A stretch of 64,000 nucleotides of DNA, from the NCBI GenBank assembly GCA_963605535.1, contig CAVCXB010000003.1, forward strand, positions 19,797-83,796. The letters run 5' to 3'. Positions 1-64,000 of the stretch are shown in pieces. Every line of letters begins with the position of its first letter. Positions within the stretch are counted from its first letter, which is position 1. Position numbers and translations under genes: made by a program. The stretch comes from Wujia chipingensis (lineage in GTDB: Bacteria > Bacillota > Clostridia > Lachnospirales > Lachnospiraceae). Below the pieces are notes generated by a model. That model was not told the origin of the DNA and did not search any database. It was given only the letters and a program-made list of their open reading frames with translations.

Positions 1-137
1 TTGATAGGAACATATCGATCGATTGTCCTGATATCTGATGATAGACTGCACCGGTCACCGACAAAACCGATTATAGTATGGTCATCCTTATAGATTGCAT
101 ATTCCCAGCCTTTATATCGTCCTTGTTCAACAATCAT
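1..137 (-). CDS. hypothetical protein, partial (runs off window start)
   Basis: ATG at 137 after GGGGGA SD, open to position 1 (MIVEQGRYKGWEYAIY...); overlaps end of GNAT gene. Confidence 0.6.
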   Translation of the reverse strand, partial: MIVEQGRYKGWEYAIYKDDHTIIGFVGDRCSLSSDIRTIDRYVPI

Positions 138-447
138 CAGAATATTCCCCCTTCTTATCCCAAAAAACGAACTGATACTGATTTCCAACATCCTTCATCT
201 TCCCGAATTTATCATAGACGTGGATGGCGCGATCATTATCCTTATCAACGAAGCAGTAGACCAAATCATACTGTTCCTTCAACTGATCGATAAGCTTCTT
301 TAAGGCTTTTGTGCCATAACCTTTATTTTGATACTTGGGATAAATCTCATAATCACACAATCCTATTGCGTTGATGTCATCGTAGATTTCGCCTTTGATT
401 TCACCAATCACATTGCCATAGGATGTAATCTTAAAGCTTTTTGTCAT
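127..447 (-). CDS. GNAT-family N-acetyltransferase
   Basis: acetyl-CoA binding motif YEIYPKYQNKGYGTKAL and C-terminal N..AIHVYDKFG. Confidence 0.8.
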   Translation of the reverse strand: MTKSFKITSYGNVIGEIKGEIYDDINAIGLCDYEIYPKYQNKGYGTKALKKLIDQLKEQYDLVYCFVDKDNDRAIHVYDKFGKMKDVGNQYQFVFWDKKGEYSDDC

Positions 448-457
448 TTATGTTACC

Positions 458-985
458 TCATGAATTCAAATCTTCAGCCGTGGATTTCACGTACGTATAC
501 ACAATTATCGGCTTGCCTAAATGGCGATGTACCAATCTGCAATAATCACGAATCATCTGTTCAGCTTTATCCATATCATCAGAATACGTCTTAATGTTGA
601 AGCGCATTCCGTGAATCTTTCTTCCGAATCGTACAACGGAGATATAGCTTGTTTCACCCATGCGATCAAGATTTCCGACGCAGTCACACATGTGATTATT
701 TTCTTCAAATAATGTCAGTGTAATATCCTCATCATCAATATTAATACTCTGTTTCGTAATCTTTATGATAATGATACTATTTGGCCCAAACAATTCAGTG
801 TATATATCATATACTGAATTCCTTGCCTCCAATTCATTTTCCGCATAGATCTTCACATTATCCGGAATCTCAAACGGATCATCTTTGAAAAGAATTGTGA
901 CTATGTAATACGTATTGTATGGAAGTCTGAAATTGCGATCCTTAGTCATCCTCCATCCGCCTTCAATCTTATATATCGTAACCAT
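458..985 (-). CDS. hypothetical protein
   Basis: co-oriented ORF in dense operon; start 985 or 949 (track start 1063 overlaps upstream gene). Confidence 0.65.
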   Translation of the reverse strand: MVTIYKIEGGWRMTKDRNFRLPYNTYYIVTILFKDDPFEIPDNVKIYAENELEARNSVYDIYTELFGPNSIIIIKITKQSINIDDEDITLTLFEENNHMCDCVGNLDRMGETSYISVVRFGRKIHGMRFNIKTYSDDMDKAEQMIRDYCRLVHRHLGKPIIVYTYVKSTAEDLNS

Positions 986-986
986 A

Positions 987-1178
987 TCAGTTAAGCACCT
1001 TTCCCAGCAATTCTGCTTCATAGATTGGAATATACATTTCAATCTCAATCTCTTCTTCACCATCCATAAGTTTGCATATCGCCTGACCTGAATATTCCGG
1101 GTTTTCTCTCCAACTGATGCTAACCCATTTCCTTAGAATCTCGATTGCTTCCAATCTCTTATCTACGCTTTGTTCCAT
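987..1178 (-). CDS. hypothetical protein
   Basis: GGAGG SD, tight packing with neighbours. Confidence 0.7.
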   Translation of the reverse strand: MEQSVDKRLEAIEILRKWVSISWRENPEYSGQAICKLMDGEEEIEIEMYIPIYEAELLGKVLN

Positions 1179-1182
1179 AGCA

Positions 1183-1470
1183 TCAATCCTCCAAATCTAA
1201 GTCTTCCAACAGCTTATTTTTTATTTTGAACGTAATCATATCAACAAGTTTCTTCAAAGCGGATTCCAACCTCTCAACATTATCCAAATCGAATTCATCA
1301 TAGATGATGTAATCAGAGAACGAACCGTCGCCATATTGGCTGAATTGCATCCATAGTTCATTTTCACCCTTCGAATACTGAATGTTGATTTCATAATGAA
1401 GGCCAGATATTTGATACGTATAACCACCCTTAAGAGTATCTATAAGCTTCTTTTTGTCCATTTGCAACAC
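1183..1470 (-). CDS. hypothetical protein
   Basis: GGGAGG SD, operon packing. Confidence 0.7.
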   Translation of the reverse strand: MLQMDKKKLIDTLKGGYTYQISGLHYEINIQYSKGENELWMQFSQYGDGSFSDYIIYDEFDLDNVERLESALKKLVDMITFKIKNKLLEDLDLED

Positions 1471-1476
1471 CTCCCA

Positions 1477-1650
1477 TCAATTATCCTGCGTAGGAATGAT
1501 TCCTTTTTCTGTGACGCTATATCTTTTCGTCCACTCAAAGAATTCTTCCTTTGTTGGCACTCGATATGTGTCTGGCAAAGTCGTCACATCACCATCTTTT
1601 TCGCAGGCTTTTACAATCTCATCGATTTTCTCACAGAGTTCATCTTTCAT
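1477..1650 (-). CDS. small hypothetical protein (57 aa, not in ORF track)
   Basis: AAAGGA SD then MKDELCEKIDEIVKACEKDG...PTQDN*; fills gap between neighbours. Confidence 0.6.
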   Translation of the reverse strand: MKDELCEKIDEIVKACEKDGDVTTLPDTYRVPTKEEFFEWTKRYSVTEKGIIPTQDN

Positions 1651-1674
1651 CTTATTTATTATCCTTTCAATATT

Positions 1675-1875
1675 TCAACCCATATACTCTTCATAAGGAT
1701 TGTCAGTTGAATCATCCGCATCAAACGGATAGTATTCAAGCTTCACTTCCCTACCATCCTGATCGACAAAACCATTCTTTCTGGAATCGTAGCAGATAAA
1801 TCCGTTTTTGCTCCACGTTTTTCTACGTACTTTCTTTCCATCGAATATCGCCTTAATCATCTGATCCCTGTTCAT
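1675..1875 (-). CDS. small phage protein with DUF2829-like N-terminus
   Basis: IKAIFDGKKVRRKTW resembles the AL..GK.V.R..W motif. Confidence 0.55.
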   Translation of the reverse strand: MNRDQMIKAIFDGKKVRRKTWSKNGFICYDSRKNGFVDQDGREVKLEYYPFDADDSTDNPYEEYMG

Positions 1876-2489
1876 AGCAGCACCACCTTAACCATCTTAT
1901 TATTGTATGGATGGATTTCTATTTCTCTGTCGAGCAATTCTTTCGGTACGTATTCAAGATAATTCTCGGCATCATAGAATTGAAAGTTTCCACCTTCAAT
2001 TTCTATCATGAAGTCGCCTTTCAAGAAATACTGAAGAGTCTTGATGGTGATTCTCGGCTTTGTGATCATAGTCGGATCACATGGTGCACATACGTATGGT
2101 GATGTATTACCTCCCGCATATCCGATGGTAACATTGCCTTCATCAGCGGGCACACCTTTGGAATTGACGATGGTATTTCCTCCTGGACAGTCATATTCGG
2201 ATGAAAATGCACATTTGGCAATGTCACTCTTTATAGAATCGTAGTCATAAGTATCAGGGCTTTTGACGTATGGATATATCTGTTTAATCCAAATAATGCC
2301 ATTTTGCGTACAGATGTCAAATTTCGCATCACAATCAAGACATGCACAATGCATTACATGTATGTTTATGTCATCATTGACTATCTGACCATTTTTGACA
2401 ATAGGAATCGTATTGACTAAAGTGGTATCCAAATGTTCGATGGCGTAATTCATTGATCCGCATACGGGACATTTTAATTCTTCACCCAT
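1872..2489 (-). CDS. Cys-rich hypothetical protein (zinc-ribbon-like N-terminus)
   Basis: CPVC...CLDC; AGGAGG SD. Confidence 0.65.
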   Translation of the reverse strand: MGEELKCPVCGSMNYAIEHLDTTLVNTIPIVKNGQIVNDDINIHVMHCACLDCDAKFDICTQNGIIWIKQIYPYVKSPDTYDYDSIKSDIAKCAFSSEYDCPGGNTIVNSKGVPADEGNVTIGYAGGNTSPYVCAPCDPTMITKPRITIKTLQYFLKGDFMIEIEGGNFQFYDAENYLEYVPKELLDREIEIHPYNNKMVKVVLL

Positions 2490-2501
2490 GGAATCCCTCC
2501 T

Positions 2502-2879
2502 TTACAATGTTATGCTCGGATATATTGTCGTATCTCTCGGAGCCTTCTCAACATCAACGACTTCAATTTTGAGACCCTCACATATGTTTTGCAGAACCTT
2601 TTTTGCGTCTTCCTCATCCTTTGCGAATACGCTTCGCCAGAACTTACTGGTGCTGCGCTTACCATCGCTATGAATATAATAATAGTTGAGATTATAGTAA
2701 TTCAGTCCGCTCAGTTTCGCCATGCGCCATTCAATCATTGCCGCAAGGAAGTCATCAACGGAATCCTCATCGGAATCAATATGATATCCATCAGATGTTG
2801 TCCAATAGCTTTTAGACGTCTGTTCGATATCCTTGAGGAATTCTTCCGCATCTCCGATTTCATATCCAAAGAACTTCAT
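2502..2879 (-). CDS. hypothetical protein
   Basis: GGAGG SD, operon packing. Confidence 0.7.
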   Translation of the reverse strand: MKFFGYEIGDAEEFLKDIEQTSKSYWTTSDGYHIDSDEDSVDDFLAAMIEWRMAKLSGLNYYNLNYYYIHSDGKRSTSKFWRSVFAKDEEDAKKVLQNICEGLKIEVVDVEKAPRDTTIYPSITL

Positions 2880-2891
2880 TTCCGATTCCTC

Positions 2892-3218
2892 CTAATTATG
2901 CCTGAATGGGCATTCTCCGGTGATCAGCGCTGTGCCTACAGTGGACATAAGAACGGTCGTCTTCTCTGAATACATCTCATTGTTTGTGATAGTGCCGTCT
3001 TCATTATAGTGATAATGATCCGGCGTATGCACGCCTTTGATTGTGACTTGAATCTGCTCGCCTTCATAATCAGTCCAGCTATCAATCACGTAGCACGTAT
3101 TTGTCGCAAACACATGAAGATACTTATACGTATACGTTGTGTCCCATATCTGCTTATTTCCGCATGATGAGAGAACCATAGGCAATGCAATTGCCAAAAG
3201 CTTCCATTTCTTCATCAA
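2892..3218 (-). CDS. phage lipoprotein
   Basis: KKWK + hydrophobic stretch + lipobox LSSC, then GNKQIWDTTY. Confidence 0.75.
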   Translation of the reverse strand: MMKKWKLLAIALPMVLSSCGNKQIWDTTYTYKYLHVFATNTCYVIDSWTDYEGEQIQVTIKGVHTPDHYHYNEDGTITNNEMYSEKTTVLMSTVGTALITGECPFRHN

Positions 3219-3421
3219 CTTTTTCCTCCAATGAATATTTCAATAAGCAATACAATAAGGTAGAGCATCATCCAGAACCCGGCGCTGATCCATAACGGGG
3301 ACAACACCCACACCCACGACCAGTCGATCACTTTGCAAAGCTTAAGGATGATGAACACGGTGCCGATGACCACACCCAACGACACTCCGCCTTCGCTCAC
3401 ATACGATCTGTCCTTATACAT
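3215..3421 (-). CDS. small membrane protein
   Basis: two hydrophobic segments, LKL..VIDWSWVWVLSPLW motif common in phage membrane proteins. Confidence 0.75.
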   Translation of the reverse strand: MYKDRSYVSEGGVSLGVVIGTVFIILKLCKVIDWSWVWVLSPLWISAGFWMMLYLIVLLIEIFIGGKS

Positions 3422-3431
3422 ACCATTCAGC

Positions 3432-3833
3432 CTAATTCCGTTCCTTGCTTATGACAATGCCGAACATATTGAAATGCCTGGTATAGCCTCTGGTCGAAAC
3501 GCGCTTCTTCGTCTTCTTCATTTCTGTCGACAGCGTCCTCAAGTCATCGATGCATGGATCCCACTGCGTCGGATTCTTCGGGTCGTAATAGCTATTCTCA
3601 AGATAGATTGACTGCGTCGCCAGAGGTATCACGGCTTCATCAAGAAAGCGTATTGTATCCCAATTGACGGTATCAAGGATGCCTACGGCAAACTCATCTA
3701 TCTGTGTGATGCAGACCTTCATTACGCGAATGGCGTCTTTATCGCATGTCTTATCCCGTTCGTACTGACGGATAATCTTATCCCACGTAGGAACAAGATG
3801 CCTGGCTATCAGCTCGATTGTCTTATCCATCAT
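3432..3833 (-). CDS. hypothetical protein
   Basis: ATGA overlap with upstream gene. Confidence 0.7.
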   Translation of the reverse strand: MMDKTIELIARHLVPTWDKIIRQYERDKTCDKDAIRVMKVCITQIDEFAVGILDTVNWDTIRFLDEAVIPLATQSIYLENSYYDPKNPTQWDPCIDDLRTLSTEMKKTKKRVSTRGYTRHFNMFGIVISKERN

Positions 3834-4279
3834 ATGAGGCCAAGCTCCTCCTGACTATACGGACGCCCAAGTTCCATTCCTTCATACATTGAATCTTTCT
3901 TGAATGATGGGAAGTTCGTCTCACGATACACGAGATCCGGCTTTTTATTCCCACCTTTGTTGACGGCGGTAAGAATTGAGATGTACTCCTTATTCTCGCC
4001 ATCAGGGCGCTTCGTGACAGTCACGATGTCATTCATGAACGATTTCGTGACATTGGTGAGCCACTCATGCTCCTTATCGTTCAAAATTGGTTCGTCATAC
4101 AGTACGTAGTCATCCTCTGTCGGATCATCGCCTTCGATGAGCCCGATGTAATTCGGAGATCTCTTTATGCTGACAAGACCATATTCATGTTCAATCTCAG
4201 CAAAACATCTCTTCGGCCAGCACTTTCTTCTGATTCTTTTTCCGTCATAGAGTGCTTCAACTGCTTCCTTCAAATTCAT
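3830..4279 (-). CDS. phage protein with DUF2829-like N-terminus
   Basis: MNLKEAVEALYDGKRIRRKCW; start 4279 overlaps folD stop, AGGAGG SD; C-terminal MYEGMELGRPYSQEELGL. Confidence 0.7.
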   Translation of the reverse strand: MNLKEAVEALYDGKRIRRKCWPKRCFAEIEHEYGLVSIKRSPNYIGLIEGDDPTEDDYVLYDEPILNDKEHEWLTNVTKSFMNDIVTVTKRPDGENKEYISILTAVNKGGNKKPDLVYRETNFPSFKKDSMYEGMELGRPYSQEELGLI

Positions 4280-5334
4280 TTTCTTTCCTCCTTCAGCCAC
4301 TCGGCAAGCCTTGCCGGTGCGCTTATGCATGAATCCGTAACTTCATTCAGTGTTGGTGAATATTCCGGAGCGATGGGTTTCGGCTCGGCAATATCCGATC
4401 CTTTCGCAAATACGTACTGGACACTGTGCTTCTGATATATCCAATTCACGAAATCCTGGTCGCTCATTTGATTTATCCACTTCTTGTTTGTCATCCTATC
4501 ATGTGATTTCACACTGTTATCAAGCATATATAGATTGACGACGTTCTTCAGCAGCCTCAGCCTCGTGAGCAATCCCACGCCTCCGGGAACCGGACTCTGA
4601 TAAGCAACGGGAAGGCCTTTCTCACAGTCTCCGATAAGTTTGCCATTGCCATCGAAATTGATTCCCACATCGAACATGACCGTACTGTCTTTCGCTCTGT
4701 CGGTGAAGTCACTCTTCTTTATCAATCCAGGAACGCCGGCTGCGCATATGATCAAGTCTGCGTTCTGTATTGCACGTATGCGGTTCTCATCGCTTGTCTT
4801 CGAGTGCATCACAGTCACATTGCAGTTCCGTTCAATGAGTGCCTTTGCCATCGGCTTTCCGACGATGTCGCTTCGGCCGATGATGAGAGCGTTCTTGTTG
4901 CAGAAGCCATATTGATTCTCGTTCAGGTAGTCGATGATTCCATACGGCGTGGCTGGATTGACGAATGGTGTGTTTGTGAATCCATCGGCATCCTTCGCCG
5001 GAAGGATATGTGCGTTGATCATATATGGATTGATATGATGCGGAAGAGGCATCTGTACGATATACGCGTCAACATTGTCGTCTTTGTTGAGAAGATACAT
5101 ACTGTTCAGAAGATCCTCATCGCATGCGGTATCATCAAGCTCTTCCATCATCGTCTCTATTCCGACTTCACTGCAGTCTTTTATCTTATTGCGTACGTAT
5201 CGATTGCTCGCCTCATTATTGCCAACCTTGAGTATGGCCAATGTCGGATGACGTCCTTTCACAATGGCAGACCTATCGATTGCCGTCTTCACTTTCTCTT
5301 TCTCTGATTTGACATATTCTTTTATATCAACCAT
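4276..5334 (-). CDS. folD: bifunctional methylenetetrahydrofolate dehydrogenase/cyclohydrolase with C-terminal extension
   Basis: YVRNKIKDCSEVGI, VQMPLPHHI, KDADGF, PATPYGI, IGRSDIVGKPM, DVGIN, SPVPGGVG motifs. Confidence 0.95.
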   Translation of the reverse strand: MVDIKEYVKSEKEKVKTAIDRSAIVKGRHPTLAILKVGNNEASNRYVRNKIKDCSEVGIETMMEELDDTACDEDLLNSMYLLNKDDNVDAYIVQMPLPHHINPYMINAHILPAKDADGFTNTPFVNPATPYGIIDYLNENQYGFCNKNALIIGRSDIVGKPMAKALIERNCNVTVMHSKTSDENRIRAIQNADLIICAAGVPGLIKKSDFTDRAKDSTVMFDVGINFDGNGKLIGDCEKGLPVAYQSPVPGGVGLLTRLRLLKNVVNLYMLDNSVKSHDRMTNKKWINQMSDQDFVNWIYQKHSVQYVFAKGSDIAEPKPIAPEYSPTLNEVTDSCISAPARLAEWLKEERK

Positions 5335-5360
5335 AGGCTTTCCTCCATATGATGACTATG

Positions 5361-5390
5361 ATTATAAAGAATGAATTTCCAAATGTCAAC
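5361..5390 (-). promoter_or_regulatory. sigmaA-type promoter for folD operon
   Basis: TTGACA-17 nt-TATAAT on minus strand. Confidence 0.85.
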
Positions 5391-5413
5391 ATATAAAATA
5401 AAATTTCTCAGAT

Positions 5414-5442
5414 TTGATCTGGGGAGGGGATATAATTAAAAT
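5414..5442 (+). promoter_or_regulatory. promoter for candidate sRNA A
   Basis: TTGATC-17 nt-TAAAAT. Confidence 0.5.
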
Positions 5443-5448
5443 GTATAT

Positions 5449-5637
5449 TCTGAATTAGTCATGCTAATACCAAATGTTGATAGTGGTATCTGCATTTATC
5501 CTCCCAAAGCATGATATAGTATTTGGATCCCCGTCACATATAAACCTTGCATCATATCATGATTTTTGGCTAAGTAAGTGTAATTACCCCAAGTAAAACA
5601 AAAAAGTCGGCCAGCCCTATTTGGGGCTGGCCGTTTT
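5449..5637 (+). ncRNA. candidate small RNA A (anti-RBS seed)
   Basis: promoter upstream, terminator at end, no ORF, several stems (ATACCA/TGGTAT, CATGATAT/ATATCATG, TTAGTCA/TGGCTAA), seed CATTTATCCTCCC at 5493-5505. Confidence 0.45.
5601..5637. terminator. bidirectional intrinsic terminator
   Basis: A-tract, CGGCCAGCCC/GGGCTGGCCG stem, TTTT. Confidence 0.8.
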
Positions 5638-5672
5638 CGTGTGGTAATGTATTCTAGGTGGAATTTGATTGG

Positions 5673-6008
5673 CTATTCTGGCTGCTTGGATGGCTCGCCG
5701 TATTTCTCAAGCAGGTCCTCAAGCGATATCTGGATGACGATCGGCCTATTCTCGCCCATGTAGGGAATGGCCCGGAGCGTATTGTATTCAATGAACTCAT
5801 ACGCCTCGGTGAGAGAGCAGGAATCATCATCCAACGTATTGTCCTCGGCGAACTCGGAAGCCATTCTTCCCTCGTCGTAAATGACGCGGTTGTCATCCGA
5901 GATTCCAATGATCGAATTGTCGAAGTCAGGATTGTCGAGGAGGATGAATGAGGCTTCGATATCTTTTCCGTACGCGTCGATGGCGCGTCTCAGGATATCG
6001 TTTCTCAT
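5673..6008 (-). CDS. hypothetical phage protein
   Basis: ATGA overlap with upstream gene, AAAGGA SD. Confidence 0.75.
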   Translation of the reverse strand: MRNDILRRAIDAYGKDIEASFILLDNPDFDNSIIGISDDNRVIYDEGRMASEFAEDNTLDDDSCSLTEAYEFIEYNTLRAIPYMGENRPIVIQISLEDLLEKYGEPSKQPE

Positions 6009-6862
6009 CTGTCATCCTTTCCGAATATGGATGTGATGTCGGCGTACACATGGCTCATGCGCTTGACATATCCATCCTTGACGCCATCGACATGGCCATC
6101 AAATAGTTCGAGCAGAACCTTCTCGATGGTCTCGGCGGGCACGCCCGTCTTTCCAAGGCCATAGGCAATATCCACCGCCTTTGTGATGAACTCATGCTCC
6201 GTATAGCGAGGCTCGTCGTCGCTCTCATCTTCATCCGAATCTTCATCCGAATCCTCATCCGGCTTCTTCAGTTTTTTCGACAGCCCATCGAGCCAGTCGA
6301 GCCAATTGTCGAAATCGGTATCAAAACCAGGTTTGGCTTCACCTTTGGTTTCGTCATCGTCTTCGGACGGCTTTTCATCTTCATCCTCGTCATCTTCGGA
6401 GTTGACATCTTCCGTATAAATCAATGGGATGTCTTTGTATGATGTGTATGCGCGATGTTCGCATTCTTCATCATCTTCATTCTCATCCTCGCATTTGCCA
6501 TCATCAACACCTTCGACGGAATCGGTTTCGGTGTCGACATAGCCTTTGTCAGCAGAGACCGTGAAGCTGATCTTCTCTCCGGGCTCAAGCTGGATATCCA
6601 TCGATGCGCCATCCATCGTCTTAGGAGTCTTCGAAAACTCCTTCATCGAATCCGTCTTGAAGGCATATCCGTCGTCGGCATTCTGAAGCATGCCGATGAC
6701 GTCACTGATCGATTCCTCGATGAGATCGACATACATACCGAGCTCATCTCTGTACGTATGGTACGAATTGTTCATCTTGTCACTGAGCTCGGTGATTCCG
6801 GCAATGGCGCCCCTGACTTTCGCAAGCTTGTAGTTCACTTTCTTCAATTCATCTTTACGCAT
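6005..6862 (-). CDS. highly acidic hypothetical protein
   Basis: start MRKDELKKV at 6862 after AAAGGGG SD; long D/E tracts. Confidence 0.8.
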   Translation of the reverse strand: MRKDELKKVNYKLAKVRGAIAGITELSDKMNNSYHTYRDELGMYVDLIEESISDVIGMLQNADDGYAFKTDSMKEFSKTPKTMDGASMDIQLEPGEKISFTVSADKGYVDTETDSVEGVDDGKCEDENEDDEECEHRAYTSYKDIPLIYTEDVNSEDDEDEDEKPSEDDDETKGEAKPGFDTDFDNWLDWLDGLSKKLKKPDEDSDEDSDEDESDDEPRYTEHEFITKAVDIAYGLGKTGVPAETIEKVLLELFDGHVDGVKDGYVKRMSHVYADITSIFGKDDR

Positions 6863-6939
6863 CTTATTTTCCCCTTTCATTGGACATGATTGTGTTCCGT
6901 GGACCGAGTCCATCATGCAGCGCACCCCATGTGCCATAA

Positions 6940-6969
6940 AGTCTAGCACTGCGGAAACCAAATGTCAAC
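6940..6969 (-). promoter_or_regulatory. sigmaA-type promoter
   Basis: TTGACA-17 nt-TAGACT with TGn extension. Confidence 0.7.
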
Positions 6970-6970
6970 G

Positions 6971-7012
6971 AGAAAAAAGAAAAAGATGCTCTTTAGCTAG
7001 GAGAGCATCTTT
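6971..7012 (-). terminator. intrinsic terminator closing candidate sRNA B
   Basis: AAAGATGCTCT/AGAGCATCTTT stem followed by TTCTTTTTTCT on minus strand. Confidence 0.75.
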
Positions 7013-7264
7013 CTGCCGTTCGGTGGTAGCTAGTCACGTCGCGGCGCTATTTGGAAAGGAGTCCAAATGCGTGGTTCCGCAGATAGCGGCTGCGGTGTGT
7101 GTCATGTGTGGCGCAAAAATCCGGTGGGCTCGGCACAATCCATTCGCGGAAGAGGAAACCGCGTGGGCGGAGGAGATATTGCCGCCTTGCATTGCCGGCC
7201 GGCATCGGCCAAAAGTCGCCACATGCGGCTAGGGAACCGCAGGCACAGTCGCAATTCCTGTGCC
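6972..7264 (-). ncRNA. candidate structured small RNA B (~290 nt, several C/U-rich anti-SD loops)
   Basis: own promoter and terminator; at least seven stem-loops plus long-range TGTGGCG/CGCCACA pair; predicted start coincides with first stem. Confidence 0.6.
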
Positions 7265-7270
7265 GTGTAT

Positions 7271-7299
7271 ATTATCCCACGCCGCGCCCCAAAAGTAAA
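7271..7299 (-). promoter_or_regulatory. promoter for candidate sRNA B
   Basis: TTTACT-17 nt-GATAAT; same TTTACTTTTGG -35 context as the helicase promoter. Confidence 0.6.
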
Positions 7300-7380
7300 T
7301 AGGGACTTTTGTTGATTTTCCCCTTTCAAATCATCCGCCGCGAATGTATAATCATGTATATCACAGAAGGGGGAATCGAA

Positions 7381-7773
7381 ATGGGCTTGGATGTTCGGAT
7401 TATGCACGTCGCTCCGGAGCTCAGCGAGGATGCGAACAGCGTCATCTTCGAGGGCAGCGGCCGCATGACGTACGCATTCCTTAGGGAATGGGTTGGGGAC
7501 GAAAGATATGGCGAAGACATCATCTTGACGAAGGAGACGGCGGAAGAGCTGATCGATCTGGCGACAGGGCAGATGGCTGAGGTGTACATGGAGAGCAGCG
7601 AGAGCAAGGCGGCGTACGACCCAATTTCCGAGGCATGCGGTCTCGACAATCCGTACGGAATCGCCGAGTTCGTTCGTGTGATGATGATGGCCGAATCGGC
7701 AATCGCATACTACGATCGGCACAGGATTCCAGAGTCCGAGCGCGGACACTTCACGGTGGAGGCGGACTGGTGA
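7381..7773 (+). CDS. hypothetical phage protein (MGLD-start type)
   Basis: ATG 7381 after AAGGGGG SD and TG-TATAAT promoter. Confidence 0.75.
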   Translation: MGLDVRIMHVAPELSEDANSVIFEGSGRMTYAFLREWVGDERYGEDIILTKETAEELIDLATGQMAEVYMESSESKAAYDPISEACGLDNPYGIAEFVRVMMMAESAIAYYDRHRIPESERGHFTVEADW

Positions 7774-8087
7774 TGACAAGAAAGCAGATGTTCGACAGGC
7801 TGTACGATCTCGACTTCATCATACGTATGGACGGAAGAGGGAACATGACCCTGCGGCTGTTCAATCACACAGAGACATACCGCATTGACAGCGACGACTG
7901 CACGGCGCTCTACCGGAAGATCGCATCCGACTATTCCAGCGAGCTCGAGCTCTGCCGGGACATCAGCCGCGACATGAAGGGGAACCGGATGATCTTCTCC
8001 TACATGGCATACGCCTGGCTGTTCCTGCTCGCCGCATCGCTCATCGCCGCATTCGTCGCAGCGATATTGCTGACGGTCGGAAGATGA
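7773..8087 (+). CDS. hypothetical membrane protein
   Basis: TGATG coupling with upstream gene, GGAGG SD, C-terminal TM segment. Confidence 0.7.
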   Translation: MTRKQMFDRLYDLDFIIRMDGRGNMTLRLFNHTETYRIDSDDCTALYRKIASDYSSELELCRDISRDMKGNRMIFSYMAYAWLFLLAASLIAAFVAAILLTVGR

Positions 8088-8130
8088 CCGTCATACAACA
8101 CATGACACACGACACAGGGAGGATTTATTC

Positions 8131-8748
8131 ATGGGACGTGAAATTGGATTCGACGTATACGCAAAGGGACAGGACGACAGCGGTGGGAAGTACCTCCAGC
8201 GCCTCGAGCTCATCAACGATGACAACTGGGTCTGCGGGCGTACCGAGATCACCGACGGGTGGGGACGGTACTTCGACTGCAACCGCATGACCGACGAGTA
8301 CACGACGCCGGTATTCGTGAAGGATTTCGACGGATGGAAGTGCGAGGGCTATTCGAACAGACGCTTCAGCGCTTCCGGAAATGGCCCTACAAGGCTCGCT
8401 TTTGTTCCGTATGAGGAATTTACCGCGGCAGCAAAAGAAGAGGCTCTAGAGTGCCTCAAATCGCGCGATAAGAGGAAATCAGGCAAGACCGAGACCCTCA
8501 AGACGCTGAAGGAGCTCTACTGCACGACGATGTGCACGTATCTGACTCTGAAGGACGACGACGCGAAGATGGCCTGCGAGAAGCAGATGGATAAGGTGCT
8601 GAAGAAGATCGAATCGTTCGAGGAGGATGACGGCGATGGAGGGAACGACTACTTCGAGAATCAGGCCGAGGCCGTCCTGAAGCTCATCGACGACATGGAC
8701 AAGTTCATGTCGGTCGGATTGGTTGTCATACCGTTCTTCTCCGACTAA
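8131..8748 (+). CDS. hypothetical protein
   Basis: GGGAGG SD, ends at terminator. Confidence 0.8.
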   Translation: MGREIGFDVYAKGQDDSGGKYLQRLELINDDNWVCGRTEITDGWGRYFDCNRMTDEYTTPVFVKDFDGWKCEGYSNRRFSASGNGPTRLAFVPYEEFTAAAKEEALECLKSRDKRKSGKTETLKTLKELYCTTMCTYLTLKDDDAKMACEKQMDKVLKKIESFEEDDGDGGNDYFENQAEAVLKLIDDMDKFMSVGLVVIPFFSD

Positions 8749-8752
8749 GCAC

Positions 8753-8792
8753 AAAAAAAAAGACCCGCTGCATCAGTGGGTCTTTTTTTTTT
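8753..8792. terminator. bidirectional intrinsic terminator
   Basis: A-tract, GACCCGCTG/CAGTGGGTC stem, T-tract, between convergent genes. Confidence 0.9.
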
Positions 8793-8801
8793 GTGATCTT
8801 A

Positions 8802-10433
8802 CTAGATTTCCGGCCTGTGGTCTCTGTCGTAGGCGGCATCCATCACGGAGACGGAATCATCATCCCGGACATCCGAACCGTCCCTTCCGAGGAAGCCGTT
8901 GACGCGATGCAGGTCGCTTGCGAACGTATCGTCCGTGTAGTCCCTCTGCTCGTTGATGGCCTGGCGCATGCCCTGGTCGAGCCAGTTCTCGCTCGAGAAC
9001 ACATGGTAGACGACGGTCTCCGCCTTCTGCCCGAGTCGCCTCAGCCTTGCGAGGCCCTGCTGCCAGTCGCGGAACACGGGGTAGTCGAAGATGATGCACT
9101 TGCTGTATTCCTGGAGGTTGAGGCCGGTCGACCCCGTCTGCCAGTTCAGGATGAAGATGTTCTTGCGGTTGTTGAACTGCTGGTCCGGCGTCTGTGCGGC
9201 GTACGTGTCGTAGAAGTGCGTCGACTTGATGTCGCCCGAAAGCACGTCGATGGCATATCCGAGCCTGTCGCATATCGCGAATATCTCGAACAGCTCCGGG
9301 GTGAACGTGTAGAACAGCACGTAGTTGTCCGGGTTATCCGCGAGGAATCTCTCGAGCATGTCGAGCCTCTCCCTGCTGTACCAGGCGTACCTCTCGGAGT
9401 TGCCCTGGAATCCGATTGAGAGCTGCCTTGCCCTGAGCCAGAGCGCGCCTGCGGTCTCCGCAAGCCATTCCAGGCTCGGATAGGCTATGTTGCGGTAGAA
9501 CGGGTTGTTCTTGAGGTGCGGCGTGCTGTAGTCATGCGCATCATACGAATCCTGCAGGCGGACGTTCTTCGCCATGCAGTACATGAGGACGTCGTTTCCG
9601 GGAATTCTCTCCGACGTGAGCATCGTGAAGTCCTGTGTCTTTTCGTACGTATGCTCGACGAAGATCTGCTCGGGAAGCCTGACGACCGTGTCCGACTTGA
9701 TGGTGATTGCGTACTGATGGACGATGCCGTAGAGCTCCTCGACGTTCCTGTAGCCGATGATCGGCTGCTGGAATCCCAGCAGGCCGGGGCGGTTGTCCCG
9801 TATGGCGAAACGCTCGATGTAGGCGGTCTTGCTCATCGGGCATCCGAGCATCTTGAGCTGCGTCCACAGGTCGATGTATCCGGTCGTGAACGGCGTGCCG
9901 GTGAGGAGATACGTCCACACATGCTTCCTTGTGCACACCATGAGCTGCTTCTGCATCTGGATGCACGTCTTCGTCCTCTGCGAGGAGTAGTTCTTCAGCG
10001 AATGGCTCTCGTCGATGATGATGGCCGTGTTGCATCCGGCGCAGGATTTCACGAACGATGCGAGTATCGGACGCATGGGCGCCGACCCGCCATCCTTGTT
10101 GCGCACGAACAGCGACTCGTAGTTGATGATGAGGATCTGGCTTCTCGACTGGTCGCACTCCTCCGGCTTCGATTTCTTGTCGAGGATGTCGTATCCGTTG
10201 AAGATGCCCTTGTATGCCCACCAGAGGAACGATCCCTTCTTGTCGACCTTCTCGCTCGCCTTTGCGTTGATCGAGATGATGATGAGCTTCGTGCACTCAT
10301 GCTGCTCGGCGCACGCCAGCGAGAGCGGCGTCTTCCCGAGTCCGCAGTCAAGGAACAGGCCGTACGCCTGCCTGTCCTTCACCTGGTCGACTATCTTCCT
10401 CTGCCAGTCGTAGAGCATGTCGTATATTCTCAT
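8802..10433 (-). CDS. SNF2-like superfamily 2 DNA helicase
   Basis: LYDWQ, DCGLGKT (Walker A), IIIDESH, LTGTP, GSTGLNLQ, QGLARLRRLGQ; start 10433 after GGAGGAGG. Confidence 0.9.
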   Translation of the reverse strand: MRIYDMLYDWQRKIVDQVKDRQAYGLFLDCGLGKTPLSLACAEQHECTKLIIISINAKASEKVDKKGSFLWWAYKGIFNGYDILDKKSKPEECDQSRSQILIINYESLFVRNKDGGSAPMRPILASFVKSCAGCNTAIIIDESHSLKNYSSQRTKTCIQMQKQLMVCTRKHVWTYLLTGTPFTTGYIDLWTQLKMLGCPMSKTAYIERFAIRDNRPGLLGFQQPIIGYRNVEELYGIVHQYAITIKSDTVVRLPEQIFVEHTYEKTQDFTMLTSERIPGNDVLMYCMAKNVRLQDSYDAHDYSTPHLKNNPFYRNIAYPSLEWLAETAGALWLRARQLSIGFQGNSERYAWYSRERLDMLERFLADNPDNYVLFYTFTPELFEIFAICDRLGYAIDVLSGDIKSTHFYDTYAAQTPDQQFNNRKNIFILNWQTGSTGLNLQEYSKCIIFDYPVFRDWQQGLARLRRLGQKAETVVYHVFSSENWLDQGMRQAINEQRDYTDDTFASDLHRVNGFLGRDGSDVRDDDSVSVMDAAYDRDHRPEI

Positions 10434-10511
10434 CTTGAGCCTCCTCCCACGCATCGTGTATCATGGCGCCGGAATGATTCCGGCGCACCTCTTTTTCATT
10501 GCGGTCCCAAC

Positions 10512-10540
10512 ATTATACGGCATCGGATACCAAAAGTAAA
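10512..10540 (-). promoter_or_regulatory. promoter for helicase
   Basis: TTTACT-17 nt-TATAAT. Confidence 0.7.
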
Positions 10541-10608
10541 CATGCGCGGCGGTTTTTTCTACGGGGCGCATGCCGGATTATAATCACCTGAGGGAGGATG
10601 CAGACGGC

Positions 10609-11511
10609 ATGGAAGACATGAGACACAGGGAAGGGATGGAATGCATGAATGGCGCAGAAGAAGGGAAGGCGATTCCGAATCCAACGCCTAAGCCTAAGCC
10701 AAAGAGGAAGAGGACACGCAAGCCGAAGGCGGATCCGGCGAATGGGACGTACGCAGAGCCCAAGGCCGATGAGCCCGTCCCATACGTACGGCTTCCGTTC
10801 TCGGAGTATTACATCATCTGCTCGCGGAACTACACGCACCAGGAGACGCACGCCTGGCTTGCCGAGTACAGCGAGATCATATACAGGCACGGACGGCATA
10901 CACACCGGGTGAATTACCAGGTGCGCTACGACCATGTCCGCCACTGCATACAGGCGATATTCCAGCAGACCGCGGACAGGAGCGACTGGCGCGCCAACTT
11001 CGAGTTCGCCGGCAGGCTCTACCGGGAGCCGCTCGATCTCGGCGGAGGGAAGACGCTCGCCATGAGGGTACACCGCGGATGGGGCGACATGTGGAGGGCA
11101 TGCAAGAAGGCCGTGAGGCAGGAGATATCGCTTCTCCTGAAGGAGCATCCGGACGCGCACATCGAGGTGTTCGGATGGTCCCTGGGCTCGGCCATCGCGC
11201 AGATATGCGCCGAGGACGTGTTCTACCAGTTCTCACGCAGGCCGTACCTCTACACGTTCGGGAGCGTCAGGCCGTTCGCCGGAAGGAAGACGTGGCGGTA
11301 CGTGCAGGGATGCTGCGAGAAGGCGTACTGCTTCTACGACGTATGCGACATCGTGGGATACATGGTCCCGTTCCCGTGGTACATGTCCATCAGGCACTAT
11401 GCGCTGCACAGCGAGCGCTTCGGAATCCTGAAGCTGTTCAACCCGTGGAAGTTCCACACGCTCTACGGACAGGAATGGCTGTACGACGGAATCGACGAGT
11501 ACGAGTTCTAG
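10609..11511 (+). CDS. class-3 lipase / alpha-beta hydrolase
   Basis: VHRGW, nucleophile elbow GWSLG, YTFGSVR, DIVGYMVP, C-terminal His; start 10609 after GGGAGG. Confidence 0.8.
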   Translation: MEDMRHREGMECMNGAEEGKAIPNPTPKPKPKRKRTRKPKADPANGTYAEPKADEPVPYVRLPFSEYYIICSRNYTHQETHAWLAEYSEIIYRHGRHTHRVNYQVRYDHVRHCIQAIFQQTADRSDWRANFEFAGRLYREPLDLGGGKTLAMRVHRGWGDMWRACKKAVRQEISLLLKEHPDAHIEVFGWSLGSAIAQICAEDVFYQFSRRPYLYTFGSVRPFAGRKTWRYVQGCCEKAYCFYDVCDIVGYMVPFPWYMSIRHYALHSERFGILKLFNPWKFHTLYGQEWLYDGIDEYEF

Positions 11512-11523
11512 GAAGAAGAGAAA

Positions 11524-11553
11524 GGCCACCTGCTTTCGCGGGTGGCCGTTTTT
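11524..11553 (+). terminator. intrinsic terminator
   Basis: GGCCACCTGC-TTTC-GCGGGTGGCC then GTTTTT. Confidence 0.8.
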
Positions 11554-11692
11554 GTTTGCCGTACGCATCGCATTGATAGTTTTATTCACCATGCTCGATA
11601 CGTACTGATGCGTATTGGCGTGCAGAAAATGCAATCTATCTGCGAAAACATTGCAGAATCACATGGAGCAATGCCATCGAAGGGGATGTTTC

Positions 11693-14600
11693 TCACTTGC
11701 CGGATGGCTTGGCTGGCTTTGGCTGCTTGAGTGTCGACAAGACAGGCTTGCCGCATGGCTTGACGTACTTGTCTGTCTTGGCTGGTTTTGCGGTCTTTGC
11801 GGGCTTTGCGGTCTTCACGGAGGATCCGGAAGACTTCCTGGCTGCCTTCCTGGCCTTCTCCGCCTTCAGCTTCTCCTTTGCCGCGGCCTTCCTGCCGATC
11901 TTCGTTCCGGGCCTGTAGCATCTCTTCACGGGGTCCCAGTCCGGATCGTCCTTGACCCTGGTGTGCCTGATGCGGCCGTCGAGGACGTCCTCCTCGGTGA
12001 GGCGTATCTTGCCCTTCCCCGTGCTGAACTTCGCCACGTCCCTCGGCTCCTCCGAATAGATGCGCTCGCCCTCCTCGTACTTCCTGTCCGCGTCGGACTC
12101 CATCGCGGTCTTGTACATGCCGACCTTCGAGGAGAACGCCGCGATGCGGTCTGCGAGCGACCTGATGGATTCGGCGGTATGCTGCGGAAGCGAGGCGAAC
12201 GCGCCGCTGCGCTCGATGCCCATGTAGATCCTGCGGAACTCGCCGGAGAACTCGCTGAGCAGCTCGAGCGTGTCCATGTCGTAATGCTTCGATATGTCGA
12301 TCGGGGCGTCGATGTCCGTCAGGGCGGATGCGGCCCCGTCCACGGCGGACGGGGACACGGTCATGTCCGCTTCATCGTCCAGCGGCTTCCCGATGGGCTC
12401 CGAATACAGCTTGGCAAGGCTGGCGGAATCGAGCTTCGAATAGTCCCTGACGGCATCCCTCGGATCGTATGCGGCGTCGAGTATCGGATCCCACGGCAGC
12501 TGGCCGTTGAGCGCCGGAACCGAATCGTTCACCTGCTGCATGGCATGCATGGAGGATATGGCGGAGAACGCCACGGCGATCCTGTGCGAGTCCTCGGCCA
12601 TGAGCCCCTGGGGCGGGATCTGTATCTCGAGGATGTCCCTGTCCGTGCCCAGGGCGCGCTTTGCGTACTCGTTGACGAACATGCCCATGGCGATGCGGTA
12701 CTTCGACGCGAAGGAGTCGAGCTCGTTCTCGCCGCAGAGATTCAGTACGCACTGCAGGGCGAGGTTGTCGAACTCGATCATCTTCCTGTTCGTCTCGTCA
12801 TAGCGCCTCATGCGGATGTCCGCGAGGCGGCCGTCGAGGCTCATGCATAAGAGGCGGTAGTACAGCGCGATGACGTTCTTCTTCGGGAGCATGTCGAGCG
12901 CATCGACGATGGCCGACGTGTCGGACTCCGTGAGGTGGTAGAGCTTTATGACCTCGCCGTCGGAGAGCATCGAGAGGTCCTTGCCGAGGAGCTTGTCGTC
13001 CATCGAGAGGAGCGCGAGGTCCCCGATGAGCTTCCTCCTGTCTGCGTATGGAATCTTGTCCGTCTCCCCGCCCACGAACGTGATGGGCCTCCTCAGCTCT
13101 GCCGGGACGAAGAGCTCGTTGAGCGACTCGATGCGCTCGTTGTACGTGATGACGGAATGGACGGACGGCGGCATGGAATTCTTCTTCTTGTCGTCGTACG
13201 CCATGTCGTACTCCCTGGATGTGATGCGGTGCGCATACGCCAGGTTCGACGCCGCCAGGTACGTGGCAGCCTGTCTGTGGCGCAGGATCTGCTCCTTCGA
13301 GAGGACGGCCCGCCTCTTCCTTCCGTCTACGGCGAACGTGCCGGGCGTGTTGAACTCGCGGTTCCAGTTGACGATGTCCCTCTCGTCGAGCTCCTCGTAT
13401 CCGGACCACGTGTCGTCATGGCCGAAGAGGGCCTCCATCACGGCGACGATCTCCTTCCTGCGGTAGTTTCCGTACGTGCGGCGGTTGATGTCCGCCCTGT
13501 GGTGCAGATTGTCATCGCCCACGGTGAAGCAGTCGTCGAGCGGAATGCCGCCCGATCGGTACCGGCCGTCCCTCTCGGACAGGTTGCGGATGCTGTAGAG
13601 GCGCTTCCTCGATCGGAACCACTGCATGAGCAGGGGGAACTCGTTGTACGCGAGGCGCCTCCGGTCGAGGGAGAGGAGCATCGACATGAGCGCCTTCATG
13701 GCGTCCTCGGAGATGTTGTCGAGGTAGCAGTACACGTCGACGGGCCTGATCCTGATGGCCTCGTCGATGGTCTCTGCCGGCCTGTTGAAGATGAGATGCT
13801 CCGGGTTGGCGCATATGCCATGGTAGTTCGAGTACACGGTTGATGTGTACGTGCGCCGGAAATGCCTGTGGTACGAGTCGATGGACGAGATGGCCTCGTC
13901 GAGCGAGGCGAGGGACCCGGGAAGGGCGCCGGAGGCGACGGCATCCCCGAACCCGGGCGTCTGCCCGGTCTCCGGATCGGACGTGGGGATTCCCGCTGGC
14001 GTCTCCTGGTCGTCATCCAGCACGTATCCGAAATCGACGCAGTCTCCGTCCTCGTCGAACTCGACGTCGTCCTGATATGTATCATGTTCACTCGTGCCGT
14101 ATACATCATGTTCACTTTGATGAACGCTTCGGTGAACATCGTCGGCGGATGATCTACAGAGGGGGGATGATTCGACAGATGATGCGGTGGAGGATGGGCT
14201 GAATGATTCGACAGCGGGTGTGGAAGCGGGTGATGGATGGATGGGCGTGCCTATCGGAGGATTGTGCGCGACGGCATAGGATTCGCCCGGGTCGATCTCT
14301 ACGTGCGAGATTCTCTCTCGGAGGGCGTCTACGGTGAACGAGGATGGCACGGATGGGCCGGATGATGACTTGGATGATGACTTGGATGGCGTCTCCTCCG
14401 TTTCCGTGCCGTCTTGCGCACCGGCACAAGCCGGTGCCAATGCGGGCGAGGACGATGGGGATGATGGGGATGGGTGTGCGGAGATGGATGTGTGTGGGGC
14501 TGATGCGAATGGGGTGGGTATCTCAAGCTCGGCGGAATCCGAGCTCAGGCTTTCCGCGATGGCGGACTGGCATTCTACGAAGAGGGGTGTCAGATCGGAT

Positions 14601-14767
14601 ACGAGACGTACGTACTCGGAACGCTGCTTCTCCTCGGGAAGGCTCCGCATGTTCTGGAGGGCGACATCATAGCTCTCGAGAACGGAAGAGGGGACTTCTT
14701 TGTGCAGATACTGTACGTATCTATTCAACGTATGAAGGAACTGCGAGAATTTCAATGTGTATGACAT
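11693..14767 (-). CDS. large hypothetical protein (1024 aa) with Ser/Pro-rich linker and Lys/Ala/Pro-rich C-terminal tail
   Basis: long ORF with AAGGA SD and TG-TATAAT upstream; tail KTAKPAKTAKPAK. Confidence 0.85.
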   Translation of the reverse strand: MSYTLKFSQFLHTLNRYVQYLHKEVPSSVLESYDVALQNMRSLPEEKQRSEYVRLVSDLTPLFVECQSAIAESLSSDSAELEIPTPFASAPHTSISAHPSPSSPSSSPALAPACAGAQDGTETEETPSKSSSKSSSGPSVPSSFTVDALRERISHVEIDPGESYAVAHNPPIGTPIHPSPASTPAVESFSPSSTASSVESSPLCRSSADDVHRSVHQSEHDVYGTSEHDTYQDDVEFDEDGDCVDFGYVLDDDQETPAGIPTSDPETGQTPGFGDAVASGALPGSLASLDEAISSIDSYHRHFRRTYTSTVYSNYHGICANPEHLIFNRPAETIDEAIRIRPVDVYCYLDNISEDAMKALMSMLLSLDRRRLAYNEFPLLMQWFRSRKRLYSIRNLSERDGRYRSGGIPLDDCFTVGDDNLHHRADINRRTYGNYRRKEIVAVMEALFGHDDTWSGYEELDERDIVNWNREFNTPGTFAVDGRKRRAVLSKEQILRHRQAATYLAASNLAYAHRITSREYDMAYDDKKKNSMPPSVHSVITYNERIESLNELFVPAELRRPITFVGGETDKIPYADRRKLIGDLALLSMDDKLLGKDLSMLSDGEVIKLYHLTESDTSAIVDALDMLPKKNVIALYYRLLCMSLDGRLADIRMRRYDETNRKMIEFDNLALQCVLNLCGENELDSFASKYRIAMGMFVNEYAKRALGTDRDILEIQIPPQGLMAEDSHRIAVAFSAISSMHAMQQVNDSVPALNGQLPWDPILDAAYDPRDAVRDYSKLDSASLAKLYSEPIGKPLDDEADMTVSPSAVDGAASALTDIDAPIDISKHYDMDTLELLSEFSGEFRRIYMGIERSGAFASLPQHTAESIRSLADRIAAFSSKVGMYKTAMESDADRKYEEGERIYSEEPRDVAKFSTGKGKIRLTEEDVLDGRIRHTRVKDDPDWDPVKRCYRPGTKIGRKAAAKEKLKAEKARKAARKSSGSSVKTAKPAKTAKPAKTDKYVKPCGKPVLSTLKQPKPAKPSGK

Positions 14768-14960
14768 GTGTTTTTAATCCTTAATGCGATTATATCATAC
14801 ACGAAAAATGACAAAAATTCCACCATATTGAAATTTAATATAAATTTTATGTGAAAATATTTTTTGACATTTGTCCAATAAAATAAAAATTTTTGCAAAA
14901 ATTTCACGTGAAATTGTCGAAAAAGTGAAAGTTACACAAAATAATCTTTTGTAAACATAA

Positions 14961-15022
14961 AAATGCGCACAAATGAGCATGCAAAAATGAGCACAAATGA
15001 GCAAATGACATTGCAAAAATGA
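14961..15022 (+). repeat. degenerate CA(C/A)AAATGA repeats
   Basis: GCACAAATGA, GCAAAAATGA, GCACAAATGA, GCAAATGA, GCAAAAATGA. Confidence 0.7.
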
Positions 15023-16417
15023 TTTTCCCAAAAAGACCCGCCATCGTCAAAAAATAACTTTTGAGCAGCGAGTCTATTTTTGAGCGATTGTGAAATACTT
15101 TGCATTTGTCGAATATTTTTAATACGTACTGACGTCAGTCTCAACTAACCAAATATAGCACTTTTATAGCAAAATGACTTTAAGATATATATAATACACA
15201 TGAGTAGTGTGTATTATATATATCTTATTCAATTTTACCTCCAACCCCACTCAAAAAATAAAGTTGTCAGTTTTTATTCAAAATTTGAAAAATTAATTTT
15301 TGCATTGTACTTAAATGTAAAAAAGTAATATTCTTACTTTTTTACATTTAAGTAACACATCATTTCGAAAAAGTCAATAAAATTCATAAAAAACCCCGAA
15401 AAAGCACCATTCGGAGAGACTGTCTGCCGGTATAAATAATACAAGTATTACTACGTAATACTGTATATTTATCGCCTTATTTGACATCTGTCAATTATCG
15501 AAGTTTTGCGAAGAAGCGCCGAAACACTCTTAGAATTATTATATAATTCTACTAGGGTCGATTTTGGATATCAAAGCTATATTTTGATATAAACATGTAT
15601 ATATTTCATATATACATGTTTACCTTTGGGAAATTTTGACGTTTTGGATCGCTCTTATACTTCGTATAGATTTTTTAAAAAAAGATTTTTTATTATTTTT
15701 TTCAAGTTACAGCAGGAAAAAAAAAAAAAAAAGAAAATAAACGTGCAATAAATGTGTAGTGATTCGGCGAAAACCAACAACTTTCCGAAAAATCGAACCC
15801 TAATACCCTTTAGGGTATATAGCGATCCAAAACCGCAAAAAACCTCAAAGGTAAACATGTATATGTTTAATACGCTGGAAAGCTTTGATATCCGGATTTC
15901 GGCCAAAAGCGCACTCCTACCGTAGGTAGACTGCAAGAAATCGGCCTATCGACACAGGGTGGGGGTATACATCCAGCCTCACGTAGTATATAATATATAC
16001 AAGTATATTTAATATACAGCGTGAGAGCCGACCTTCCCGTACAGAAAACGCCTTCCCACACGTAGGGCAACGCACCGCAGAACCCCCAAAACCCTCCAGG
16101 ACGCACAGAAATGGCCTTTCTAGCCCTTCCGTCGTCTTCCGTGGGAAAATATTCAGGTGAAGAATTTCCGAGCCTCCTAGGGCCATTTCTGTGAGTGTGA
16201 GGGCAAACCGCCCCAGAATCCATCCACACCCCACTGTCGAGTGTTCCGAGCCTTTCGGACGCGGATTCCATCCGTCAGTCCGGCGAGTCCTCCCTCGTAC
16301 GCTGGCGCGCCAAAGGAAAGTTAATATCCCTTCAGAAAGAAAAAAGAGTTTCCCTTCTGATGAAACGAAAAGACGGGATGTGACATCTGTAACCGAGCGA
16401 AAGCCATGCAAATCCGT

Positions 16418-16518
16418 GAGCACAAATGAACAGAAATGAACACAAATGAACACAAATGAACATGAAATAATCAAAAATGCAATGTGCGCAAATGCGCAAA
16501 ATGAGCAAAAATGAACAT
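16418..16518 (+). repeat. 10-bp-period tandem repeats CACAAATGAA (iteron-like)
   Basis: CACAAATGAA CAGAAATGAA CACAAATGAA CACAAATGAA CATGAAATAA at 16421-16470 plus degenerate copies. Confidence 0.8.
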
Positions 16519-16576
16519 GTTCGGAGCTTAATTTTGATTTACAAATCGAACAAAACTGTAACACGAGATTTTCAAT

Positions 16577-16606
16577 AAAAAAGCCCTTTCAAAGGAGGGC
16601 TTTTTT
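16577..16606. terminator. bidirectional intrinsic terminator
   Basis: AAAAAAGCCCTTTC-AAA-GGAGGGCTTTTTT right after stop of 16611 gene. Confidence 0.85.
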
Positions 16607-16610
16607 CGTG

Positions 16611-17630
16611 TTACATGAAGTGTTTCATGGCCTCATTTCGGTCAACATAATACGTACTGTTGAGGTCTTTGTCAGGGTCGAATACGTACTCGTCAAGGTG
16701 CAATTTGCCGTCTGCGTACTCGACTTTCGACGCGTGCCGGATACGTATTCCTGGGGCGGAGTACCAATAGTCTTTATAGATTCTATGTGTTGCCGCCGGG
16801 GTGTTGCTGTCTGATCCGTTCTGCTCATTGACCTCTCTGTACGTATTGCCGGATGCTGTTGTGTACGTAGACGATCCAGCGACGATGTCAAACAGGCTTT
16901 CGATTCTTGTATCGCAGTGTTCAGGGTCGGTGCAGTCGATGATCTTTCTCGGCTGGTCTGGAACCTCTTCGGCATCAGCCAATCCGGCGAGACGTGAATT
17001 GAGTCCGAGATTGAATGACTGCACACCGATGTCAGGTGCTGCACGCACGACATCGACGGGCGTCGATCCTCTCAGCACGAACACCTTCCCATTCCGGTCA
17101 CGGAACTCCGCTGCGTACTGGTACGTAGCCGGCGTGTCGCCGGCATGGTCTCTCTCGCCATGCATCTCTTTCGTGTTGCTTGAGCAGCTGTCGATGTACG
17201 TAATCTCGTAATCCTCGTCCAGAACTCTGCTGAGAAGCTGGGGGTAATCGATGAGCGCTCCCCTGTTGTATAGGCTGTATACGTATTCGAGGAACTCGTG
17301 TACGCACAGGATCGTGATCTTCTTCTGCGGCATGGGTGATACGACCATCACGTTGCATCTCGTACCCTCCGGATTCCTGCAGTCGGCCTGGCATAGATAC
17401 CAGTAGATCATCGACCCTGCTGGAACGAGGATGTCATCCTCTCCGCACGGCGCATCCATTGAGCTGCGCTTGATGTAGATATCACGGCAGACCCATAGCG
17501 ACTGCGGGAACTTTCCAAGCATGTCTACGTACTCATGCATACGATTCCAATCCTCGCCGCCATCATAGAACCATCTGTCGATTTCTTTGTACATGTCCTG
17601 CCGAAGCAGGGTGTTTTCCTGTTTTGCCAT
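16611..17630 (-). CDS. hypothetical protein
   Basis: start MAKQENT at 17630 after AAAGGAG. Confidence 0.8.
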   Translation of the reverse strand: MAKQENTLLRQDMYKEIDRWFYDGGEDWNRMHEYVDMLGKFPQSLWVCRDIYIKRSSMDAPCGEDDILVPAGSMIYWYLCQADCRNPEGTRCNVMVVSPMPQKKITILCVHEFLEYVYSLYNRGALIDYPQLLSRVLDEDYEITYIDSCSSNTKEMHGERDHAGDTPATYQYAAEFRDRNGKVFVLRGSTPVDVVRAAPDIGVQSFNLGLNSRLAGLADAEEVPDQPRKIIDCTDPEHCDTRIESLFDIVAGSSTYTTASGNTYREVNEQNGSDSNTPAATHRIYKDYWYSAPGIRIRHASKVEYADGKLHLDEYVFDPDKDLNSTYYVDRNEAMKHFM

Positions 17631-17680
17631 TCTGTCAATCTCCTTTTTCCATCCGCCATTATTATATACCAAATGTCAAC

Positions 17681-17708
17681 AAAAGAAAAGGGGTATCTCT
17701 ACCCCTTC
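17681..17708 (-). terminator. intrinsic terminator
   Basis: AAGGGGTA-GAGA-TACCCCTT then TTCTTTT on minus strand. Confidence 0.7.
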
Positions 17709-18193
17709 GTCTTATAGCGTCTTTCGATCTTTAGCATATATCTTATGCGATGATACGTACTGCCGCTGGCTTGATGGACTGTCGTCGACTTGATGATTCG
17801 ATCGAACGTCATGCCATTGAACGAAAGAAGCGCATGTACGCATTCTGCGGGATCTGAATGAATCTTCGCGCATCTGGATTCGTCCAGCACATAGATGCGC
17901 ATGAACTCCTCCAATACGCACAGCATCTTGGATTTATCGCTGATATACAAATCGAAGTATCCCAGCACGTCGACATACGGATCGAATGTCGGCGGCATCT
18001 TGTGCTTGGTGCCGTAGAGATCCTGCATCCAATCCTCGCTCAGCGCTTCACGGATGTAGAATCTTATGTACGTATCATCAATCAATTTGCATGAGATGGT
18101 TATACGTACTGGATAGAATCCATCGGTTGTGCGAATGATTCCACACAGGTTATCATCATTGATGGATGATGTATATCTTTCCATGAAGAACAT
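17699..18193 (-). CDS. hypothetical protein (DGYYP paralog family)
   Basis: TTDGFYPVRI motif shared with neighbours. Confidence 0.7.
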   Translation of the reverse strand: MFFMERYTSSINDDNLCGIIRTTDGFYPVRITISCKLIDDTYIRFYIREALSEDWMQDLYGTKHKMPPTFDPYVDVLGYFDLYISDKSKMLCVLEEFMRIYVLDESRCAKIHSDPAECVHALLSFNGMTFDRIIKSTTVHQASGSTYHRIRYMLKIERRYKTKG

Positions 18194-18194
18194 C

Positions 18195-18701
18195 TTACTT
18201 GTCTTCTTTCACCGGAAGCACGTTGAACGCGCCATCCTTATCCGGTACATCGACATTCAACACAGCTTCATCGAAATCCTGATTACCTTCAACAACGCCG
18301 CACACTGTGGGAAAGATTTCTTTTAGCTTTTCGGCGAGGATCTTTGCGCACTCGTCTATTCGGCTGCGAAGCTCGCTCTGTACGCATTCCTTGAACTCCT
18401 TCCATGGCGATTCATCGCATGGGATGACATCATCCCCGCAGCGAAGCTCGGAGTTCCCAATCGACTTCCTGTCGCCGACGAGGGTGAGTGTGATGGTTGG
18501 GCAGCCTTCTGCATCGAGCTTGAGGCATCCACGTGCCGTAGGCACGCATCCGTTGAGCTCAACATCGATAATCGGGTAGAACCCGAACGCCTCGTCAAGC
18601 AGCATGTCCTTCGATATGCTGATGTCGAAGCTTCTTGAATCTGATTCCTCGCTGGCTTTGCTTGGGGCAATCTGCAGTACGTATTTCGAATAATCTGTCA
18701 T
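18195..18701 (-). CDS. hypothetical protein (possible DGYYP-family member)
   Basis: AAAGGA SD; FGFYPII motif. Confidence 0.75.
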   Translation of the reverse strand: MTDYSKYVLQIAPSKASEESDSRSFDISISKDMLLDEAFGFYPIIDVELNGCVPTARGCLKLDAEGCPTITLTLVGDRKSIGNSELRCGDDVIPCDESPWKEFKECVQSELRSRIDECAKILAEKLKEIFPTVCGVVEGNQDFDEAVLNVDVPDKDGAFNVLPVKEDK

Positions 18702-18719
18702 AGTTTCAATTTATCCTTT

Positions 18720-19841
18720 CTATTCTATCGGCTTCATCTTATTGACGTCCGGAAGATTGCATGCCTTCGCTTCGGTCTCATCGACAACGCTGTATTTCCT
18801 GTACGTAGTGATGCCATCCGTCATCCTGATACTCTTCATCCAGAATCTGATCTCATGGGATCTGTAATCATTCAGGCGCTGTACGTATTCATCACGTGGC
18901 ATGTCCATACGTACTGGATTCATGTCACCGGCCATCTGAGCCAAATCACGCATCATATGGAATCGGGACCTGATGTCATTGTTCCTGAGTACGTACGGAC
19001 TGTCTTCGCAAATCCAATATGTGTTCGCAATCTTGCGTCCATTGAAGTCGATTCCGTTGCCGAGCGCTGCACGCTTCAGGGTGATTCTCGTCTGCGTCTT
19101 CTGGAATTCCAATTCGATCTTAAGCCGGATGGGGTAGTATCCATCCTGGCTGAATGCCGGATCGCATACGGCGAGTTCCCTGAGTGGTGGAATATCAAAT
19201 AGATTTTCCTCTGTATTCACATACATATCAAGGGCAGAATCGAGCCTGGATGCCGTCTCTGCGTCGACGATGTCTCGGTAGAGGCCATCAACACGTAGCT
19301 GCAGATTGTCTTGCGGCAAGGTGATGTGCCCGTGCTGTACGTAGAGCCAGCATGCCTTTCCAACAAGAACGTCTCTCAGTTCCTGATTTATCAGTCCAGC
19401 ATCAAGCTCACTCTGCGGGATGTACTCGAACGGATTTCTATACGTACTGTCAATGAGCTTCAGGCGCCTGAGATTCTCGAAGCATGAGTTCCACGGCGAC
19501 GCCTTGATGTACGTAGTGATGGTGAGCGCCTTTCCCCCATTGATTATCCTGTACGTATCACCAGCCGAGAAATCCTTGCTCAGCACAATCGGACTTGCCT
19601 TGAGGATGATTTGATTCATCGCTCCGAAGTGGCGCATTCCGATATGATAAACACTGCTGTCAACGGCTGATATGACATCCTTGATGATGCAATGGTAATA
19701 TCCGTCTATCAGCCTGTCGTCCTGATACATCATTCTGCTGACGAGGAATTTCTTTGCGAATCGACATCCCCATTCCTGGATTGATCGGAGGAGGTCGTCC
19801 CTCATCTCCTTCTCTTTTCCTGCGAATTCCTCCGTCGTCAT
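18720..19841 (-). CDS. hypothetical protein with two DGYYP-family domains
   Basis: IDGYYHCII and QDGYYPIRL...GNGIDFNGRKI. Confidence 0.8.
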   Translation of the reverse strand: MTTEEFAGKEKEMRDDLLRSIQEWGCRFAKKFLVSRMMYQDDRLIDGYYHCIIKDVISAVDSSVYHIGMRHFGAMNQIILKASPIVLSKDFSAGDTYRIINGGKALTITTYIKASPWNSCFENLRRLKLIDSTYRNPFEYIPQSELDAGLINQELRDVLVGKACWLYVQHGHITLPQDNLQLRVDGLYRDIVDAETASRLDSALDMYVNTEENLFDIPPLRELAVCDPAFSQDGYYPIRLKIELEFQKTQTRITLKRAALGNGIDFNGRKIANTYWICEDSPYVLRNNDIRSRFHMMRDLAQMAGDMNPVRMDMPRDEYVQRLNDYRSHEIRFWMKSIRMTDGITTYRKYSVVDETEAKACNLPDVNKMKPIE

Positions 19842-20362
19842 AAGTTGATCTCCGGCAATCCAAGCTTATCTGCGCATGACTTCGGTACGTAATCGAACCA
19901 TGTTACGTATCCATCCGGCTTCTCGATGGTTTTGATGCGTATATAGAACTTCATACGTATATTCTTCGCCAGGCTGCGGCTGAGCTCATCCACATCACCT
20001 TTGGTTACGGTGCGGTTCTGGAAATGGGTGCGTATGTCCTGAATGAACTCCATGCTGTCTTTGGTATTCGCATTGGTGCCATACGTTGCGATGGTGTTGA
20101 TGTCTTTGATTAGAATGTCGAACATGCTCTGATTCGGATGAAGGATGCGTATCTTATCGATTATGCGATTCCCGTAGTTGCTGATGACATTGCCGAAGAG
20201 ATCGATTCCATCGCCAAGGATACGTACTGTTTCGGTGACCATCGGCTTGTGGCTGCCTGAGACACCGCATCTTGCCATATACAGAACGGCAGGATAGTAT
20301 CCGTCGATGATCGGATTTGTTTCCACTTCCGGAAACCTATGCGTGCTGAAATGCTCTATCAT
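19838..20362 (-). CDS. hypothetical protein (DGYYP paralog family)
   Basis: IDGYYPAVL...ILGDGIDLFGNVI...FYIRIKT. Confidence 0.8.
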   Translation of the reverse strand: MIEHFSTHRFPEVETNPIIDGYYPAVLYMARCGVSGSHKPMVTETVRILGDGIDLFGNVISNYGNRIIDKIRILHPNQSMFDILIKDINTIATYGTNANTKDSMEFIQDIRTHFQNRTVTKGDVDELSRSLAKNIRMKFYIRIKTIEKPDGYVTWFDYVPKSCADKLGLPEINL

Positions 20363-20901
20363 GATCTGTTCAATTCCTCCAGTCCCAGCGCCTTCACATC
20401 CTCATGTTTGACATACTCATACACTGTCTTGTACGTATTGGGCAGTTCAACCGTCGTGATACGTACATAGAAGACAGTCTCGATTCCGCCGATTCTACAC
20501 TGTGCAAACGTTTTGATCGCGGAATCGGGCATGATGATGTCCGCTGCTATATGACGGATATTGAGATATTTATCATGGTCGGGCTCATACATCGCGATGC
20601 AGACGAGATGATCGTATAGCCTATAGTCTATTCTTTCATCATCTCCGTCATTGATTCCGAAGGTCTTGCCGATGCAGTCGACATCGGGAATCTTGTTTCC
20701 GTGGAAATCAATTCCCTGCCCGACGATGCGCAATTTCTCGACAATGGCGATGTGCCCCGTCTGTTTGATCGTACATATCGACGCGCCAACAATGCGACAC
20801 GGATAGTATCCGTCAGTGATGTGGTATGGATTGATGTCATGTGTGTGCAGGGTGGCGTTCCTGATGCCTTTTGACAAATCATCGTACATGTGGCTGGACA
20901 T
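20359..20901 (-). CDS. hypothetical protein (DGYYP paralog family)
   Basis: TDGYYPCRI...IVGQGIDFHGNKI...FYVRITT; AAAGGAG SD. Confidence 0.8.
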   Translation of the reverse strand: MSSHMYDDLSKGIRNATLHTHDINPYHITDGYYPCRIVGASICTIKQTGHIAIVEKLRIVGQGIDFHGNKIPDVDCIGKTFGINDGDDERIDYRLYDHLVCIAMYEPDHDKYLNIRHIAADIIMPDSAIKTFAQCRIGGIETVFYVRITTVELPNTYKTVYEYVKHEDVKALGLEELNRS

Positions 20902-20928
20902 AGCTGATTCTCCTTTCCATTCTGATTC

Positions 20929-21180
20929 CTACTCGAAGTCGTACGTACGGCAGTCTTTCCTGAACTGATTCGAATCTTTGCCGGTAATCATACGTACTGC
21001 TTCATCCATATCATCTGTCGGCACTTCATACGTACAGCCGAATCCGACGCTGTCGTAATACACGACTGTCTTTCCATCCCAGCACTGCGATGGCGAATAG
21101 CTGCAATAGCTCCTATCCACCTTTGCATTGAGCTTCGCACGAAGCTCCTCGAGAATTCTCATCTTTGCTTCTTCTGTCAT
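20929..21180 (-). CDS. hypothetical protein
   Basis: start MTEEAK after GGAGG. Confidence 0.7.
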   Translation of the reverse strand: MTEEAKMRILEELRAKLNAKVDRSYCSYSPSQCWDGKTVVYYDSVGFGCTYEVPTDDMDEAVRMITGKDSNQFRKDCRTYDFE

Positions 21181-21182
21181 TT

Positions 21183-21764
21183 CTAATTGTCCTCCAAGAG
21201 CTTTTGCTGTGCGTATCGGATGATCGCAATCCAGCACAGGAAATGTTCCTTCAGTTTCCATCCCCAGCGCTGGGCGAGTTCCCACACGTCCGGGTCGATG
21301 ATATCAGCTATCAAATTGACGAACTCTATCGCCGAGGTCGTGCCATCGACTTCCTCGAGGCTCCCTTCGACATCCTCGTCATCCCAGGCATCACCGACGG
21401 TATTCCTATTGATGCTGTTCTCTTTGAAGTATTCCTTCACATCCTCGATGAATTTCCCGGGGTCGAACTCATATGGCTCTCCGGCCTCAACCTTTTCCGC
21501 GATGTAATCGGCGTTGAACTCTCGGGTTCCGATGTCTTCCAGATAGACATGCCACCAGTTCTTGCCAAGCACATACGTACTGTAATCGCCATAGCAGAGA
21601 ATCTTATACTGATTCCCCTTCTCGATGACATCGATATATGATGTATACGCTCCATACTTGAACACGATATTCGTCATGTTTCCTTGCTTATCCAGTACGT
21701 ACTGAACAGTGGCACCATTCTTCTTGAACGTCTCTGTCAGTTCTTCAATGCAATCCATTGCCAT
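21183..21764 (-). CDS. hypothetical phage protein
   Basis: start MAMDC after AAAGGAG. Confidence 0.75.
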   Translation of the reverse strand: MAMDCIEELTETFKKNGATVQYVLDKQGNMTNIVFKYGAYTSYIDVIEKGNQYKILCYGDYSTYVLGKNWWHVYLEDIGTREFNADYIAEKVEAGEPYEFDPGKFIEDVKEYFKENSINRNTVGDAWDDEDVEGSLEEVDGTTSAIEFVNLIADIIDPDVWELAQRWGWKLKEHFLCWIAIIRYAQQKLLEDN

Positions 21765-21921
21765 CTTTCTTCTCCTTTTCCAATACATACAAGTACTCTT
21801 TTTCCGTGAGCTCGACGATGTACGTGATTTCCTTCACATGCTTCTTCACATCGAACTCATGATACGGACCGAATGATTCCCATACAGTCTTTCTTCTGTG
21901 TCTGATTTTAAGCGTCTTCAT
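21745..21921 (-). CDS. small hypothetical protein (58 aa, not in ORF track)
   Basis: AAAGGA SD then MKTLKIRHRRKTVWESFGPY...GNGLH*. Confidence 0.65.
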   Translation of the reverse strand: MKTLKIRHRRKTVWESFGPYHEFDVKKHVKEITYIVELTEKEYLYVLEKEKKDGNGLH

Positions 21922-21995
21922 CTTATTTCCTTTCTATACGTAATGCCTTCCTCCTGGCTGCGCCCGATGGCGCACCAGGATTTGGGCTATACGTA

Positions 21996-22457
21996 TTACC
22001 TCTTGTCTTCCGGGAAGAGTTCGTAATACACATCATCCGGAATCTCATCGACACTTACCGGCGTGAGGATTTCCTCATGGGTGGATTTCTTCTGGCTGCG
22101 CCTGATCCACAGATACACATCCTTATTCTTTTCAACCGCCTGCTTCACTTTGTTCGTATCGATTCTCTCGCCGACCACTTTATTGAAGTGCTGGCTCTTG
22201 GTGAGATTGAAGTCGTAATAGTCATGGCCGGTGGATGTCGTACACTTGCAGAGGATTCTCTCCACATTGAGCCTGTCTTCCTTGCTGTTGAAATTGAACG
22301 TCAGCGTGAACCGGGGAATGCTCATGGGGATCACTGTCGGGTCATCACACTTCAGCGTGCACGCCATTGACACTCTCTTCTGGCTCTTGTCTTCAGCTCC
22401 GACGAGATAATTGATCATGCTGATTCTCGTCAGAAAGTATCCTGTTGGAAACTTCAT
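21996..22457 (-). CDS. hypothetical protein
   Basis: AGGAGG SD; PTGYFLTRI weakly resembles DGYYP family start. Confidence 0.75.
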   Translation of the reverse strand: MKFPTGYFLTRISMINYLVGAEDKSQKRVSMACTLKCDDPTVIPMSIPRFTLTFNFNSKEDRLNVERILCKCTTSTGHDYYDFNLTKSQHFNKVVGERIDTNKVKQAVEKNKDVYLWIRRSQKKSTHEEILTPVSVDEIPDDVYYELFPEDKR

Positions 22458-22472
22458 ATCTTTTTTCCTCCT

Positions 22473-22976
22473 TTAATATGATGTGTATTCAAGCCTTGCC
22501 GATGGATCTTCATCCATCAGCTTCAGCATTTCATCGATGAATATGACCAGCTCGACACAGTTGTCCTTGTATGTCTCATCATATGCCTCAGGCTTGTAGT
22601 TTTTTCCACTGTACGTAGGAAAGTGCTCGGTGGCGTATTCGATGAACCAATCCTCGCTCTTGCTGAAATGATCGATGACTTTGTCGACGATCATCTTCAG
22701 ATCCTTCAGCTCATGATAGCTGATGTGAGTTGTGTCAAAGCGTTTGTTCGGATTGATTCCCGCCAATTCGCATACGTACTTATGCAGTGCGGTGAAGTTC
22801 TCGAACTTCCCGACTGTCATCGTGACTGTCGCCTGTCCGTAAAACCCCTTCTTGTTTGCCACCTTGACAATCTCGCCGGGGAGCCTTGCGCACTCCTCGT
22901 CGGCTGTCTTGTCCGCCGCAGCCCTTGTCAGGCTGATGACGCTTGTGATTTCTGCCACTGTGTATGAGTTTCCCAT
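22473..22976 (-). CDS. hypothetical phage protein
   Basis: AGGAGG SD, operon packing. Confidence 0.75.
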   Translation of the reverse strand: MGNSYTVAEITSVISLTRAAADKTADEECARLPGEIVKVANKKGFYGQATVTMTVGKFENFTALHKYVCELAGINPNKRFDTTHISYHELKDLKMIVDKVIDHFSKSEDWFIEYATEHFPTYSGKNYKPEAYDETYKDNCVELVIFIDEMLKLMDEDPSARLEYTSY

Positions 22977-22995
22977 TATTTGCCATACCCTCCTT

Positions 22996-23391
22996 TCATA
23001 TCACTTCGGCACTAAGATGCCCATCCCTGTCTGAGATGAAGTATCGCTTTCCGTCTACGTACAGTGCAAGGCTTGTGAGCGACACATCATCGGCTGAAAC
23101 ATCTTCTTCATCGTCGCTGCCATGAATTGGTTCTACGTACAGACAGAGATGGCGTTCACATGCGATCATGTCATTGAGCTTGGCGCAATCCTCATCGGTC
23201 AGCTCATGATAATCATCGTCGCCTGGATTGCGTACGGAAAGCTTGCCGCTCACTCTTCCGCCGAAGTCATTGACGTCAGCATCGCCTTCGATGATGTACG
23301 CATACTTCTTGCCATCGCCATCCGTGAACACAAACTCACTCGGTGAGTATTTGAATCCGTTCTTGGATTCGAGATCATAATACAGATTCAT
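22996..23391 (-). CDS. acidic hypothetical protein
   Basis: AAAGGA SD. Confidence 0.75.
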   Translation of the reverse strand: MNLYYDLESKNGFKYSPSEFVFTDGDGKKYAYIIEGDADVNDFGGRVSGKLSVRNPGDDDYHELTDEDCAKLNDMIACERHLCLYVEPIHGSDDEEDVSADDVSLTSLALYVDGKRYFISDRDGHLSAEVI

Positions 23392-23451
23392 CTTTTTTTC
23401 CTTTCTTTCATGTCGTCAGTACGTATACTGGCGGGCTGCGCCCCCAGTATA

Positions 23452-24279
23452 CTAATAGTTCATAATCAATAGTTCATCAACCATGTGCCTCCTTGTCCCT
23501 GTCGAACCGACTGAGTGTCTCACCTGAAGCGATTCGATTCTGTACTTGGCGTAGCGTGTACGTATGAACTCGGTGTTGGCGTTGGACATCATACACAGAA
23601 CGCCTTTCGCTGTGAGCGAATCGAACAGATTGGCAAGCCTCTCCTGCTCTTCCCTGCAGAATCCGAACTTCGTATAGTCATTGAACATCTTTCCGTCTTC
23701 GGAATCATACGGCGGATCGAAGTACACGAAGTCATTCTTTGAAGCATCAATCACTGCATACGTATAGTTCACATTGATGATTTGGATGTCATTCCCAGAG
23801 AGGTACTTATGGATGTTGTCGAGGTTTTTCTTCGTGTAGATGATGGCACTCATATCCTTTCCATACGGGACATTGAAGTATCCATCCTTATTCACACGGT
23901 ACAGACCATTGAATCCGGTCTTATTCAGATAGATGAATCGCGCCGCACGTATGAACGGCTCAGTCTCCAGGAAATCCGCCTTGCGATCGAGCGCACGGAT
24001 CTGCCTATACGTATCTGCACTGTTGAGGGACTGATAATTCCTCAGCATCGGGATGAGATACTTATACTGCGTGGCATCCTTTATGGTTCTGTACGTATTG
24101 ATGAGCTCAGGATTGAGATCGTTTATGACAGCCTTCGGGGGCTGAAGCCTGAATAACAGAGCTCCTGATCCGAGAAATGCCTCGTAGTACGTATTGAATG
24201 AGGCGGGAACATGCTTGATGAGTCGATCAACACATCTCGATTTGCCTCCGACCCATTTGATGAACGGTTTCATTTCCAT
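23452..24279 (-). CDS. dam: Dam/D12-class N6-adenine DNA methyltransferase
   Basis: KPFIKWVGGK, YYEAFLGSGA, NDLNPELIN, FNGLYRVN, FNVPYG, VYFDPPY. Confidence 0.93.
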   Translation of the reverse strand: MEMKPFIKWVGGKSRCVDRLIKHVPASFNTYYEAFLGSGALLFRLQPPKAVINDLNPELINTYRTIKDATQYKYLIPMLRNYQSLNSADTYRQIRALDRKADFLETEPFIRAARFIYLNKTGFNGLYRVNKDGYFNVPYGKDMSAIIYTKKNLDNIHKYLSGNDIQIINVNYTYAVIDASKNDFVYFDPPYDSEDGKMFNDYTKFGFCREEQERLANLFDSLTAKGVLCMMSNANTEFIRTRYAKYRIESLQVRHSVGSTGTRRHMVDELLIMNY

Positions 24280-24281
24280 AT

Positions 24282-24608
24282 CTATTTGCCCTCCAGCAGT
24301 GTGAATCCCATCGCCTTCATCTTCGTCGGGTGAAGCTTGTACGTATATCGGATGAAGGCTTTGAATTTGGAATCATTCTCCTCGAAATACCTGATTACCA
24401 TATTGATGATGCGCTCTTTGTGCTCGCCCATCCATTCCCTTGACGGGACTGAGACGGCTTCGCATACACCGAATGTGTACGAGTCATCCTTGTCGAAATG
24501 AATCGTGGCGCTGCTGTTGCGGTGCCACATGTCGCTCCTGTACGTAAAGGAGTTGTCAAGGAAGATCAGCTCGGCGGCTGAATCCTTGAAGAGTTCGAAA
24601 TTAGTCAT
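24282..24608 (-). CDS. hypothetical protein
   Basis: start MTNFELF after AAAGGA. Confidence 0.7.
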   Translation of the reverse strand: MTNFELFKDSAAELIFLDNSFTYRSDMWHRNSSATIHFDKDDSYTFGVCEAVSVPSREWMGEHKERIINMVIRYFEENDSKFKAFIRYTYKLHPTKMKAMGFTLLEGK

Positions 24609-24912
24609 TGTCGGTTTCCTTTCTGTCATATCTGCTGTGGTCGACATCAAATCCGGCGTACTCGAACAGTGCGAATACGTACTGTTCTTCTCCGCCATAG
24701 AATTCCTCGCGGGGGAACCAATACACTCCAGTGTTGTTCTTGCTGACCCACACGTGGAAGTACTGTCTGAACGACGGGGAACGATAGTCCTCCGTGTTCA
24801 GCAGATCGAACATCTCATCGAGCTGTTCCTTCGTGCCCTTCACTTTGTAGCCAAAGATATCCTTCGTTGCGATACATGTGAGGACGGGTTTGTCATTTAC
24901 TGTCAGTTTCAT
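24601..24912 (-). CDS. hypothetical protein
   Basis: AAAGGAGGTGA SD. Confidence 0.75.
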   Translation of the reverse strand: MKLTVNDKPVLTCIATKDIFGYKVKGTKEQLDEMFDLLNTEDYRSPSFRQYFHVWVSKNNTGVYWFPREEFYGGEEQYVFALFEYAGFDVDHSRYDRKETDND

Positions 24913-24927
24913 TGAATCACCTCCTTT

Positions 24928-25230
24928 CTAGTCTAGGAACCTCAGCATCTTTCGGACATCTTCCTTGCTGAAATTCTTCGTATCGATCATACGGTCGGCT
25001 TCATCCCATAACACATTGTACGTACTGGCGAGGGATTCATTGTGATTCTCATAATGCTCCCAAATCTTCCAGTTCAATACGCACACGAGCTCTGCGAAAT
25101 CCATCGCATTGATTCTCGCCTGCGGAAGAACCTTTCTGTACGTATCCTTCACGGCATCGACACCGAACTTGTCGGCGATGCTGAAGTCATTCCAATACGT
25201 AGTCTTGAACTGATAACCCTCTGCTAACAT
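24928..25230 (-). CDS. hypothetical phage protein
   Basis: AGGAGG SD; TTYWNDFSIADKFG...ELVCVLNWKIW. Confidence 0.8.
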   Translation of the reverse strand: MLAEGYQFKTTYWNDFSIADKFGVDAVKDTYRKVLPQARINAMDFAELVCVLNWKIWEHYENHNESLASTYNVLWDEADRMIDTKNFSKEDVRKMLRFLD

Positions 25231-25964
25231 ACTTTTGTTTCCTCCTTTAATCTGTATGTCTTTTCAACAATCATCTCCGGATTCTTGCGCTCCTTTCCCT
25301 TCACATGCGGATGTACGTATACAACCTTCCCTGATTTCCTCATGTGTCTGTAATGACCGCGAACGTTCCACGCCGGACATGTGATTGTGCTATGATGCTT
25401 GGTGACTCTGCGTTCCCAATCATCGCTCAGATGAATCTGTCTTACGAGATTCACTTCTTTTTTATACTTGATCTTGCCATGCTTTCTGGATGCCACTGTA
25501 CGTACTGATTCGGTTGATTCATTGACGGCGAGCGTCGGAAGATAGTCCATGAGCATGATGTTTATTTCGAAGAATCGATTGACCATACAGATTATGAATT
25601 TTTTGTCCTCCGGCGTATTCCCGAATTTCTGATCGATGACTTCTCCATTTTTTGTGGCTCTCACTTGAATGAATCCGAGAACATCAAGATCATTCTCCGG
25701 CTTGACATCTACAATGAGGGAAGTCTTCAGTACGTATTTGCTTATATCCGGTCGGGTTGACGTACATTCCTGGAACACTTTGAGCCTGCGCTTACACGTA
25801 TCGAAATAGAACGTCGATGTGACAGTCGATGTGGGTGCGATGCTGATGTTCCTGAACTCCGTCAACGCAAAGTCCGTGATGCCATAGAGACGATTTCTGT
25901 ACGTATTATGAATCAACGGATCTATTCTTTCCTCATCCTTTACATAAGTCTTGATGACATCCAT
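25224..25964 (-). CDS. phage protein with C-terminal VRGH.R motif
   Basis: WNVRGHYR...VHPHVKG; start MDVIK after AAAGGA. Confidence 0.8.
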   Translation of the reverse strand: MDVIKTYVKDEERIDPLIHNTYRNRLYGITDFALTEFRNISIAPTSTVTSTFYFDTCKRRLKVFQECTSTRPDISKYVLKTSLIVDVKPENDLDVLGFIQVRATKNGEVIDQKFGNTPEDKKFIICMVNRFFEINIMLMDYLPTLAVNESTESVRTVASRKHGKIKYKKEVNLVRQIHLSDDWERRVTKHHSTITCPAWNVRGHYRHMRKSGKVVYVHPHVKGKERKNPEMIVEKTYRLKEETKVC

Positions 25965-26175
25965 ATCCTTTTTCCTTTCTTCTCTGCGTTGGCGGCGAAG
26001 CCCCAACCTCAGAGAGTTTTTTCAACAAACATCTTTTCTTTCATTACATAACAACCATCCTTTCTCAACGTCGATTTGGGTACAATAATAGGCTCGCTTA
26101 TGAGCGAACCTATTATTGCGTTTTTTGTTTTTCCTTGGCAACGGAGAACTGAGTTCTTCTATGATTACCATATTC

Positions 26176-26204
26176 ATTATATCAATTGGATAATCAAATG
26201 TCAA
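26176..26204 (-). promoter_or_regulatory. sigmaA-type promoter
   Basis: TTGACA-17 nt-TG.TATAAT. Confidence 0.85.
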
Positions 26205-26206
26205 CA

Positions 26207-26240
26207 AGAAAAAAGACCCGCGGTGGATGAATCCGCGGGC
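26207..26240 (-). terminator. intrinsic terminator
   Basis: CCCGCGG/CCGCGGG stem then TCTTTTTTCTT on minus strand. Confidence 0.8.
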
Positions 26241-26300
26241 GTAATGGAAAAAGAAGCTAATGGAATACCATCTATTTTGAAAGAGAGAAATAAATGATAC
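26207..26300 (-). ncRNA. candidate small RNA C (~95 nt, anti-RBS seed)
   Basis: promoter at 26307-26335, terminator at 26207-26240, seed CATTTATTTCTCTCTTTC. Confidence 0.5.
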
Positions 26301-26306
26301 TTTATT

Positions 26307-26335
26307 ATATTAGCATCTTTCTGTACGTATGTCAA
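26307..26335 (-). promoter_or_regulatory. promoter for candidate sRNA C, with TACGTACAG in its spacer
   Basis: TTGACA-TACGTACAGAAAGATGC-TAATAT. Confidence 0.6.
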
Positions 26336-26988
26336 GATAAACCTAAGTTATCAGAGATGTCCTTCAACTCGGAATCCCCGCGATCATAATTGTAATCATA
26401 CTTATGCTCGGCATTCTGTACGTAGAATCTTCCACCCCAATCACCGCTCTCGTCGATGTACTCGACTTCGAATTCGGTATTTGGGTACTGTCTGGAGAGT
26501 TCATCGATGATTGGGATCGCCGGTGACCACGCCGTATCAAACTCGATATAGCCGTCTTCATGGCTTACGTGCGTGTTGTTTGCGTTCCATTTTGTTCCCC
26601 ATTTGTCAATGCTCCAGTCATACCAGTTCGCATATCCATACTTTACGTAATTGTCGGCGCACTGCTTGCCGAGTTTCAGCAACTCATCCTTAGGCTTATC
26701 CTTACATTCTTCTGTCAATCTGCATGTATCAGCCTCGAACTTCACTTCATCATATTTGCCATGATACATCTTCGTCAGGATCATATGTCTGGTGATGACA
26801 TCCGTCATGCTACGTACATACATATGAAGTCCTGCATTTGATTTACAGCTTACTTCGACTTCGAGTTCCTTCGGCATCGGAATGATGAGGTTGAAGTCGA
26901 TGGCGTTATCCGTGAAGTACATCTCTTCAATGCTCTTGATGACTGCTGTGCTGTTCGTATGCAGTCTTTGTGTTACCCAATTTGGCAT
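26332..26988 (-). CDS. DUF1281/YubB ferredoxin-like domain protein
   Basis: MPNWV, DFNLIIPMP, NWYDWSIDKWGTKWNA, FDTAWSP. Confidence 0.85.
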   Translation of the reverse strand: MPNWVTQRLHTNSTAVIKSIEEMYFTDNAIDFNLIIPMPKELEVEVSCKSNAGLHMYVRSMTDVITRHMILTKMYHGKYDEVKFEADTCRLTEECKDKPKDELLKLGKQCADNYVKYGYANWYDWSIDKWGTKWNANNTHVSHEDGYIEFDTAWSPAIPIIDELSRQYPNTEFEVEYIDESGDWGGRFYVQNAEHKYDYNYDRGDSELKDISDNLGLS

Positions 26989-27051
26989 TTCTTTTTTTCC
27001 TTTCTTTATTTCCCCTCGTCGGGCGAAGCCGACGAGGGTACTGTACGTATT

Positions 27052-28179
27052 CTACTTACTGCTCTTATGACGGTTACAGTCTTTACACAGCATCTGAAGA
27101 TTGTCATACGTAGTATGACCGCCTTCGCACCATGGCTTGATATGATCCCCCTCCATCTCGGAATACTCATAGTGCTTGCCGCATATTGGACAATAGCCCC
27201 CCTGTTCCAAATACTTCTTCTGCTTCATCGCATCTGTGAACTGACGGATGTTCAGGACGGATTCTTTCGTGCCTCTGCTCAATACGTACTCGATGATTCC
27301 GACATTACGTACATCATCGTCGAGAATCAATTTTGCAATCTCAGATTCCAATTCGTCTGGGTTGTATTCCTCATCCTTATACGTATTGTATAGGATTCCC
27401 CACGCCTGTGCATCCGTGATTCCTTTTCTGTACGTAGGGAAGAGGCTCTGTGCCCATCGCATCACATCTTTATAATAGTTCCACAACTCATCAACGGACG
27501 TATCATTCTGATGCTTAGACATATAATCTTCAATCTTCTTCAGTCCTTCATCATTCGCCTTCCACTGATACACCTGCTCGAGAATCTCCTGACGGATTGG
27601 ATTGCCTCGTACGTATTTCTCGAATCCACCTTTTTTTGCTGGGCACCCGTTTTTGCTGAAGCGATCTCTGCACATAGTAACCCATTCACCTGAATACACT
27701 GCATTGAGGATCTCCTGGTCGGTGAGTTTCTCCCCGGTGAGATTGATTGTACGGAACCAATTCAGCCTATCCTCCGCTGCCCCTCTGCATTCGAAGACCA
27801 TCAGCTCATATTTGCGAATTGCATCTGCTGTCTCCGGATATGCCGTAAGCATGTTGCTGAATGTGCATGGCGATCCGTTATATGTGATTGCATACTGATT
27901 GTCTACGTACTGGCAGATGCTGATGGTTCTCTGCTGTCCGTCGATGAGATCCCATACCTCGGCATCATTCGACTTTCCCCAATACATGTTGCCGATTGGG
28001 TATCCTTTGATTACGGACTGGACAACTGCCTCTCTCTTCTTGTTGTCGTAGACAAACTCCCTCTGGTACGCTGGACGAACGTTCAGCTTGCCATTGTATG
28101 CGACAACTCCGCCGAAGATGGTGTCTCTGAAGCCCCTGCTCAACTGATCGACTGTTACGTACTTCTTTTGAATCTTCAT
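27052..28179 (-). CDS. DUF262 (GmrS-like) + HNH endonuclease
   Basis: YQRE, LIDGQQR, FRTIN..G.KL; CPIC...GDHIKPW..GG.T..NLQMLC..CN; start 28179. Confidence 0.9.
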   Translation of the reverse strand: MKIQKKYVTVDQLSRGFRDTIFGGVVAYNGKLNVRPAYQREFVYDNKKREAVVQSVIKGYPIGNMYWGKSNDAEVWDLIDGQQRTISICQYVDNQYAITYNGSPCTFSNMLTAYPETADAIRKYELMVFECRGAAEDRLNWFRTINLTGEKLTDQEILNAVYSGEWVTMCRDRFSKNGCPAKKGGFEKYVRGNPIRQEILEQVYQWKANDEGLKKIEDYMSKHQNDTSVDELWNYYKDVMRWAQSLFPTYRKGITDAQAWGILYNTYKDEEYNPDELESEIAKLILDDDVRNVGIIEYVLSRGTKESVLNIRQFTDAMKQKKYLEQGGYCPICGKHYEYSEMEGDHIKPWCEGGHTTYDNLQMLCKDCNRHKSSK

Positions 28180-28180
28180 T

Positions 28181-29113
28181 TTACTTTTCCTCCTTGATGA
28201 TTCTACGAATAAAGATGCGGGCGTATGTTGCCTTGCCATTGATGTTTGTCTTGAAATCATCATCAGCTGAAGACTTTGTACCACAATAGATCTTTCTGAT
28301 GATGTCGTCTTTATCCCAACCTTGACTTCCTAATATCTCAAACTCCTCAGGGTTATATTTGGTTAAGAACGTAACCGGCACACCCATGACTCCGAAATAG
28401 TCTTCAGGAATGTCAGACACCTTATCGACATTGATGGCATCATAATTGTCATACTTCTTATACAGTTCAGGACTGTCCTTGACCGTACGTGTGAAGATGA
28501 ACTTCTCACGCTGTGTTTCAACCGGCAAAGTGGTGAACCAATTGATGTTTCCAAACTTCTTTGATGTGCCATCAGGCAACTTGAATTCCTTCACAGGATT
28601 ATATCCAATACGTATTACATTACGCTTAATCAATGGGAAAATCTCTTTGTAGGTGACAGCATTATAATTCCCGATGATCAAGAAATCTTTCTTGTGCTCC
28701 AATAACGTTGTTACGTAGGATCTGAACAGACTGAATGGTGGATTGGTTACGACGATGTCTGCTCTATCCAACAGTCTCAGGCATTCTTCGATTGCGTAAT
28801 CTCCGTTTCCCTTTAACGAGTACATCCTTCCCATCCCACAGTCGATGTCATTTTCACCGCGATAGTTCAGTACGTACGATGAACCATTTGGTTCATAGTG
28901 TGTGCTGACGAGTTCCTTCAGTCCAAAGGTGTTGAAGTAGATGTGGAAGTACTTCCAGAAGTTCGACCATTTCGGATCATCGCAGTTGCAGAAGATCGTC
29001 TTCCCTTTGAAGTACGTACGATAATTCCAGCACTCTTCTTGGATATCTTCCAGTCTCGTATAGAACTCATCATTCTTCTCTACCTTGGCTTTGTTCATGT
29101 TCTTGTTGCTCAT
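28181..29113 (-). CDS. EcoRI-family adenine-specific DNA methyltransferase
   Basis: KNDEFYT, FCNCDDP, VVTNPPFSLFR, YDNYDAINV, MGVPVTFL. Confidence 0.9.
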   Translation of the reverse strand: MSNKNMNKAKVEKNDEFYTRLEDIQEECWNYRTYFKGKTIFCNCDDPKWSNFWKYFHIYFNTFGLKELVSTHYEPNGSSYVLNYRGENDIDCGMGRMYSLKGNGDYAIEECLRLLDRADIVVTNPPFSLFRSYVTTLLEHKKDFLIIGNYNAVTYKEIFPLIKRNVIRIGYNPVKEFKLPDGTSKKFGNINWFTTLPVETQREKFIFTRTVKDSPELYKKYDNYDAINVDKVSDIPEDYFGVMGVPVTFLTKYNPEEFEILGSQGWDKDDIIRKIYCGTKSSADDDFKTNINGKATYARIFIRRIIKEEK

Positions 29114-29143
29114 GATACGTGTTGCTCCTTTCCTCCTCGTGCG

Positions 29144-29401
29144 TTAGCCGAGGATATGCCTCTTCATCTTAGCCTGTCTGATGATCTTGTGTCCCTCGAT
29201 GGTGAATGCGATTGTGTAGCAGGTGATATTCTCATCATCGTCATGGGCGACTGATTTCGAATCGATCTTATCTCCTAGACGGACATCCTTCTCGAAGAGG
29301 CCACGGACATAGTCCGTGGCCTCTTCATACGTATCGAACACTTCGACCTCAGGGTCGAGTCTGTTGTCCGAATGGACAACACTGTAGACTTTGCTTGTCA
29401 T
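29144..29401 (-). CDS. hypothetical protein
   Basis: GGAGG SD, ATGA coupling. Confidence 0.7.
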   Translation of the reverse strand: MTSKVYSVVHSDNRLDPEVEVFDTYEEATDYVRGLFEKDVRLGDKIDSKSVAHDDDENITCYTIAFTIEGHKIIRQAKMKRHILG

Positions 29402-30222
29402 CTGGATACCAAATCCTCCTTGTTTTCTTCGACATACTTCACGGCTTCTTCAATGGATACGTACTGAAGACGATCCTTCAGTCCTGTTCCTGACGCTGGA
29501 TACTTCTCACGGATATACTCCGCTGGATTTTTAATGTAATTATGGATACATTTGAACAGATAGAGTTGCCACTCATCTGCGGTAAGTCGCTTATAGTTGA
29601 AGCCCAGCAGGTGTTCTCTATTCTTGTTTATCACTCCTCCAGCATCATCATCTTCAACGGTATCGGCATCAAACACTTCATACGTATGCGGATTCCAGAA
29701 TCCATACGTACACCCTTTGATGAACTCCAGGGGATTATCATCTGACGAATGGTCAACGGCATCGACATTGCAGGGTTCCCTATCCCAACTGATGTTCGTC
29801 ACGTAATAATCTGTGCAGTCACCGTTTGTGTAGTAATACTGGAAATCCTCAGCATAGTATCCATACGTATTGGATAGCCAGTCCGCGATTCCTTGATCGG
29901 TGTCGACATCACTGGGGATGGCACTGACTGGAATCTCGACCTCACTCGGAAGATCCGCATCATCGTATACGAACAGCTCGGTGAACTCTTTGTCATTGAT
30001 GTAATCTTGCAGTGCGTACTGCGCATCGAGGATTTGCCCCTCCGTTGGATTCTTTACGTAGTCGGACACGACAATCTCTGCATAGGCTTTGTCGATGTCC
30101 TCGAAGAGTTTCTTGGCTTCCGCCCACTCCTCTTTGGTGAACACGCCAGTCTCGACGAGAATGTCGTGACTGTACGTACTCAGCCTGTGATTCAACTCCT
30201 GTAGTAATTTTTTGGTTAGCAT
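29398..30222 (-). CDS. hypothetical protein
   Basis: AAAGGAGGT SD. Confidence 0.8.
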   Translation of the reverse strand: MLTKKLLQELNHRLSTYSHDILVETGVFTKEEWAEAKKLFEDIDKAYAEIVVSDYVKNPTEGQILDAQYALQDYINDKEFTELFVYDDADLPSEVEIPVSAIPSDVDTDQGIADWLSNTYGYYAEDFQYYYTNGDCTDYYVTNISWDREPCNVDAVDHSSDDNPLEFIKGCTYGFWNPHTYEVFDADTVEDDDAGGVINKNREHLLGFNYKRLTADEWQLYLFKCIHNYIKNPAEYIREKYPASGTGLKDRLQYVSIEEAVKYVEENKEDLVSR

Positions 30223-30761
30223 CTGTCTTTACCTCCTTTTTCAAAGAAATGCTTCTTCCACTTCGTCAGCTCTTCTTCTGTACGTATCTTCTCGAAGTCT
30301 TCCAGATAAATCCCATCCGATCCTATCAATGTACCCTCCTTATACACTGCGAACTCGAATTGACCGTCTTCATACAGCCATATGTGCGCGTCATATGGAT
30401 GATCGCTGAGGCCATATATGAATATGGCTTGGCTACGTGTCATCTGAGGTACGAGACCTTCTACGACAATATTGCCATCGGAACAGAATCCGTGCTGTTC
30501 GAGCATCTCTCCTGCCAATCCATCTTCATTCATATCAGTCCATTCCTCTATACGTATGCGCCCATTCTCATTGAAGAGAATCATTCCACGGGTGTTGCCT
30601 TTGCACTGCAACGAATACGTACAGCCAGCATAGTCGATATCAATGATATTTCTGCCATACCAGATGTTGTCTCTCTGCTTGCCCGTCAGGATCCTTTTGT
30701 CATAGACCGTGACTTTCGCGAAGCGTCTAATCGCTTCAACTGCTTCCATCATTGCTGTCAT
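30216..30761 (-). CDS. hypothetical protein
   Basis: operon packing. Confidence 0.7.
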   Translation of the reverse strand: MTAMMEAVEAIRRFAKVTVYDKRILTGKQRDNIWYGRNIIDIDYAGCTYSLQCKGNTRGMILFNENGRIRIEEWTDMNEDGLAGEMLEQHGFCSDGNIVVEGLVPQMTRSQAIFIYGLSDHPYDAHIWLYEDGQFEFAVYKEGTLIGSDGIYLEDFEKIRTEEELTKWKKHFFEKGGKDRC

Positions 30762-30779
30762 TGTGTCATTCTCCTTTCA

Positions 30780-31460
30780 TTACCACATCTTATCTCCGAA
30801 CGCCGTTATCACAGCGATCTTATCATTGACAGTTGATTTGTATTCTGCATTCCCTGGTGAAGGAATTCCGCTTAGGATATCTGGAACATCCATCGTCGGA
30901 TCAATCTCACTGTGTAAGTAATCCGCCATTCGGTTCAGTTCATCATCTGTTCCTCCGAAGAAGACTTGCTTATACGTATTTGTTCCTTCTTTATAGATCT
31001 CAACGACAAATCGAGCCGTCGGGAACCACACATCACTGGTATCTGTATTGTAATAGACTCCAATCAACGGATTATACGCCAGTGCGTACATCTTAAGCAG
31101 AGGATATTGATCTTCCAGAAGGGTTTGTATCGGGTTATACGCCGTACAATACGTAGCCACCGTTGTTATCTTTACATACGGCAGGACAACGTTTCCTTTA
31201 ACATCCCTTTCAAGCAGTTCAATTCTTTTGACGAGAGTTCCACAGCACGCATCATAGATGCATTTATTGACCAAATCCATCTTCGTATACCCTAATACAA
31301 AAAAGAAATCCTCCAAGGTATAATTGATTCCTGCAAGATGTCTGCTACGTATTGCGTCTAACGGGCTCTCACCATCGAACCCTGCGGTTATATTATTGTA
31401 TAACTCCAACAACGAACATGTATCTCCTGTTATTACATACGTAATATTCATTACTGACAT
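30780..31460 (-). CDS. divergent YubB ferredoxin-like protein
   Basis: TYVITG...ITT....YPLLKMYALAYNPLIGVYYNTD pattern; start 31460 after AAAGGAG. Confidence 0.55.
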   Translation of the reverse strand: MSVMNITYVITGDTCSLLELYNNITAGFDGESPLDAIRSRHLAGINYTLEDFFFVLGYTKMDLVNKCIYDACCGTLVKRIELLERDVKGNVVLPYVKITTVATYCTAYNPIQTLLEDQYPLLKMYALAYNPLIGVYYNTDTSDVWFPTARFVVEIYKEGTNTYKQVFFGGTDDELNRMADYLHSEIDPTMDVPDILSGIPSPGNAEYKSTVNDKIAVITAFGDKMW

Positions 31461-31537
31461 GTCTGATTTCTCCTTTTCTATTTTATATTTACTGCCGTCT
31501 GGCGGTGCGGGCAATCACCCGCGCCCCATTCGGCATT

Positions 31538-31906
31538 CTACGTATGAGCACTGATGACGATGATCCAATCCTCATCATCAATCTCTTTTGGCTCTACGTA
31601 CCGACAATCATCTGCACATCTTGTTACGAGTGCATACTTCCCTTGGAAGAGTGTTGGACCTGACTCAGAGATATGCTCTCTGCAGTCATACCCATTCCAC
31701 TTATTGTTGATCTCTTTGACATCTACGTACCGACCAGAGATCGCCTTGCCATGACATCCGTCATCCCAACAGCGATAATAATAATCGCACACACCGAACA
31801 CACCATCCCACGTGAACATCTCACGGTTGGCTTCGATGAAGTCTTGACACTCCTCGATTGTCTGGAACTCATCATGGCGCATCACAACCAATCCCAACTC
31901 AGTCAT
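31538..31906 (-). CDS. hypothetical protein
   Basis: AAAGGAGG SD. Confidence 0.75.
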   Translation of the reverse strand: MTELGLVVMRHDEFQTIEECQDFIEANREMFTWDGVFGVCDYYYRCWDDGCHGKAISGRYVDVKEINNKWNGYDCREHISESGPTLFQGKYALVTRCADDCRYVEPKEIDDEDWIIVISAHT

Positions 31907-31944
31907 TATTGTTTTCCTCCTTTATAATTCCTTACGTCGCCACA

Positions 31945-32025
31945 GATACAGAAACAGCCCCAACACTATCCATGCTAGGGCTGTCTCCGCAAAGGAAATA
32001 AAATGTCAAAAGTCAATCGCTTGAC
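31945..32025 (-). ncRNA. candidate small RNA D or regulatory leader (anti-RBS seed)
   Basis: promoter at 32032-32060; seed GACATTTTATTTCCTTT; 12-bp G.U-containing stem ACAGCCCTAGCA/TGTTGGGGCTGT then TTCTGT. Confidence 0.45.
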
Positions 32026-32031
32026 AATGAT

Positions 32032-32060
32032 ATTCTACTACCTCACAATCTAAATGTCAA
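32032..32060 (-). promoter_or_regulatory. sigmaA-type promoter
   Basis: TTGACA-17 nt-TAGAAT. Confidence 0.8.
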
Positions 32061-32644
32061 CAGATATCTTCGTCGTATGGCAGAATTCTGCAGTCATAGC
32101 AGTCTGCGTTGAAGGTGTGGTCAGTCTTCGACTCTACGTAGAAGAGTCTATCCTCACTGCGCATCGTCTCTAACCCATAATTCCACTGAGCGTTAAGCGT
32201 ATCCACCTTCGTCAGAATGAACTTCGCACACACTGCTGAGATGAGTTGGTACGTATCAAGAATTCCGCGCGTGATCCGAAGTGTATCATTGCCCTTTGAT
32301 ATAAGGGTGCACGTATTTGTCTCAGTCAGGACAGCGTGACCCTTGATACGTAATGCCTCAGCCAAATCCCGATCATCCGTACCGATAATGTTCGCCTCAT
32401 TCAGCAACTGAAGATCACCTTCGAACTCCATCAGAATCGGAGGATTCACCATTCTTCTCAATGGCGTGGGGTAATCCTTATCTATGATGCACGTATACGT
32501 ATGAGTCCTATCATACTCGTCGGCTTCATCGATATACTGCTTCTCGACCTTGCGCTTCTCATTAAGCGCCTTTATCATCTCTTCATAGTCCCAACCGCAC
32601 TGAATGTACAGTGCCATGACAATTTGTTTAGCCGTGTTGACCAT
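32057..32644 (-). CDS. truncated/divergent DprA(Smf)-like protein
   Basis: IIDKDYPTPLRRMVNPPILMEFEGDLQLLN matches DprA D..YP..L....PP..L...G...L; core AIVG.R and SG.A.GID motifs not seen. Confidence 0.6.
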   Translation of the reverse strand: MVNTAKQIVMALYIQCGWDYEEMIKALNEKRKVEKQYIDEADEYDRTHTYTCIIDKDYPTPLRRMVNPPILMEFEGDLQLLNEANIIGTDDRDLAEALRIKGHAVLTETNTCTLISKGNDTLRITRGILDTYQLISAVCAKFILTKVDTLNAQWNYGLETMRSEDRLFYVESKTDHTFNADCYDCRILPYDEDIC

Positions 32645-32684
32645 TTCTTTTTTTCCTTTCTATACGTACTGATGCTGGCGGACG

Positions 32685-33305
32685 TCAGTCCCCAGCCTCA
32701 GTACCATCCAACACTTCATACGTATCGACTTCGGGATTCACTGCACAGCCACCCCACGTGCCATGGAGCTGTCCCTCATCATCAACAGATTCGACAATAC
32801 CCTCCTTTCCATCATACTGAGATTCACCCTCCATATGGATGATACGTATCTTCGTCGGGAAGTCATCGATATCCATCGTTGGCTCAGGATACATCAGTCT
32901 CGACGTATACGTAACACCGTCATCACCCTTCTTATACTCAATCATCTCTTCAATCCCCACACCCGGTTCTGTCGAATGGATGATGAGTTTGATGACACCA
33001 CAATCCTTGCAGAGCTCCTTCAGTGAAAGATGCTGTTCGGTATACGTATACCCCAACACCTTCGACTTCTCGAACGTAGGATAGATGAGATTGCGAATTG
33101 TCCATTTGCATTCGATGTTGAATTTGTAGTACGTATTCATCGCATTCGTATCATAATCCACCATCTCATCGAAGTAGCAATCCAACGTTGTTGGAGTCTT
33201 CCTTGCGTTGAAGTACTCATCACTTCCCGGAAAAGCCTCCATGAACTTCGTGAAGTTCTCTGTCGGCATCACGACCGCAACGGTCGTTAAAGTCAAATTA
33301 GCCAT
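32685..33305 (-). CDS. YubB-like N-terminus fused to DUF4314-like C-terminus
   Basis: MANL...ECKW...STEPGVG; C-terminal GIVESVDDEGQLHGTWG. Confidence 0.65.
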   Translation of the reverse strand: MANLTLTTVAVVMPTENFTKFMEAFPGSDEYFNARKTPTTLDCYFDEMVDYDTNAMNTYYKFNIECKWTIRNLIYPTFEKSKVLGYTYTEQHLSLKELCKDCGVIKLIIHSTEPGVGIEEMIEYKKGDDGVTYTSRLMYPEPTMDIDDFPTKIRIIHMEGESQYDGKEGIVESVDDEGQLHGTWGGCAVNPEVDTYEVLDGTEAGD

Positions 33306-33319
33306 AATCTCTTTCCTCC

Positions 33320-33601
33320 TTACGCTAATTCTTTACGTATATCGTCCCAACTGAACGGCTTCATCCCAAACCAATCCTCGGATTTAGCATAATCGTCTGC
33401 ATTCCACAGGGCAAAACCCTTTCCATTATTGTATTCGAGCATCATTGGATACGTATTGCACACATCCTTGAGGGGTTTATACGCATTGATTCCGATTTTA
33501 CCCAACATATTCACGAACTGAGAGAATTCGATGATGTTTTGGATAATAATTGTATTGCATCCACTGAGGAATGTCACTACTTTCGAGTCATAAGTTACCA
33601 T
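33320..33601 (-). CDS. hypothetical protein
   Basis: AAAGGA SD. Confidence 0.7.
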   Translation of the reverse strand: MVTYDSKVVTFLSGCNTIIIQNIIEFSQFVNMLGKIGINAYKPLKDVCNTYPMMLEYNNGKGFALWNADDYAKSEDWFGMKPFSWDDIRKELA

Positions 33602-34061
33602 TTTCTTTTTCCTTTCTTTGTTTCTTGTTATGCTTCTGATTCACCTGACGGACCAACTCTGCCTTGGCGTACGTATGAGTCTCCTCATTGATGATGCGCT
33701 TGATCTGATATGCGGATCCGCCATCGTGGTTATACGTACTGACGCAGAGCTCATCATTATCTTCATAGACATCGACATCATCCTGATTGTGGATTGCCTT
33801 CAGGATCGCATCCTTGACATCATCGAAGTGATATTGGTCTGCAATCTGATACTCTCCATTCCATCTACGTACTGTACCGAGAAGGGCGACAGGATAGTCA
33901 TAATCCTTGAGGAAGTCCATGAGATCATTCCAACCATTCTCTACGTATTCATCAACGTCTTCCCTATCAGGCTCACGATCGATACAGGCACGGATCTCAT
34001 CCTTCATCTGCTTCAGCTCTTCTTCGGTATACAGACCGAATGTCTTGAACAAAGTGATCAT
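33588..34061 (-). CDS. hypothetical protein
   Basis: start MITLFK after AGGAGG. Confidence 0.75.
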   Translation of the reverse strand: MITLFKTFGLYTEEELKQMKDEIRACIDREPDREDVDEYVENGWNDLMDFLKDYDYPVALLGTVRRWNGEYQIADQYHFDDVKDAILKAIHNQDDVDVYEDNDELCVSTYNHDGGSAYQIKRIINEETHTYAKAELVRQVNQKHNKKQRKEKENGNL

Positions 34062-34083
34062 TGTGTTTCCTCCTTCCACTTTA

Positions 34084-34539
34084 TCAGTCATGGTTGTTCC
34101 ACATATCATCAAGATACGTATACCAACCAACGCCATCCCTATCATCGGCATTCTCATTCCACCAAACATTGAATGCCGAGTTGATTGCGTCGATAAACGC
34201 TTCATACTTCTCATCGGTAAGACCCATCTTCTTCTTGAATTCATCCTTCGTATACGCACGGATTGGCGTTGCATCGATGTCATTCAAGGTAATCTCGGTA
34301 ACCGTGAGGCAATCCCTATTCCCTGAGAAATCGTAGCAATCCTCTTCGGCATTCGGGCTCATGGATGAGTACGATAATTCAAGGGCGAGTCTATCGTTGA
34401 TGTCGAAATGGATGGCAATTTCGTAGTCAGGCCAATCAACATTGACCTCCTCGAAAAAGAAGGTGCCATTGCTGATGGCACCATCGATAAATTCGTATTC
34501 GGTAACTTTACCGTCAAATTCAAGTCTAAGATTGTTCAT
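34084..34539 (-). CDS. acidic hypothetical protein
   Basis: AAAGGA SD. Confidence 0.75.
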   Translation of the reverse strand: MNNLRLEFDGKVTEYEFIDGAISNGTFFFEEVNVDWPDYEIAIHFDINDRLALELSYSSMSPNAEEDCYDFSGNRDCLTVTEITLNDIDATPIRAYTKDEFKKKMGLTDEKYEAFIDAINSAFNVWWNENADDRDGVGWYTYLDDMWNNHD

Positions 34540-34613
34540 TTAATTTTTCCTTTCATTTTTATGAACTATACGTATCGGATTGAGCAGTTTACCCACTTAC
34601 TCAGGTGCAGGCA

Positions 34614-36341
34614 TCACAGCCTACACTGCATTGCTAGCTGTTTGATAATCTCCTTTCTGAACTCGGTGACATAATCCTTACAGAGTTTCACCTTTGCTCT
34701 CGGACAATACTTAATATACGGCTCATTCTCCGTATCGCATATGATAATGTAATTATCGTAATTGAATAACTCGAAAAGCTTCGCATAATTGCTTCGATAC
34801 TTTGCCGAATGATTATTTCGGTGTGCGTGAAGCAACATGTCTCCATCCATGAGGATAAGAACCTTATTGACTGCATTCTGCTTGAAGGTGCTCCTGATCA
34901 TCGGATCGATCTTTTCATCGACGTTACTCCCCTCATTTGGGTTATATTCTATGTTACGCTTATCGTAATACGTAGCATGCTCGCCCATGGAGATGTAATC
35001 GAAGCTGAACTTCTTGCATCTCCGTTCGCATTCACAGAGTGACATCAACAATGCTCGCACGTCACTCTTGTTGTCTTCCATTGATCCGGAAGAATCTATA
35101 ACAAGGGTGAGATGAAGCTTGGCGTACTTCATGATATCCCCTTCAACAGATTCATGGATGAACGCCCTGTAATCCTGTCGGGTTGCGAGCATTCTAGGCA
35201 TAATCTTGCCTGAATATCCAAGCCTTGCACCGGTTTCCCCCTGTAATCTAGACTCGAATTCATTGAAAATCATGATCATCTGATTCGTGTATTGCGGATC
35301 GCGATAATCATAATAATTAACAAGATCCTTTCCGAGGTTATTATTTTTGACATATCCGGAATCAATCTTCTTGGCGTCACGCTTTAGCTTTTTGACAATA
35401 TCCTTGATTGCCTGTTCACGCTCTTCGCGTGCCTTCTGCTCTTCAGTTCCACCATCCCCATCGCCGCCTTCTTCGGATGAAGGGGCTGTTGATGACTGCT
35501 GAGCTGCACTCTCTGACTGATTCGGAGAGCTCTTGGAGTCATTCGACGATCCACTGTCATTGGATTGAGAACCCTGATCCTCAGCTTCCTGACTATCCTG
35601 ATCAGTCTGATTCTGTTTTTGAGCGCTCTCGTTCTGATTCTGCTTTTGATTGCCTCCTTTCTTGCTTTGCTTTTGAGAGCTACCCTTCTGATTCTGCTGA
35701 CAATCAAAGTCTTTGCAGCACTTTTTGAATAACTCAAACACTTCTGTAATGTATCTCTGTACGGTGGTTGTTTGTGTATATCGAGCGTCGACATATTGAT
35801 ATACATCGATTATTCTAGAGACCTCATTAACAAGGTCTTTTGCTCCCCAACGATAACGGACCACCTGAAAGAAATAATCCATTGCCGAAGTCGGTTCTTT
35901 CGGATTCTTTGGATCCCATCCGGTGATCCTCATAATATTCTTCTTGAAGTTCACCTTGATGAAGGTGTTCTTCTCAAGCGTCTCAATGCGCTCATCCTCA
36001 AAGATATTGATGATATCTGTACCATTAGGGATCTTATTCGCATCCGCGATCACCTTGGCATCATGAAACATCGTCTTCGGTGTACGCAATGCATGAGACA
36101 CCTCATGAAAGAGAACGCTGCGAAGCGTCTCTTCCAGGATCGCCTGATCGGCACTGCTGACGTTCGCCATCGCCTGATGTACATTGTTCACAGCGATGAC
36201 AATCTCCCAATTCATTGGATCGAAATACGATGTAGAATTGACACCATCAGTGTCGAGGGTGACGGGGATATATTCCCCGAGATAATAACCAACATCGAGC
36301 TTATTGAACTCGCGTCGGATTGTTTCATTACTGAAGTTCAT
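34614..36341 (-). CDS. CobT-like vWA-domain protein with N-terminal HExxH metallopeptidase-like domain
   Basis: LFHEVSH, NIFEDERIE, Q/S-rich linker, MIDAS motif VIDSSGSM, ILMDG. Confidence 0.85.
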   Translation of the reverse strand: MNFSNETIRREFNKLDVGYYLGEYIPVTLDTDGVNSTSYFDPMNWEIVIAVNNVHQAMANVSSADQAILEETLRSVLFHEVSHALRTPKTMFHDAKVIADANKIPNGTDIINIFEDERIETLEKNTFIKVNFKKNIMRITGWDPKNPKEPTSAMDYFFQVVRYRWGAKDLVNEVSRIIDVYQYVDARYTQTTTVQRYITEVFELFKKCCKDFDCQQNQKGSSQKQSKKGGNQKQNQNESAQKQNQTDQDSQEAEDQGSQSNDSGSSNDSKSSPNQSESAAQQSSTAPSSEEGGDGDGGTEEQKAREEREQAIKDIVKKLKRDAKKIDSGYVKNNNLGKDLVNYYDYRDPQYTNQMIMIFNEFESRLQGETGARLGYSGKIMPRMLATRQDYRAFIHESVEGDIMKYAKLHLTLVIDSSGSMEDNKSDVRALLMSLCECERRCKKFSFDYISMGEHATYYDKRNIEYNPNEGSNVDEKIDPMIRSTFKQNAVNKVLILMDGDMLLHAHRNNHSAKYRSNYAKLFELFNYDNYIIICDTENEPYIKYCPRAKVKLCKDYVTEFRKEIIKQLAMQCRL

Positions 36342-36355
36342 ATTTTATATCCTCC

Positions 36356-36943
36356 TTAGATGCAATATTCCTTACCTTCATAAGATAAGGAATATATTTT
36401 CAACAAAGACAATGGAAACGTGTAGTGCGCTCCATCTTTACTACTCTTCTTGATCGGCGAAGGAAGATGCGAGGCCGGTAACTCGTTGCGATTCGGATCA
36501 ATATACTTCGTCTTGATCTCGAGGCCACGCTCAATTGCGTAGTCAAGATCCACGGCCAAGAATTTCTCGCCCGTCTTCGTATTCAACAGGGCTATTTCCC
36601 CTGATTTTTTGAATACATTAAGGGGCTTCTTTTCCGGAAGCCCCAACATCATAGTCAGCTCAGAGATCGATTTGGCTGAATTGAGAATTTCTCGCATCTC
36701 CTTCACACCTTCCTCAATCACTTTATCAACAAGATCCTGATGTTCATCAAGAAACTTGTTGATGAAAAACTCCTTGGAATCATTATCGGTTCCAAGGAGT
36801 ACATCGGCTTCGACAACCTTCAAATAGCCTTTGATGGACGTGTCTTCCATCGAAAGGCTATTATACCACACGATATGAACCGGTTTGCCCGGAACATATC
36901 GTGTCTCCAGCTCGTCTAAACAGGCTATTGTAAAGATACCCAT
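36356..36943 (-). CDS. hypothetical protein
   Basis: AAAGGAGG SD, between AAA and vWA genes. Confidence 0.8.
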   Translation of the reverse strand: MGIFTIACLDELETRYVPGKPVHIVWYNSLSMEDTSIKGYLKVVEADVLLGTDNDSKEFFINKFLDEHQDLVDKVIEEGVKEMREILNSAKSISELTMMLGLPEKKPLNVFKKSGEIALLNTKTGEKFLAVDLDYAIERGLEIKTKYIDPNRNELPASHLPSPIKKSSKDGAHYTFPLSLLKIYSLSYEGKEYCI

Positions 36944-36964
36944 AATTGCATCCTCCTTTCTTTG

Positions 36965-38275
36965 CTACTCGAAATCATAACTGACGTCGTAGCAGTCGTC
37001 GGTTATGTCAAACCTACGGATATCGTAGGCTCGATCAACTAATGCCTCAGGCAATGGATTGATATGCCCGTTGACTTTGAGGTTCATCGTTCCAATGATC
37101 TCGAAGCCCGGATGGATATCGATCTTCTGGTTGTTATACCAGATGCAGTCCTTGTTGTCTAACAAGTTCTGCAAGAAGCATAACGACACTTGCGGCAATA
37201 GTCTAATCTCCTCAAACACGATCTTGTACCCGAGCTTCAGCGCTTGGGTCAACAGGGTGTCATGGAACTCCGCCTCCCCTGATTGGAAGTCGAACTCCCT
37301 CATCAGTACATCAGGCGTGACGTCCGACGAACACGGATACACATACTCCTTATTCGTCAATTCGCTGACGGCTTGATACGTCTTCCCTCCTGATGGGTCT
37401 CCATAATACAGCTTCAATCGTTTATTGATTGGGGTTGCATTCAACCCGAATGTCGATAACAGATCAAAGAGTGCATTCTTGAATTCATCACCATCCAATT
37501 TAGGAATGATGATGTCCTTCATCGGATGGTCCGTCAATTCGAATACTCCGATGAGGTATCGTCTTGTTCCGAACCATCCGTATTGTTGTCCGATACGGAG
37601 AGACGCATCAAAGATACGTCTAGACAACACATAGTCGGCGTCTTTGAAGACGTCGCAATACCTCATTCTGGCTTTCACCAGATCATTCCTCTGAGTTTGA
37701 GGAATCTTCAATTTAAAATACGGCTCTATCGGACCGGCTGTGAAGGATCCCCATACCGACTTCTTATAGTCAGACAATGTCATGCCGTGGGGCATGGCAT
37801 TATTGGTCTTAGAAGACGTTGTTGCTGTTGCTGCCGTCTGAGCCTGAACAGTAGCTGCCTTTCTGGTCTTCACAGCCTTGACGTAATCCCTCATGTAATC
37901 AAGGATTGCGTCTTCATCAAGCGGAGTTCCACTCCGCTTTGCATCCTCAATCTTCAAGAATGCTTGAATGATGATCGTTCCTTCATCCCAATGAAGGCAA
38001 CGATTGTTGGGATCTTTTCCGATGAAAGATTTATATTGGAGGATTTGCTTTCCTCCAATATCATCCTCATCGGCATCATCAAGCATACTCCAATTGGAGT
38101 ATACTTGAAGCGCACCGCAGTCGAATGCGGCTTTAAGGTCAGCGCATGCGCTGACCTCATCTGCGGTGAAGGTCTGCAGTAGACCTACCGACTGGCTAAA
38201 GGAATATCCTTTAGCCATTGAAATAATCGATAAATCTGAAGTTTTTGTTATTTTTAATTTTTGAATATAGGGCAT
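36965..38275 (-). CDS. MoxR/CbbQ/CobS-like AAA+ ATPase
   Basis: Walker A GDPSGGKT, Walker B IVFEE, IHPGFEIIGTMN, LPEALVDR; start 38275. Confidence 0.85.
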   Translation of the reverse strand: MPYIQKLKITKTSDLSIISMAKGYSFSQSVGLLQTFTADEVSACADLKAAFDCGALQVYSNWSMLDDADEDDIGGKQILQYKSFIGKDPNNRCLHWDEGTIIIQAFLKIEDAKRSGTPLDEDAILDYMRDYVKAVKTRKAATVQAQTAATATTSSKTNNAMPHGMTLSDYKKSVWGSFTAGPIEPYFKLKIPQTQRNDLVKARMRYCDVFKDADYVLSRRIFDASLRIGQQYGWFGTRRYLIGVFELTDHPMKDIIIPKLDGDEFKNALFDLLSTFGLNATPINKRLKLYYGDPSGGKTYQAVSELTNKEYVYPCSSDVTPDVLMREFDFQSGEAEFHDTLLTQALKLGYKIVFEEIRLLPQVSLCFLQNLLDNKDCIWYNNQKIDIHPGFEIIGTMNLKVNGHINPLPEALVDRAYDIRRFDITDDCYDVSYDFE

Positions 38276-38447
38276 TTTTATTTTCCTTTCATTGTTACAT
38301 CCCTTCCCATCCCATCCCATCCCTTCCCGAATATTTAGCCTCCTTTCTGAAGTGTTCACACACTTCTAACACTTAACAAGTGCTTGCTGAGTGTTAGAAA
38401 TCCATGAACATGAAAGGGTGAGGAGCAATCCTCACCCTCAACATTCA

Positions 38448-39269
38448 CTACTCGGATTCTTCGTCAGGTTTTACCCTGACGAAATCCAAATCGATCGCTA
38501 CTCGCCACTGTAGCGATCCTGTGTCTTCCAACGACGAAAGATTTTCTTTCGTCCATTTCTTCAGCAGCTTGCTGCTGCCGGAGAATATGTGCTGGCAGTA
38601 ACGATTGGTTGGATCGTATACTGCCGGAATATCATCGACGGAGCTTAGATGCTCCGTTCCGGCAATCTTCTTTGACATCTCCTGATACAACGCCGTATCA
38701 TTGGCGTTGTATGCCATATTCATCTTATCAACCGCAGAATTGTATTCCGCGGTGATTTTGTTGAAGAGGTGCTGGCGCGCCTCTTCATATAGACTCTGAA
38801 ACGAGTCTAATGATAGGACATACGGCTCATATCTAAGGGTTGCCCTATAGATATGATTCGTATCGTCTTTCAAATCCCACAGCTGATCCACGATTAGCTG
38901 TGGATTGTCGCCGAGGCGCTTAGTGTAGCAGCCTCGGTTGTTTGTGGACCATTGTCCACCGGCGCAAGTGGCTTTCTCACTTGCGCCTTTCGTATGGTCA
39001 TATATAATGAACTCTCTTATGACCATATTTTGACTTTCGCAGAAGTCAATTGCTTGCTCCGCGATTGTCGACTCTTCGTTATTCACAAATTCAACGAAGA
39101 GTCTCTCATCCATGAACTTAGAGACGGTATGGCCGTCTCTGTTCATGATTATATACTCCTTCTTCGGGTTGCCACCCGAATTAATTATTGGGTTATACCA
39201 ATATGCATAACCCTCGAATTTTTTGGATAAAGTATATTGCTGAAATATACAATTTTTTAATTTTGGCAT
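38448..39269 (-). CDS. hypothetical protein
   Basis: start MPKLK at 39269 after AAAGGA. Confidence 0.8.
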   Translation of the reverse strand: MPKLKNCIFQQYTLSKKFEGYAYWYNPIINSGGNPKKEYIIMNRDGHTVSKFMDERLFVEFVNNEESTIAEQAIDFCESQNMVIREFIIYDHTKGASEKATCAGGQWSTNNRGCYTKRLGDNPQLIVDQLWDLKDDTNHIYRATLRYEPYVLSLDSFQSLYEEARQHLFNKITAEYNSAVDKMNMAYNANDTALYQEMSKKIAGTEHLSSVDDIPAVYDPTNRYCQHIFSGSSKLLKKWTKENLSSLEDTGSLQWRVAIDLDFVRVKPDEESE

Positions 39270-39345
39270 ATTTATATCCTTTCTATATTTGCCACGTCCC
39301 ATCCCTTCTAATATTAACCTCCTTTCTACACTTTTAAAGGGCGCC

Positions 39346-39696
39346 TTACTCTTTCTTGTAAGGCGTCATCAACAGACCTTCACAAACATACGAATGGCCT
39401 AATTTCTTAGGTCTATCCGGTGAAGCAAGATCATCTCGTTTCATGTTTAAGGCAAGTGTTGCCTTAACTACCTCCGATGAAACGAGGTAAACGACTCCAT
39501 CTTCTTTTGGAGGAAGATTTAAAATGGCCATCGGAGTTTGCCATTTAATCGTGATTCCCGATTCGAGAATCACCGAATTTGTATCAAAAACAACCCGGCA
39601 AGAATTCACCGGATTGATCGACAACGGATCGATTGTCTTAATCGATCCAAACGACTTTATGCTCACCGGATGTGAGCATAGATTTTTAATCTTCAT
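39346..39696 (-). CDS. hypothetical phage protein
   Basis: NLCSHPV...NLPPKEDGVVYLVS...RDDLASP pattern recurrent in phage proteins. Confidence 0.75.
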   Translation of the reverse strand: MKIKNLCSHPVSIKSFGSIKTIDPLSINPVNSCRVVFDTNSVILESGITIKWQTPMAILNLPPKEDGVVYLVSSEVVKATLALNMKRDDLASPDRPKKLGHSYVCEGLLMTPYKKE

Positions 39697-39769
39697 TTTA
39701 TTTTCCTTTCTATTATTCGTCTCATCCCGTCTCTTCTCGTATATTTAGCCTCCTTTTTAACGGGCTCTT

Positions 39770-39948
39770 GGGCGCCTCAGCGCCCTCCACCCACCTAAGC
39801 TTATGAGACTTAGGATTTTTCATGGGTATCCTTAATGGGTGACACCCATTCTAGGCAGCCCAGAGTGTATGGGATTCAGATCCCACACCTCTCTAGGCAG
39901 CCTACAGCGGTTTATGATTTAAGGCATACTATACGGTAGCATGCCTTA
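39770..39948 (-). other. cluster of six consecutive hairpins (structured leader or ncRNA candidate)
   Basis: stems at 39770-85, 39794-814, 39834-50, 39870-85, 39894-904, 39920-48. Confidence 0.55.
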
Positions 39949-40129
39949 CCCAATCAGCGCCCGCCATATATGACTAAAAAATTTCCACGGTATGTTTACT
40001 TTTGGTTACCATTTGGTAAAATTTTCCGCACAGAAAATTCCATCTGTGTTTACTTTTGGAATATCAAATTTATTTTTCCCGCACGCATTCCTATTATGTA
40101 TAATATATGCAGAAGGAAGATCACGAACT

Positions 40130-40750
40130 ATGAAAACATATTACATCAAGGCTGACACCATGAAGGACGCCATCGACAAGTACAAGGCTCTCCGCAGCAA
40201 GGCCGATCGCCATGACGACGATGAGGACATCAGATCCGCGCTGAGCGCATCGGACTGGGATGATGCGGAGGACTATTCCGCCGAATCCTCGGCTGACGCG
40301 CGAGGAACGGATGTCGAGGAAGCTGACTGGGATGGATCGGATGATGCGTCCGGCGTTGAGGATGACGACGGCATCGACATCACCCCTGTTGACGAGGACG
40401 GCAATGACATCGAGCCGGAAGGCGATGATGAGATCCATGAGGATGGCGAGCCCGAGGAGCCGGAGGAGGACGAAAGACCGAAGCCGGAGAAGAACCCGAG
40501 AGTCGACGAGCTCTGCGAGGCCATCATGGGCAACGAGCAGTTCGAGTGCGAGAGCGCAGTCGTCGTAGGACCGAACAAGGTCGAATGCGTCGGAGGCGTC
40601 ATGACGAGCGACTGCCCGGAAGGCACGAAGTGGTATGCCGTCATCGACAGCGACGGAAGCGTCATGACGTACGTGGACTGTGACGGCATGATGAAGGACT
40701 TCGCCGTGTATACGCCGGAAGAGGCCGAGAAGCAGTTCTTCGGAAAGTAA
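40130..40750 (+). CDS. highly acidic hypothetical protein
   Basis: ATG 40130 after AAGGAAG and TG-TATAAT; long D/E tract. Confidence 0.8.
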   Translation: MKTYYIKADTMKDAIDKYKALRSKADRHDDDEDIRSALSASDWDDAEDYSAESSADARGTDVEEADWDGSDDASGVEDDDGIDITPVDEDGNDIEPEGDDEIHEDGEPEEPEEDERPKPEKNPRVDELCEAIMGNEQFECESAVVVGPNKVECVGGVMTSDCPEGTKWYAVIDSDGSVMTYVDCDGMMKDFAVYTPEEAEKQFFGK

Positions 40751-40756
40751 ATCATG

Positions 40757-40787
40757 AGGCGCCCATAGGGCGCCTATTTTTTTTTTT
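40757..40787 (+). terminator. intrinsic terminator
   Basis: AGGCGCCC-ATA-GGGCGCCT then T-tract. Confidence 0.9.
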
Positions 40788-40894
40788 GCGCGCATCGGGG
40801 AGGAGCATGTTTACTTTTGGGAATGGAAAAAATAAAACGGGCGGGAGGGTCATGATGTTATATAATAAGATAAGATATAGAGGTATCATGCGAT

Positions 40895-43603
40895 ATGAAC
40901 ATATACAGAGTTGTGATAAATGACGACAAGGCGAAAAGCGTTCCAGCCGGAACGGGCTTTGAGGAATTGGTCAAGGGATACAATGAGATTCCAGGAAACG
41001 AGAAGCTGGACGATTCCGTCGTGAGGGCCATCAGGAAGTATCTCGGCGAATACAGGGCGGAGGATGAGTATCCGTATGAATTCATCGAGAAGAACAAGGA
41101 CGTCTATGACACCGTCATCTTCAAGTGGCTGGATGATGTCGAGCTCTTCAGACGCTACGTCGATACTGCGCTGGACAGATCAGACGCCATCCGAGTGAGA
41201 ATCGATGAGCTTTATCGGACGCTGAACGAGGATGTCTATCCGAAGAGCTACATCAAGCTCAAGAGGAAGCTGGCCCCGCTGTACAATGGAAAGCTCAGAA
41301 AGATCATGAACGGCGAAATCGACAGCGACGGCATCAGGATTCCCGTCGAGCTGATGGACAGGGTTGCATCGTACACGATAAGAATCTACACCCTCACCAT
41401 CGACAGATTCCATAAGGGCAAGGACGGCAGCGGAGTAAGATTCGAGCGCAATGTCCCGATGTTCACCACGCCGATGGACGCGAAGAGACAGATTGAGAGC
41501 ATCCTCGCCGCACACGGCATCCAGACCAACACCGGCGGATCCAACAGGATCGATACGAGCGGCAAGTTCGACATCGACAAGGCGGGAAACAGAGTCGAGA
41601 AGAAGGTCAAGTACAACCTGGTGTTCTCGGAGCCGAGGGAAGGCAGGTTCGCTCCGCCGGATGCGGATGCCGTCCTCGACATCAACGTCATATCTCCGAT
41701 AGACGACGAATCGGAGCTCGGATCGAAGATGGATGAGCATCGGGATGCCGCATACAGGGCGGCAAAGACGATTGCGCGGTTCCTGCGCAGCGACATCAAG
41801 GACATGTTCAAGTCTGCGGTCAGCACTGACAGATACGGCAATGTCTATGCGTACCATCTGGATATGAGGCTGATCAATTATGACAGTCTCCACGGACGCG
41901 ACATCGTGAAGGAAGACGGCTTCAGCAATGACAACTACGCCTACAGCAGATATGGCAGTGGCGACAGCAAATACGGTGGCAGCGGATCCAATGACCAGAG
42001 CGGCGGACTGACCGGAGGCGAGAACACACCGAAACTGTCGGATCTCGGCGCATGGTTCGTGGCCGCGTACGATGAGAGCCAGCTCAATGCCATGATGGAT
42101 GCCATCGGGAAAATCAATGAGGGCCTGGGAAACGGCACCTACTACAGTGCCTCGAACAGCGGAATAACGAATGAGACGGTCAAGGATCGCGGCACATCAT
42201 CCAATGATCCGGTATACGATGCGAACACGAAGGCGGGAATCGCATTCGAGAACTGCCTCACCAAATACAGATGCGTCCATGACAACAGGAAATACCGTCT
42301 TGACGCAAAGAATCAGCAGAGCAGGGATGTCGGAGAAGCCAAAGTCACGACATACATGATCCCTCTGAATAAGCTCTACACCGGAAAAGTCATGTTCGCC
42401 GAGAAGGAAGGCGACATCCCGTATGAGACATCGCTGCCAAAACTGATCAACAAATACCTGCTGGACAATTCAGCCGGCCCATGGAAAGTATACCGAACCA
42501 TGACTGCGATGAATGCGGACATGACTGCCAAGCATATGAAGGGCAAAGGCGTCAAGCCGTTCTCATACGATGATTACGGCCTGAAGACCGACGGATACGA
42601 CACGCAGGCGATGAACTGGGATGACAGGCAGTCATCGGAGTTCGACAAAGCATTGGACGATCTGATGAGCGGCAAAGCCAAGTTCGATCCGAATAAGGCC
42701 TATGAGAACAACCCGATCATCAGGCTCCATGCCGGAAACGCCACCCTGGCCGAGAAGCACGGATTCAACTATGCGTTTGTCGTCACGTTCACGCCCGTTG
42801 CCGATGCCAATCTCGATGATTCCGGCGATCTCCGAAAGCTGCACCGTGAGATACGCGAGGCGATCGACGCGGCTATGCTGGAGAATATCGTTGAGTATGT
42901 GCAGTACATCAGCGATCAGAAGGCCTGCTATGGATATGATGAGATTGCGGTCATCTCATTCAATTACCGCATAAAGGAAAACTACAAAGGCAAAAAGGAC
43001 TACATGGAATGGCTGAATGAGATCAAGGACGGCTTCATGACGAAGCTGTATCAGACATGCCTGAATCATGAGGCGCACGGGTCAGACATCATGACTTACG
43101 ACAAGGTCGATTCGTATGTGACCGAATTGGTGAGACCCGCCTATAATGAAGAGTTCGATGCGCTGAAGAAGAGATACAATGAGCCTCTGACAGAAGAAGA
43201 GGGGGAGCAGGCCAAGCCAGAGACGGCGGAAAACAGAAAAGCCGTTCCATCAGAGGTTCCCGCGCCAAAGCAGGAGAGGGTCTCAACCATGCCGAAATCA
43301 TATGACATCGTCATAACGATCATCGATCCCGATGGATCCAATTACGACTTCATCAACGGATTCGTCAATGGCTATCTCGATTCCCATCTGGATGGCTTCG
43401 ATGTATCCGATGCATCATGGAACACCACCCTGGATGCATATCATGTGACAGCCGTGGCGAAAACGGCGCAGAGCACATTGGATGCGAAGGCAATCAGCCT
43501 CGACGCCATGAGGCGATCCATATGCGATGCCGCCATGAATGAATGGGGGTTCGATGACGGAGTCGCAGAACTCATTTCCAGAGTGGATGTAAAGGAGAAG
43601 TGA
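40895..43603 (+). CDS. large hypothetical protein (possible virion protein)
   Basis: 902-aa ORF with GAGG SD upstream of portal. Confidence 0.85.
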   Translation: MNIYRVVINDDKAKSVPAGTGFEELVKGYNEIPGNEKLDDSVVRAIRKYLGEYRAEDEYPYEFIEKNKDVYDTVIFKWLDDVELFRRYVDTALDRSDAIRVRIDELYRTLNEDVYPKSYIKLKRKLAPLYNGKLRKIMNGEIDSDGIRIPVELMDRVASYTIRIYTLTIDRFHKGKDGSGVRFERNVPMFTTPMDAKRQIESILAAHGIQTNTGGSNRIDTSGKFDIDKAGNRVEKKVKYNLVFSEPREGRFAPPDADAVLDINVISPIDDESELGSKMDEHRDAAYRAAKTIARFLRSDIKDMFKSAVSTDRYGNVYAYHLDMRLINYDSLHGRDIVKEDGFSNDNYAYSRYGSGDSKYGGSGSNDQSGGLTGGENTPKLSDLGAWFVAAYDESQLNAMMDAIGKINEGLGNGTYYSASNSGITNETVKDRGTSSNDPVYDANTKAGIAFENCLTKYRCVHDNRKYRLDAKNQQSRDVGEAKVTTYMIPLNKLYTGKVMFAEKEGDIPYETSLPKLINKYLLDNSAGPWKVYRTMTAMNADMTAKHMKGKGVKPFSYDDYGLKTDGYDTQAMNWDDRQSSEFDKALDDLMSGKAKFDPNKAYENNPIIRLHAGNATLAEKHGFNYAFVVTFTPVADANLDDSGDLRKLHREIREAIDAAMLENIVEYVQYISDQKACYGYDEIAVISFNYRIKENYKGKKDYMEWLNEIKDGFMTKLYQTCLNHEAHGSDIMTYDKVDSYVTELVRPAYNEEFDALKKRYNEPLTEEEGEQAKPETAENRKAVPSEVPAPKQERVSTMPKSYDIVITIIDPDGSNYDFINGFVNGYLDSHLDGFDVSDASWNTTLDAYHVTAVAKTAQSTLDAKAISLDAMRRSICDAAMNEWGFDDGVAELISRVDVKEK

Positions 43604-44916
43604 TCATGCCCGAAATAAGACTCAACCTTGACGAGCCGAGATTCGACAAGGTCAACTTCTATCGATATGCCGTATGCGTCGTGCGGATGAGCTCATCGGA
43701 TTTCTTCGATGGGCTCCGCGCCGGCAGTCTCTCCTTCAGCGGATTGGATATATCAAAGGCTTTCCGTGAATTCGACGATGATGCGTACATCGCCAATCAG
43801 CGGTTTGAGCCTGCGGACAAGATAATCAATGCGACGAATCCTGTGCGCAAAGGCGAGTTCATAGGATACATCTATGGGAAGCATGTCGCCGGAAAGTCTG
43901 GCATACCAATCAACAGCGTCAATGGCGGATACGGCAATGGAGCGCCTGTCGCACAGTTCATATGGTGCGATCGGGGAAACCTCGATTCAGAGAAATTCAA
44001 GGTGAACCAGAGCTATCAGGCATATGACGGCAACGCGGATTCCGTGAGCCTTGTGACGAAGCTTGCGTTCTTCGGACCGAAACCGGCAGCCCAGAAGGTT
44101 GCGGACAAGACACTGAGACAGACTCTCGGACTGTCGTATGACACTGCATCGCTCGATCATGTCGAGACAATCAATATGTACAGGCCGAAGGAGAATGCAA
44201 AGCCGTCCGAGGCCAAGGAGGCGCCCGAATCGGAGCATTCGGATGAATACTTTGAAGTGATGGCTGAAAGAATGAACGTGGCTGAGCAGGTTGTCTGTGC
44301 GTATTCGTACGGAAACAATGCGAAGAATTTCGCATTGGATAAGAATAGGAACAAACAGTATGACATATGTGATAACCTCGGAGTGATTGAATGGAATAAG
44401 GCCCGTCCGTCCGTGCGTCCGTCAATTCCAGGCAATGCAAGATTCTACGTATTGATGGGCATCGATGATTTGTCACTGTTCCTCAAATCACTGTATCTCA
44501 AAGCTCCGTATGCCGGGCCGGATGCGATAAAGACGGCTGACGACATCATAAAAGACGGAAAGACATATGATGTGACATCTGCGAACATAAGATTCCGGAC
44601 GGATGAACAGTTCGTCAAGGAACTTGGGAACAAGAGATTCACGGGATACAATGCTGCGCCATACATCAAATATAATCCGGCGAGCAAATCCATCCATCCA
44701 ATCATAACGACGCACCTATCGGATGTGACGAATCTGTTCACGCCCATGAACAGATACATGACTGCCACCGAATTCACGGATAAGACTTTGAAGAACGCGG
44801 GCATCGATACCTTCAAAAAACTGGTTGATTACGTCCTGTTGAATGTGATTGCTGGCGGAATGAGCCTCAAAGGCATATATTATGCCTCCGGGGGAAACAT
44901 CATCAAATTGAAATAA
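43600..44916 (+). CDS. hypothetical protein
   Basis: AAAGGAG SD, coupled to upstream gene. Confidence 0.85.
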   Translation: MIMPEIRLNLDEPRFDKVNFYRYAVCVVRMSSSDFFDGLRAGSLSFSGLDISKAFREFDDDAYIANQRFEPADKIINATNPVRKGEFIGYIYGKHVAGKSGIPINSVNGGYGNGAPVAQFIWCDRGNLDSEKFKVNQSYQAYDGNADSVSLVTKLAFFGPKPAAQKVADKTLRQTLGLSYDTASLDHVETINMYRPKENAKPSEAKEAPESEHSDEYFEVMAERMNVAEQVVCAYSYGNNAKNFALDKNRNKQYDICDNLGVIEWNKARPSVRPSIPGNARFYVLMGIDDLSLFLKSLYLKAPYAGPDAIKTADDIIKDGKTYDVTSANIRFRTDEQFVKELGNKRFTGYNAAPYIKYNPASKSIHPIITTHLSDVTNLFTPMNRYMTATEFTDKTLKNAGIDTFKKLVDYVLLNVIAGGMSLKGIYYASGGNIIKLK

Positions 44917-44942
44917 CTATCGAAAGATAGTTATTTTATTTG
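44911..44942 (+). terminator. intrinsic terminator
   Basis: AAATAACTATC-GAAA-GATAGTTATTT then T-rich. Confidence 0.7.
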
Positions 44943-44988
44943 GTTTATGCCGGATTTCAATTATAATTATTGTATAGGATAATCGGAT

Positions 44989-46746
44989 ATGGCCAAGAAT
45001 AAACTGAAACAGAATGACAAGATTGTGACGACGGTTCTCCCGAAGACCGATGGGGCCGCCGTCAATGTATACGATAGCGAGACGGAGACGCTGCTGAAGG
45101 CCTATGCCAGCAGCATCTTTCCGAAGGAATCACAGGGTTTCTCCCTGAAGGATTCCACGGAGAGGGGCATGCGCGCAATCAACAAGGAAATCCGCATGCA
45201 TGCAAGCGACGACTACTACAATTCCCTCCTTCAGATCGGATCGAAGGATCCCTCCCGCGCGTTCGATTCGTATTCGCTCGACAACGATACGCTCAACTGG
45301 ACGATGTGGACGACGCTGTACTGTGAGTCGTGGGTGTTCAGGAGAGCCATCGACAAGCCGGCTCAGGATGAGGCAAACGCAGGATTCATCATCAAGAACG
45401 TCTCGGACATCGACAAGGTGAAGAAGATATACTCCATTTACGAGGAGCATACGAGCGACTTCATCGAACTCCTTTCATGGGGTGCGCTTTACGGCGGAGC
45501 CGTGGCAGTCATGATGTTCGATGGAATCTCGATGGATGACATGCGCAACCCGATCGACTTCACCAAGATCAACGCCCATTCGAAGCATCTTCTGAGAATG
45601 TACGTGACCGACAGATGGTATGGGTGCGCCCCGTCGTATGGCGACACGGTGTCGAATTTCCACAACATCGATTTCGGCCTTCCGAGATATTACAATATCA
45701 CGTTCGCGGACGGCAAGACGTATACGATACATCATTCGTATATCCTGCGCTATGCACATAGGACTGCTCCGAAGTTCATCAAGAACGGCCAGCTGAGCGG
45801 ATGGGGCTATGCGGAAGGCGCGCACATAATCAACGAGATCATGCGCGACGACAAGCTCAAGTCGACGATTCAGTCATTGCTTGACAAGTCCTTGATCGAA
45901 GTCATCCAGATGCCCGGCATGCGCGGCGTGTTCATGGGCGGAGACCCCGCCACGAACGAGCAGCTCAAGAAGCGTCTCGAGATGGTGCAGTGGGCGAGAA
46001 ACTTCAATTCGCTCACGTTCCTCGACAAGGATGATGTATACAATCCGCAGACGGCTGTCGCAAGCTCGTTCGGATCGTTCGCACAGCTCATCGAGCAGAA
46101 TATGTGGCTCATTTCGGCTGCGCTTGAAATGCCTGGATGCCTGTATGGACACCTCAACAATGGATTCTCGGGCGACGAAGGCGCCGAGGATAGATACGCC
46201 GAGACGATATACGGAAGATGCAATACGTACTACAAGCCCTGCGTAAGAAAATTCCTCAAGGTCATGTATCGCATATTCGACATACAGCAGGATGTCAGCT
46301 TCGAGTTCAAGCGCATCAACGACAAGACTGTGAACGAGGCGAAGATTGATGGAATCTTGAAGTACGAGACTCTTCTCTCGAATATGAAGAGAGATGGATA
46401 TCTTGACGACAATAGCGCTGCCGATGCCCTCAGGGATTATATCGAGACGGGAAGCGTCAGCATCAAGGTCTCAAGCGAGGAAATGCGCAAGAACGAAGCC
46501 AAGAAGGCCGCGAAGAACGAGAACAACGGCGGACAGCCGGACAATCCGGATATGGGCGGAGGAATGGACTTTGGCGTCGGAGGCGACATGGATTTCGGAT
46601 CGGATATGGGCGGAGGAATGGGTGGAGGAATGGATGAGAGCGTCGGCGCAACGAAGCCTGAAGCGACTCCAGCTCCGGCACCTGAATCGGCCCCGGCACC
46701 GGCTCCATCGCCAGCCGGAGACATGGGCGAATCAACCATCTCATAG
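44989..46746 (+). CDS. phage portal protein (DUF1073 family)
   Basis: LYCESWVFRRAIDKPAQD, WGALYGGA, DRW, FGLPRYY, IHHSYILR, EMPGCLYG..NGFSG motifs. Confidence 0.85.
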   Translation: MAKNKLKQNDKIVTTVLPKTDGAAVNVYDSETETLLKAYASSIFPKESQGFSLKDSTERGMRAINKEIRMHASDDYYNSLLQIGSKDPSRAFDSYSLDNDTLNWTMWTTLYCESWVFRRAIDKPAQDEANAGFIIKNVSDIDKVKKIYSIYEEHTSDFIELLSWGALYGGAVAVMMFDGISMDDMRNPIDFTKINAHSKHLLRMYVTDRWYGCAPSYGDTVSNFHNIDFGLPRYYNITFADGKTYTIHHSYILRYAHRTAPKFIKNGQLSGWGYAEGAHIINEIMRDDKLKSTIQSLLDKSLIEVIQMPGMRGVFMGGDPATNEQLKKRLEMVQWARNFNSLTFLDKDDVYNPQTAVASSFGSFAQLIEQNMWLISAALEMPGCLYGHLNNGFSGDEGAEDRYAETIYGRCNTYYKPCVRKFLKVMYRIFDIQQDVSFEFKRINDKTVNEAKIDGILKYETLLSNMKRDGYLDDNSAADALRDYIETGSVSIKVSSEEMRKNEAKKAAKNENNGGQPDNPDMGGGMDFGVGGDMDFGSDMGGGMGGGMDESVGATKPEATPAPAPESAPAPAPSPAGDMGESTIS

Positions 46747-46757
46747 GAGGATAGGAT

Positions 46758-47333
46758 ATGACATTCAATGATGTTGCGACATACTATGTATACTGCACAA
46801 ACCCCTACATCAAGCCGACGACTCTGATGAAGATGTACGGGAAGGCGCAGACTGAGTTCGCAGGATATAAGAGACGTTCCGGAAAGAACATCGTAAAGAT
46901 TATGCGAAGGAAATACGACGGAAAGCTCGTTCTGACCGCCACATCGCATGATTTGATCAAGGCTATGAAAAGCTATTTGAATAGCAGATTCGCATCGGGA
47001 AAAGATCTGTTCCTGATTGACAACAATTACTATAGGGACATCAAGAAGGATGAGCCACACGATGTCCTCGAAGTCGATGAGCTTCATGACGCAAACAAAT
47101 ACTACGTGTACTGCGCAACGGATCTGACGAGAAAGCAGGCCATCGAAGTGTATAAGGGATACTTCCTCGCGATGAAATCGTTCAAAGGTGAGATGGGCGT
47201 CAGAGATGATAGAAAACAGGTGTTCACCACACCAAATCTGAAGAACGCAAAACTGGTGAAAGATTTCATGAATGAGCATTATAATAATTACGTATTCAAG
47301 ATTGACAACTCTTATTATAGAGATGAAGATTGA
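46758..47333 (+). CDS. hypothetical protein with internal tandem duplication
   Basis: YYVYC...IDN.YYRD occurs twice. Confidence 0.8.
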   Translation: MTFNDVATYYVYCTNPYIKPTTLMKMYGKAQTEFAGYKRRSGKNIVKIMRRKYDGKLVLTATSHDLIKAMKSYLNSRFASGKDLFLIDNNYYRDIKKDEPHDVLEVDELHDANKYYVYCATDLTRKQAIEVYKGYFLAMKSFKGEMGVRDDRKQVFTTPNLKNAKLVKDFMNEHYNNYVFKIDNSYYRDED

Positions 47334-47351
47334 TGAAAGGGATAAGACAAT

Positions 47352-48869
47352 ATGGCAAAAACTGAAAATACATTTGTGACGTTTGCGAATGATAAGCCGG
47401 AAAACGTCTATGAAAGCACAAATGATGTCAATGAATATAACACTGGATTCATTGCCGGCACGCTGATCAACTGCCGTTCAATCAATACGGCACTGAGAAT
47501 GACGACGATGGTCAACAACGCCTTCCTCAACGCGATCGGAATCGGAAACGCTGAGGAATATCCCGGAGAGGTTAAAACCGGATACATCACTGATGTAAAC
47601 AGTGATGTATCCGAGGATATTGATTCAAGTTCGACAACCGGAGTCAGCTTCAAGGACCTTGATGTGAAGGAATCCATCGGCAACAGATCGACCCTGTTTG
47701 ATGCCACGAATGCGATATTCAACGCCATGCGCAACTTCAAGCCGAAATTTGCAAACTGCGCAGAGATGGTCTACTGCAGACGAGGTGAGGTCAGTAAGCC
47801 GACGACATCAATCAGTACGGCTGATAGAAAGTACTATCATATGGATGATGCGTTTGTGCATCTGAATGGCAAGGAAACAGTAAACGGTGAGAAATCCTTC
47901 AAGAACAACGTCCATTTTGGATCGAGATGGGCAAATGAAGCAAATGCCTCGGTAGAAGTGCCGTATGTCCATATGTATGGCGTGCTTGATTGTACAACAT
48001 CATACAGCAAATCCGATGCCGACAATGTCACCATATCTAAATTCAATGTCTCCGACGAGGCCGGCTTATGTGCCTCAAATTATTCTGGTGATTCAAAGCG
48101 TGGCAGCATATTGCGCCCAGGCTTCACCATCGGGCATAATCATGTCAGCGAGCTATACGGATCGGCACTCGGCTGGAATAATATCGTGAGTGATTCCGAT
48201 GGCACACATCAATATGCCATGTGTCTCGGAAACGAGAATTATTGCAGCGATGCGAAATACGCAACCGTTATCGGAACTGGCAACAAATCGACCTATGCAA
48301 ACACGAACCTGTTTGGAAAGGATCTGGCATCGTTCGAAGACGGACAGATAATCATAGGAAGTCGAAATCTGAGCAGATATACAACCAAGCCGAGTGAATA
48401 TGAGAACACCAGCTATGCTTCATCCTTCATCATCACTGCAAATGCAGGAACCGCAGGCATAACAAATGGCGTAACCAATATGATCGAGGGATATTCCTGG
48501 GTGAATTCCAGTGCTCCGACGACAGTGAAGCATGCGTTATATCTGAACTGTTCTACGTATTGTTCATCCACCATCACGTCCAACACATTCAATACGACAT
48601 CCGACAGCCGACTTAAGGAAAACATCACGGACTATAATTATCATGATTCCATCCTCGACATTCCCGTCAAGGAATTCGACATGAAATCGGATGGAAGCCA
48701 TCATATCGGATGCATCGCACAGGATCTTCAGAAAAAATACCCGGAGCTTGTTAGCGAGGATGCAAACGGATATCTCAGAATCGAGGAATCGAAACTGGTA
48801 TATCTTCTGATGGAGGAAGTCAAGATGCTGAAGACCAGACTCGAAGCTCTTGAAAAGGGATGCTTATGA
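47352..48869 (+). CDS. tail fibre with YadA-like beta-roll repeats and C-terminal peptidase S74 chaperone
   Basis: IGHNH/LGWNN/LGNEN/IGTGN repeats; TSDSRLKENI...IGCIAQDLQKKYPELV. Confidence 0.85.
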   Translation: MAKTENTFVTFANDKPENVYESTNDVNEYNTGFIAGTLINCRSINTALRMTTMVNNAFLNAIGIGNAEEYPGEVKTGYITDVNSDVSEDIDSSSTTGVSFKDLDVKESIGNRSTLFDATNAIFNAMRNFKPKFANCAEMVYCRRGEVSKPTTSISTADRKYYHMDDAFVHLNGKETVNGEKSFKNNVHFGSRWANEANASVEVPYVHMYGVLDCTTSYSKSDADNVTISKFNVSDEAGLCASNYSGDSKRGSILRPGFTIGHNHVSELYGSALGWNNIVSDSDGTHQYAMCLGNENYCSDAKYATVIGTGNKSTYANTNLFGKDLASFEDGQIIIGSRNLSRYTTKPSEYENTSYASSFIITANAGTAGITNGVTNMIEGYSWVNSSAPTTVKHALYLNCSTYCSSTITSNTFNTTSDSRLKENITDYNYHDSILDIPVKEFDMKSDGSHHIGCIAQDLQKKYPELVSEDANGYLRIEESKLVYLLMEEVKMLKTRLEALEKGCL

Positions 48870-48870
48870 T

Positions 48871-50103
48871 ATGAGTGAAACCATAAAGAAGATTCCAGTA
48901 GGATATTATAATAAAGACACACACGTCACAATGGGTGAAAAGCTTGTTGTGGATGGCGGATGTATAGTGAATCCATATAAGGATCCTGATGGAACCGGAA
49001 TAATCACTTTTACAAGCGAAGCAAAATATACGGATTATTACACTGAATCAACAAAAACAATAAGTAATGAATCCAAACCACTGTCGCCGAGCGATGAGCG
49101 CACTTGGCCAAAATATTTAATGCCTGAAAATATCAATGTTCAGCCATCCTCCATTTTTCTCGGCTCACTCTATGGAGATATGATCAACTATAAGTATGAT
49201 GGCACTTCCATCATACTTGTCAATCCAGCCAAATTGAACGGATTGTATACGGCTAGACTCATGCATAAATGCGAAAGAGTTGCGTCTACCACATATTACA
49301 ATCATACGCTGCAGCTTGTGAATGATAGTGATAAGCCATTATATTATGTCGGGTATTTTCCGAAACAATCACAGAGTGACGCTTTGACAATATCGGTAAA
49401 AGACACGTCCGGGAATGATACATCAATCACAATAGATCCGTTGAATGAATATGGCTATTATTATAGATATCTTAATAATCAATTATATAGAATCTATTTA
49501 TCGAACAATACTCAAATTAATCCGCAGTTACAGACGTGGCTGAATTTGACTCCATATTATGAAAAGCAATCGTATGAAAGTGATGCTGATTATAGCCTTC
49601 GATTAAAAATGCGATCGCGTTACAACATGTCCATGCTTGAACTGTGCAATCTTGTGTATAATTCATCATTTAATGTTTTGAATTACAATACCTCAAATAT
49701 AGGATCGACATATAGCTCCGTATTATGCAAGACAGTGGATCCGTTCAGCAAAATTGATCTGTGTTCAAAGACATCGTATTCCAATTCATCCGACATCGCC
49801 TTTCCATATTTCTTCTTATGTGCATCATATAACGCCGATCGCTTTAGAGATTCTGATTTATGGGCTTATGATTATCTGACGACAGATGAATATGATTCGA
49901 ATAGATCATTGTCTCAATATGCACATGCGGTCACAGTAAATAGCGACACACAGAAAATACAATATACAAATCATCGAACTTGGGACACCTACACATACAG
50001 TTACAATAAAACTTTATATGATTATATGGATGGAGCCGGATCGTCAAAGTATTCAGACATGCTAATTGTTTACGGAAAGAATATCGTATTCAAGGAGGAA
50101 TAA
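48871..50103 (+). CDS. hypothetical structural protein (Tyr/Ser/Asn-rich)
   Basis: follows tail fibre, AT-rich. Confidence 0.75.
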   Translation: MSETIKKIPVGYYNKDTHVTMGEKLVVDGGCIVNPYKDPDGTGIITFTSEAKYTDYYTESTKTISNESKPLSPSDERTWPKYLMPENINVQPSSIFLGSLYGDMINYKYDGTSIILVNPAKLNGLYTARLMHKCERVASTTYYNHTLQLVNDSDKPLYYVGYFPKQSQSDALTISVKDTSGNDTSITIDPLNEYGYYYRYLNNQLYRIYLSNNTQINPQLQTWLNLTPYYEKQSYESDADYSLRLKMRSRYNMSMLELCNLVYNSSFNVLNYNTSNIGSTYSSVLCKTVDPFSKIDLCSKTSYSNSSDIAFPYFFLCASYNADRFRDSDLWAYDYLTTDEYDSNRSLSQYAHAVTVNSDTQKIQYTNHRTWDTYTYSYNKTLYDYMDGAGSSKYSDMLIVYGKNIVFKEE

Positions 50104-50107
50104 AATC

Positions 50108-50446
50108 ATGGAATGGTATTGGTATTTGGTTATTGCGGGAGCCGTAGTCATCATCCTGCTTCTGATTGCCATGTTCGGCAACAGCAAAATCAAAAGCTGG
50201 GCTTATCAGCTTGTTGTGAATGCCGAGAATCTTGTCGGTTCCGGCAAAGGCGAGGAGAAATTCAACCTCGTCGTCAAAAAGCTCTCTGAGCTCACGAAAG
50301 GCATGGTTCCCGAGGCGATTCTCAAATCTGCGGCGAATTGGGCCGTCAAGAGAATGAAGTCTCTCCTTGCCGAGAATACGGCGTCCACAGAGAAGCATCT
50401 CACGGAGGAATCGGAGAATGAAACTGTTCAGAATTCTGGTGAATGA
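50108..50446 (+). CDS. holin-like protein (LL-H type)
   Basis: N-terminal TM then VVNAENLVGSGKGEEKF; AGGAGG SD. Confidence 0.7.
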   Translation: MEWYWYLVIAGAVVIILLLIAMFGNSKIKSWAYQLVVNAENLVGSGKGEEKFNLVVKKLSELTKGMVPEAILKSAANWAVKRMKSLLAENTASTEKHLTEESENETVQNSGE

Positions 50447-50717
50447 TCAGGATTACTATAAGCCGACTTCCGAGGAAGTCCTGAATAAGATTCAGAAGTG
50501 CCTCAAGGCGAACAATTACGCCTGCAAATCCGTTGTCACGGAAGGCAATGGAACGGTCATCTTTTCTGTCTTTCCGATGAGAGAAATGAATCTTGACGAT
50601 GTCATGAGAGTCTTGAACAATCTGCTGGCTGATCGCAGAATACGTACGGACGGTTTCAAGATCATAAATAACAAAAGTCTGCGCTGTCTTGTGTCGAAAG
50701 ATTGTTTCCGCATGTAG
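50418..50717 (+). CDS. hypothetical protein
   Basis: GGAGG SD. Confidence 0.7.
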   Translation: MKLFRILVNDQDYYKPTSEEVLNKIQKCLKANNYACKSVVTEGNGTVIFSVFPMREMNLDDVMRVLNNLLADRRIRTDGFKIINNKSLRCLVSKDCFRM

Positions 50718-50724
50718 AAAAGTG

Positions 50725-50753
50725 TTTACTTTTGATTTGTACATACGTATAAT
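50725..50753 (+). promoter_or_regulatory. promoter
   Basis: TTTACT-17 nt-TATAAT; TACGTA overlaps the -10. Confidence 0.7.
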
Positions 50754-50790
50754 ATCATTAGTCAACTCAATGAAAGGATAATGAACTTTT

Positions 50791-51210
50791 ATGGCAACAG
50801 AAAACAATTCAGAGAAATTCGTCAAAATCAGTGCGATGCAGACATACATCGTCACACCGAACCTCGACTTCTATGATCGTACGGACAACAATCCATCAAA
50901 CCCGAACAAACTTAAGGTGGTTCCGGTCTGGACACGCAAGGAAGTTAAGATTAAGGTAGGCTTCAATTGGTACCCGGCGAAGATTCTTGAATGGAATACC
51001 GTCAAAGCTCTTGCCAAAGATGGCAAGATCAGCATCGGTGAAATCAAAACTGATGTCAGCAAGGAAACGGATGGTGATTCGGCCATTGAGATTAGTAAGC
51101 AGCTGAAGAAGGCTGACAGAGAAATCGAACGCCAGAAGAAATCATTCGAACAGGCAAAAGCGTCAAGACAGAAGTCCTTGAGCGAAATCGCCGCTTCTCA
51201 GGCTCAGTAA
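50791..51210 (+). CDS. hypothetical protein
   Basis: own promoter and terminator, AAAGGA SD. Confidence 0.8.
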   Translation: MATENNSEKFVKISAMQTYIVTPNLDFYDRTDNNPSNPNKLKVVPVWTRKEVKIKVGFNWYPAKILEWNTVKALAKDGKISIGEIKTDVSKETDGDSAIEISKQLKKADREIERQKKSFEQAKASRQKSLSEIAASQAQ

Positions 51211-51216
51211 TAGACC

Positions 51217-51246
51217 AGCGCAAGGTTCATTGCCTTGCGCTTTTTA
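51217..51246 (+). terminator. intrinsic terminator
   Basis: AGCGCAAGG/CCTTGCGCT then TTTT. Confidence 0.85.
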
Positions 51247-51304
51247 TTTAATTGATATGATTTTTAAATTATAATATAGTTATGATAGGAGACTATGTAA
51301 TTCC

Positions 51305-51607
51305 ATGTATAAAATCAAAGATAATGATGAGCTTGAAATCGAAGCTCTGAAGAAGCAGCCTGATGCAATAACCTCGAAAAAGCCTGGCTCATACACTTTA
51401 TCCATCCGTTTCGATATCCACAAGGACATCAATCCGCTTTTCAATGCGCTTATTGAAGCCAACATCCCTGTTTCCATCGAGCCGCACAACGACGGATCAA
51501 AGACTCTGGAAGCCTATGGAACGAAGGAAGAGCTTGAAGACATCATTGATTCATACGTATGTCTGGATGCCAGCAAGAAGTATATGTTTGATCTTAGGGA
51601 ATATTGA
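51305..51607 (+). CDS. hypothetical protein
   Basis: AGGAG SD. Confidence 0.75.
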   Translation: MYKIKDNDELEIEALKKQPDAITSKKPGSYTLSIRFDIHKDINPLFNALIEANIPVSIEPHNDGSKTLEAYGTKEELEDIIDSYVCLDASKKYMFDLREY

Positions 51608-52041
51608 TTCTGATTATGATGTTTGATTCCATTGAGATTGATGCAAAGACAGATGATCTGAATTACATCCTGAATTATACGTTCAAAGCAGATGATGTCG
51701 ATACATCAAAGATAAAAGAAAATACCAAATTCGTGCTGCCGGATTCAAAACCTTACTTCAATGTTGATCTCCCAAATGGGATGAGCAGGGAAGAAGCCGA
51801 GAGCATCGGCATGTTTGCGTCAACAGTATCCTACACAATCACAACGCGGGATCTCACGAACGACATGAAGAGTGTCCAGGTAGAATGGGAACCGCATGTA
51901 GTATACGGATCAATCAACTATAACGACAAAGTTGTCGAGTTCAAGGCCGAATGTGATTACAAGGCGTTGAATTCGAAAACGGAATCACTGTTGAATGATG
52001 TTTACGGCATTGACATCAAGAAAGCCGTAAGAGTCGATTAA
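51604..52041 (+). CDS. hypothetical protein
   Basis: operon packing; start uncertain. Confidence 0.7.
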   Translation: MILIMMFDSIEIDAKTDDLNYILNYTFKADDVDTSKIKENTKFVLPDSKPYFNVDLPNGMSREEAESIGMFASTVSYTITTRDLTNDMKSVQVEWEPHVVYGSINYNDKVVEFKAECDYKALNSKTESLLNDVYGIDIKKAVRVD

Positions 52042-52068
52042 GGTATTTATAGAAAGGGCATAAATCAT

Positions 52069-52416
52069 ATGGCAAAATATTATGAAAAAGAATGGTCGTT
52101 GGAGTCGCATCCGGAATGGACTTTCCGCTACAAGAGGGTCTCTCCGATCAAATTAACCGGATTCTCTATCTCGCTTAAGGATTCGAAGACGATGTCCGAG
52201 CGTGTTGAAACCAACGAGGAACTCATCAGATTCGCTTTGGAGAACATCGAATACAAGGTGAAGACTGAATGGTTCCCAGTCAAGGTTCCGGGGCAGGATG
52301 TATATTATCCATCTGTGCTTGAAGACGATCTCATGACGACAATTGAATTGGCGAACAAGTTCCTCCAGGAAGTGTTCTACCCTTCTTTTATGAAATCCAG
52401 CGAATCGCAGAAGTAA
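52069..52416 (+). CDS. tail assembly chaperone
   Basis: position before tape measure, with overlapping -1 frame ORF. Confidence 0.65.
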   Translation: MAKYYEKEWSLESHPEWTFRYKRVSPIKLTGFSISLKDSKTMSERVETNEELIRFALENIEYKVKTEWFPVKVPGQDVYYPSVLEDDLMTTIELANKFLQEVFYPSFMKSSESQK

Positions 52417-52649
52417 ATGACTGTTCCAGATTTGATCTGGGCGATAACGCTGGTGCATCATATCATTCATCGGAACGCGTACCGAATCCGATCAGCGTGA
52501 TCATAAGCAATAATATGGCTACGCTGAAGGAGCTGCGCGATGACTATGACATCCTGGAGATGTTGGATTTGTATGAATTATGCATGGTTCAGACATACAA
52601 CAAGGCTGCGACCATTGACTATAACAACCGGAGGCTGACCAAGAGATGA
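52383..52649 (+). CDS. tail assembly chaperone C-terminal part (probable -1 frameshift extension)
   Basis: -1 frame open 52347-52649: ...MATLKELRDDYDILEMLDLYE...; stop overlaps tape measure ATG. Confidence 0.6.
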   Translation, partial: FFYEIQRIAEVNDCSRFDLGDNAGASYHSSERVPNPISVIISNNMATLKELRDDYDILEMLDLYELCMVQTYNKAATIDYNNRRLTKR

Positions 52650-54271
52650 ACGGCACACATAATGTAAACATCAATTCAAACCTAAATGATGATCTGATTA
52701 AGAAATTCATCGAGTCGATGGATAAATTCGGAAAATCATTCGAATCAATCAGCGGAAACATTCGCAGTGCCGGAACGAACATGAGCGGCGCCAAGGATGA
52801 GAATTTGGATAAGACCGGTCGTAATAATTACAATATTACGTATGGCATCCAACAGATTGAAAAGCTTTTGGCCGGCAATAAATTCAAAATCGACAATAAA
52901 TTGATTAAAGGATATAATGATGCATTCAAGAATGATGCCAGCAAATTATATCAGGATAAAAATAACGAAACGGCCAATGACATAAAAGATCTTCAGGCAA
53001 CCATCAATGGTCTGAAGAAGATTCCGATTGCCGACAAGAAAGATCGGGACAATATTGAAAAGCTGGTTGACGAACTGACCGTAAAGCTTGCCGAAAAACA
53101 AAAAGAACTGGCTAATCTCCAAGTTCAATCAATTGAGCATCAGACGATGATGCGAGAAAATCTGGCTCAGCTTGAATTGGACAACATCCTTCTTGAGAAG
53201 GAAATGCATAAGATGACCGGAGACAATATAAAGAGTACTCTCTTGACCATTGGTTCCGGCTTCACAAAAATATTGGGCAGTATGTTTCCATTATTCAGCG
53301 CCATCAATGACACGATTGGCGGTATGTACAAGAATGCCAAGGATACGTATGAAAAGACAAAGAGCAAGCTCTCATCTTCGGAGAATAAGAAAGTCATTGC
53401 GGCCAGACTGCGTAGACGTGATGGAATTACCGATGATCAGTACATGGCCATGTCCGAAGATGACAAGAAAAAGAATGATGAGAAATACAACGCACTGGCT
53501 GATAGTGAAATCAAGGCTATGTCTGCTACGAAATCGTTCGCCGCAGCATTGACGTCCGGCATGCAGTCCATCATAAAATCATGCAGCGACTATGTCGCAA
53601 ATCAGGCGAAAGCCGCTGTTGAGATGCTGAAATATGCAGCGTCATTCAGTTCGGCGGCAAATCAGGTCAATACAAGCGCAATCAATCAGCAGCTTGAAAC
53701 CGGATTATCCAGTGCGGACAATTATGGCCTGTCAATGGCGCTGAAGAAAATCGGATTGAGCTCTTATGATGATTATCTTGAATATCTGCCGTTCATGACT
53801 GAAAAGCAGAAGAGCATATTCAATGAAAGATTGACTTCGGCAAGCCAGCAGTATTCCGATTGGGAATCTTCCGGCATCTATGACACCATTACGGACTGGG
53901 AAAATACGTATGAAGAATTCCAATATAACATGCAGGTCGCGTTCGTTGATTTTTTCTCCGAAAATAAAGAAACGATAACAAATTTGATGGATTCTTTGAT
54001 TGATGCCATGCCAGTCATCTTGAGCGTACTTCAGAGCATATTGACTGTTGTGACGGGCGTTCTGAATTTCTTCGGTGGAAATGGAGGGACAAAGACAACG
54101 ACGAATGACATCATCAAGAATTATTCTAATAGCAGTGGAACAACTGTGACGAATAATATCTCTATCCCACAGACATACAATACTAAGAATGAGGATTCTT
54201 TAAGTATGAATGACTCATTCAACAAGGGTGGCCAATTTGCCACTTCATTCATTACTAGCATATTCAAATAA
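52646..54271 (+). CDS. tape measure protein (short)
   Basis: helical coiled-coil, A/K/S-rich, late hydrophobic amphipathic segment; between chaperone and baseplate genes. Confidence 0.65.
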   Translation: MNGTHNVNINSNLNDDLIKKFIESMDKFGKSFESISGNIRSAGTNMSGAKDENLDKTGRNNYNITYGIQQIEKLLAGNKFKIDNKLIKGYNDAFKNDASKLYQDKNNETANDIKDLQATINGLKKIPIADKKDRDNIEKLVDELTVKLAEKQKELANLQVQSIEHQTMMRENLAQLELDNILLEKEMHKMTGDNIKSTLLTIGSGFTKILGSMFPLFSAINDTIGGMYKNAKDTYEKTKSKLSSSENKKVIAARLRRRDGITDDQYMAMSEDDKKKNDEKYNALADSEIKAMSATKSFAAALTSGMQSIIKSCSDYVANQAKAAVEMLKYAASFSSAANQVNTSAINQQLETGLSSADNYGLSMALKKIGLSSYDDYLEYLPFMTEKQKSIFNERLTSASQQYSDWESSGIYDTITDWENTYEEFQYNMQVAFVDFFSENKETITNLMDSLIDAMPVILSVLQSILTVVTGVLNFFGGNGGTKTTTNDIIKNYSNSSGTTVTNNISIPQTYNTKNEDSLSMNDSFNKGGQFATSFITSIFK

Positions 54272-54286
54272 TGGAGGTGATAACCA

Positions 54287-56119
54287 ATGTCAGATGAAAG
54301 CAAATCAGAAATCGTATTGACTGATTCCATAAGACTTCAAAACAATCTCAATGGCATTGGCCGTCAGGAAGATTTCAGCAGTTTCATAAAAGGAACTGGT
54401 GTGGGCACTTTGGATGACCCTGAAAATAATGAATTTCCAGCAAACGATGAAAGATATCAGTATGGAATAACTATATCCTATACGGATTCATATATTGAAG
54501 ATGGGAAGATTAAGACAAAGAATTTCTATCAGCCTTTGGACTTAATAACATCCGTCAGTGAAAAGCTTAGTTCGCAGATAACATCCTATCCAATGACAGA
54601 TAAGGACTATGTTATGGATCATGCCTTTTCTGAGCCGATTATAGTATCCATATCTGGAATGTTTGGCTTACGTGGCAGAAACGCTCAAAAAGAACGTGTA
54701 AACAAATCCAAAGGATATACTGACGGATATGCTGAAGACATATATCCACCAGCCATCGAGACATTGGCCCCAACCAAAACCAGTAGTCGATTGATGAAAA
54801 TCCAGGAGACGTTTGAACGTCTAAAAGATGATGGATATATAGTTTCATTGACAACAATAGACAATTCGTCGTCGGCGCGTCTGGCATTTAAGCGCAGACC
54901 TTCAATGGTTTTGACAGATATATCATGGGATACGGAAAACCCCAGCGTATTAAAATATTCATTCACATTCAAGGAAATCCGATTTGCGACGATTTCCGAA
55001 GAGAATATGTTTGTATACGACAGCAGCGACGATTCTTTGGTTGGATTGACTGATCCGACAGAACTGACATTCTCTCAATCTGTATTGGATTTCTCTGATA
55101 TTGTCGGCCAATTTGTCAAAGCGGCATACAATGATGAGTTCATTACGTACGATTTTCTTGATATGTTCATCGAGGATGTCCAGTCAGACACATCGATCAC
55201 ATCTTTGGATTATGAGACTGCAAAGAAAGCCGTCTTAAAGATGTTTAAGTCAAATGACGGTAAGCTTGATCCAGATAAGCTTACTTATGGTGGGCCTGAT
55301 GCCGGATACACCATTGCGTATGCGTTCTTTGGCCTTTTCATAAGCATGTTCAAAGATACTGGAGCAACATGGAGATCAATTGGCGTAAGTACTGCGGTTG
55401 TGACTACGGCAACGATCACGATAGCCATTGCATTGAAAGTAGCTGCAGTAGCCGCTGTGGGATCCGGTCCGGTAGGCTGGATTGTCGGTGGCATAATAGC
55501 CATCGCCGCCAGCATAGGATATATTGGATATACTCTCTGGAAGAATTTTGTCGGCTTGAATCGATATAATATGGAGCGATTCTATAAAAGCTGGTTCGGA
55601 TCGAAGAACAAGAGAAATATTGTTCGATTCGCGGCGCTGATATCTTCGCTTCAGAATGAAATAAGTCAGTTTGACTCATATATCAAGGCGTATACATTCA
55701 CCACAGACGACGATCAAGTGGCTGGATTGATATACGATAATATCGTCTATAGATTTAAATTCACAAAAAATAGTACTGCTGACGGGGGTGGATACAACCT
55801 TACAATCATAGATGATGATGGCGCTGAGATTGGCACATCCGGGGCTAATGGCAGGGTTATTCTAAATGAAAACCTAATTCCATCATCGGGTGGAAGTCTT
55901 TCTGGCTTCAATACTCTTGACTCCAGACTTGGCAATCCATATAAAGTCGCATTCATCCGCAACGCTTCAGCTGTGTCATCATTCCTAAGCAATGGCAATG
56001 ATCCTGATGATGTCAAGAATCATCTTACAAATTACACTATGCTTATTACAACGGTGGATCTCACGAGATTCGAAGAACTGCTGAATAAGACGCTGCAGAA
56101 TATATTTATGAAGGACTAA
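54287..56119 (+). CDS. Dit-like tail/baseplate protein with hydrophobic insertion
   Basis: SSQITSYPM...DHAFSEPIIVSISG...MVLTDI...FTFKEIR pattern; GA-rich TM pair in middle. Confidence 0.65.
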   Translation: MSDESKSEIVLTDSIRLQNNLNGIGRQEDFSSFIKGTGVGTLDDPENNEFPANDERYQYGITISYTDSYIEDGKIKTKNFYQPLDLITSVSEKLSSQITSYPMTDKDYVMDHAFSEPIIVSISGMFGLRGRNAQKERVNKSKGYTDGYAEDIYPPAIETLAPTKTSSRLMKIQETFERLKDDGYIVSLTTIDNSSSARLAFKRRPSMVLTDISWDTENPSVLKYSFTFKEIRFATISEENMFVYDSSDDSLVGLTDPTELTFSQSVLDFSDIVGQFVKAAYNDEFITYDFLDMFIEDVQSDTSITSLDYETAKKAVLKMFKSNDGKLDPDKLTYGGPDAGYTIAYAFFGLFISMFKDTGATWRSIGVSTAVVTTATITIAIALKVAAVAAVGSGPVGWIVGGIIAIAASIGYIGYTLWKNFVGLNRYNMERFYKSWFGSKNKRNIVRFAALISSLQNEISQFDSYIKAYTFTTDDDQVAGLIYDNIVYRFKFTKNSTADGGGYNLTIIDDDGAEIGTSGANGRVILNENLIPSSGGSLSGFNTLDSRLGNPYKVAFIRNASAVSSFLSNGNDPDDVKNHLTNYTMLITTVDLTRFEELLNKTLQNIFMKD

Positions 56120-56125
56120 TTGCAT

Positions 56126-57226
56126 ATGAGCATGATTGTATGGCGACGCATTCTTCGCGTAACATTATTCAATGATTCAAAAGATGCCATAGTCTTCGGA
56201 AATGCCGATGATGTGTCAGAAGTCCATTCCATGGATGGAAATATCAGAAGAAGTAGAAAGAACAATTTGAAAATTGAAGCGACTGGAACAAAGTATCTTT
56301 CATCGATGAAGGATGAATTCATTGTTGCAATCTATAATCTGGATTATCAAACCATTCTGAAAATCGTTGGGAACGGGAAAAAAGAACTGCCTGGATACAA
56401 TTATATACGTATCGAATGCGGATATAAAACCATCAACAATGGGGAGCCGATCAAAGTTTTTGAAGGTGGAATCCTTTATGCTTCGAATGATCGAAACGAC
56501 TTCAAACAGAATAAAGTGATATTGGTATGTACGAGCAAACTGATTGCAAATGCCGGACGCACAAGGCTGAATCTCACGTTGAAAAGCGGATTGAATATAT
56601 ATACCGTATTTAAGTATCTCAGTGATAAAGCCGGAATACAGAACGCATATATCACGGAAGACATAAAGAATCTGACTCTGAAGAACGATCTTCCGCTGAA
56701 TGGAGATATTCTCACACTATTTGACAACACTGTAAATTCATCAAATGGATTAAATTCGAGTAACATCCTAGCTGTATCGGCCGATTCGACAACTGATGCA
56801 AACGGAACGGAATCGACATTTAATGTCCTGTCACTATTCAAGACCGCAAAGCGAGCAATAACCATCAAAGCCTCGGATGGATTGCTGATCAATAACTATG
56901 CAACAATCACAAGCGAAGGCATCAATTTCACAGCCTTATGTACAATATGCCTGAGTCCCGGTGATCTGATACGTATGGATAATAGCCTCATTAATGTGTC
57001 ATTCAGTTCAAAATCCGAAGCGCTTAAAGCAACCTCGACATTGCTTAAGATTGATGAAAACCGTGAAACGGATGAAAATGGCGCAGAATATTACACATCG
57101 TACGGGTATTATTACGTATGGGAAGTGAAATACAGCCTTGATAATACAACAGGCGATTTCTCGCAGACTGTCATATGCAAATCAAAATCTCTTTTGAGTG
57201 GAATTCAGAGCAATACGTCATCATAG
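56126..57226 (+). CDS. baseplate hub protein
   Basis: IYNL...IRIECGY...VFEGGI...GYYYVWEVKYSLD pattern; synteny. Confidence 0.7.
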   Translation: MSMIVWRRILRVTLFNDSKDAIVFGNADDVSEVHSMDGNIRRSRKNNLKIEATGTKYLSSMKDEFIVAIYNLDYQTILKIVGNGKKELPGYNYIRIECGYKTINNGEPIKVFEGGILYASNDRNDFKQNKVILVCTSKLIANAGRTRLNLTLKSGLNIYTVFKYLSDKAGIQNAYITEDIKNLTLKNDLPLNGDILTLFDNTVNSSNGLNSSNILAVSADSTTDANGTESTFNVLSLFKTAKRAITIKASDGLLINNYATITSEGINFTALCTICLSPGDLIRMDNSLINVSFSSKSEALKATSTLLKIDENRETDENGAEYYTSYGYYYVWEVKYSLDNTTGDFSQTVICKSKSLLSGIQSNTSS

Positions 57227-57237
57227 GAGCATGTATC

Positions 57238-57687
57238 ATGAGCACAGTAAATTACAATGCAAAGAAGAGAATCAGCGATGTCGGTACGTATGAATCGAAT
57301 CTTAATGATGTCACGTCGAACAGCAGACGAAACTTCGGAAAGAATCTTTATGTTGCGTCAATGGCCAAAATAACGAGTGCCGATGCGACGAATCGGTCAT
57401 ACGGCGTTGAATTATTTCCAACTTTTAAATCTGACACATCAACAAATGGACAGGAAATATCCGTAAAGGCATTAAGCCAATTCTGGAGCATCACGGAAAA
57501 TTCAGTTTCCCCAGAGCTTAATGTCGATGATATTGTGCTAGTTCTCTTTCTGGATCTTGATTATAAGGATTCTCTTGAATACATGCTGACATATGATGGT
57601 GATAATCCAGTTATTCCTACGGTAGAGAATGATATTCTTACACATACAAAGGATTATGGGATTATTATTGGAAAGGTTGTATGCTGA
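57238..57687 (+). CDS. baseplate spike-like protein (gp138 N-terminal type)
   Basis: PELNVDDIVLVLFLDLD...H..DYGIIIG. Confidence 0.6.
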   Translation: MSTVNYNAKKRISDVGTYESNLNDVTSNSRRNFGKNLYVASMAKITSADATNRSYGVELFPTFKSDTSTNGQEISVKALSQFWSITENSVSPELNVDDIVLVLFLDLDYKDSLEYMLTYDGDNPVIPTVENDILTHTKDYGIIIGKVVC

Positions 57688-57765
57688 TGAAGGGCCTATA
57701 TGATGGGCTCTTTTTATTTAAATAAGGTATGATTTTAATTATAATAATTGAAGAGGGTATTTAAT

Positions 57766-59457
57766 ATGGCTGATACAGATTTCAATAAGATGTTGGCGTT
57801 TGCTGCAAAAGGTGAATTGAGTGCATCATATCAAGACATTCGAAATATTTTGGTTGCGCGAGCAAAAGCCGTTTATGGTGATGATATTGATACATCATTA
57901 GATTGTGCCGATGGGATTCAATTATCCAATGATGCGTTGCTTATACAGAATGTTTTGACGAGCATAGGATCGATATATGAGAATATGAACCCAACTACCG
58001 CAAGTGGAAAAAATCTTGAGGTATGGGCGTCCTACAATAATGTGAAGCGCAAATCGGCAACGAAATCAAAAGCCTACATAACATTGAGGAATACTAAAAA
58101 ATCTGGCACAATAACAATCAATGAATATAATGCATATAATGAAATCAATAGACTTGCCCTTATGGATAAGAATCATAATATTTGGTATGTCAGCGATAAA
58201 TATATCAATGAGACTATAGCGGCTGGAGAATCGCTGTCGGTTTGGGCCGAGTATAGTGCCTATGGCGCATATGAAGCCAAAGCCGGATCCATCTGCGAGA
58301 CTGTGGAAGCCATATCAGGTCTTACTGTTGAGCAGGCAAAAGACGCGGTTGTCGGTTCAAGTGAAGAATCTGATGAGAGTCTGCGAGCAAGAAGATTGTC
58401 AGAAGCCGGATCTGCCGGAAGATCAAATCTTCAGGCAATCAAATCGGCGTTAATGCAATTGGATGGAATCGCCGATGTGAAAGTCATTAACAATAATAAT
58501 GACTTTTCGATTGGCCAAAATAGCGACTCGATTAATAAATGGGTTGGTGGAAATAACAGCACTGTTGATGTAGAACCCTTTGATACTACCATCAAGTCAC
58601 ATAAGGTTATGATATTTATCAAGCCGAAAATGGGCGATCGATTGAATCGAGATGATATTGCTGAGGTTATATGGAATAAGATGACTCCTGGAGTTGCAAC
58701 ACAGGGTGAGACTTTATTGGATAGAATGGATGAGAATTTCGCATCGAAATTTTATACACAGAGTTACTATGTGTCAAGAAGCGTTGGTACCGATGGGTAT
58801 AAGTCAACTAGTTCTAGTGAGAGTGATTTCAATAGCAATCCAGAATTGTTTGAGTATCCTCAAATCGCATCAACTGGAGAAACCGGTGAGATTTTATGCA
58901 ATCTAACCGGTGTTATCAAAGGCAAGAAGATGACGTCTATGGTTCAGAATCAATTCGTGTTTTGGAAAGAATTGAAAGCTCTAAATCCAACCTTAAAGAT
59001 TAGTTTCATTGGAACGACTAATTTCAATATCGGTGCATTGAATGTGTGTGCAGACGCCAATGGCGTTTATAAAATCACTGATCCTGATAATGATATCGAT
59101 GAATCAAGTGTTGCGTCAATTATTGCAAATAGAGTCATTGATCACATAAATAATGAATTGGGTATATTTGACAATATTGATGTTGATGAGATTCAAAACA
59201 TCATTATGGATTCCGATCCATATGCTAATGGGAAAAGAACCATAAAGAGAATATCCGTTGCTGACGGTGATGGAATGAATTGGGATTTATCTAAATATGT
59301 CACGAACGATGATAAGAGTGAAAAACCATTAAGCGCAAATCTAGCTAACGTTCCTATCACTCAGAATCTCGGATCATATTATCATTACAGCAAGTGGACA
59401 GCTGAAATAACAAAAAACACTGATAATACGTATAAAGTTGATATAACAATCTGTTAA
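57766..59457 (+). CDS. baseplate J-like wedge protein
   Basis: VYGDDID, NPTTASGKNLE, VKRKSATKS, GSSEESDESLRARR, LDGIADVKV, TPGVATQG. Confidence 0.85.
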   Translation: MADTDFNKMLAFAAKGELSASYQDIRNILVARAKAVYGDDIDTSLDCADGIQLSNDALLIQNVLTSIGSIYENMNPTTASGKNLEVWASYNNVKRKSATKSKAYITLRNTKKSGTITINEYNAYNEINRLALMDKNHNIWYVSDKYINETIAAGESLSVWAEYSAYGAYEAKAGSICETVEAISGLTVEQAKDAVVGSSEESDESLRARRLSEAGSAGRSNLQAIKSALMQLDGIADVKVINNNNDFSIGQNSDSINKWVGGNNSTVDVEPFDTTIKSHKVMIFIKPKMGDRLNRDDIAEVIWNKMTPGVATQGETLLDRMDENFASKFYTQSYYVSRSVGTDGYKSTSSSESDFNSNPELFEYPQIASTGETGEILCNLTGVIKGKKMTSMVQNQFVFWKELKALNPTLKISFIGTTNFNIGALNVCADANGVYKITDPDNDIDESSVASIIANRVIDHINNELGIFDNIDVDEIQNIIMDSDPYANGKRTIKRISVADGDGMNWDLSKYVTNDDKSEKPLSANLANVPITQNLGSYYHYSKWTAEITKNTDNTYKVDITIC

Positions 59458-59470
59458 ACGGGATATTGAT

Positions 59471-60673
59471 ATGGCTAGCAATAAATTAAGTAAATTTGAT
59501 TGGGAATATTACAAACGCCGATATCCCGAATATCTTAAGAATGATGGCGTCATTGATATGTCTAGGATTTTATATGACATCCTTATGGTATGCGAAAGCA
59601 TGAAGCCAATATTGATTAAGATGTTTGATGTCAACAATGTCCTGAAATCCGAAGACGGTGTTGATTATATCGACTATATCACTGGAATCAAGGATTATTA
59701 TAATAAGTCAAAACAGTATCGATCCTCAATTGGTTCATTGGAAGCATCATCAAATTTGTCTGATGGATATTACAATAAACTTGAAAGTAATGATGATATC
59801 AAAGATGACATCGAGCATCTTGAATCATATAACGGGACATCCATGAAACATTGGTTCAAGGATAACGCCGATTTGGACGGCTGTATTGTATCCAAAAATT
59901 TGGAGCAGTACAAATATTGGAATGATGAAATGGTATCGCAGGTGCTAGATTTCATAGGACAGTCATTCGGTGTCAGTCGAACAATCAGCATCAGATGGCT
60001 TGCAAATACTCCGGAATATGGTGGCACAGTATATTACGAAGATGGGAAGGATAAGGATTGGCATCCCGTCAAATTGAATAACTACAACTATCTTAAGCTG
60101 ATACGATTTCAAATCATCAAAAATAACACCGATGGTTCCCGGCAGGACATGAATAATCTGTATAAAAGCATTGATCTTCCGATATCAATATACAATTCTC
60201 CGGCTGGGGATGATTTGGTTGCTGAATTACATTTTGAACTGAAATATCTGAATAATGCGGATAGTGAATACAATGTCAATTATATGGATAGGCTGATGTT
60301 CCTGAACGGATATTATGATATGAATATTCTTGGCGTATCCATCACTCGATTTGCATCGTTTGCCGACTACGTATCGAATTATGCCATGCTGGCAAACGAA
60401 TATGATACAAAAGAAGAGCTATTGAAAAATGATTTCAGTTCACCATCAAAATTCGCAGCCATATGGTTTGATGTAGAAAATGTCGATAATGATGCAGTGT
60501 TTGATGTTGCCAATAAAAACTCTGAAGTCGAATCGAATTTCAATAAGCATATGGATGAGATTGAAGGATATGTCAATAAGTTTCAGTCGGGTGCCGGAAC
60601 ACCGACATTCGATAAAGATAAAAAGAATCCTAAAGCCGATTATTATGTTATAGGATATGGTGTATGGAATTAA
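59471..60673 (+). CDS. baseplate wedge protein (DUF2612-like)
   Basis: VLDFIGQSFGVSR...LNNYNYLKLIRFQIIKNNTDGS. Confidence 0.7.
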   Translation: MASNKLSKFDWEYYKRRYPEYLKNDGVIDMSRILYDILMVCESMKPILIKMFDVNNVLKSEDGVDYIDYITGIKDYYNKSKQYRSSIGSLEASSNLSDGYYNKLESNDDIKDDIEHLESYNGTSMKHWFKDNADLDGCIVSKNLEQYKYWNDEMVSQVLDFIGQSFGVSRTISIRWLANTPEYGGTVYYEDGKDKDWHPVKLNNYNYLKLIRFQIIKNNTDGSRQDMNNLYKSIDLPISIYNSPAGDDLVAELHFELKYLNNADSEYNVNYMDRLMFLNGYYDMNILGVSITRFASFADYVSNYAMLANEYDTKEELLKNDFSSPSKFAAIWFDVENVDNDAVFDVANKNSEVESNFNKHMDEIEGYVNKFQSGAGTPTFDKDKKNPKADYYVIGYGVWN

Positions 60674-60687
60674 CGGAGGATTGAGAA

Positions 60688-61911
60688 ATGATTTGCAGAA
60701 GATATGTGACATTGACTGATCCGACCACCAATAGGCAGGTTCGCCGACTTGTTCGATTCGGTTCTCTTGGTAAGGATTCAAATGGCCATGGTATATTTTA
60801 TAATGATGGTAAATTGACGCATCGAAAATATCTGTCTTATAAATTGATTGCTGGATATGGCATGCCGGAATATCCTGAGTTAACAACTTATACGGGGCCG
60901 TATTATTCAAAAGAACATACAACAACCGTATCCAATATCGAGGGCGCCACGGTAAATATTCCATACAATAATCCATCAACTCTGACGATGGATTATAGCT
61001 TTGCGAATAATTTGATTGCGAATGATGAAATTATTGAAAATGGAACTGATGATACAGTGACTCATGATCGTGGTGGAAACACGTGGACATGCCATGCCAA
61101 AATAATCGATGCCGATGAATCCGCATCAATCGATGATACGAGCGATGATTCGTCATCGGCTGATGGTATATCAATGAAATACGTACTGAATGATTGCTCA
61201 TGCGGAACCATTTATTATGATATCGATACCGGCTGCCATTATATTAGATTCAATTATGGAAATCAGAAATGGGTTGACGTAAGCGATTGGATTAATTCAA
61301 TGAATCTTGGATACAATAAATCCAGTACATTTATTCTCGGCCGTGGATATCCGAATGAGAATACATCCAAAGGCATTCTTGATTCTGATACTGAAACCGT
61401 CCGGAGCCAACTGAAATCAGCGCAATCAGGGTGGTGCTATGTGGATGTCGATGATTGGAATATATATAGATTCAATGAAAGTGCCGACGATGAATTTGAT
61501 TGGACTATTACCATGCCTACAGTAAGTCTGTTGAATGATAAAACAAATGCTGAACGCCCGGAATATTTAATTGATATCACATTCAAAAGCAAGGTTGAGA
61601 TCAATGAGATGTTTAAGACAATCGATCGTGATGGAGCATATGCCGAAGGCAATGAAGCCGTTATGCATTCGCTCAATCAGAAACTATCCATATTAGAAGG
61701 CGAAATATGGAATAGAATCGATAAAGGCTGGCCATTGATGAATAAATCAAGCAAATTGATTTATGATACGTATTTGCTTGATACTATATCAAATCATCCA
61801 AAAGTCGTATCAATCAAGGAATTTCAGTCAAGTTCTGAGAATAGACGTTATTCTGCTTATGTACGTATTGAAACAATCTATGGGACAACCGAAGTTGCAG
61901 TATCAAAATGA
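60688..61911 (+). CDS. baseplate wedge/sheath-initiator-like protein with large insertion
   Basis: C-terminal EAVMHSLNQKLSILEGE.W....G.P...I..HPKVVSI..F...R.YS....ETIYG. Confidence 0.6.
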   Translation: MICRRYVTLTDPTTNRQVRRLVRFGSLGKDSNGHGIFYNDGKLTHRKYLSYKLIAGYGMPEYPELTTYTGPYYSKEHTTTVSNIEGATVNIPYNNPSTLTMDYSFANNLIANDEIIENGTDDTVTHDRGGNTWTCHAKIIDADESASIDDTSDDSSSADGISMKYVLNDCSCGTIYYDIDTGCHYIRFNYGNQKWVDVSDWINSMNLGYNKSSTFILGRGYPNENTSKGILDSDTETVRSQLKSAQSGWCYVDVDDWNIYRFNESADDEFDWTITMPTVSLLNDKTNAERPEYLIDITFKSKVEINEMFKTIDRDGAYAEGNEAVMHSLNQKLSILEGEIWNRIDKGWPLMNKSSKLIYDTYLLDTISNHPKVVSIKEFQSSSENRRYSAYVRIETIYGTTEVAVSK

Positions 61912-61986
61912 CATGGGTTAAATTTTAGACCTATGTCTTTTGATTTATAATAAATATAGAACATTATTAAATTAAGGAGTTATTAT

Positions 61987-62880
61987 ATGAGATTCTTATC
62001 ATTAGAAAAAATTTCAGCCCACAAATTCAAAGATAATAACGGCCAGATGGTCTGCACAGACTGCATTCTTGCCCGTACCGGAAAACAGTCCTACACGAGA
62101 AAAGAAGTGTTTGGCGATTCCATCGACAATCCTTATGGTGAAATTCAACTCGATAGACCGGCTGATGAAGTCTTTTCAGATTCAACAATGGCCAGTTTCG
62201 AGAATAAGCCTGTCACACTCGAACATCCAAGTGAGAATGTCAATACGGACAATTATGGCAAATTTGCTGTAGGGTTTGTCAGAGATATCCATAAAGGTGT
62301 TTATATTGATGATGATGGCGAACAGCATGATGTCATGATGGGAACAATCGTGCTGACGAATAAGAGAGCCATTCAGCTTCTTGAAGACGGTGAAGAGAAC
62401 TTCCTTTCCTGCGGATATGATTGCGATGTCACCACAGATGATAATCCGAGACAGATCAATATCCGTGGAAACCATATCGCAATGTGTGCCAATCCCCGTG
62501 CCGGATTTACACAAATCCGAGACTCAGCATCAAACCGAGTTCTTGCAAGAATGTCTGATCTTCCGACATTGATGGCTTGGATCAACGAAGCAAATAAAAA
62601 AGAAATCACAGCAAGAATCACATGTACGTATAGCTCCAATCTGAATACAACATTCATAGGAAGCAAGCATTATTCATTGTCATCCGAAGCAAAGAAGAGA
62701 TTCAAGGATATTCTGAATAAAGTCAGAGTCAAGGATGATGGCAAAGGCAACGCCGTCATGTACATCAATGGGGCTGATGACTATGCCGAAAAATACGCCT
62801 CTGATTTATATGATTTCTTTTGGCATGCGTTAGGCAATCGCAGTAATTTTATCTTTGACTTCAAATTGTTCGAGGATTAA
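61987..62880 (+). CDS. DUF2213-family head maturation protein
   Basis: ILARTGKQSY, RPADEVFS, SFENKPVTLEHP, LSCGYDC, QINIRGNHIA...RAG. Confidence 0.9.
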   Translation: MRFLSLEKISAHKFKDNNGQMVCTDCILARTGKQSYTRKEVFGDSIDNPYGEIQLDRPADEVFSDSTMASFENKPVTLEHPSENVNTDNYGKFAVGFVRDIHKGVYIDDDGEQHDVMMGTIVLTNKRAIQLLEDGEENFLSCGYDCDVTTDDNPRQINIRGNHIAMCANPRAGFTQIRDSASNRVLARMSDLPTLMAWINEANKKEITARITCTYSSNLNTTFIGSKHYSLSSEAKKRFKDILNKVRVKDDGKGNAVMYINGADDYAEKYASDLYDFFWHALGNRSNFIFDFKLFED

Positions 62881-62884
62881 TTGA

Positions 62885-63382
62885 ATGAGCGTAACAGCAA
62901 AATATATCAAGTGGCACGAAACGAAGAATGATGCCGACACAGATCTTGATGTCATGGTTGATTATTCGAAATGTGATTCTAAAGGAAATGATATTTCAAG
63001 TACCTACGCAAAAAGAAAACTTGTCGCTGATGATGACCACAAAGTTGGCAGCTGCACATTAAGGTGGTCTGAAACTTTTGCATCAAATAGCAATAAATAC
63101 ATCAATCAACTTAGCAATAGCGAGATTATTTCAGAATTGAGTAAATTTTGCAAAGATAGTACGTATTATTTACCAATCGTCAAAATCAAATCTGATGATG
63201 GAACAATCAATATAGTTTGCCATCCAATTATTTCCGATGATTGCAAATTTGGATTCAAGAATTATATTGACTCAACGGAAGTCATTGTCGACACTTCAAA
63301 TGGAGAAATTTCAGCCATATCTGATGCTGATAAAAAGGATGCCATCACATTAAATTTCTATTTCAATACATTGGAGGCTTAA
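62885..63382 (+). CDS. tail-fibre-associated hypothetical protein
   Basis: DSKGNDISSTYAK motif typical of fibre proteins. Confidence 0.65.
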   Translation: MSVTAKYIKWHETKNDADTDLDVMVDYSKCDSKGNDISSTYAKRKLVADDDHKVGSCTLRWSETFASNSNKYINQLSNSEIISELSKFCKDSTYYLPIVKIKSDDGTINIVCHPIISDDCKFGFKNYIDSTEVIVDTSNGEISAISDADKKDAITLNFYFNTLEA

Positions 63383-63385
63383 TTT

Positions 63386-64000
63386 ATGGATACGAAAAAG
63401 TCTGAGCTGGAAAAGCTTCTTTCCAGTGTAAATAGCCTTTCAGATCACATCAATGAAGCAACCACCGATTTATCTTCATTGAAGAATTCTCTTAAATCAA
63501 CAGATGCAAATTTGACTAGCCTGAAATCGGTCGCCGTCACACAGAGTGAATTAGCCAAAGTGACACCATCCATTTCTGATGCCGGCTATTGGAAAATTGG
63601 CGGTGTTGATACCGGAATTCTTGCCCGAGGCGTCAATGGCACAGACGGCGTCGACGGAAAAGATGGAAAAGATGGCGAAAAAGGTGACAAGGGAGACAAG
63701 GGTGATCAGGGCGTTTCCATTAGCACAATAAAAAATTATTATAAGAAATCAAGCAAATCAAGCGGCGAGACAATCGGCGACGGATGGAGCGAATCCATCC
63801 CGACTTTGGATTCGCTCAATAAGTATCTCTGGAATTATGAGGTTGTGTATAACAGCAATGGGATCATATTTAGCCAATCAAATCCATGTGTCATCGGTTC
63901 ACTCGGTGCCGATGGTGTCGGCATTGAATCAATCGTTGATTATTATGGATTAAGTGCTTCAGCCGATGCAGAGCCAATTGATTGGTCAACTGAAGTCAAA
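63386..64000 (+). CDS. collagen-repeat tail fibre protein, partial
   Basis: ATG 63386 after GGAGG; GVNGTDGVDGKDGKDGEKGDKGDKGDQG then YY..S...GWSESIP...KYLW repeat; open to window end. Confidence 0.8.
   Translation, partial: MDTKKSELEKLLSSVNSLSDHINEATTDLSSLKNSLKSTDANLTSLKSVAVTQSELAKVTPSISDAGYWKIGGVDTGILARGVNGTDGVDGKDGKDGEKGDKGDKGDQGVSISTIKNYYKKSSKSSGETIGDGWSESIPTLDSLNKYLWNYEVVYNSNGIIFSQSNPCVIGSLGADGVGIESIVDYYGLSASADAEPIDWSTEVK

Follow-up and report, generated by a model that had tools for sequence, protein, structure and literature searches.

The four short intergenic units A to D of the window, which is the whole 64-kb stretch of DNA analysed here, are on balance best read as four different intergenic elements of the minus-strand early region, among them one non-coding RNA (unit B), and not as one sRNA family. 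For unit B the most probable reading is a genuine ncRNA of about 290 nt with transcription of its own; its sequence anatomy, membership in a promoter family, enrichment of anti-Shine-Dalgarno (anti-SD) loops and the absence of a coding signal are all observed. Its transcription and strand, like the function of all four units, we infer from the sequence. The initial annotation had proposed an arsenal of four related sRNAs. Its reading is partly supported overall, and the family of four is overstated: no sequence beyond 7-9-mers is common to the units, D is a 5' UTR and A lacks independent evidence. The window is a phage contig in which the minus strand carries the early genes and the plus strand the structural ones; the features discussed below are collected in the table.

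Table. Positions in the 64-kb window of units A to D, their parts and the neighbouring transcription signals
Feature	Position	Strand	Evidence or remark
Unit A, unsupported candidate	5449..5637	+	spacer between terminator 5608-5633 and promoter 5389-5361
Class-1 promoter next to A	5389-5361	-	borders unit A spacer
A, micro-ORF of 19 codons behind GGGAGGATAAATG	5436..5495	-	gene strand; SD energy -10.2 kcal/mol
A, SD+start motif	5493-5505	-	located by sequence
A, bidirectional terminator, tails ACUUUUUUGU (-) and UUUUCGUGUG (+)	5608..5633	.	ends minus-strand operon 6862-5673
Class-1 promoter next to B	6968-6940	-	directly after B terminator; strong, serves downstream genes
Unit B, candidate ncRNA of ~290 nt, several hairpins, 57% GC	6972..7264	-	fold, promoter, terminator
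B, intrinsic terminator, 11-bp stem, loop CCUAGCUAA, then UUUUUCUUUUUUCUC	6970..7012	-	6982-7012 plus T-run
B, hairpin with anti-SD loop 3, CUCCUU (7056-7061)	7049..7068	-	fold and loop test
B, hairpin with anti-SD loop 2, UUUCCUCUU (7150-7158)	7145..7163	-	fold and loop test
B, hairpin with anti-SD loop 1, CAAUAUCUCCU (7171-7181)	7166..7186	-	fold and loop test
B, three SD+start motifs	7053-7069, 7148-7165, 7169-7181	+	located by sequence
B, class-2 promoter, TTTACTTTTGG-N12-GATAAT	7271..7299	-	TTTACT-17-GATAAT with TG; 11-nt motif family
Bidirectional terminator closing the next minus-strand gene upstream of B	8753-8791		hairpin scan
TTTACTTTTGG 11-mer, copies besides B promoter	10540(-), 39995(+), 40049(+), 40810(+)		motif search
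Class-1 promoter, 12/12	26176..26204	-	begins 3 nt past C terminator; heads operon starting 25964
Unit C, possible 94-nt RNA, also 3' UTR of gene 26332-26988	26207..26300	-	fold
C, terminator and U-run	26217-26239	-	also ends operon starting at P32060
C, CU-rich single strand	26241-26264	-	fold
C, 5' hairpin, 13 bp, loop CUCUCUUUCA	26265-26300	-	fold
C, SD+start motif	26279-26296	+	located by sequence
C, candidate promoter, TTGACA-17-TAATAT with TG, 10/12	26307..26335	-	overlaps stop codon of 26332-26988
Unit D, 5' leader of gene 31538-31906	31907..32025	-	promoter, leader, SD and gene contiguous
D, SD of the gene, AAAGGAGG	31916-31923	-	25 nt after hairpin
D, 20-bp hairpin	31948-31990	-	fold
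D, single strand UUUUAUUUCCUUU	31991-32003	-	fold
D, SD+start motif	31991-32007	+	located by sequence
D, 5' hairpin	32004-32026	-	fold
Class-1 promoter, 11/12	32032..32060	-	drives operon 31906 to 26332

The promoter of unit B is of a type that recurs in the phage. Its TTTACTTTTGG 11-mer is found in nine exact copies in the assembly, five on the 88-kb contig and four in the other 3.44 Mb. A promoter of this type also lies 5' of the SNF2 helicase gene and of the start of the structural module, and the distance to the -10 box is identical in B, at the SNF2 gene and at 50725. The pattern TTKACWTTTRR has 14 matches against 0.61 expected, a number that 0 of 100 shuffles reached. The predicted +1 of B, at about 7264, is the first base of the 5' hairpin H1. 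At the other end, no minus-strand gene upstream is served by the B terminator, the nearest upstream genes (7381-8748) lying on the plus strand.

All RNA structures considered here are single-sequence predictions. Unit B, which has a single copy in the 3.5-Mb assembly, folds with an MFE of -108.7 kcal/mol (z -3.46). Its body without the terminator only modestly beats shuffles (z -1.97), and part of the stability is compositional because B lies at the edge of a GC-rich segment. Anti-SD cores (CUCC, UCCU or CCUC) occur in three of the seven predicted hairpin loops, or in four of eight including the terminator loop, whereas dinucleotide shuffles average 0.25 such loops and 0 of 300 reach three. 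Loop 3 and the start of its 3' stem together read CUCCUUUC, an 8-nt stretch that also occurs in the 16S 3' tail, and the tail GGATCACCTCCTTTC is present in the assembly. Units A, C and D display no such loop in this strict test. The ORFs of B have G+C values of 0.55-0.63 at all three codon positions and lack the GC3 periodicity of the neighbouring genes (GC3 0.75-0.87), and they have no family match in PHROGs or Pfam. Among the ten ORFs in or beside the four units none matched PHROGs at E <= 0.1, and nine had no Pfam match, the remaining one being sub-threshold (16.3 bits against a cut-off of 22.7). These results agree with the earlier statement that the units contain no credible ORF.

The initial annotation rested on reverse complements of an SD plus start codon in each unit, and all six quoted motifs were indeed found on the strand given. 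With the plus strand of 1-39700 as background, the chance of an equally good site is P = 0.37 for D, 0.13 for C and 0.03 for the best site of B, and the three clusters opposite B have a Poisson P of 0.02; for A, a chance of about 0.2 was estimated from the density in the whole window. Only in B do the motifs exceed chance; in the other three units they are as frequent as expected at random. Across the 3.5-Mb assembly, no gene start carries an exact trans copy of any of them. A sigmaA-like promoter and a terminator hairpin had likewise been assigned to every unit. The promoters of B and D stand, that of C is a plausible candidate and that of A (9/12) is at chance level; the terminator of B stands as well, those of A and C are shared with operons, and the hairpin of D has no clean U-tract. 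The generic sRNA attributes, namely an own promoter, an own Rho-independent terminator and no ORF, are all present in B, while C combines a plausible promoter with a terminator common to the upstream operon, D is without a terminator and A has neither a promoter above chance nor a terminator of its own.

Unit C folds well (z -4.95), and only the minus strand of its body is structured (z -3.83 versus -0.28). The predicted +1 (26300) is the first base of its hairpin. Ten of the 15 minus-strand promoter matches of this quality in 1-41000 are intergenic, and the TTTGG extension of the phage promoter families is absent from the C promoter. The upstream operon requires the C terminator anyway. According to the available text of PMC4132741, LhrC binds G-rich SD regions and blocks translation with CU-rich sites that are present three times over: one lies in a loop, one is single-stranded and one is in the terminator loop. 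Unit C shares this three-part layout with LhrC1-5 of Listeria monocytogenes (RF00616), aligns to the whole model and has CU-rich sequence at the three positions, yet without UCCC: its sites read CUCUCUUUC, UUCUUUUUCC and AUCC, whereas those of LhrC each contain UCCC. Homology is not established because the match at 26208-26318(-), with 25.3 bits and an E of 0.054-0.13 in searches of very small size, stays far below the gathering score of 110; LhrC is also absent from the gathering-score Rfam scan of the whole window. C may be a short RNA laid out like LhrC and transcribed from a promoter at the end of gene 26332-26988, or, just as well, no more than the structured 3' UTR of that gene.

Unit D forms the 5' leader of the operon that follows, whose promoter is 32060-32032. 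The 20-bp hairpin of D, whose tail AUCUGUGG lacks a clean U-tract, is probably a stabiliser or processing site. Hairpins of the 5' stabiliser or RNase III type occur in early mRNAs of the Bacillus phage SP82, and D resembles them in its order of strong promoter, 5'-terminal hairpin, perfect 20-bp hairpin, SD and gene. Compared with promoter-proximal terminated leaders, D has a weak U-tract (UGUUUCUGU). D also contains two more -35-like boxes, at 32016-32006 and 32009-32001, neither of them with a -10. The second, TTGACATTT, has as its complement the AAATGTC end of the D motif and with it the ATG; the SD-like AAAGGAAAT of the motif is complementary to the single strand UUUUAUUUCCUUU that follows directly downstream. 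Rfam had no match for D at E <= 5.

Unit A is a terminator plus a spacer. Its supposed promoter (5414-5442) is of a score class counted 9 times versus 6.5 +/- 2.9 in shuffles. The body fold is not significant (z -1.29 on the plus and -0.31 on the minus strand), the CCUCCC motif sits in an internal loop and not in a hairpin loop, and the hairpin 5608-5633 has its better T-run on the minus strand. The micro-ORF at 5436..5495, for which the promoter scan found no promoter, provides an alternative reading of the A motif.

Rfam yielded no match at gathering score in the window and only noise at E <= 5 over 5300-7450, in line with the earlier remark that the units are not a described family; the families of RNAIII and other UCCC-loop sRNAs are presumably included in Rfam 15. 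In S. aureus RNAIII and in other UCCC-loop sRNAs (RsaE, SprD, FsrA), C-rich loops pair with the SD, as cited in the available text of PMC4132741. The comparison with RNAIII drawn by the initial annotation fits B, with its loops, promoter and own terminator; the case for C, as a CU-rich sRNA of the LhrC type, is weaker. In particular, B has C-rich anti-SD sequence in hairpin loops above chance and, like RNAIII and the UCCC-loop sRNAs, is a multi-hairpin RNA with three or four loops complementary to GGAG; in contrast to them it encodes no peptide, and its loops copy the 16S anti-SD CUCCUUUC instead of UCCC. With LhrC, B shares the logic of redundant loop sites, but it is three times longer and GC-rich, with CUCCU loops; both B and C are phage-borne and single-copy, whereas LhrC is chromosomal and multicopy. 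According to the available text of PMC3091779, the streptococcal csRNAs have an unpaired region with sequence antisense to both SD and AUG, and such accessible complementarity to SD plus start codon is the feature noted earlier in the present units. The csRNAs have two stem-loops, an anti-TIR in the unpaired linker and CiaR-dependent promoters; in B the anti-SD lies in loops and the anti-start inside stems, no csRNA match was found in Rfam, and the promoters are of TTGACA or TTTACT types. Phage-borne base-pairing RNAs, as proposed for B, are known in c4 of P1/P7 and in the prophage RNA SprY, and the P1 c4 RNA blocks an RBS via its loops (available text of the review PMC12197685). By contrast to B and C, for which target searches found no such partner, c4 arises by processing of an operon transcript and pairs at defined complementary sites with one cognate phage mRNA.

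Target prediction at translation starts, which the initial annotation had suggested, gave no target of B, C or D better than dinucleotide shuffles. In the accessibility-corrected prediction for B over 789 TIRs all five shuffles had lower best energies than B itself, and over 3860 TIRs the same was true of five of five shuffles for C and three of three for D. No homologue of B was found, and for one neighbouring gene the sole close relative (P0001, 90%) is represented by its protein alone.

That there is no independent RNA among the four, all of them being cis elements of a tightly packed phage transcription map, appears rather unlikely to us. The 6S RNA of lambda PR'-tR' is a promoter-proximal terminated leader of a phage operon, and B would in this case be a similar leader in class-2 (middle or late) transcription, terminated near the promoter but continuing into genes 6862-5673 once termination is overcome, or else a decayed GC-rich remnant at the border of acquired DNA. 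Such an account fits the recurrence of a terminator directly followed by a promoter (at 6968, 17679 and 26204), the possible double role of T-runs as UP elements, the upstream operons that explain the terminators of A and C, the use of the B promoter type by protein-coding units, the target predictions without signal and the position of B at the boundary of the segment 7000-14800 with its 56-63% GC. It leaves the loop-displayed anti-SD motifs of B, matched by 0 of 300 shuffles, unexplained; moreover, a read-through leader is not needed because the downstream genes already have the strong class-1 promoter 6968-6940, and no antiterminator gene was recognised.

Far less probable is an arsenal in which all four units act in trans, each blocking a specific host or phage SD+start region. 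The six motifs exist, intergenic promoters on the minus strand precede B, C and D, and the putative promoter of A and that of B each diverge from a neighbour, P5389 with a gap of about 24 bp from -35 box to -35 box and P7325 at about 25 bp, respectively. Against this, the motifs of A, C and D arise by chance with P = 0.13-0.37, the units share no sequence, the assembly holds no exact targets and no prediction beats shuffles; the hairpin of D lacks a U-tract and is followed 25 nt later by the SD of the gene, a -35 box accounts, through its complement, for the ATG end of the D motif, and A has a chance-level promoter and an unstructured body. Most improbable of all, in our view, is that B acts on the plus strand, either with its AGGAG/GGA loops as a decoy for a CsrA-type GGA-binding protein or C-rich host sRNAs, or through SD+start sites that begin small peptides. 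On that strand the loops do read AAGGAG, AAGAGGAAA or AGGAGAUAUUG, the fold reaches the lower absolute energy (-119.7 versus -106.8 kcal/mol) and an ATG at 7067 opens a frame of 82 codons. However, the plus-strand body has a z of only -0.94, the frame shows neither GC3 periodicity nor a family match, both an upstream promoter and a downstream terminator are absent, the T-run of the B terminator exists on the minus strand only, and a U-G pair in one stem, as read from the fold, becomes a C-A mismatch.

Under the preferred reading of four different elements with B as an ncRNA, B would be transcribed from its phage TTTACTTTTGG-type promoter and end at its private intrinsic terminator. The transcript would display three hairpin loops, four with the terminator loop, copying the anti-SD core of 16S rRNA, and by analogy with LhrC and RNAIII these redundant loops might pair with SD regions of mRNAs and block translation initiation. 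As a more daring suggestion, which we consider quite unlikely, B with its four redundant loop copies of the 16S anti-SD tail could be a general mask of SD sites, a soluble mimic of the mRNA-docking sequence of the ribosome, that damps the translation of strong-SD host and early phage mRNAs at the late switch, with C as a second, LhrC-like member. The median SD energy is -10.3 for early genes (n=40) and -8.75 for structural genes (n=22).

The two phage-specific promoter motifs provide a usable transcription map of an otherwise unannotated phage. Cataloguing of phage-encoded trans-acting sRNAs is just starting. The available text of a 2025 review (PMC12197685) does not mention Gram-positive, and its sole Staphylococcus example is the prophage RNA SprY. 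If the proposal for B is true, the source of such an RNA would be a lytic-type phage of a Gram-positive gut bacterium. A multi-loop anti-SD RNA expressed from the phage's own promoter class would then extend the principle of RNAIII and LhrC to translation control by phages, and would give simple experimental access to early-to-late switching or host shut-off.

The initial annotation grouped four units of the phage contig (A to D; see table) as an arsenal of trans-acting RNAs blocking ribosome-binding sites (RBSs), each carrying the antisense of a Shine-Dalgarno (SD) sequence plus start codon. All six quoted motifs are found on the strands claimed, but in A, C and D they occur at chance level and do not define a set. 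For each ATG, GTG or TTG in the window, the 15 nt upstream were paired with the 16S tail, the core of which, GGATCACCTCCTTTC, is found in the assembly. The best sites reach -10.2 kcal/mol in A, -8.9 in C and -6.1 in D, while B holds sites of -12.8, -11.4 and -8.2 kcal/mol. Relative to the plus strand of 1-39700, with the four units left out, sites at the level of D or better have a density of 5.79 per kb (P = 0.37 over its 81 nt) and those at the level of C or better 1.51 per kb (P = 0.13); sites equal to or better than the best of B occur at 0.10 per kb (P = 0.03), and its three separate clusters have a Poisson P of 0.02. For A we estimate P at about 0.2 from the whole-window density. In D, the ATG-holding end of the motif is a TTGACATTT box (32009-32001) in reverse complement, and no sequence beyond 7-9-mers is common to the four units.

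B is the sole unit in which the initial observation exceeds chance. An anti-SD core lies in three of its seven predicted hairpin loops (CAAUAUCUCCU, UUUCCUCUU and CUCCUU), or four of eight counting the terminator loop, compared to a mean of 0.25 in dinucleotide shuffles, none of 300 of which reaches three. The promoter is a class-2 member (one of two phage promoter families described below), with its predicted +1 (about 7264) coinciding with the start of a 7-bp 5' hairpin, and the terminator, with UUUUUCUUUUUUCUC, is minus-strand specific. No gene upstream on the minus strand needs this terminator, because the neighbouring genes (7381-8748) run on the plus strand and a bidirectional terminator at 8753-8791 ends the minus-strand gene that comes next. 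A pseudogene or small-protein gene in place of an RNA was rejected, and the initial statement that no credible ORF is present holds, since the five ORFs of B have flat codon-position GC (GC1/GC2/GC3 0.51-0.65, versus near 0.55/0.40/0.75-0.87 in real neighbour genes) and no significant family match. The minimum free energy fold reaches -108.7 kcal/mol (z = -3.46 relative to shuffled sequences), a single-sequence prediction whose stability is inflated by the GC-rich setting; removing the terminator leaves z values of -1.97 (minus strand) and -0.94 (plus strand), and the absolute fold energy of the region is lower on the plus strand. Taken together, these predicted features would give B the anatomy of a structured-RNA gene. 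A partnership of B with 8098-8117 via the inverted repeat I7 was rejected, as it is same-sense for an RNA of the minus strand and no more than expected by chance among 25 pairs.

Coordinates of the units and associated features (11-mers for class 1; P-names give the first coordinate of a promoter)
Feature	Position	Strand	Remark
Unit A	5449-5637	+	
Unit B	6972-7264	-	
Unit C	26207-26300	-	
Unit D	31945-32025	-	
Hairpin of A	5608-5633		bidirectional
Terminator of B	6982-7012	-	
Promoter of C		-	TTGACA-17-TAATAT with TG; overlaps stop codon of 26332-26988
Class 1, P5389	5379-5389	-	GTTGACATTTGG-N12-TATAAT; motif family
Class 1, P6968	6958-6968	-	as P5389
Class 1, P26204	26194-26204	-	as P5389
Class 1, P32060	32050-32060	-	as P5389
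Fifth class-1 box	17669-17679	-	no -10 box at class-1 spacing
Class 2	7289-7299	-	GTTTACTTTTGG; B
Class 2	10530-10540	-	GTTTACTTTTGG; SNF2 helicase gene
Class 2	39995	+	GTTTACTTTTGG; structural module start
Class 2	40049	+	GTTTACTTTTGG; structural module start
Class 2	40810	+	GTTTACTTTTGG; structural module start
Class 2	50725	+	GTTTACTTTTGG; gene at ~50793-51211
Leader hairpin	26086-26119	-	
Leader hairpin	25985-26017	-	
Perfect palindrome	15181-15227		
Perfect palindrome	15308-15354		
Perfect palindrome	15590-15622		
Inverted repeat	15602-15653 / 15821-15872		52 nt
Tandem repeats	near 14959-15022		short, AAATGAGCA

The promoter families emerge from overrepresented motifs. TTKACWTTTRR occurs 14 times versus 0.61 expected, a count reached by none of 100 shuffles, and TTGACATTT seven times versus 1.05; among these matches we recognise class 1 and class 2. 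Four class-1 sites head early operons and the 17679 copy precedes one, and a terminator lies directly before the class-1 box at 6968, 17679 and 26204. Class-2 units, B counted among them, are of the TTTACTTTTGG type, and a TATAAT-like box follows 12 nt past the motif at four of the six sites. At 40049 and 40810 the distance to the TATAAT box downstream is about 42-46 nt, and the class-2 motif may hence serve not as a -35 box but as a site for an activator or an alternative sigma factor. The phage contig carries both 11-mers at 40-50 times the density of the remaining assembly (four class-1 and five class-2 copies in 88 kb versus four and four in the other 3.44 Mb), and ten of the 15 minus-strand promoter matches of at least 10/12 (or 9/12 with TG) in 1-41000 are intergenic. 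A leader of about 205 nt (25965-26175, minus strand) separates the 12/12 promoter 26204-26176 from gene 25224-25964; seen from the plus strand, its two stable hairpins resemble intrinsic terminators with long stretches of T, and they could insulate against antisense transcription or make up a structured leader.

The contig (88 kb, in an assembly of 3.5 Mb, 285 contigs and 45% GC) is a phage. Its plus-strand genes from about 39990 include those for a portal protein, a Dit-like tail protein and a baseplate J protein; the minus-strand array from 1 to about 39700 consists mostly of genes of unknown function, together with a FolD-like gene, DNA methyltransferases, an HNH fusion and the SNF2 helicase, and all four units are located in its intergenic gaps. 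Between these divergent early and structural modules lie about 290 nt of non-coding, hairpin-rich DNA (39700-39990) with at least five GC-rich stem-loops. B sits at the left edge of a segment (7000-14800) of 56-63% GC, versus about 45% for the contig, which looks like an acquired module. This segment holds three small plus-strand genes, the SNF2-type helicase (8802-10454) with weak similarity to DrmD/ZorD, a class-3 lipase-like gene (10570-11511) and a 1024-residue protein (11693-14767) with no family match. The adjoining 14770-16000, about 1.2 kb of non-coding DNA of 31% GC with palindromes and repeats, may be a replication origin or regulatory hub. Five short contigs (C194, C228, C242, C246 and C248) carry 16S 3' ends with differing flanks; the assembly probably mixes rRNA operons of more than one organism, which makes the host assignment of the phage contig by binning uncertain.

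D was proposed as an independent sRNA, but it is the 5' leader of gene 31538-31906: no promoter other than P32060 (32060-32032, 11/12) was found between this gene and gene 32057-32644, and the predicted transcript consists, in order, of a small 5' hairpin, UUUUAUUUCCUUU, a perfect 20-bp hairpin with the tail AUCUGUGG and, 25 nt after the hairpin, the SD AAAGGAGG followed by ATG. The 20-bp hairpin may stabilise the transcript, mark a site of its processing or act as a weak attenuator. At 32001-32026 (minus strand) the leader opens with the palindrome GTCAAGCGATTGAC, followed by two overlapping -35-like boxes (TTGACTTTTGA and TTGACATTT) with no -10 box, which may form an operator or polymerase-pausing site beside P32060; an opposite-facing plus-strand site, TTGACA-17-CACAAT, is located at 32021-32049.

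A is unlikely to be an independent RNA. Its hairpin, whose T-run is better on the minus strand, terminates operon 6862-5673; its proposed plus-strand promoter matches at 9/12, a class found nine times versus 6.5 +/- 2.9 expected (5 kb); its body without the terminator folds no better than shuffles (z = -1.29 on the plus, -0.31 on the minus strand), and its CCUCCC sits in an internal loop. Read along the gene strand, the motif is a strong SD and precedes an ORF of 19 codons (5495-5436), for which no promoter was found. The spacer between the A-side terminator and promoter measures 208 nt; a THF or other riboswitch before the FolD-like gene was discarded given that Rfam has no match and the promoter of that gene lies downstream of A. 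The predicted +1 of C, 26300, opens a 13-bp hairpin with the 10-nt loop CUCUCUUUCA; next come a CU-rich single strand of 24 nt and the terminator. Folding of the hairpin depends strongly on the strand (z = -3.83 for the minus versus -0.28 for the plus strand), and the promoter is devoid of the family TTTGG extension. The terminator doubles as the end of the eight-gene operon from P32060, and C may therefore be just a structured 3' UTR; as an RNA in its own right we regard it as possible, if short of probable.

No exact copy of any of the six motifs is present at a gene start elsewhere in the assembly, and near matches (1-3 mismatches) are generic RBSs. Our interaction scan combined duplex with opening energies (accessibility-corrected): C, D and A were run against 3860 SD-bearing candidate starts, with shuffles of C and D on the same set, and B and A with their shuffles against a subset of 139 phage and 650 host starts. 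The best corrected energies are -17.2 for C, -13.0 for D, -17.7 for A (-13.3 on the subset) and -11.3 for B, and no target of any unit is an outlier; shuffled controls are at least as good throughout (C 5/5, D 3/3, B 5/5, A 5/5). The scan gives no support to specific long seeds; real RNAs are more structured than shuffles and hence penalised, so that short loop-to-SD contacts are compatible with it. The top match of B, to the translation-initiation region of the SNF2 helicase gene near 10433 (-27.6 kcal/mol before and -11.3 after correction), is only a lead, being no better than shuffles. The first anti-SD loop of B and adjacent stem bases (7159-7179, minus strand; CUCCUCC..CCACGC) are complementary to this region, which reads GCGUGGGAGGAG at about 10420-10445 (minus strand), in a duplex interrupted by a bulge of 2-3 nt.

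The Rfam gathering scan of the whole window returned 0 matches and the tRNA/tmRNA search none; E-value scans of 5300-7450, 25900-26400, 26150-26360 and 31850-32120 yielded sub-threshold noise save for a weak LhrC alignment, and D has no Rfam match. Neither B nor C qualifies as a member of any family. Near and distant searches of the phage collection found no match, and a DNA search of 100 related genomes only the assembly itself and one 51-nt chance match. Protein 5673-6008 has one weak match among 400 genomes of the family (G039), in which the promoter motif is not enriched (16 matches versus 13 in the control). Five neighbouring proteins have no match in viral contigs or only distant loci (L004-L013); metagenome contigs gave nothing, then one 20-residue match, and genome contigs no match. 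The protein of gene 7381-7773, the neighbour of B, has two homologues among 11 candidates from 5.8 billion clusters, P0001 (90%) and P0002 (40%), both known as proteins without DNA. Loop-anchored DNA patterns hit at least 111 viral loci, none with B-like GC stems among the matches listed, and two sites in genomes, of which the one inspected, L129, has no GC stems; the phage, genome and metagenome collections searched yielded no DNA relative.

Blocking of RBSs by accessible CU- or C-rich sequence is established in Firmicutes. PMC4132741 describes three redundant sites in LhrC (one in a loop, one single-stranded and one in the loop of the terminator) and UCCC motifs in RNAIII, RsaE, SprD and FsrA. 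PMC3091779 reports anti-SD and anti-AUG sequence in csRNAs, and PMC12197685 pairing phage RNAs, such as P1 c4 at an RBS and prophage SprY. The LhrC model aligns full length to the C region (26208-26318, minus strand), with CU-rich sequence of C falling on loop A, on the single strand and on the loop of the terminator, but at 25.3 bits versus a gathering score of 110 this is a likeness in layout and no membership. The initial observation is partly confirmed, and its interpretation partly supported: the idea of RBS-blocking sRNAs fits B, with its anti-SD loops, class-2 promoter and own terminator, and C possibly, but not a set of four. From its predicted structure and signals, B is a good candidate phage sRNA with multiple anti-SD loops; we consider it somewhat likely to be an independent RNA, and its action on SD sites less likely than not. 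B and C would be unrelated additions to a known kind of RBS-blocking RNA.

Follow-up and report, generated by a model that had tools for sequence, protein, structure and literature searches.

We describe a candidate small RNA (sRNA) of an uncultured phage, predicted as a noncoding RNA of about 293 nt on the minus strand of positions 6972-7264 of the window, by which we mean the whole 64-kb stretch of DNA analysed here (bases 19797-83796 of the 88,143-base contig C3 of a metagenome bin). A stand-alone, structured RNA on the minus strand is supported by a promoter motif, an intrinsic terminator, the fold itself and overlapping ORFs that do not behave as genes, and we consider it likely that a real transcript is made from this region. 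As to its role, we tentatively favour, at close to even confidence, a new phage-borne sRNA with CU-rich loops acting like LhrC, RsaE and RNAIII, which would block Shine-Dalgarno (SD) sequences by base pairing. The architecture that the original prediction had noticed in this DNA was confirmed, while its interpretation as a whole found support in part.

Phage contig and gene neighbourhood

Contig C3 is phage-like from end to end, with genes for portal, baseplate J, DUF2213, SNF2 helicase, DNA methylases, FolD, primase and reverse transcriptase proteins, as well as one tRNA-Pro, and it gave no blastn match to the remainder of the bin at E 0.01. Its distant relatives are spread over bins labelled Bacteroides, Bacillales, Clostridia, Erysipelotrichaceae and Roseburia, and so point to no one host. 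The SD sequences and promoters of C3 appear Bacillota-like, and the host is probably Gram-positive.

The RNA region occupies the centre of a 518-nt gene-free gap (6863-7380), bordered by a minus-strand gene (6862-6005) on one side and a plus-strand gene (7381-7773) on the other, each of these being called on 6-7 contigs. The former, called as a gene on 7 contigs, encodes an acidic protein of 285 aa with no match in Pfam or PHROG. The latter encodes 130 aa and is preceded by a divergent plus-strand promoter (7325-7352); its only matches in the protein atlas were unnamed viral clusters. The phage-borne FolD (methylene-THF dehydrogenase/cyclohydrolase, 4276-5334) is 31% identical to the bin's own copy.

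Several other features of the contig deserve mention in their own right. An EcoRI-type adenine methylase lies beside a GmrSD-N/HNH protein at 27052-29113, a Dam-like methylase at 23452-24279, and an AAA ATPase within 34614-38275, together with what we take to be its vWA-like partner. To the left of the window, C3 carries a diversity-generating retroelement (L099:14585-16664; reverse transcriptase at 15627-16664), whose 110-nt repeat pair (14585-14694 and 14941-15050) shows 15 differences, all facing A in the second copy. A gene-free, AT-rich region of 1.8 kb at 14768-16610, with perfect inverted repeats of 20-21 nt, a 52-nt inverted pair and 10-nt tandem repeats, is a possible replication origin or genome end, judging by its repeats. 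Where the early and the structural block diverge, a gap of 433 nt (39697-40129) holds a chain of about seven strong hairpins (z -6.7 on the plus and -7.9 on the minus strand) and is a candidate for a second structured RNA or control region. Structured gaps were also seen at 25965-26331 and 38276-38447 (z about -5 to -6), and the stretches 38276-38357 and 39696-39767 are related repeats with strong SD-like runs and no clear ORF. The gap before folD (5335-5672) contains a bidirectional terminator (5608-5633), what may be an extended -10 element on the minus strand near 5555 and a C-rich run ahead of the folD promoter; here 5393-5548 is unstructured on the minus strand (z -0.05) and 5411-5645 modestly structured on the plus strand (z -2.5). 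In a distant relative, a 700-nt gap (L023:289-984) consists of degenerate tandem repeats rich in G and A, and gene calling gave no long ORF there.

A transcription unit predicted to stand alone

The predicted promoter (7271-7299, minus strand) has 9/12 consensus matches plus a TG: the -35 box TTTACT (7299-7294) is followed by a 17-nt spacer, TG at 7279-7278 and the -10 box GATAAT (7276-7271). The start had been placed 7 nt after GATAAT, and this holds, as the G at 7264 is the seventh base after the box and at the same time the first base of the 5'-terminal hairpin. The -35 box sits inside an 11-mer, TTTACTTTTGG (7299-7289), which occurs in C3 in five exact copies against 0.068 expected, none of the five inside a credible gene. 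One of the other four, at 10540(-) (10530-10540), precedes the helicase gene, with TATAAT at 17 nt; the remaining three, at 39995(+) (39995-40005), 40049(+) (40049-40059) and 40810(+) (40810-40820), precede the plus-strand block that includes portal, baseplate and tail genes. A copy with one mismatch at 50725(+) (50725-50735) again has TATAAT at 17 nt. A -10 box matching at 5/6 or 6/6 positions follows the copies at 10540, 39995 and 50725 at 16-17 nt, while those at 40810 and 15619 (the latter with one mismatch) have no clear -10 box. The copy belonging to the RNA is without the RTG-like prefix (atg/gtg) of the others, which counts against it.

Because TTTACTTTTGG recurs ahead of the helicase and the structural operons, we regard the promoter of the RNA as credible. 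By this promoter the RNA belongs to the helicase/virion class, from which we infer that its expression is probably middle or late. A second class, TTGACATTTGG and its variants, was found solely before minus-strand genes taken as early (as TTGACATTTG/AG at 5379-5389, 6958-6968, 17669-17679, 26194-26204 and 32050-32060), and the division into two classes suggests that a phage factor serves the first. One member of the second class, with a TG-extended TAGACT, forms a separate promoter (6940-6968, minus strand) for the downstream gene, and upstream, at about 8750-8790, a strong hairpin flanked by T-runs closes the helicase gene. For these two reasons the RNA appears to be a unit of its own.

The U-tailed terminator of the original prediction was recovered at 6972-7014 (minus strand, z -4.0), as a 13-bp stem (7014-6980; mean pair probability 0.95) with the loop CCUAGCUAA and the tail UUUUUCUUUUUUC. 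A terminator scanner did not list this hairpin, because its 9-nt loop exceeds the 8-nt limit of the scanner. The U tail is weaker evidence than it appears, because it also serves the next promoter as its upstream T-tract, one that recurs at two other promoters of this phage.

A promoter, a structured leader and a terminator that precede a co-oriented gene could also make up a cis-acting leader (an attenuator, a riboswitch or a T-box-like element) controlling read-through into the 6862-6005 gene. In keeping with this, two folds of the 3' third (RNA 166-230) differ by no more than 1.3 kcal/mol, and GGAACCACG at RNA 186-194 is what we take to resemble a T-box bulge. However, this stretch has CGGA in place of UGGN, that is, CGG where UGG is needed; no competing antiterminator was found, and the terminator, which forms with either 3' fold, beats any fold with its 3' arm open by 9.8 kcal/mol. 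The downstream gene has a promoter of its own, and no Rfam riboswitch or T-box scored up to E 10. We therefore regard a leader as highly improbable.

Predicted fold of the RNA

Folding was run on both strands, as originally proposed. The minus strand reached a minimum free energy (MFE) of -106.8 kcal/mol (z -3.29), which none of 200 shuffled sequences equalled, against a weaker z of -2.40 (5/200 shuffles) on the plus strand; with the terminator removed, the values were -2.2 (2/200) and -1.2 (27/200), respectively. All the stems and loops named in the original prediction were found on the minus strand at the places given. The 5'-terminal hairpin H1 (7242-7264), with the stem GGCACAG/CUGUGCC beginning at +1, has a pair probability of 1.00 and a loop without anti-SD character. 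It is followed by H2 (7224-7241; 0.80), a GCGG/CCGC stem whose loop UUCCCUAG holds UCCC and is partly closed by U·G and U-A pairs. The predicted long-range pair TGTGGCG/CGCCACA was upheld as the helix UGUGGCG 7223-7217 / CGCCACA 7113-7107 (0.92), which closes a central arm (7107-7223). This arm, which taken alone is not stabler than its shuffles (z -1.2), ends in a three-way junction presenting two more hairpins with GCGG/CCGC stems: H3 (7166-7186; 0.91), with the loop CAAUAUCUCCU (anti-AGGAG plus spacer), and H4 (7145-7163; 0.94), with the loop UUUCCUCUU (anti-GAGGAAA), which is fully open at an opening cost of 0.02 kcal/mol. Nearer the 3' end, the hairpin H5 (7077-7095; CCGCAG/CUGCGG) has a pair probability of only 0.35 and competes with a longer helix across 7030-7100, and H6 (7049-7068; 0.85) exposes the loop CUCCUU inside CUCCUUUC.

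The GCGG/CCGC stem shared by H2, H3 and H4 was matched in 6/5000 shuffles, a feature chosen post hoc, and 14 GCGG-loop-CCGC modules exist in the whole contig. The 5' strands of H2 and H4 are near repeats. Such sharing fits either duplication or recognition by a protein.

Extension of the 7224-7241 stem by U·G pairs had been offered as a sign that the minus strand is the transcript. This is true locally, but G·U pairs over the whole element give no preference for the minus strand, with 2 in 84 pairs there against 13 in 95 on the plus strand; the balance leans to the plus strand, though not significantly, as a difference as large was seen in 31/300 shuffles.

With 2 G·U in 84 pairs, where shuffles have 9%, nearly every pair of the minus-strand stems is Watson-Crick, and folded as DNA the strand reaches a z of -5.41; both results lend some weight to a DNA-level or neutral reading, in which no functional RNA exists and the region is a cluster of DNA palindromes (a single-strand or cruciform signal, or remnants of one) between divergent promoters, with pyrimidine loops that are incidental. 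The 82 Watson-Crick pairs would be usable on both strands, other palindromic intergenic blocks exist in this phage (39697-40129 and 25965-26331), and searches of the wider family (30 virus records, 6 bins) turned up no homologue of the element. Against this, a class-specific promoter faces inward at exactly 7 nt from the first stem, with no gene to serve, as the next gene has its own, and a terminator stands at the end of the element. Moreover, all the motif-bearing loops read as pyrimidine on one strand, the minus. On balance we think this reading unlikely.

The plus strand and its overlapping ORFs

The plus strand carries an 82-aa shadow ORF over the RNA (7067-7315) with a good SD, GAAAGGAG, 5 nt ahead of its ATG, and conservation of its product as a protein had been named in the original prediction as evidence that would tell against an RNA. 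No homologue was found among 5.8 billion clusters, and the ORF is absent from the protein collection as a called gene. Five overlapping ORFs, this one included, were tested for codon usage, and all scored below every one of 96 phage genes (96/96). ORF 6915-7232, the other of the two ORFs searched, had no match among 1.84 billion representatives. We conclude that 7067-7315 is most likely not a gene.

The alternative that the plus strand is the product, either as a CsrA/RsmA sponge or as the mRNA of this ORF (the 16S-like loop would then be no more than its SD read in reverse, and the minus-strand RNA, if made, a cis-antisense RNA), draws on the SD of the ORF, on four hairpins with GGA-type loops in a fold-free count, on the larger number of G·U pairs inside the plus-strand helices and on the 3' domain, where the two strands fold equally well (z -3.7 on the plus against -3.5 on the minus strand). 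However, no plus-strand promoter was found between 6107 and 7325, and only one of five loops in the plus-strand MFE structure carries a GGA-type motif. CsrA was detected in 0/5 bins (which may not include the host), the phage's own contig included, with the control positive in 3/14 genomes. The sponge, which had been put forward as the reading of the opposite strand, is thus unlikely in itself, and a plus-strand product of either kind seems very improbable to us.

Pyrimidine loops and predicted pairing with ribosome-binding sites

Five of the eight loops contain UCCU, UCCC, UUCC or CUCC, 4-mers that were picked after viewing the sequence; none of 500 shuffles reached five (the maximum of four was seen once). 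Among 600 same-length segments of the contig, five of eight was found in two, this RNA and the segment at 21329(+), which is antisense to a gene. With a shorter pairing span and other offsets, three to four motif loops were present in 24/1212 segments, two segments overlapping the RNA having three, and in a fold-free count this region, like two coding sites, had four motif hairpins in a span of 300 nt. The cluster of motif loops is therefore unusual, not unique. The five loops differ in sequence, with no single common motif and UCCC solely in H2, and the CU-rich loops are predicted to be open (opening cost 0.0-0.3 kcal/mol).

A match between the RNA and the 3' tail of 16S rRNA had been the central claim as to function. 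The 8-nt match is present, as CUCCUUUC against the 16S 3' tail found in the bin, but a match of at least 8 nt occurred in 186/5000 shuffles, and only the 6 nt CUCCUU lie exposed in one loop, freeing the other two bases at a cost of 5.4 kcal/mol. Read on the plus strand, the CUCCUUUC of H6 is also the SD of the ORF at 7067.

Pairing with starts was computed over 96 phage starts, obtained from 115 ORFs called on C3 after 19 had been dropped by hand (shadow ORFs, doubtful starts and 7067-7315). Compared with gene interiors, these starts are bound more strongly by 3.1 kcal/mol in the case of the H3 loop and by 3.8 kcal/mol for the loops of both H4 and H6. Out of 200 shuffled loops in each case, 7 were as good at starts for H3, 21 for H4, 4 for H6 and 13 for the terminator loop, as compared with 68 for H2, 121 for H1, 151 for H5 and none for the 16S tail; the loop of H1 pairs worse with starts than with gene interiors. 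Mimicry of the 16S tail was thus overstated: H3, H4 and H6 do prefer starts, but the real tail binds them better (-10.1 against -6.7 to -7.9 kcal/mol for the loops), and H2 does not stand out from its shuffles.

The best phage target candidate, a lead only, is the start region GGGAGGUGUUGC (1464-1475, minus strand) of a 92-aa gene (1183-1461), the product of which matches only unnamed viral clusters in the protein atlas. The loop of H3 would form 12 contiguous pairs with it, 3 of them G·U, at -19.2 kcal/mol, or -16.0 kcal/mol after opening of the RNA, the next best duplex reaching -10.7. We treat it as no more than a lead because five loops were tried and because, with the core fixed, the duplex was matched by 4/400 shuffled and 47/400 random 5' halves.

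A protein-binding RNA, in which H2, H3 and H4 would be repeated docking sites or decoys for a protein of phage or host that recognises pyrimidine-rich loops and the SD match would be incidental, would account for the three same-orientation 4-bp GCGG stems and the near repeats of H2 and H4, and would fit with the lack of a convincing mRNA target. Yet the three loops differ in length (8, 11 and 9 nt) and sequence, and H3, H4 and H6 beat their own shuffles at starts, so the order of bases matters; the neighbouring genes, for their part, include no recognisable RNA-binding protein. We hold this to be an unlikely alternative to the base-pairing sRNA.

A broader version of base pairing is a multi-armed SD decoy with a loop set of anti-UAGGGA, -AGGAG, -GAGGAAA, -AAGGAG and -UAGG, which would be switched on with the virion genes and, with no chaperone, broadly damp strong-SD host and early phage mRNAs. 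If it were true, ribosomes would be handed to late mRNAs, and the host would be taken over by an RNA copying the function of the 16S tail. Naked loops do favour 34 early over 22 late starts (H4, p 0.024; H6, p 0.004; terminator loop, p 0.0003), as does the 16S tail (p 0.0002). An early-to-late switch was nevertheless rejected, as the preference followed SD strength and was gone once accessibility was included (medians -8.05 and -7.8 kcal/mol; p 0.30). We rate the decoy as rather improbable.

Other kinds of target were considered and set aside. Long antisense targets came down to two exact 13-nt matches in the contig, at chance level (estimated <1 expected) and neither of them antisense to a start, and a match of the 3' U tail to the A-rich spacers of four genes over 10 nt was judged to be low-complexity. 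The unpaired linker at RNA 156-168 recurs in the same sense at 8098-8110, just before the SD of gene 8131; this 13-nt low-complexity repeat is probably due to chance.

Comparison with known RNAs

The RNA is a member of no Rfam family. Rfam 15 gave no hits in the window at the gathering threshold (T-box, riboswitches, SRP, RNase P, tmRNA, C4, CsrB, cuckoo, RsaE and LhrC included), and up to E 10 only the terminator hairpin scored (ctRNA_p42d, 18.9 bits against 50). No tRNA or tmRNA was reported at the RNA by ARAGORN. An HDV-like ribozyme, an SRP Alu domain, RNase P and phi29 pRNA were rejected, there being no Rfam hit and the required pairings being absent. In the three supplementary files searched, the catalogue of candidate structured RNAs from viruses by Fremin et al. 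2023 (PMC10690425) gave no motif match.

The closest parallels come from sRNAs of Gram-positive bacteria in which unpaired CU-rich or UCCC loop motifs, the terminator loop included, bind SD regions without Hfq (PMC4132741, PMC2790875). Like Listeria LhrC, the phage RNA has several redundant CU-rich loop motifs, one of them in the terminator loop, suited to SD regions, and LhrC does not need Hfq (PMC4132741). LhrC is chromosomal, 111-114 nt long, present in five copies and built on a repeated UCCC motif (PMC4132741), whereas the RNA described here is about 293 nt long, single copy and phage-borne, with five different loops and a three-way junction. With Staphylococcus RNAIII and the Rsa RNAs (RsaE/RoxS) it shares a multi-hairpin layout, a protective 5' hairpin, a terminator and unpaired C-rich boxes directed at SD sequences (PMC2790875). 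It differs from them in having no sequence or model match, UCCC in one loop only and no credible ORF inside. RNAIII, by comparison, encodes a peptide. A further C-rich sRNA of S. aureus, SprD, uses UCCC, as cited in PMC4132741.

Measured against C-rich-box sRNAs in general, the phage RNA has unpaired C/U-rich motifs in five of eight loops, predicted open, with the strict UCCC only in H2, and by sequence prediction it has its own promoter, a 5' hairpin and an intrinsic terminator. In 5/5 bins, which may not include the phage host, no Hfq scored over the cut-off. SprD is prophage-borne in S. aureus, and a phage origin of a C-rich sRNA is for that reason not new in itself.

Adjacent hairpins with anti-SD-like loops are also found in Cuckoo/alpha-r14 of the Alphaproteobacteria, defined by CCUCCUCCC in each loop of 2-4 like hairpins (PMC4615179). 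Here CCUCCUCCC is in no loop, and it is the stems, not the loops, that are repeated, which places the phage RNA outside that definition. The c4 antisense RNA of phages P1 and P7 resembles it in having loops complementary to a ribosome-binding region, but c4 has specific complementary boxes in ant mRNA (PMC12197685), while the longest exact contig matches of the present RNA are 13 nt, at chance level, with no Rfam C4 hit. Its reverse complement shows GGA motifs in hairpins, like the CsrB/RsmZ sponges (PMC7652899), but this is the wrong strand by promoter and terminator, GGA is mostly paired in the plus-strand fold and the bins tested had no CsrA.

Search for relatives

The RNA is single copy, and the searches for relatives described here should be read with the proviso that the model was weak, being one sequence entered twice, and would miss distant homologues. 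GenBank phages gave no blastn match at E 1; in plasmids, three records had a 30-nt match at E 0.9, with no annotation at the site, and among 60 relatives of the bin the best match, of 29 nt, covered no more than the promoter and lay ahead of an unrelated gene. Pattern scans of IMG/VR returned 0 loci, 1 promoter-motif locus and 4 loci without model support, and none of 74 promoter-pattern loci in IMG/VR was followed by a similar RNA; a pattern scan of JGI metagenomes also returned 0, as did 151 genomes of one candidate host family.

The helicase, used as another route to relatives, pointed to 55 loci in viruses and 9 in genomes, of which the closest had about 50% identity. Scans of the close clade found none. 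DNA and model searches of the 36 whole records of the wider family (the 30 virus records and 6 bins mentioned above) gave a best E of 0.002, inside a protein gene. Hairpin clusters in 57 family loci reached three motif loops at four places and never four, the one inspected being coding, and nothing similar was seen among the GC-rich gaps listed for the same 57 loci. Close strains are known by their proteins alone, with helicases 98, 80, 73 and 72% identical and the divergent gene 90 and 40% identical.

Proposed mode of action and significance

In the reading that we prefer, an sRNA of about 290 nt would be transcribed independently from a promoter of the helicase/virion class, probably in middle or late infection, its ends being protected, by analogy with Bacillota sRNAs, by the 5' hairpin at +1 and the terminator. 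The open CU-rich loops, mainly those of H3, H4 and H6, would seed duplexes on the SD regions of target mRNAs, and extension of these duplexes into the spacer may repress translation without Hfq, as in LhrC, RsaE and RNAIII. As the loops differ, each may be tuned to its own SD variant.

The mechanism is known for few phage sRNAs. One using several anti-SD loops was found neither in the review passages of PMC12197685 nor, for a phage, in the titles and abstract openings listed by full-text searches that took in few subscription journals. What we present is one well-formed candidate. If the RNA is expressed with the structural genes and its loops block initiation, it would provide a compact, chaperone-free model of how a phage tunes translation.

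Follow-up and report, generated by a model that had tools for sequence, protein, structure and literature searches.

A sharply bounded TACGTA array in the accessory arm of a novel tailed phage

The palindrome TACGTA is a real, sharply bounded, cis-type signal in the DNA analysed here, and it is not driven by coding. The window (the whole stretch analysed, 64,000 nucleotides) belongs to an 88-kb contig of a novel, uncultured tailed phage whose genome measures 88 kb or more. Positions 16651..34574, called the domain below, carry 106 copies at a mean spacing of 170.6 bp over about 28-30 co-directional minus-strand genes. This saturation of 18 kb by one motif points to some putative factor that handles the segment as a unit. 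Tentatively, at somewhat less than even chances, the domain is regarded as an array of double-stranded DNA recognition sites maintained by selection, through which a putative symmetric factor marks or coats the accessory arm.

Results

Number and density of TACGTA

The window contains 148 TACGTA, against a mean of 6.60 (sd 2.75, largest 14) in 100 dinucleotide-preserving shuffles, none of which reaches 148. The copies are distributed as follows: 19 before 16651, 106 in the domain, one at 34969 and 22 from 44446 on; the scan of 34975-44445 (9,471 bp) found none. The counts of the original prediction (about 105 in the domain, 19 to the left, about 20 to the right, none in 34975-44445) hold. The whole contig has 173 copies, of which 67 are spread over the about 70 kb outside the domain. 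Density is 5.9 per kb in the domain, about 1 per kb in the remaining contig, 0 across the 9.5 kb adjoining the domain and 0.087 per kb in the other 284 contigs of the assembly (298 copies in 3.44 Mb), as expected from the claim of a non-uniform, bounded density.

That the whole contig carries TACGTA at about 10 times the chance level had been missed. To the left and right of the domain the enrichment is about 10-fold, as it is in the oppositely transcribed late genes; structural genes have about 1 copy per kb.

The abundance of the motif in the host, proposed earlier as a check, proves low: in the co-binned bacterial genome, the observed/expected ratio is 0.78, TACGTA ranks 26th of the 64 palindromic hexamers and shows no flank preference. 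TACGTA is not a host feature, the host being assigned by binning only. With the same reservation on the host, a Chi-like or uptake-type host word was rejected: it would need enrichment in the host chromosome.

Boundaries and composition

On the left, the domain is bounded by 1.8 kb of AT-rich non-coding DNA (14768..16610) with AAATGARCA iterons, perfect 20-21-bp hairpins and only 2 TACGTA. On the right, it ends at a 74-bp gene junction (34540..34613, minus strand), which includes a ribosome-binding site and the first array site (34569-34574); a terminator-like match was sought inside this junction and none was found. The TACGTA-free zone (34975..44445) would hold about 9 copies at the out-of-domain rate of the contig. 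It contains minus-strand CobS-like AAA_5 ATPase genes, the spacer between divergent genes at around 39.7-40.0 kb and, ahead of the portal gene, the first genes on the plus strand.

Two promoter matches on the minus strand lie in the domain. One is a perfect consensus (26176..26204, TTGACA-17-TATAAT) and faces the genes from 26006 to 16611. The other is sigma-70-like (26307..26335, TTGACA-17-TAATAT, with TG); TACGTA occupies 26324-26329, directly after the -35 hexamer, and the motif is thus found in a promoter spacer, as had been claimed. This site abutting the -35 element is counted for a reading on duplex DNA. Judged only by its gene content and promoter matches, the leftward accessory arm is probably early.

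In base composition the contig is a mosaic (GC 37% to 63%). Its two GC-rich islands are alike (r = 0.80) and unlike the core; an intermediate composition is found in the left half of the domain. The 34.6-39.9 kb part of the free zone has the tetranucleotide signature of the core (r = 0.86-0.88).

Independence from coding

A codon-preserving null had been named beforehand as the refutation test. The excess outlives it: the 26 domain coding sequences (16,296 bp) have 96 TACGTA, against 17.7 ± 3.7 after synonymous-codon shuffling (largest of 500: 37), so the original prediction is not refuted; codon permutation gives 4.8 ± 2.2. Domain sites fall in the three frames 29, 20 and 50 times, plus 7 intergenic sites; outside the domain, the same preference is found (21/11/28). 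The 7 intergenic sites of 106 lie in 956 bp (5.3% of the span), and the share of sites tracks length. Together with the codon nulls, these frames and intergenic sites bear out the view that amino-acid need does not explain the motif. TACGTA is placed uniformly along the genes, and 26 of the 28 listed domain genes have at least one copy.

Spacing is more regular than random (CV 0.746, against 0.989 by chance; P = 0.0012). Sites are always at least 18 bp apart, although an exponential with the observed mean predicts about 10 closer pairs; the widest gap is 622 bp (P = 0.034). Regular spacing and the lack of pairs below 18 bp fit selection for coverage with a footprint, not independent mutational creation. 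Conserved enzymes within the domain have 4.3-7.1 TACGTA per kb; ORFans and accessory genes outside it have 0-1.8 per kb. Position, not gene type, sets the density.

Flanking bases

The extended form RTACGTAY is found at 69 of the 106 domain sites. Extended copies had been claimed, and on the plus strand of the domain CTGTACGTA and TACGTACTG each occur 17 times. The flanks at ±1 are complementary (R at 87/106, Y at 84/106), as are those at ±3 (C and G, each at 44/106). The ±1 preference is present in all three frames and in spacers; the ±3 excess exceeds the phase- and neighbour-matched background. The perfect palindromic core and complementary ±1 and ±3 flanks are counted for a symmetric duplex reader. 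The only perfect 12-bp palindrome, CAGTACGTACTG, lies within a gene at 21693..21704, where it had been reported.

The flanks are not fully palindromic, a point missed earlier. On the sense strand, A is found 50 times at -2 (25.4 expected) and 47 times at +2 (27.9 expected); T is not raised. A symmetric dimer alone is therefore insufficient as an explanation, and this asymmetry leaves RNA-level reading open.

Genes of the domain and their homologues

The domain includes genes for an EcoRI-family N6-adenine methyltransferase (28181..29113, minus strand; 4 TACGTA), a DUF262(GmrSD_N)-HNH nuclease (27052..28179, minus strand; 8 TACGTA), a Dam-family (D12) methyltransferase (23452..24279, minus strand; 5 TACGTA) and a 373-aa ORFan (18720..19841, minus strand; 8 TACGTA). 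The motif does occur inside acquired genes, as had been proposed for the first three. The EcoRI-family and DUF262-HNH genes match, over their full length, type II methyltransferase and type II restriction enzyme models (E 2.4e-95 and 7.8e-105), and the pair is kept in 10 of 11 bacterial loci. These models assign an enzyme class and no recognition sequence. The phage copy of this type II restriction-modification cassette carries 12 TACGTA in 2.06 kb; the 11 bacterial loci together have 4 over 43.5 kb. The Dam-family protein has its nearest matches in DpnM and EcoDam, both GATC enzymes, and the phage Dam product is predicted from this likeness to be GATC-like; none of its 5 sites could be encoded in either enzyme.

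Among 117 distant homologues of the DUF262-HNH protein, the share able to encode the motif at the 8 sites is 0, 68, 16, 16, 7, 7, 23 and 4; 7 of the 8 sites are at positions where few could. Site conservation among close relatives was judged from peptides, not from nucleotide sequence. At this level, the 94% homologue is motif-compatible at 8/8 sites, the 66% homologue keeps 5/8 (8 YV+TY dipeptides) and the 61% homologue keeps 1/8 (3 such dipeptides; distant mean 2.48). The two known homologues of the ORFan (85% and 81% identity) are also compatible at 8/8 places, by peptide; no incompatible change is found in its 17 critical residues, which is weak alone (chance roughly 0.03-0.07). The coding changes that create TACGTA are amino-acid replacements common only to close relatives. 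TACGTA is thus imposed on conserved enzyme genes by amino-acid replacement, against protein conservation, and the array is restricted to the phage lineage.

Search for a reader

A DNA-binding domain was sought in the scanned ORFs of the domain and free zone (Pfam, PHROGs, NCBIfam, PADLOC) and none was found; nor was a candidate TACGTA reader found. None of the results identifies a protein that coats, shields or pulls in the segment, as had been suggested, or methylation at TACGTA. Of two atlas look-ups, one gave a CobS-like ATPase and the other no match. Family scans of ORFs gave no ParB-, Noc- or MatP-like protein and no repressor or HTH match. The scanned ORFs yielded neither a C5-methyltransferase nor a Vsr-type nuclease. 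The restriction enzyme, through its GmrSD_N domain, gives the sole ParB/Srx-related match.

Discussion

Comparison with known systems

The array resembles HIP1 and yet is bounded to one region and borne by a phage. Like HIP1 (GCGATCGC) and other cyanobacterial iterated palindromes, TACGTA is a short palindrome with a CpG-type centre, in excess by one to two orders of magnitude and found in and between genes. Of the features expected of a HIP-type sequence, TACGTA shows over-representation of a short palindrome (the threshold being about 15-fold) and presence within and between ORFs whatever the frame; it is not spread over the entire genome, its density falling into classes of 5.9 per kb, about 1 per kb and 0. 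According to PMC5861425, HIP1 is maintained by selection and genome-wide in cellular chromosomes, with a periodicity of 10-90 kb. By contrast, TACGTA is a phage 6-8-mer, dense in one 18-kb block, about five-fold less dense elsewhere and absent from the 9.5-kb neighbour; no cognate methyltransferase was found for it. The likeness to HIP1 drawn in the original prediction therefore stands for the phenomenon (over-representation, frame independence, presence in and between genes).

The palindromes of matS/MatP, NBS/Noc, SBS/SlmA and parS/ParB define a bounded chromosomal region and are read by a dimeric protein. These sites (12-16 bp) number tens per megabase-scale domain and have known readers; parS is a palindrome of about 16 bp that occurs in few copies close to the gene for a ParB-family CTPase. 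TACGTA is like them in that the presence or absence of palindromic sites delimits a region, and unlike them in being 6-8 bp long at 5.9 per kb. The original parS-like reading fails: the site is too short at 6-8 bp, its 106 copies lie in genes and no ParB-type protein is found by Pfam.

Chi, DNA uptake sequences and GATC for MutH are short words that stay dense and rather evenly distributed in every frame, since a DNA-processing machine must have one close by. The coverage by TACGTA is similarly dense, regular and independent of frame. TACGTA differs from Chi and uptake sequences, which are asymmetric words with an excess in the host chromosome: it is palindromic and shows no enrichment in the co-binned bacterial genome.

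Cluster A mycobacteriophages have stoperators, described in PMC9283540 as dispersed short sites at which an L5 gp71-type repressor halts transcription past promoters and silences arms. The same source describes them as asymmetric 13-mers, bound by a monomer and numbering more than 20 to a genome; they lie in promoters or short gaps between genes and are oriented with transcription. The TACGTA array shares with them the dispersal of many copies of one short site in a phage genome; it differs in consisting of 106 palindromic 6-8-mers, 99 of them in coding sequence. A stoperator-type array was rejected on these grounds and because no repressor or HTH match was found; only the weak ±2 sense bias is oriented.

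Proposed reading and alternatives

In the preferred reading, each recognition site would have a TACGTA core, preferably extended to RTACGTAY and to a C at -3 and a G at +3. Selection would retain these sites across every gene, frame and spacer of the leftward-transcribed, ORFan-rich accessory arm. The reader would be a symmetric (dimeric) sequence-specific factor on double-stranded DNA, presumably a protein and more likely encoded by the phage than by the host. By forming a dense coat of nucleoprotein or successive roadblocks, it may silence, time or shield the arm; elsewhere in the genome the marks would be about five-fold sparser, and the 9.5 kb next to the domain would have none. Since structural genes also bear about 1 TACGTA per kb, pure shut-off of early genes is not an explanation.

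The unlikely alternative of an RNA-level signal takes UACGUA (sense CAR-UACGUA-YAG) in long leftward transcripts as the functional unit. It has two variants, which share this low probability: a site that a sequence-specific endoribonuclease or RNA-binding protein would cleave or bind, leading to programmed decay of arm mRNAs, for which T4 RegB is the precedent; or a self-complementary element by which transcripts pair with themselves or one another. As domain genes are all co-directional, every site is transcribed in a single sense, and the ±2 preference (A on both sides) is strand-specific. Regular spacing, with a site in nearly all listed genes, suits one hit per cistron. Depletion of sense UACAUA in the phage and 3 PemK/MazF genes in the assembly are a separate sign of RNase selection. 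A single-stranded site, however, needs no palindrome (64 of 4096 hexamers are palindromic), and the ±1 and ±3 flanks are complementary too, although self-pairing of two copies would also account for the latter. Predicted hairpin loops hold 19.8% of sites, a weak excess over random positions (9.2%); no RNase gene is recognised on the contig; and the oppositely transcribed late genes are enriched as well.

About equally improbable is a HIP1-like molecular drive, in which a motif-specific methyltransferase and methylation-directed short-patch mismatch repair produce functionless TACGTA from near-motifs. A palindrome with a central CpG is of the type read by methyltransferases, and two methyltransferase genes lie inside the domain; Elhai 2015 reportedly proposed a link of iterated palindromes to cognate methyltransferases in cyanobacteria. 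The matching frame preferences in and out of the domain suggest one process at two intensities. Such a drive should, however, affect the whole replicon instead of ending at two gene junctions and leaving out 9.5 kb, and should make sites independent of their neighbours, yet their spacing is under-dispersed. The transition neighbours TACATA/TATGTA show no joint depletion (11, against about 15), depletion being found in the sense form only; the scanned ORFs gave no C5-methyltransferase and no Vsr-type nuclease, and Dam appears GATC-like. For HIP1 itself, selection and not biased repair is concluded in PMC5861425.

Less probable still, TACGTA is the target of the phage-borne type II cassette and the array a set of methylation marks; discrimination of kin or self from other DNA, or addiction, are suggested uses, of the same small probability. 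The cassette lies inside the domain, its genes match type II models at full length and are conserved as a pair, and 6-bp palindromes are typical of type II sites. Accumulation of the site nevertheless runs counter to the rule that genomes normally avoid the site of their own restriction enzyme, and EcoRI-family methyltransferases are known for AATT-core sites. In a small sample with distant homologues, no consistent depletion is found: for five bacterial genomes that carry the cassette, TACGTA/ATGCAT is 0.24, 0.25, 0.05, 0.64 and 0.42, and for five that lack it, 0.16, 0.29, 0.34, 0.11 and 0.08.

There is a comparably slight chance that the boundaries are historical, the three density classes reflecting the residence time of mosaic modules under a genome-wide TACGTA pressure on the lineage. 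The mosaic composition (GC range, GC-rich islands unlike the core, intermediate left half of the domain) and edges at gene junctions, as with module exchanges, would fit. The free zone at 34.6-39.9 kb, however, is not recent-looking, since its tetranucleotide signature is that of the core; mobile genes of the domain (restriction-modification cassette, Dam) are saturated like their neighbours; portal (86% and 79% identity to nearest relatives) and domain proteins (85% and 81%) are similarly diverged; and the nature of the pressure is left unexplained.

An artefact (a chimeric assembly, or base calls that are systematically wrong where the motif is modified) is highly improbable: the assembly is of metagenome type (285 contigs) and judged from consensus, not reads, but frames are intact across all sites, the residues that encode the motif are seen again in independently assembled sequences (homologues at 94%, 85% and 81% identity; identical proteins on record from 5-6 contigs) and enrichment continues on either side of the domain.

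Biological meaning

A bolder and more doubtful extension of the preferred reading is that the phage splits its own chromosome into physical domains by an iterated palindrome, a reader on RTACGTAY about every 170 bp forming a distinct nucleoprotein domain. If so, this nucleoprotein domain would govern the timing of expression of the arm and its visibility to host defences, and the adjacent motif-free 9.5 kb would stay outside it. The pressure for TACGTA would be strong enough to rewrite conserved enzymes, and the array would be a phage-scale analogue of matS/MatP or Noc territories.

Phage contig and gene arms

C3, the contig that carries the window (its bases 19797-83796), is 88,143 bp long, in an assembly of 285 contigs, 3.53 Mb and 45% GC. 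It represents all or most of the genome of a tailed phage. A portal is encoded at 44989-46746; further structural proteins are a Dit-like tail protein, baseplate J, hub proteins, a tail fibre with an S74 chaperone domain and a head protease, and a DUF5906 primase-helicase-type protein is encoded outside the window. Both contig ends fall within ORFs and bacterial flank is absent. Most C3 proteins lack a family match, and the closest isolated phages have a portal identity of just ~25%. Left of ~39.8 kb nearly all genes are on the minus strand, right of it on the plus strand, and the cumulative GC skew turns at the same point. The intervening divergent region (39697-39991) is GC-rich, contains the words TCTAGGCAGCC and TCAGCGCCC in repeated copies as well as a hairpin of 12 bp, and has no Rfam match.

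The tetranucleotide composition of C3 is mosaic. Two GC-rich islands (52-63% GC; 5600-14800 and 39900-44900) are found within the 37-45% GC phage; their signatures correlate with each other (r = 0.80) but not with the core (r ~0.15). They contain a SNF2-type helicase, a class-3 lipase-like gene and unannotated ORFs of 1024 and 902 aa. Tad2-like (anti-Thoeris) domains are found in two proteins, at 1675-1875 (-) and 3830-4330 (-) (E 8.4e-06, 5.4e-04), and a FolD-type gene at 4276-5334. Outside the window, at 15627-18223 of the C3 locus L001, an RVT_1 reverse transcriptase adjoins an LRR protein of the BspA type, an arrangement known from diversity-generating retroelements.

Abundance and distribution of TACGTA

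The window contains 148 TACGTA (6.6 ± 2.75 in shuffles): 19 before 16651, 106 in 16651-34574 (the block, within the accessory arm), 1 at 34969, 0 in 34975-44445 (the free zone) and 22 beyond. Three levels are found on one molecule: 5.9/kb in the block, ~1/kb elsewhere on C3 and zero over the adjoining 9.5 kb. The high copy number and sharp bounds of the original prediction are thus both recovered, and density is not uniform. C3 as a whole has 173 copies; in the remaining 284 contigs there are 298 in 3.44 Mb. Outside the block TACGTA is still ~10x chance and again the top-scoring hexamer. At this out-of-domain rate (67 sites in ~70 kb) ~9 copies are expected in the free zone and 0 were found, so that its emptiness is real relative to the phage, though not to random DNA.

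Coding constraints and imposition on genes

Block sites occur in frame 0 (Tyr-Val, 29), frame 1 (x-Arg-x, 20), frame 2 (Thr-Tyr, 50) and spacers (7); the 956 intergenic bases, 5.3% of the block span, hold 6.6% of sites. When synonymous codons are shuffled within genes, 17.7 ± 3.7 sites remain of the 96 observed; codon permutation leaves 4.8 ± 2.2. The gap between the two nulls indicates that the amino-acid sequences themselves are enriched in motif-compatible peptides. Amino-acid need had been judged an insufficient cause and is one: the excess survives the synonymous null, and all frames and spacers are used. Nor did the enrichment vanish under a codon-preserving null, the test to which the prediction had been tied. 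No longer repeat unit around the hexamer, and no tRNA or Rfam family behind it, was found; these were rejected as its source.

The DUF262-HNH nuclease gene (27052-28179, -; true length ~375 aa) carries 8 TACGTA. Among 117 homologues (~46-52% identity) the motif is encodable at these sites in 0, 68, 16, 16, 7, 7, 23 and 4, typical replacements being E/K/Q-I to Y-V, N-K-Y to N-T-Y, V-K-K to V-R-N and Y-L to Y-V. Sites are retained at 8/8 places in the 94% homologue, 5/8 in the 66% homologue (8 YV+TY dipeptides in all) and 1/8 in the 61% homologue (3 such dipeptides; distant-homologue mean, 2.48). DpnM and EcoDam, GATC enzymes of solved structure, could encode the motif at none of the five Dam sites, three of which were made by x-Tyr to Thr-Tyr at a conserved Tyr. 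The nuclease gene is carried by 11/400 same-order genomes (42-48% identity), with an EcoRI-family methyltransferase alongside in 10/11. At the DNA level these 11 bacterial loci (L305-L315) contain 4 TACGTA in 43.5 kb and the phage copy 12 in 2.06 kb. For the 373-aa ORFan (18720-19841, -), the sole two known homologues (85% and 81% identity) are motif-compatible at 8/8 places, a result that alone is marginally above chance. By these sequence comparisons the genes had the motif imposed on them, and in this lineage alone.

The ORFan belongs to a small paralogue family within the block (18720-20901, -): 19838-20362 and 20359-20901 share 29% identity over 170 aa; the latter also has a match in the C-terminal part of 18720-19841.

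Site anatomy and spacing

Plus-strand sites have the form C(-3) T(-2) R(-1) TACGTA Y(+1) T(+2) G(+3); each of the six flanking positions deviates from composition (P 3e-4 to 5e-14) and none past ±3. R/Y at ±1 is seen in every frame and in spacers, the Y after the motif being forced in frame 2 by stop codons. Counted in sense orientation, C at -3 is found 38 times where a background with the same codon phase and neighbouring base gives 22.2; the figures for G at +3 are 37 (22.8 expected), for A at -2 50 (25.4) and for A at +2 47 (27.9). By these counts 10/12 positions are palindromic and ±2 are not: the sense strand favours A on either side, CAG-TACGTA-CAG over CAG-TACGTA-CTG. C3 sites outside the block show a clear preference at ±1 only. 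Sites on bacterial contigs show neither flank preference nor extended palindromes, on which ground a host operator regulon was rejected.

Spacing in the block averages 170.6 bp, with a CV of 0.746 (0.989 for random placement; P = 0.0012). The smallest spacing is 18 bp; an exponential of equal mean would give ~10 closer pairs. Gaps reach 622 bp at most (895 expected; P = 0.034), and counts per kb have a variance/mean of 0.64. At least one site is present in 26/28 listed block genes. Helical or codon (3-bp) phasing of block sites was not found. Such under-dispersion speaks for selection towards coverage, locally saturated, and against independent mutational creation.

Block edges and promoters

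Conserved enzymes in the block have 4.3-7.1 sites/kb, much as their ORFan neighbours do; accessory genes and ORFans outside it have 0-1.8. Density depends on position, not on gene type. To the right the block ends at a gene junction of 74 bp, inside which there is no terminator-like match. To the left it stops at the end of gene 16611-17672, adjoining a non-coding region of 1.8 kb that has iterons and hairpins, in agreement with the predicted start of the domain at a structured region.

Each end of this AT-rich region (14768-16610) carries AAATGARCA iterons (14959-15022, 16422-16517). The region also contains hairpins of 20 and 21 bp, both perfect (15181-15227, 15308-15354), together with a pair of 52-nt inverted repeats, and is similar to a replication origin or some other control region.

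Sigma-70-like promoter matches within the block, one of them perfect and another with TACGTA abutting the -35 element (the motif in a promoter spacer had been noted before), indicate that the block is more than one transcription unit. A candidate small RNA (26205-26302, -) consists of a sigma-70-like promoter with TACGTA in its spacer, followed by ~90 nt with two hairpins and a U-tract end (-24.8 kcal/mol, z = -4.66; 0/200 shuffles as good). A perfect TTGACA-17-TATAAT promoter directly follows it (-).

Relatives and other TACGTA-rich loci

No match to the block was found by megablast against 50,697 phage records, and no relative by IMG/VR single-protein scans with three proteins or by a JGI metagenome scan with an alignment of the 373-aa protein. 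No portal match was found in 60 related genomes, and TACGTA excess is absent from 46 loci of portal relatives at 27-52% identity. Closer portal homologues (P0002-P0004) have 86-67% identity. A triple-site pattern scan of viral contigs returned at least 118 stretches. Five whole records from it share no noteworthy proteins with C3: four have local clusters, two of these with conserved longer flanks, and an unrelated SU10-like podovirus has 68 TACGTA spread evenly over 39 kb. Among the IMG/VR matches listed, at least 1 extra site/kb is found in 20/77 loci for TACGTA and 13/79 for the control ATGCAT, a similar yield, which indicates that TACGTA-rich loci are common. Among these same matches the maximum is ~2.8/kb over 7-10 kb for both words, mostly in local repeats, and none comes near 5.9/kb over 18 kb. 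The literature searched, largely without subscription journals, contained no description of such a role for TACGTA or of a comparable block in phages.

GGGCCC clusters were seen upstream of the portal in two portal relatives at ~51-52% identity, one of them from a contig of Roseburia faecis: 14 copies in L011 (3212-8740) and 10 in L046 (1803-7763), with an 11th at 18124. They were rejected as like arrays, being parts of GC-rich intergenic stem-loops rather than an intragenic hexamer array.

Possible functions of the block

The block is tentatively read as an array of recognition sites for a sequence-specific factor that would coat, block or mark the accessory arm. This reading is favoured because of the palindromic core and its complementary ±1/±3 flanks, the even spacing with exclusion and the positional boundaries. 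A symmetric dimer bound to duplex DNA would select for such a core and flanks, and the sites may be read in that way; even spacing and an exclusion distance suggest footprints and a need for coverage, and positional boundaries suggest a contiguous segment handled as a unit. The nearest precedents for such an array are stoperators in phages, as dispersed repressor sites (PMC9283540), and domain-marking palindromes in chromosomes. The arm may be early, and binding may silence or shield it. Family scans, relaxed thresholds included, detected no DNA-binding domain in the block or free-zone ORFs scanned, and two atlas look-ups for such a reader gave nothing usable. The free-zone AAA_5 protein is a CobS-like ATPase of phages.

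A signal acting in RNA is unlikely. The ±2 asymmetry and co-directional transcription are in its favour, as is an independent sign of RNase-driven selection, the depletion of sense-strand TACATA (UACAUA in mRNA); presentation in hairpin loops gave a weak signal and was rejected. Sense TACATA occurs once in domain genes (8.2 ± 2.5 expected) and 9 times in the rest of C3 (17.0 ± 3.7); antisense TACATA is not depleted (8 vs 9.4; 16 vs 19.3). The assembly has 3 PemK/MazF genes. One preprint gives UACAUA as the site that Bacillus subtilis MazF strictly requires, and there TACGTA serves as the one-base change for abolishing cleavage (bioRxiv 10.64898/2026.08.06.743204).

Methylation or repair drive of the type associated with HIP1, a highly iterated palindrome of cyanobacteria, is improbable to the same degree: it fits the kind of word and misfits the boundaries and spacing. 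No C5-methyltransferase or Vsr-type gene was seen in the ORFs scanned.

The original prediction had compared the array to HIP1 or parS. The likeness to HIP1 holds for the phenomenon, a highly iterated palindrome (PMC5861425), but HIP1 is genome-wide and the TACGTA block is not. The array does not belong with parS, Chi or uptake-type sites, nor with stoperators in the strict sense.

It is more doubtful still that the sites are targets of the phage's own restriction-modification cassette. If the cassette read TACGTA, bacteria carrying it might avoid the word; TACGTA/ATGCAT ratios (0.24, 0.25, 0.05, 0.64 and 0.42 in five carriers; 0.16, 0.29, 0.34, 0.11 and 0.08 in five non-carriers; a small sample with distant homologues) give no consistent signal. 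The type II cassette is complete (27052-29113, -): an EcoRI-family methyltransferase (28181-29113, -; PADLOC E 2.4e-95) precedes the DUF262-HNH restriction enzyme (27052-28179, -; E 7.8e-105), both full length, stop and start abutting. The best alignments of Dam are to GATC enzymes, and it retains K9, N120, L122, R124 and P134, the residues that contact GATC in EcoDam.

Purely historical boundaries are as doubtful as cassette targets, since the motif-free 34.6-39.9 kb has the core tetranucleotide signature (r = 0.86-0.88) and does not look recently arrived. An artefact is very improbable because independent assemblies share the motif-encoding residues.

Significance

The signal is real, strong and unusual, and its evolutionary signature is imposed, lineage-specific, positional and evenly spaced. 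Iterated palindromes such as HIP1 have been unexplained for decades, partly because they span whole genomes, in organisms slow to manipulate. The same kind of signal is now present in an 88-kb phage with an internal control (a saturated block, a thin remainder and a motif-free neighbour on one molecule) and a clear cost in protein sequence, which together make the question experimentally small. A reader, should there be one, would give phages a novel means of handling one segment of the genome as a whole, whether for timing, shielding or organisation.
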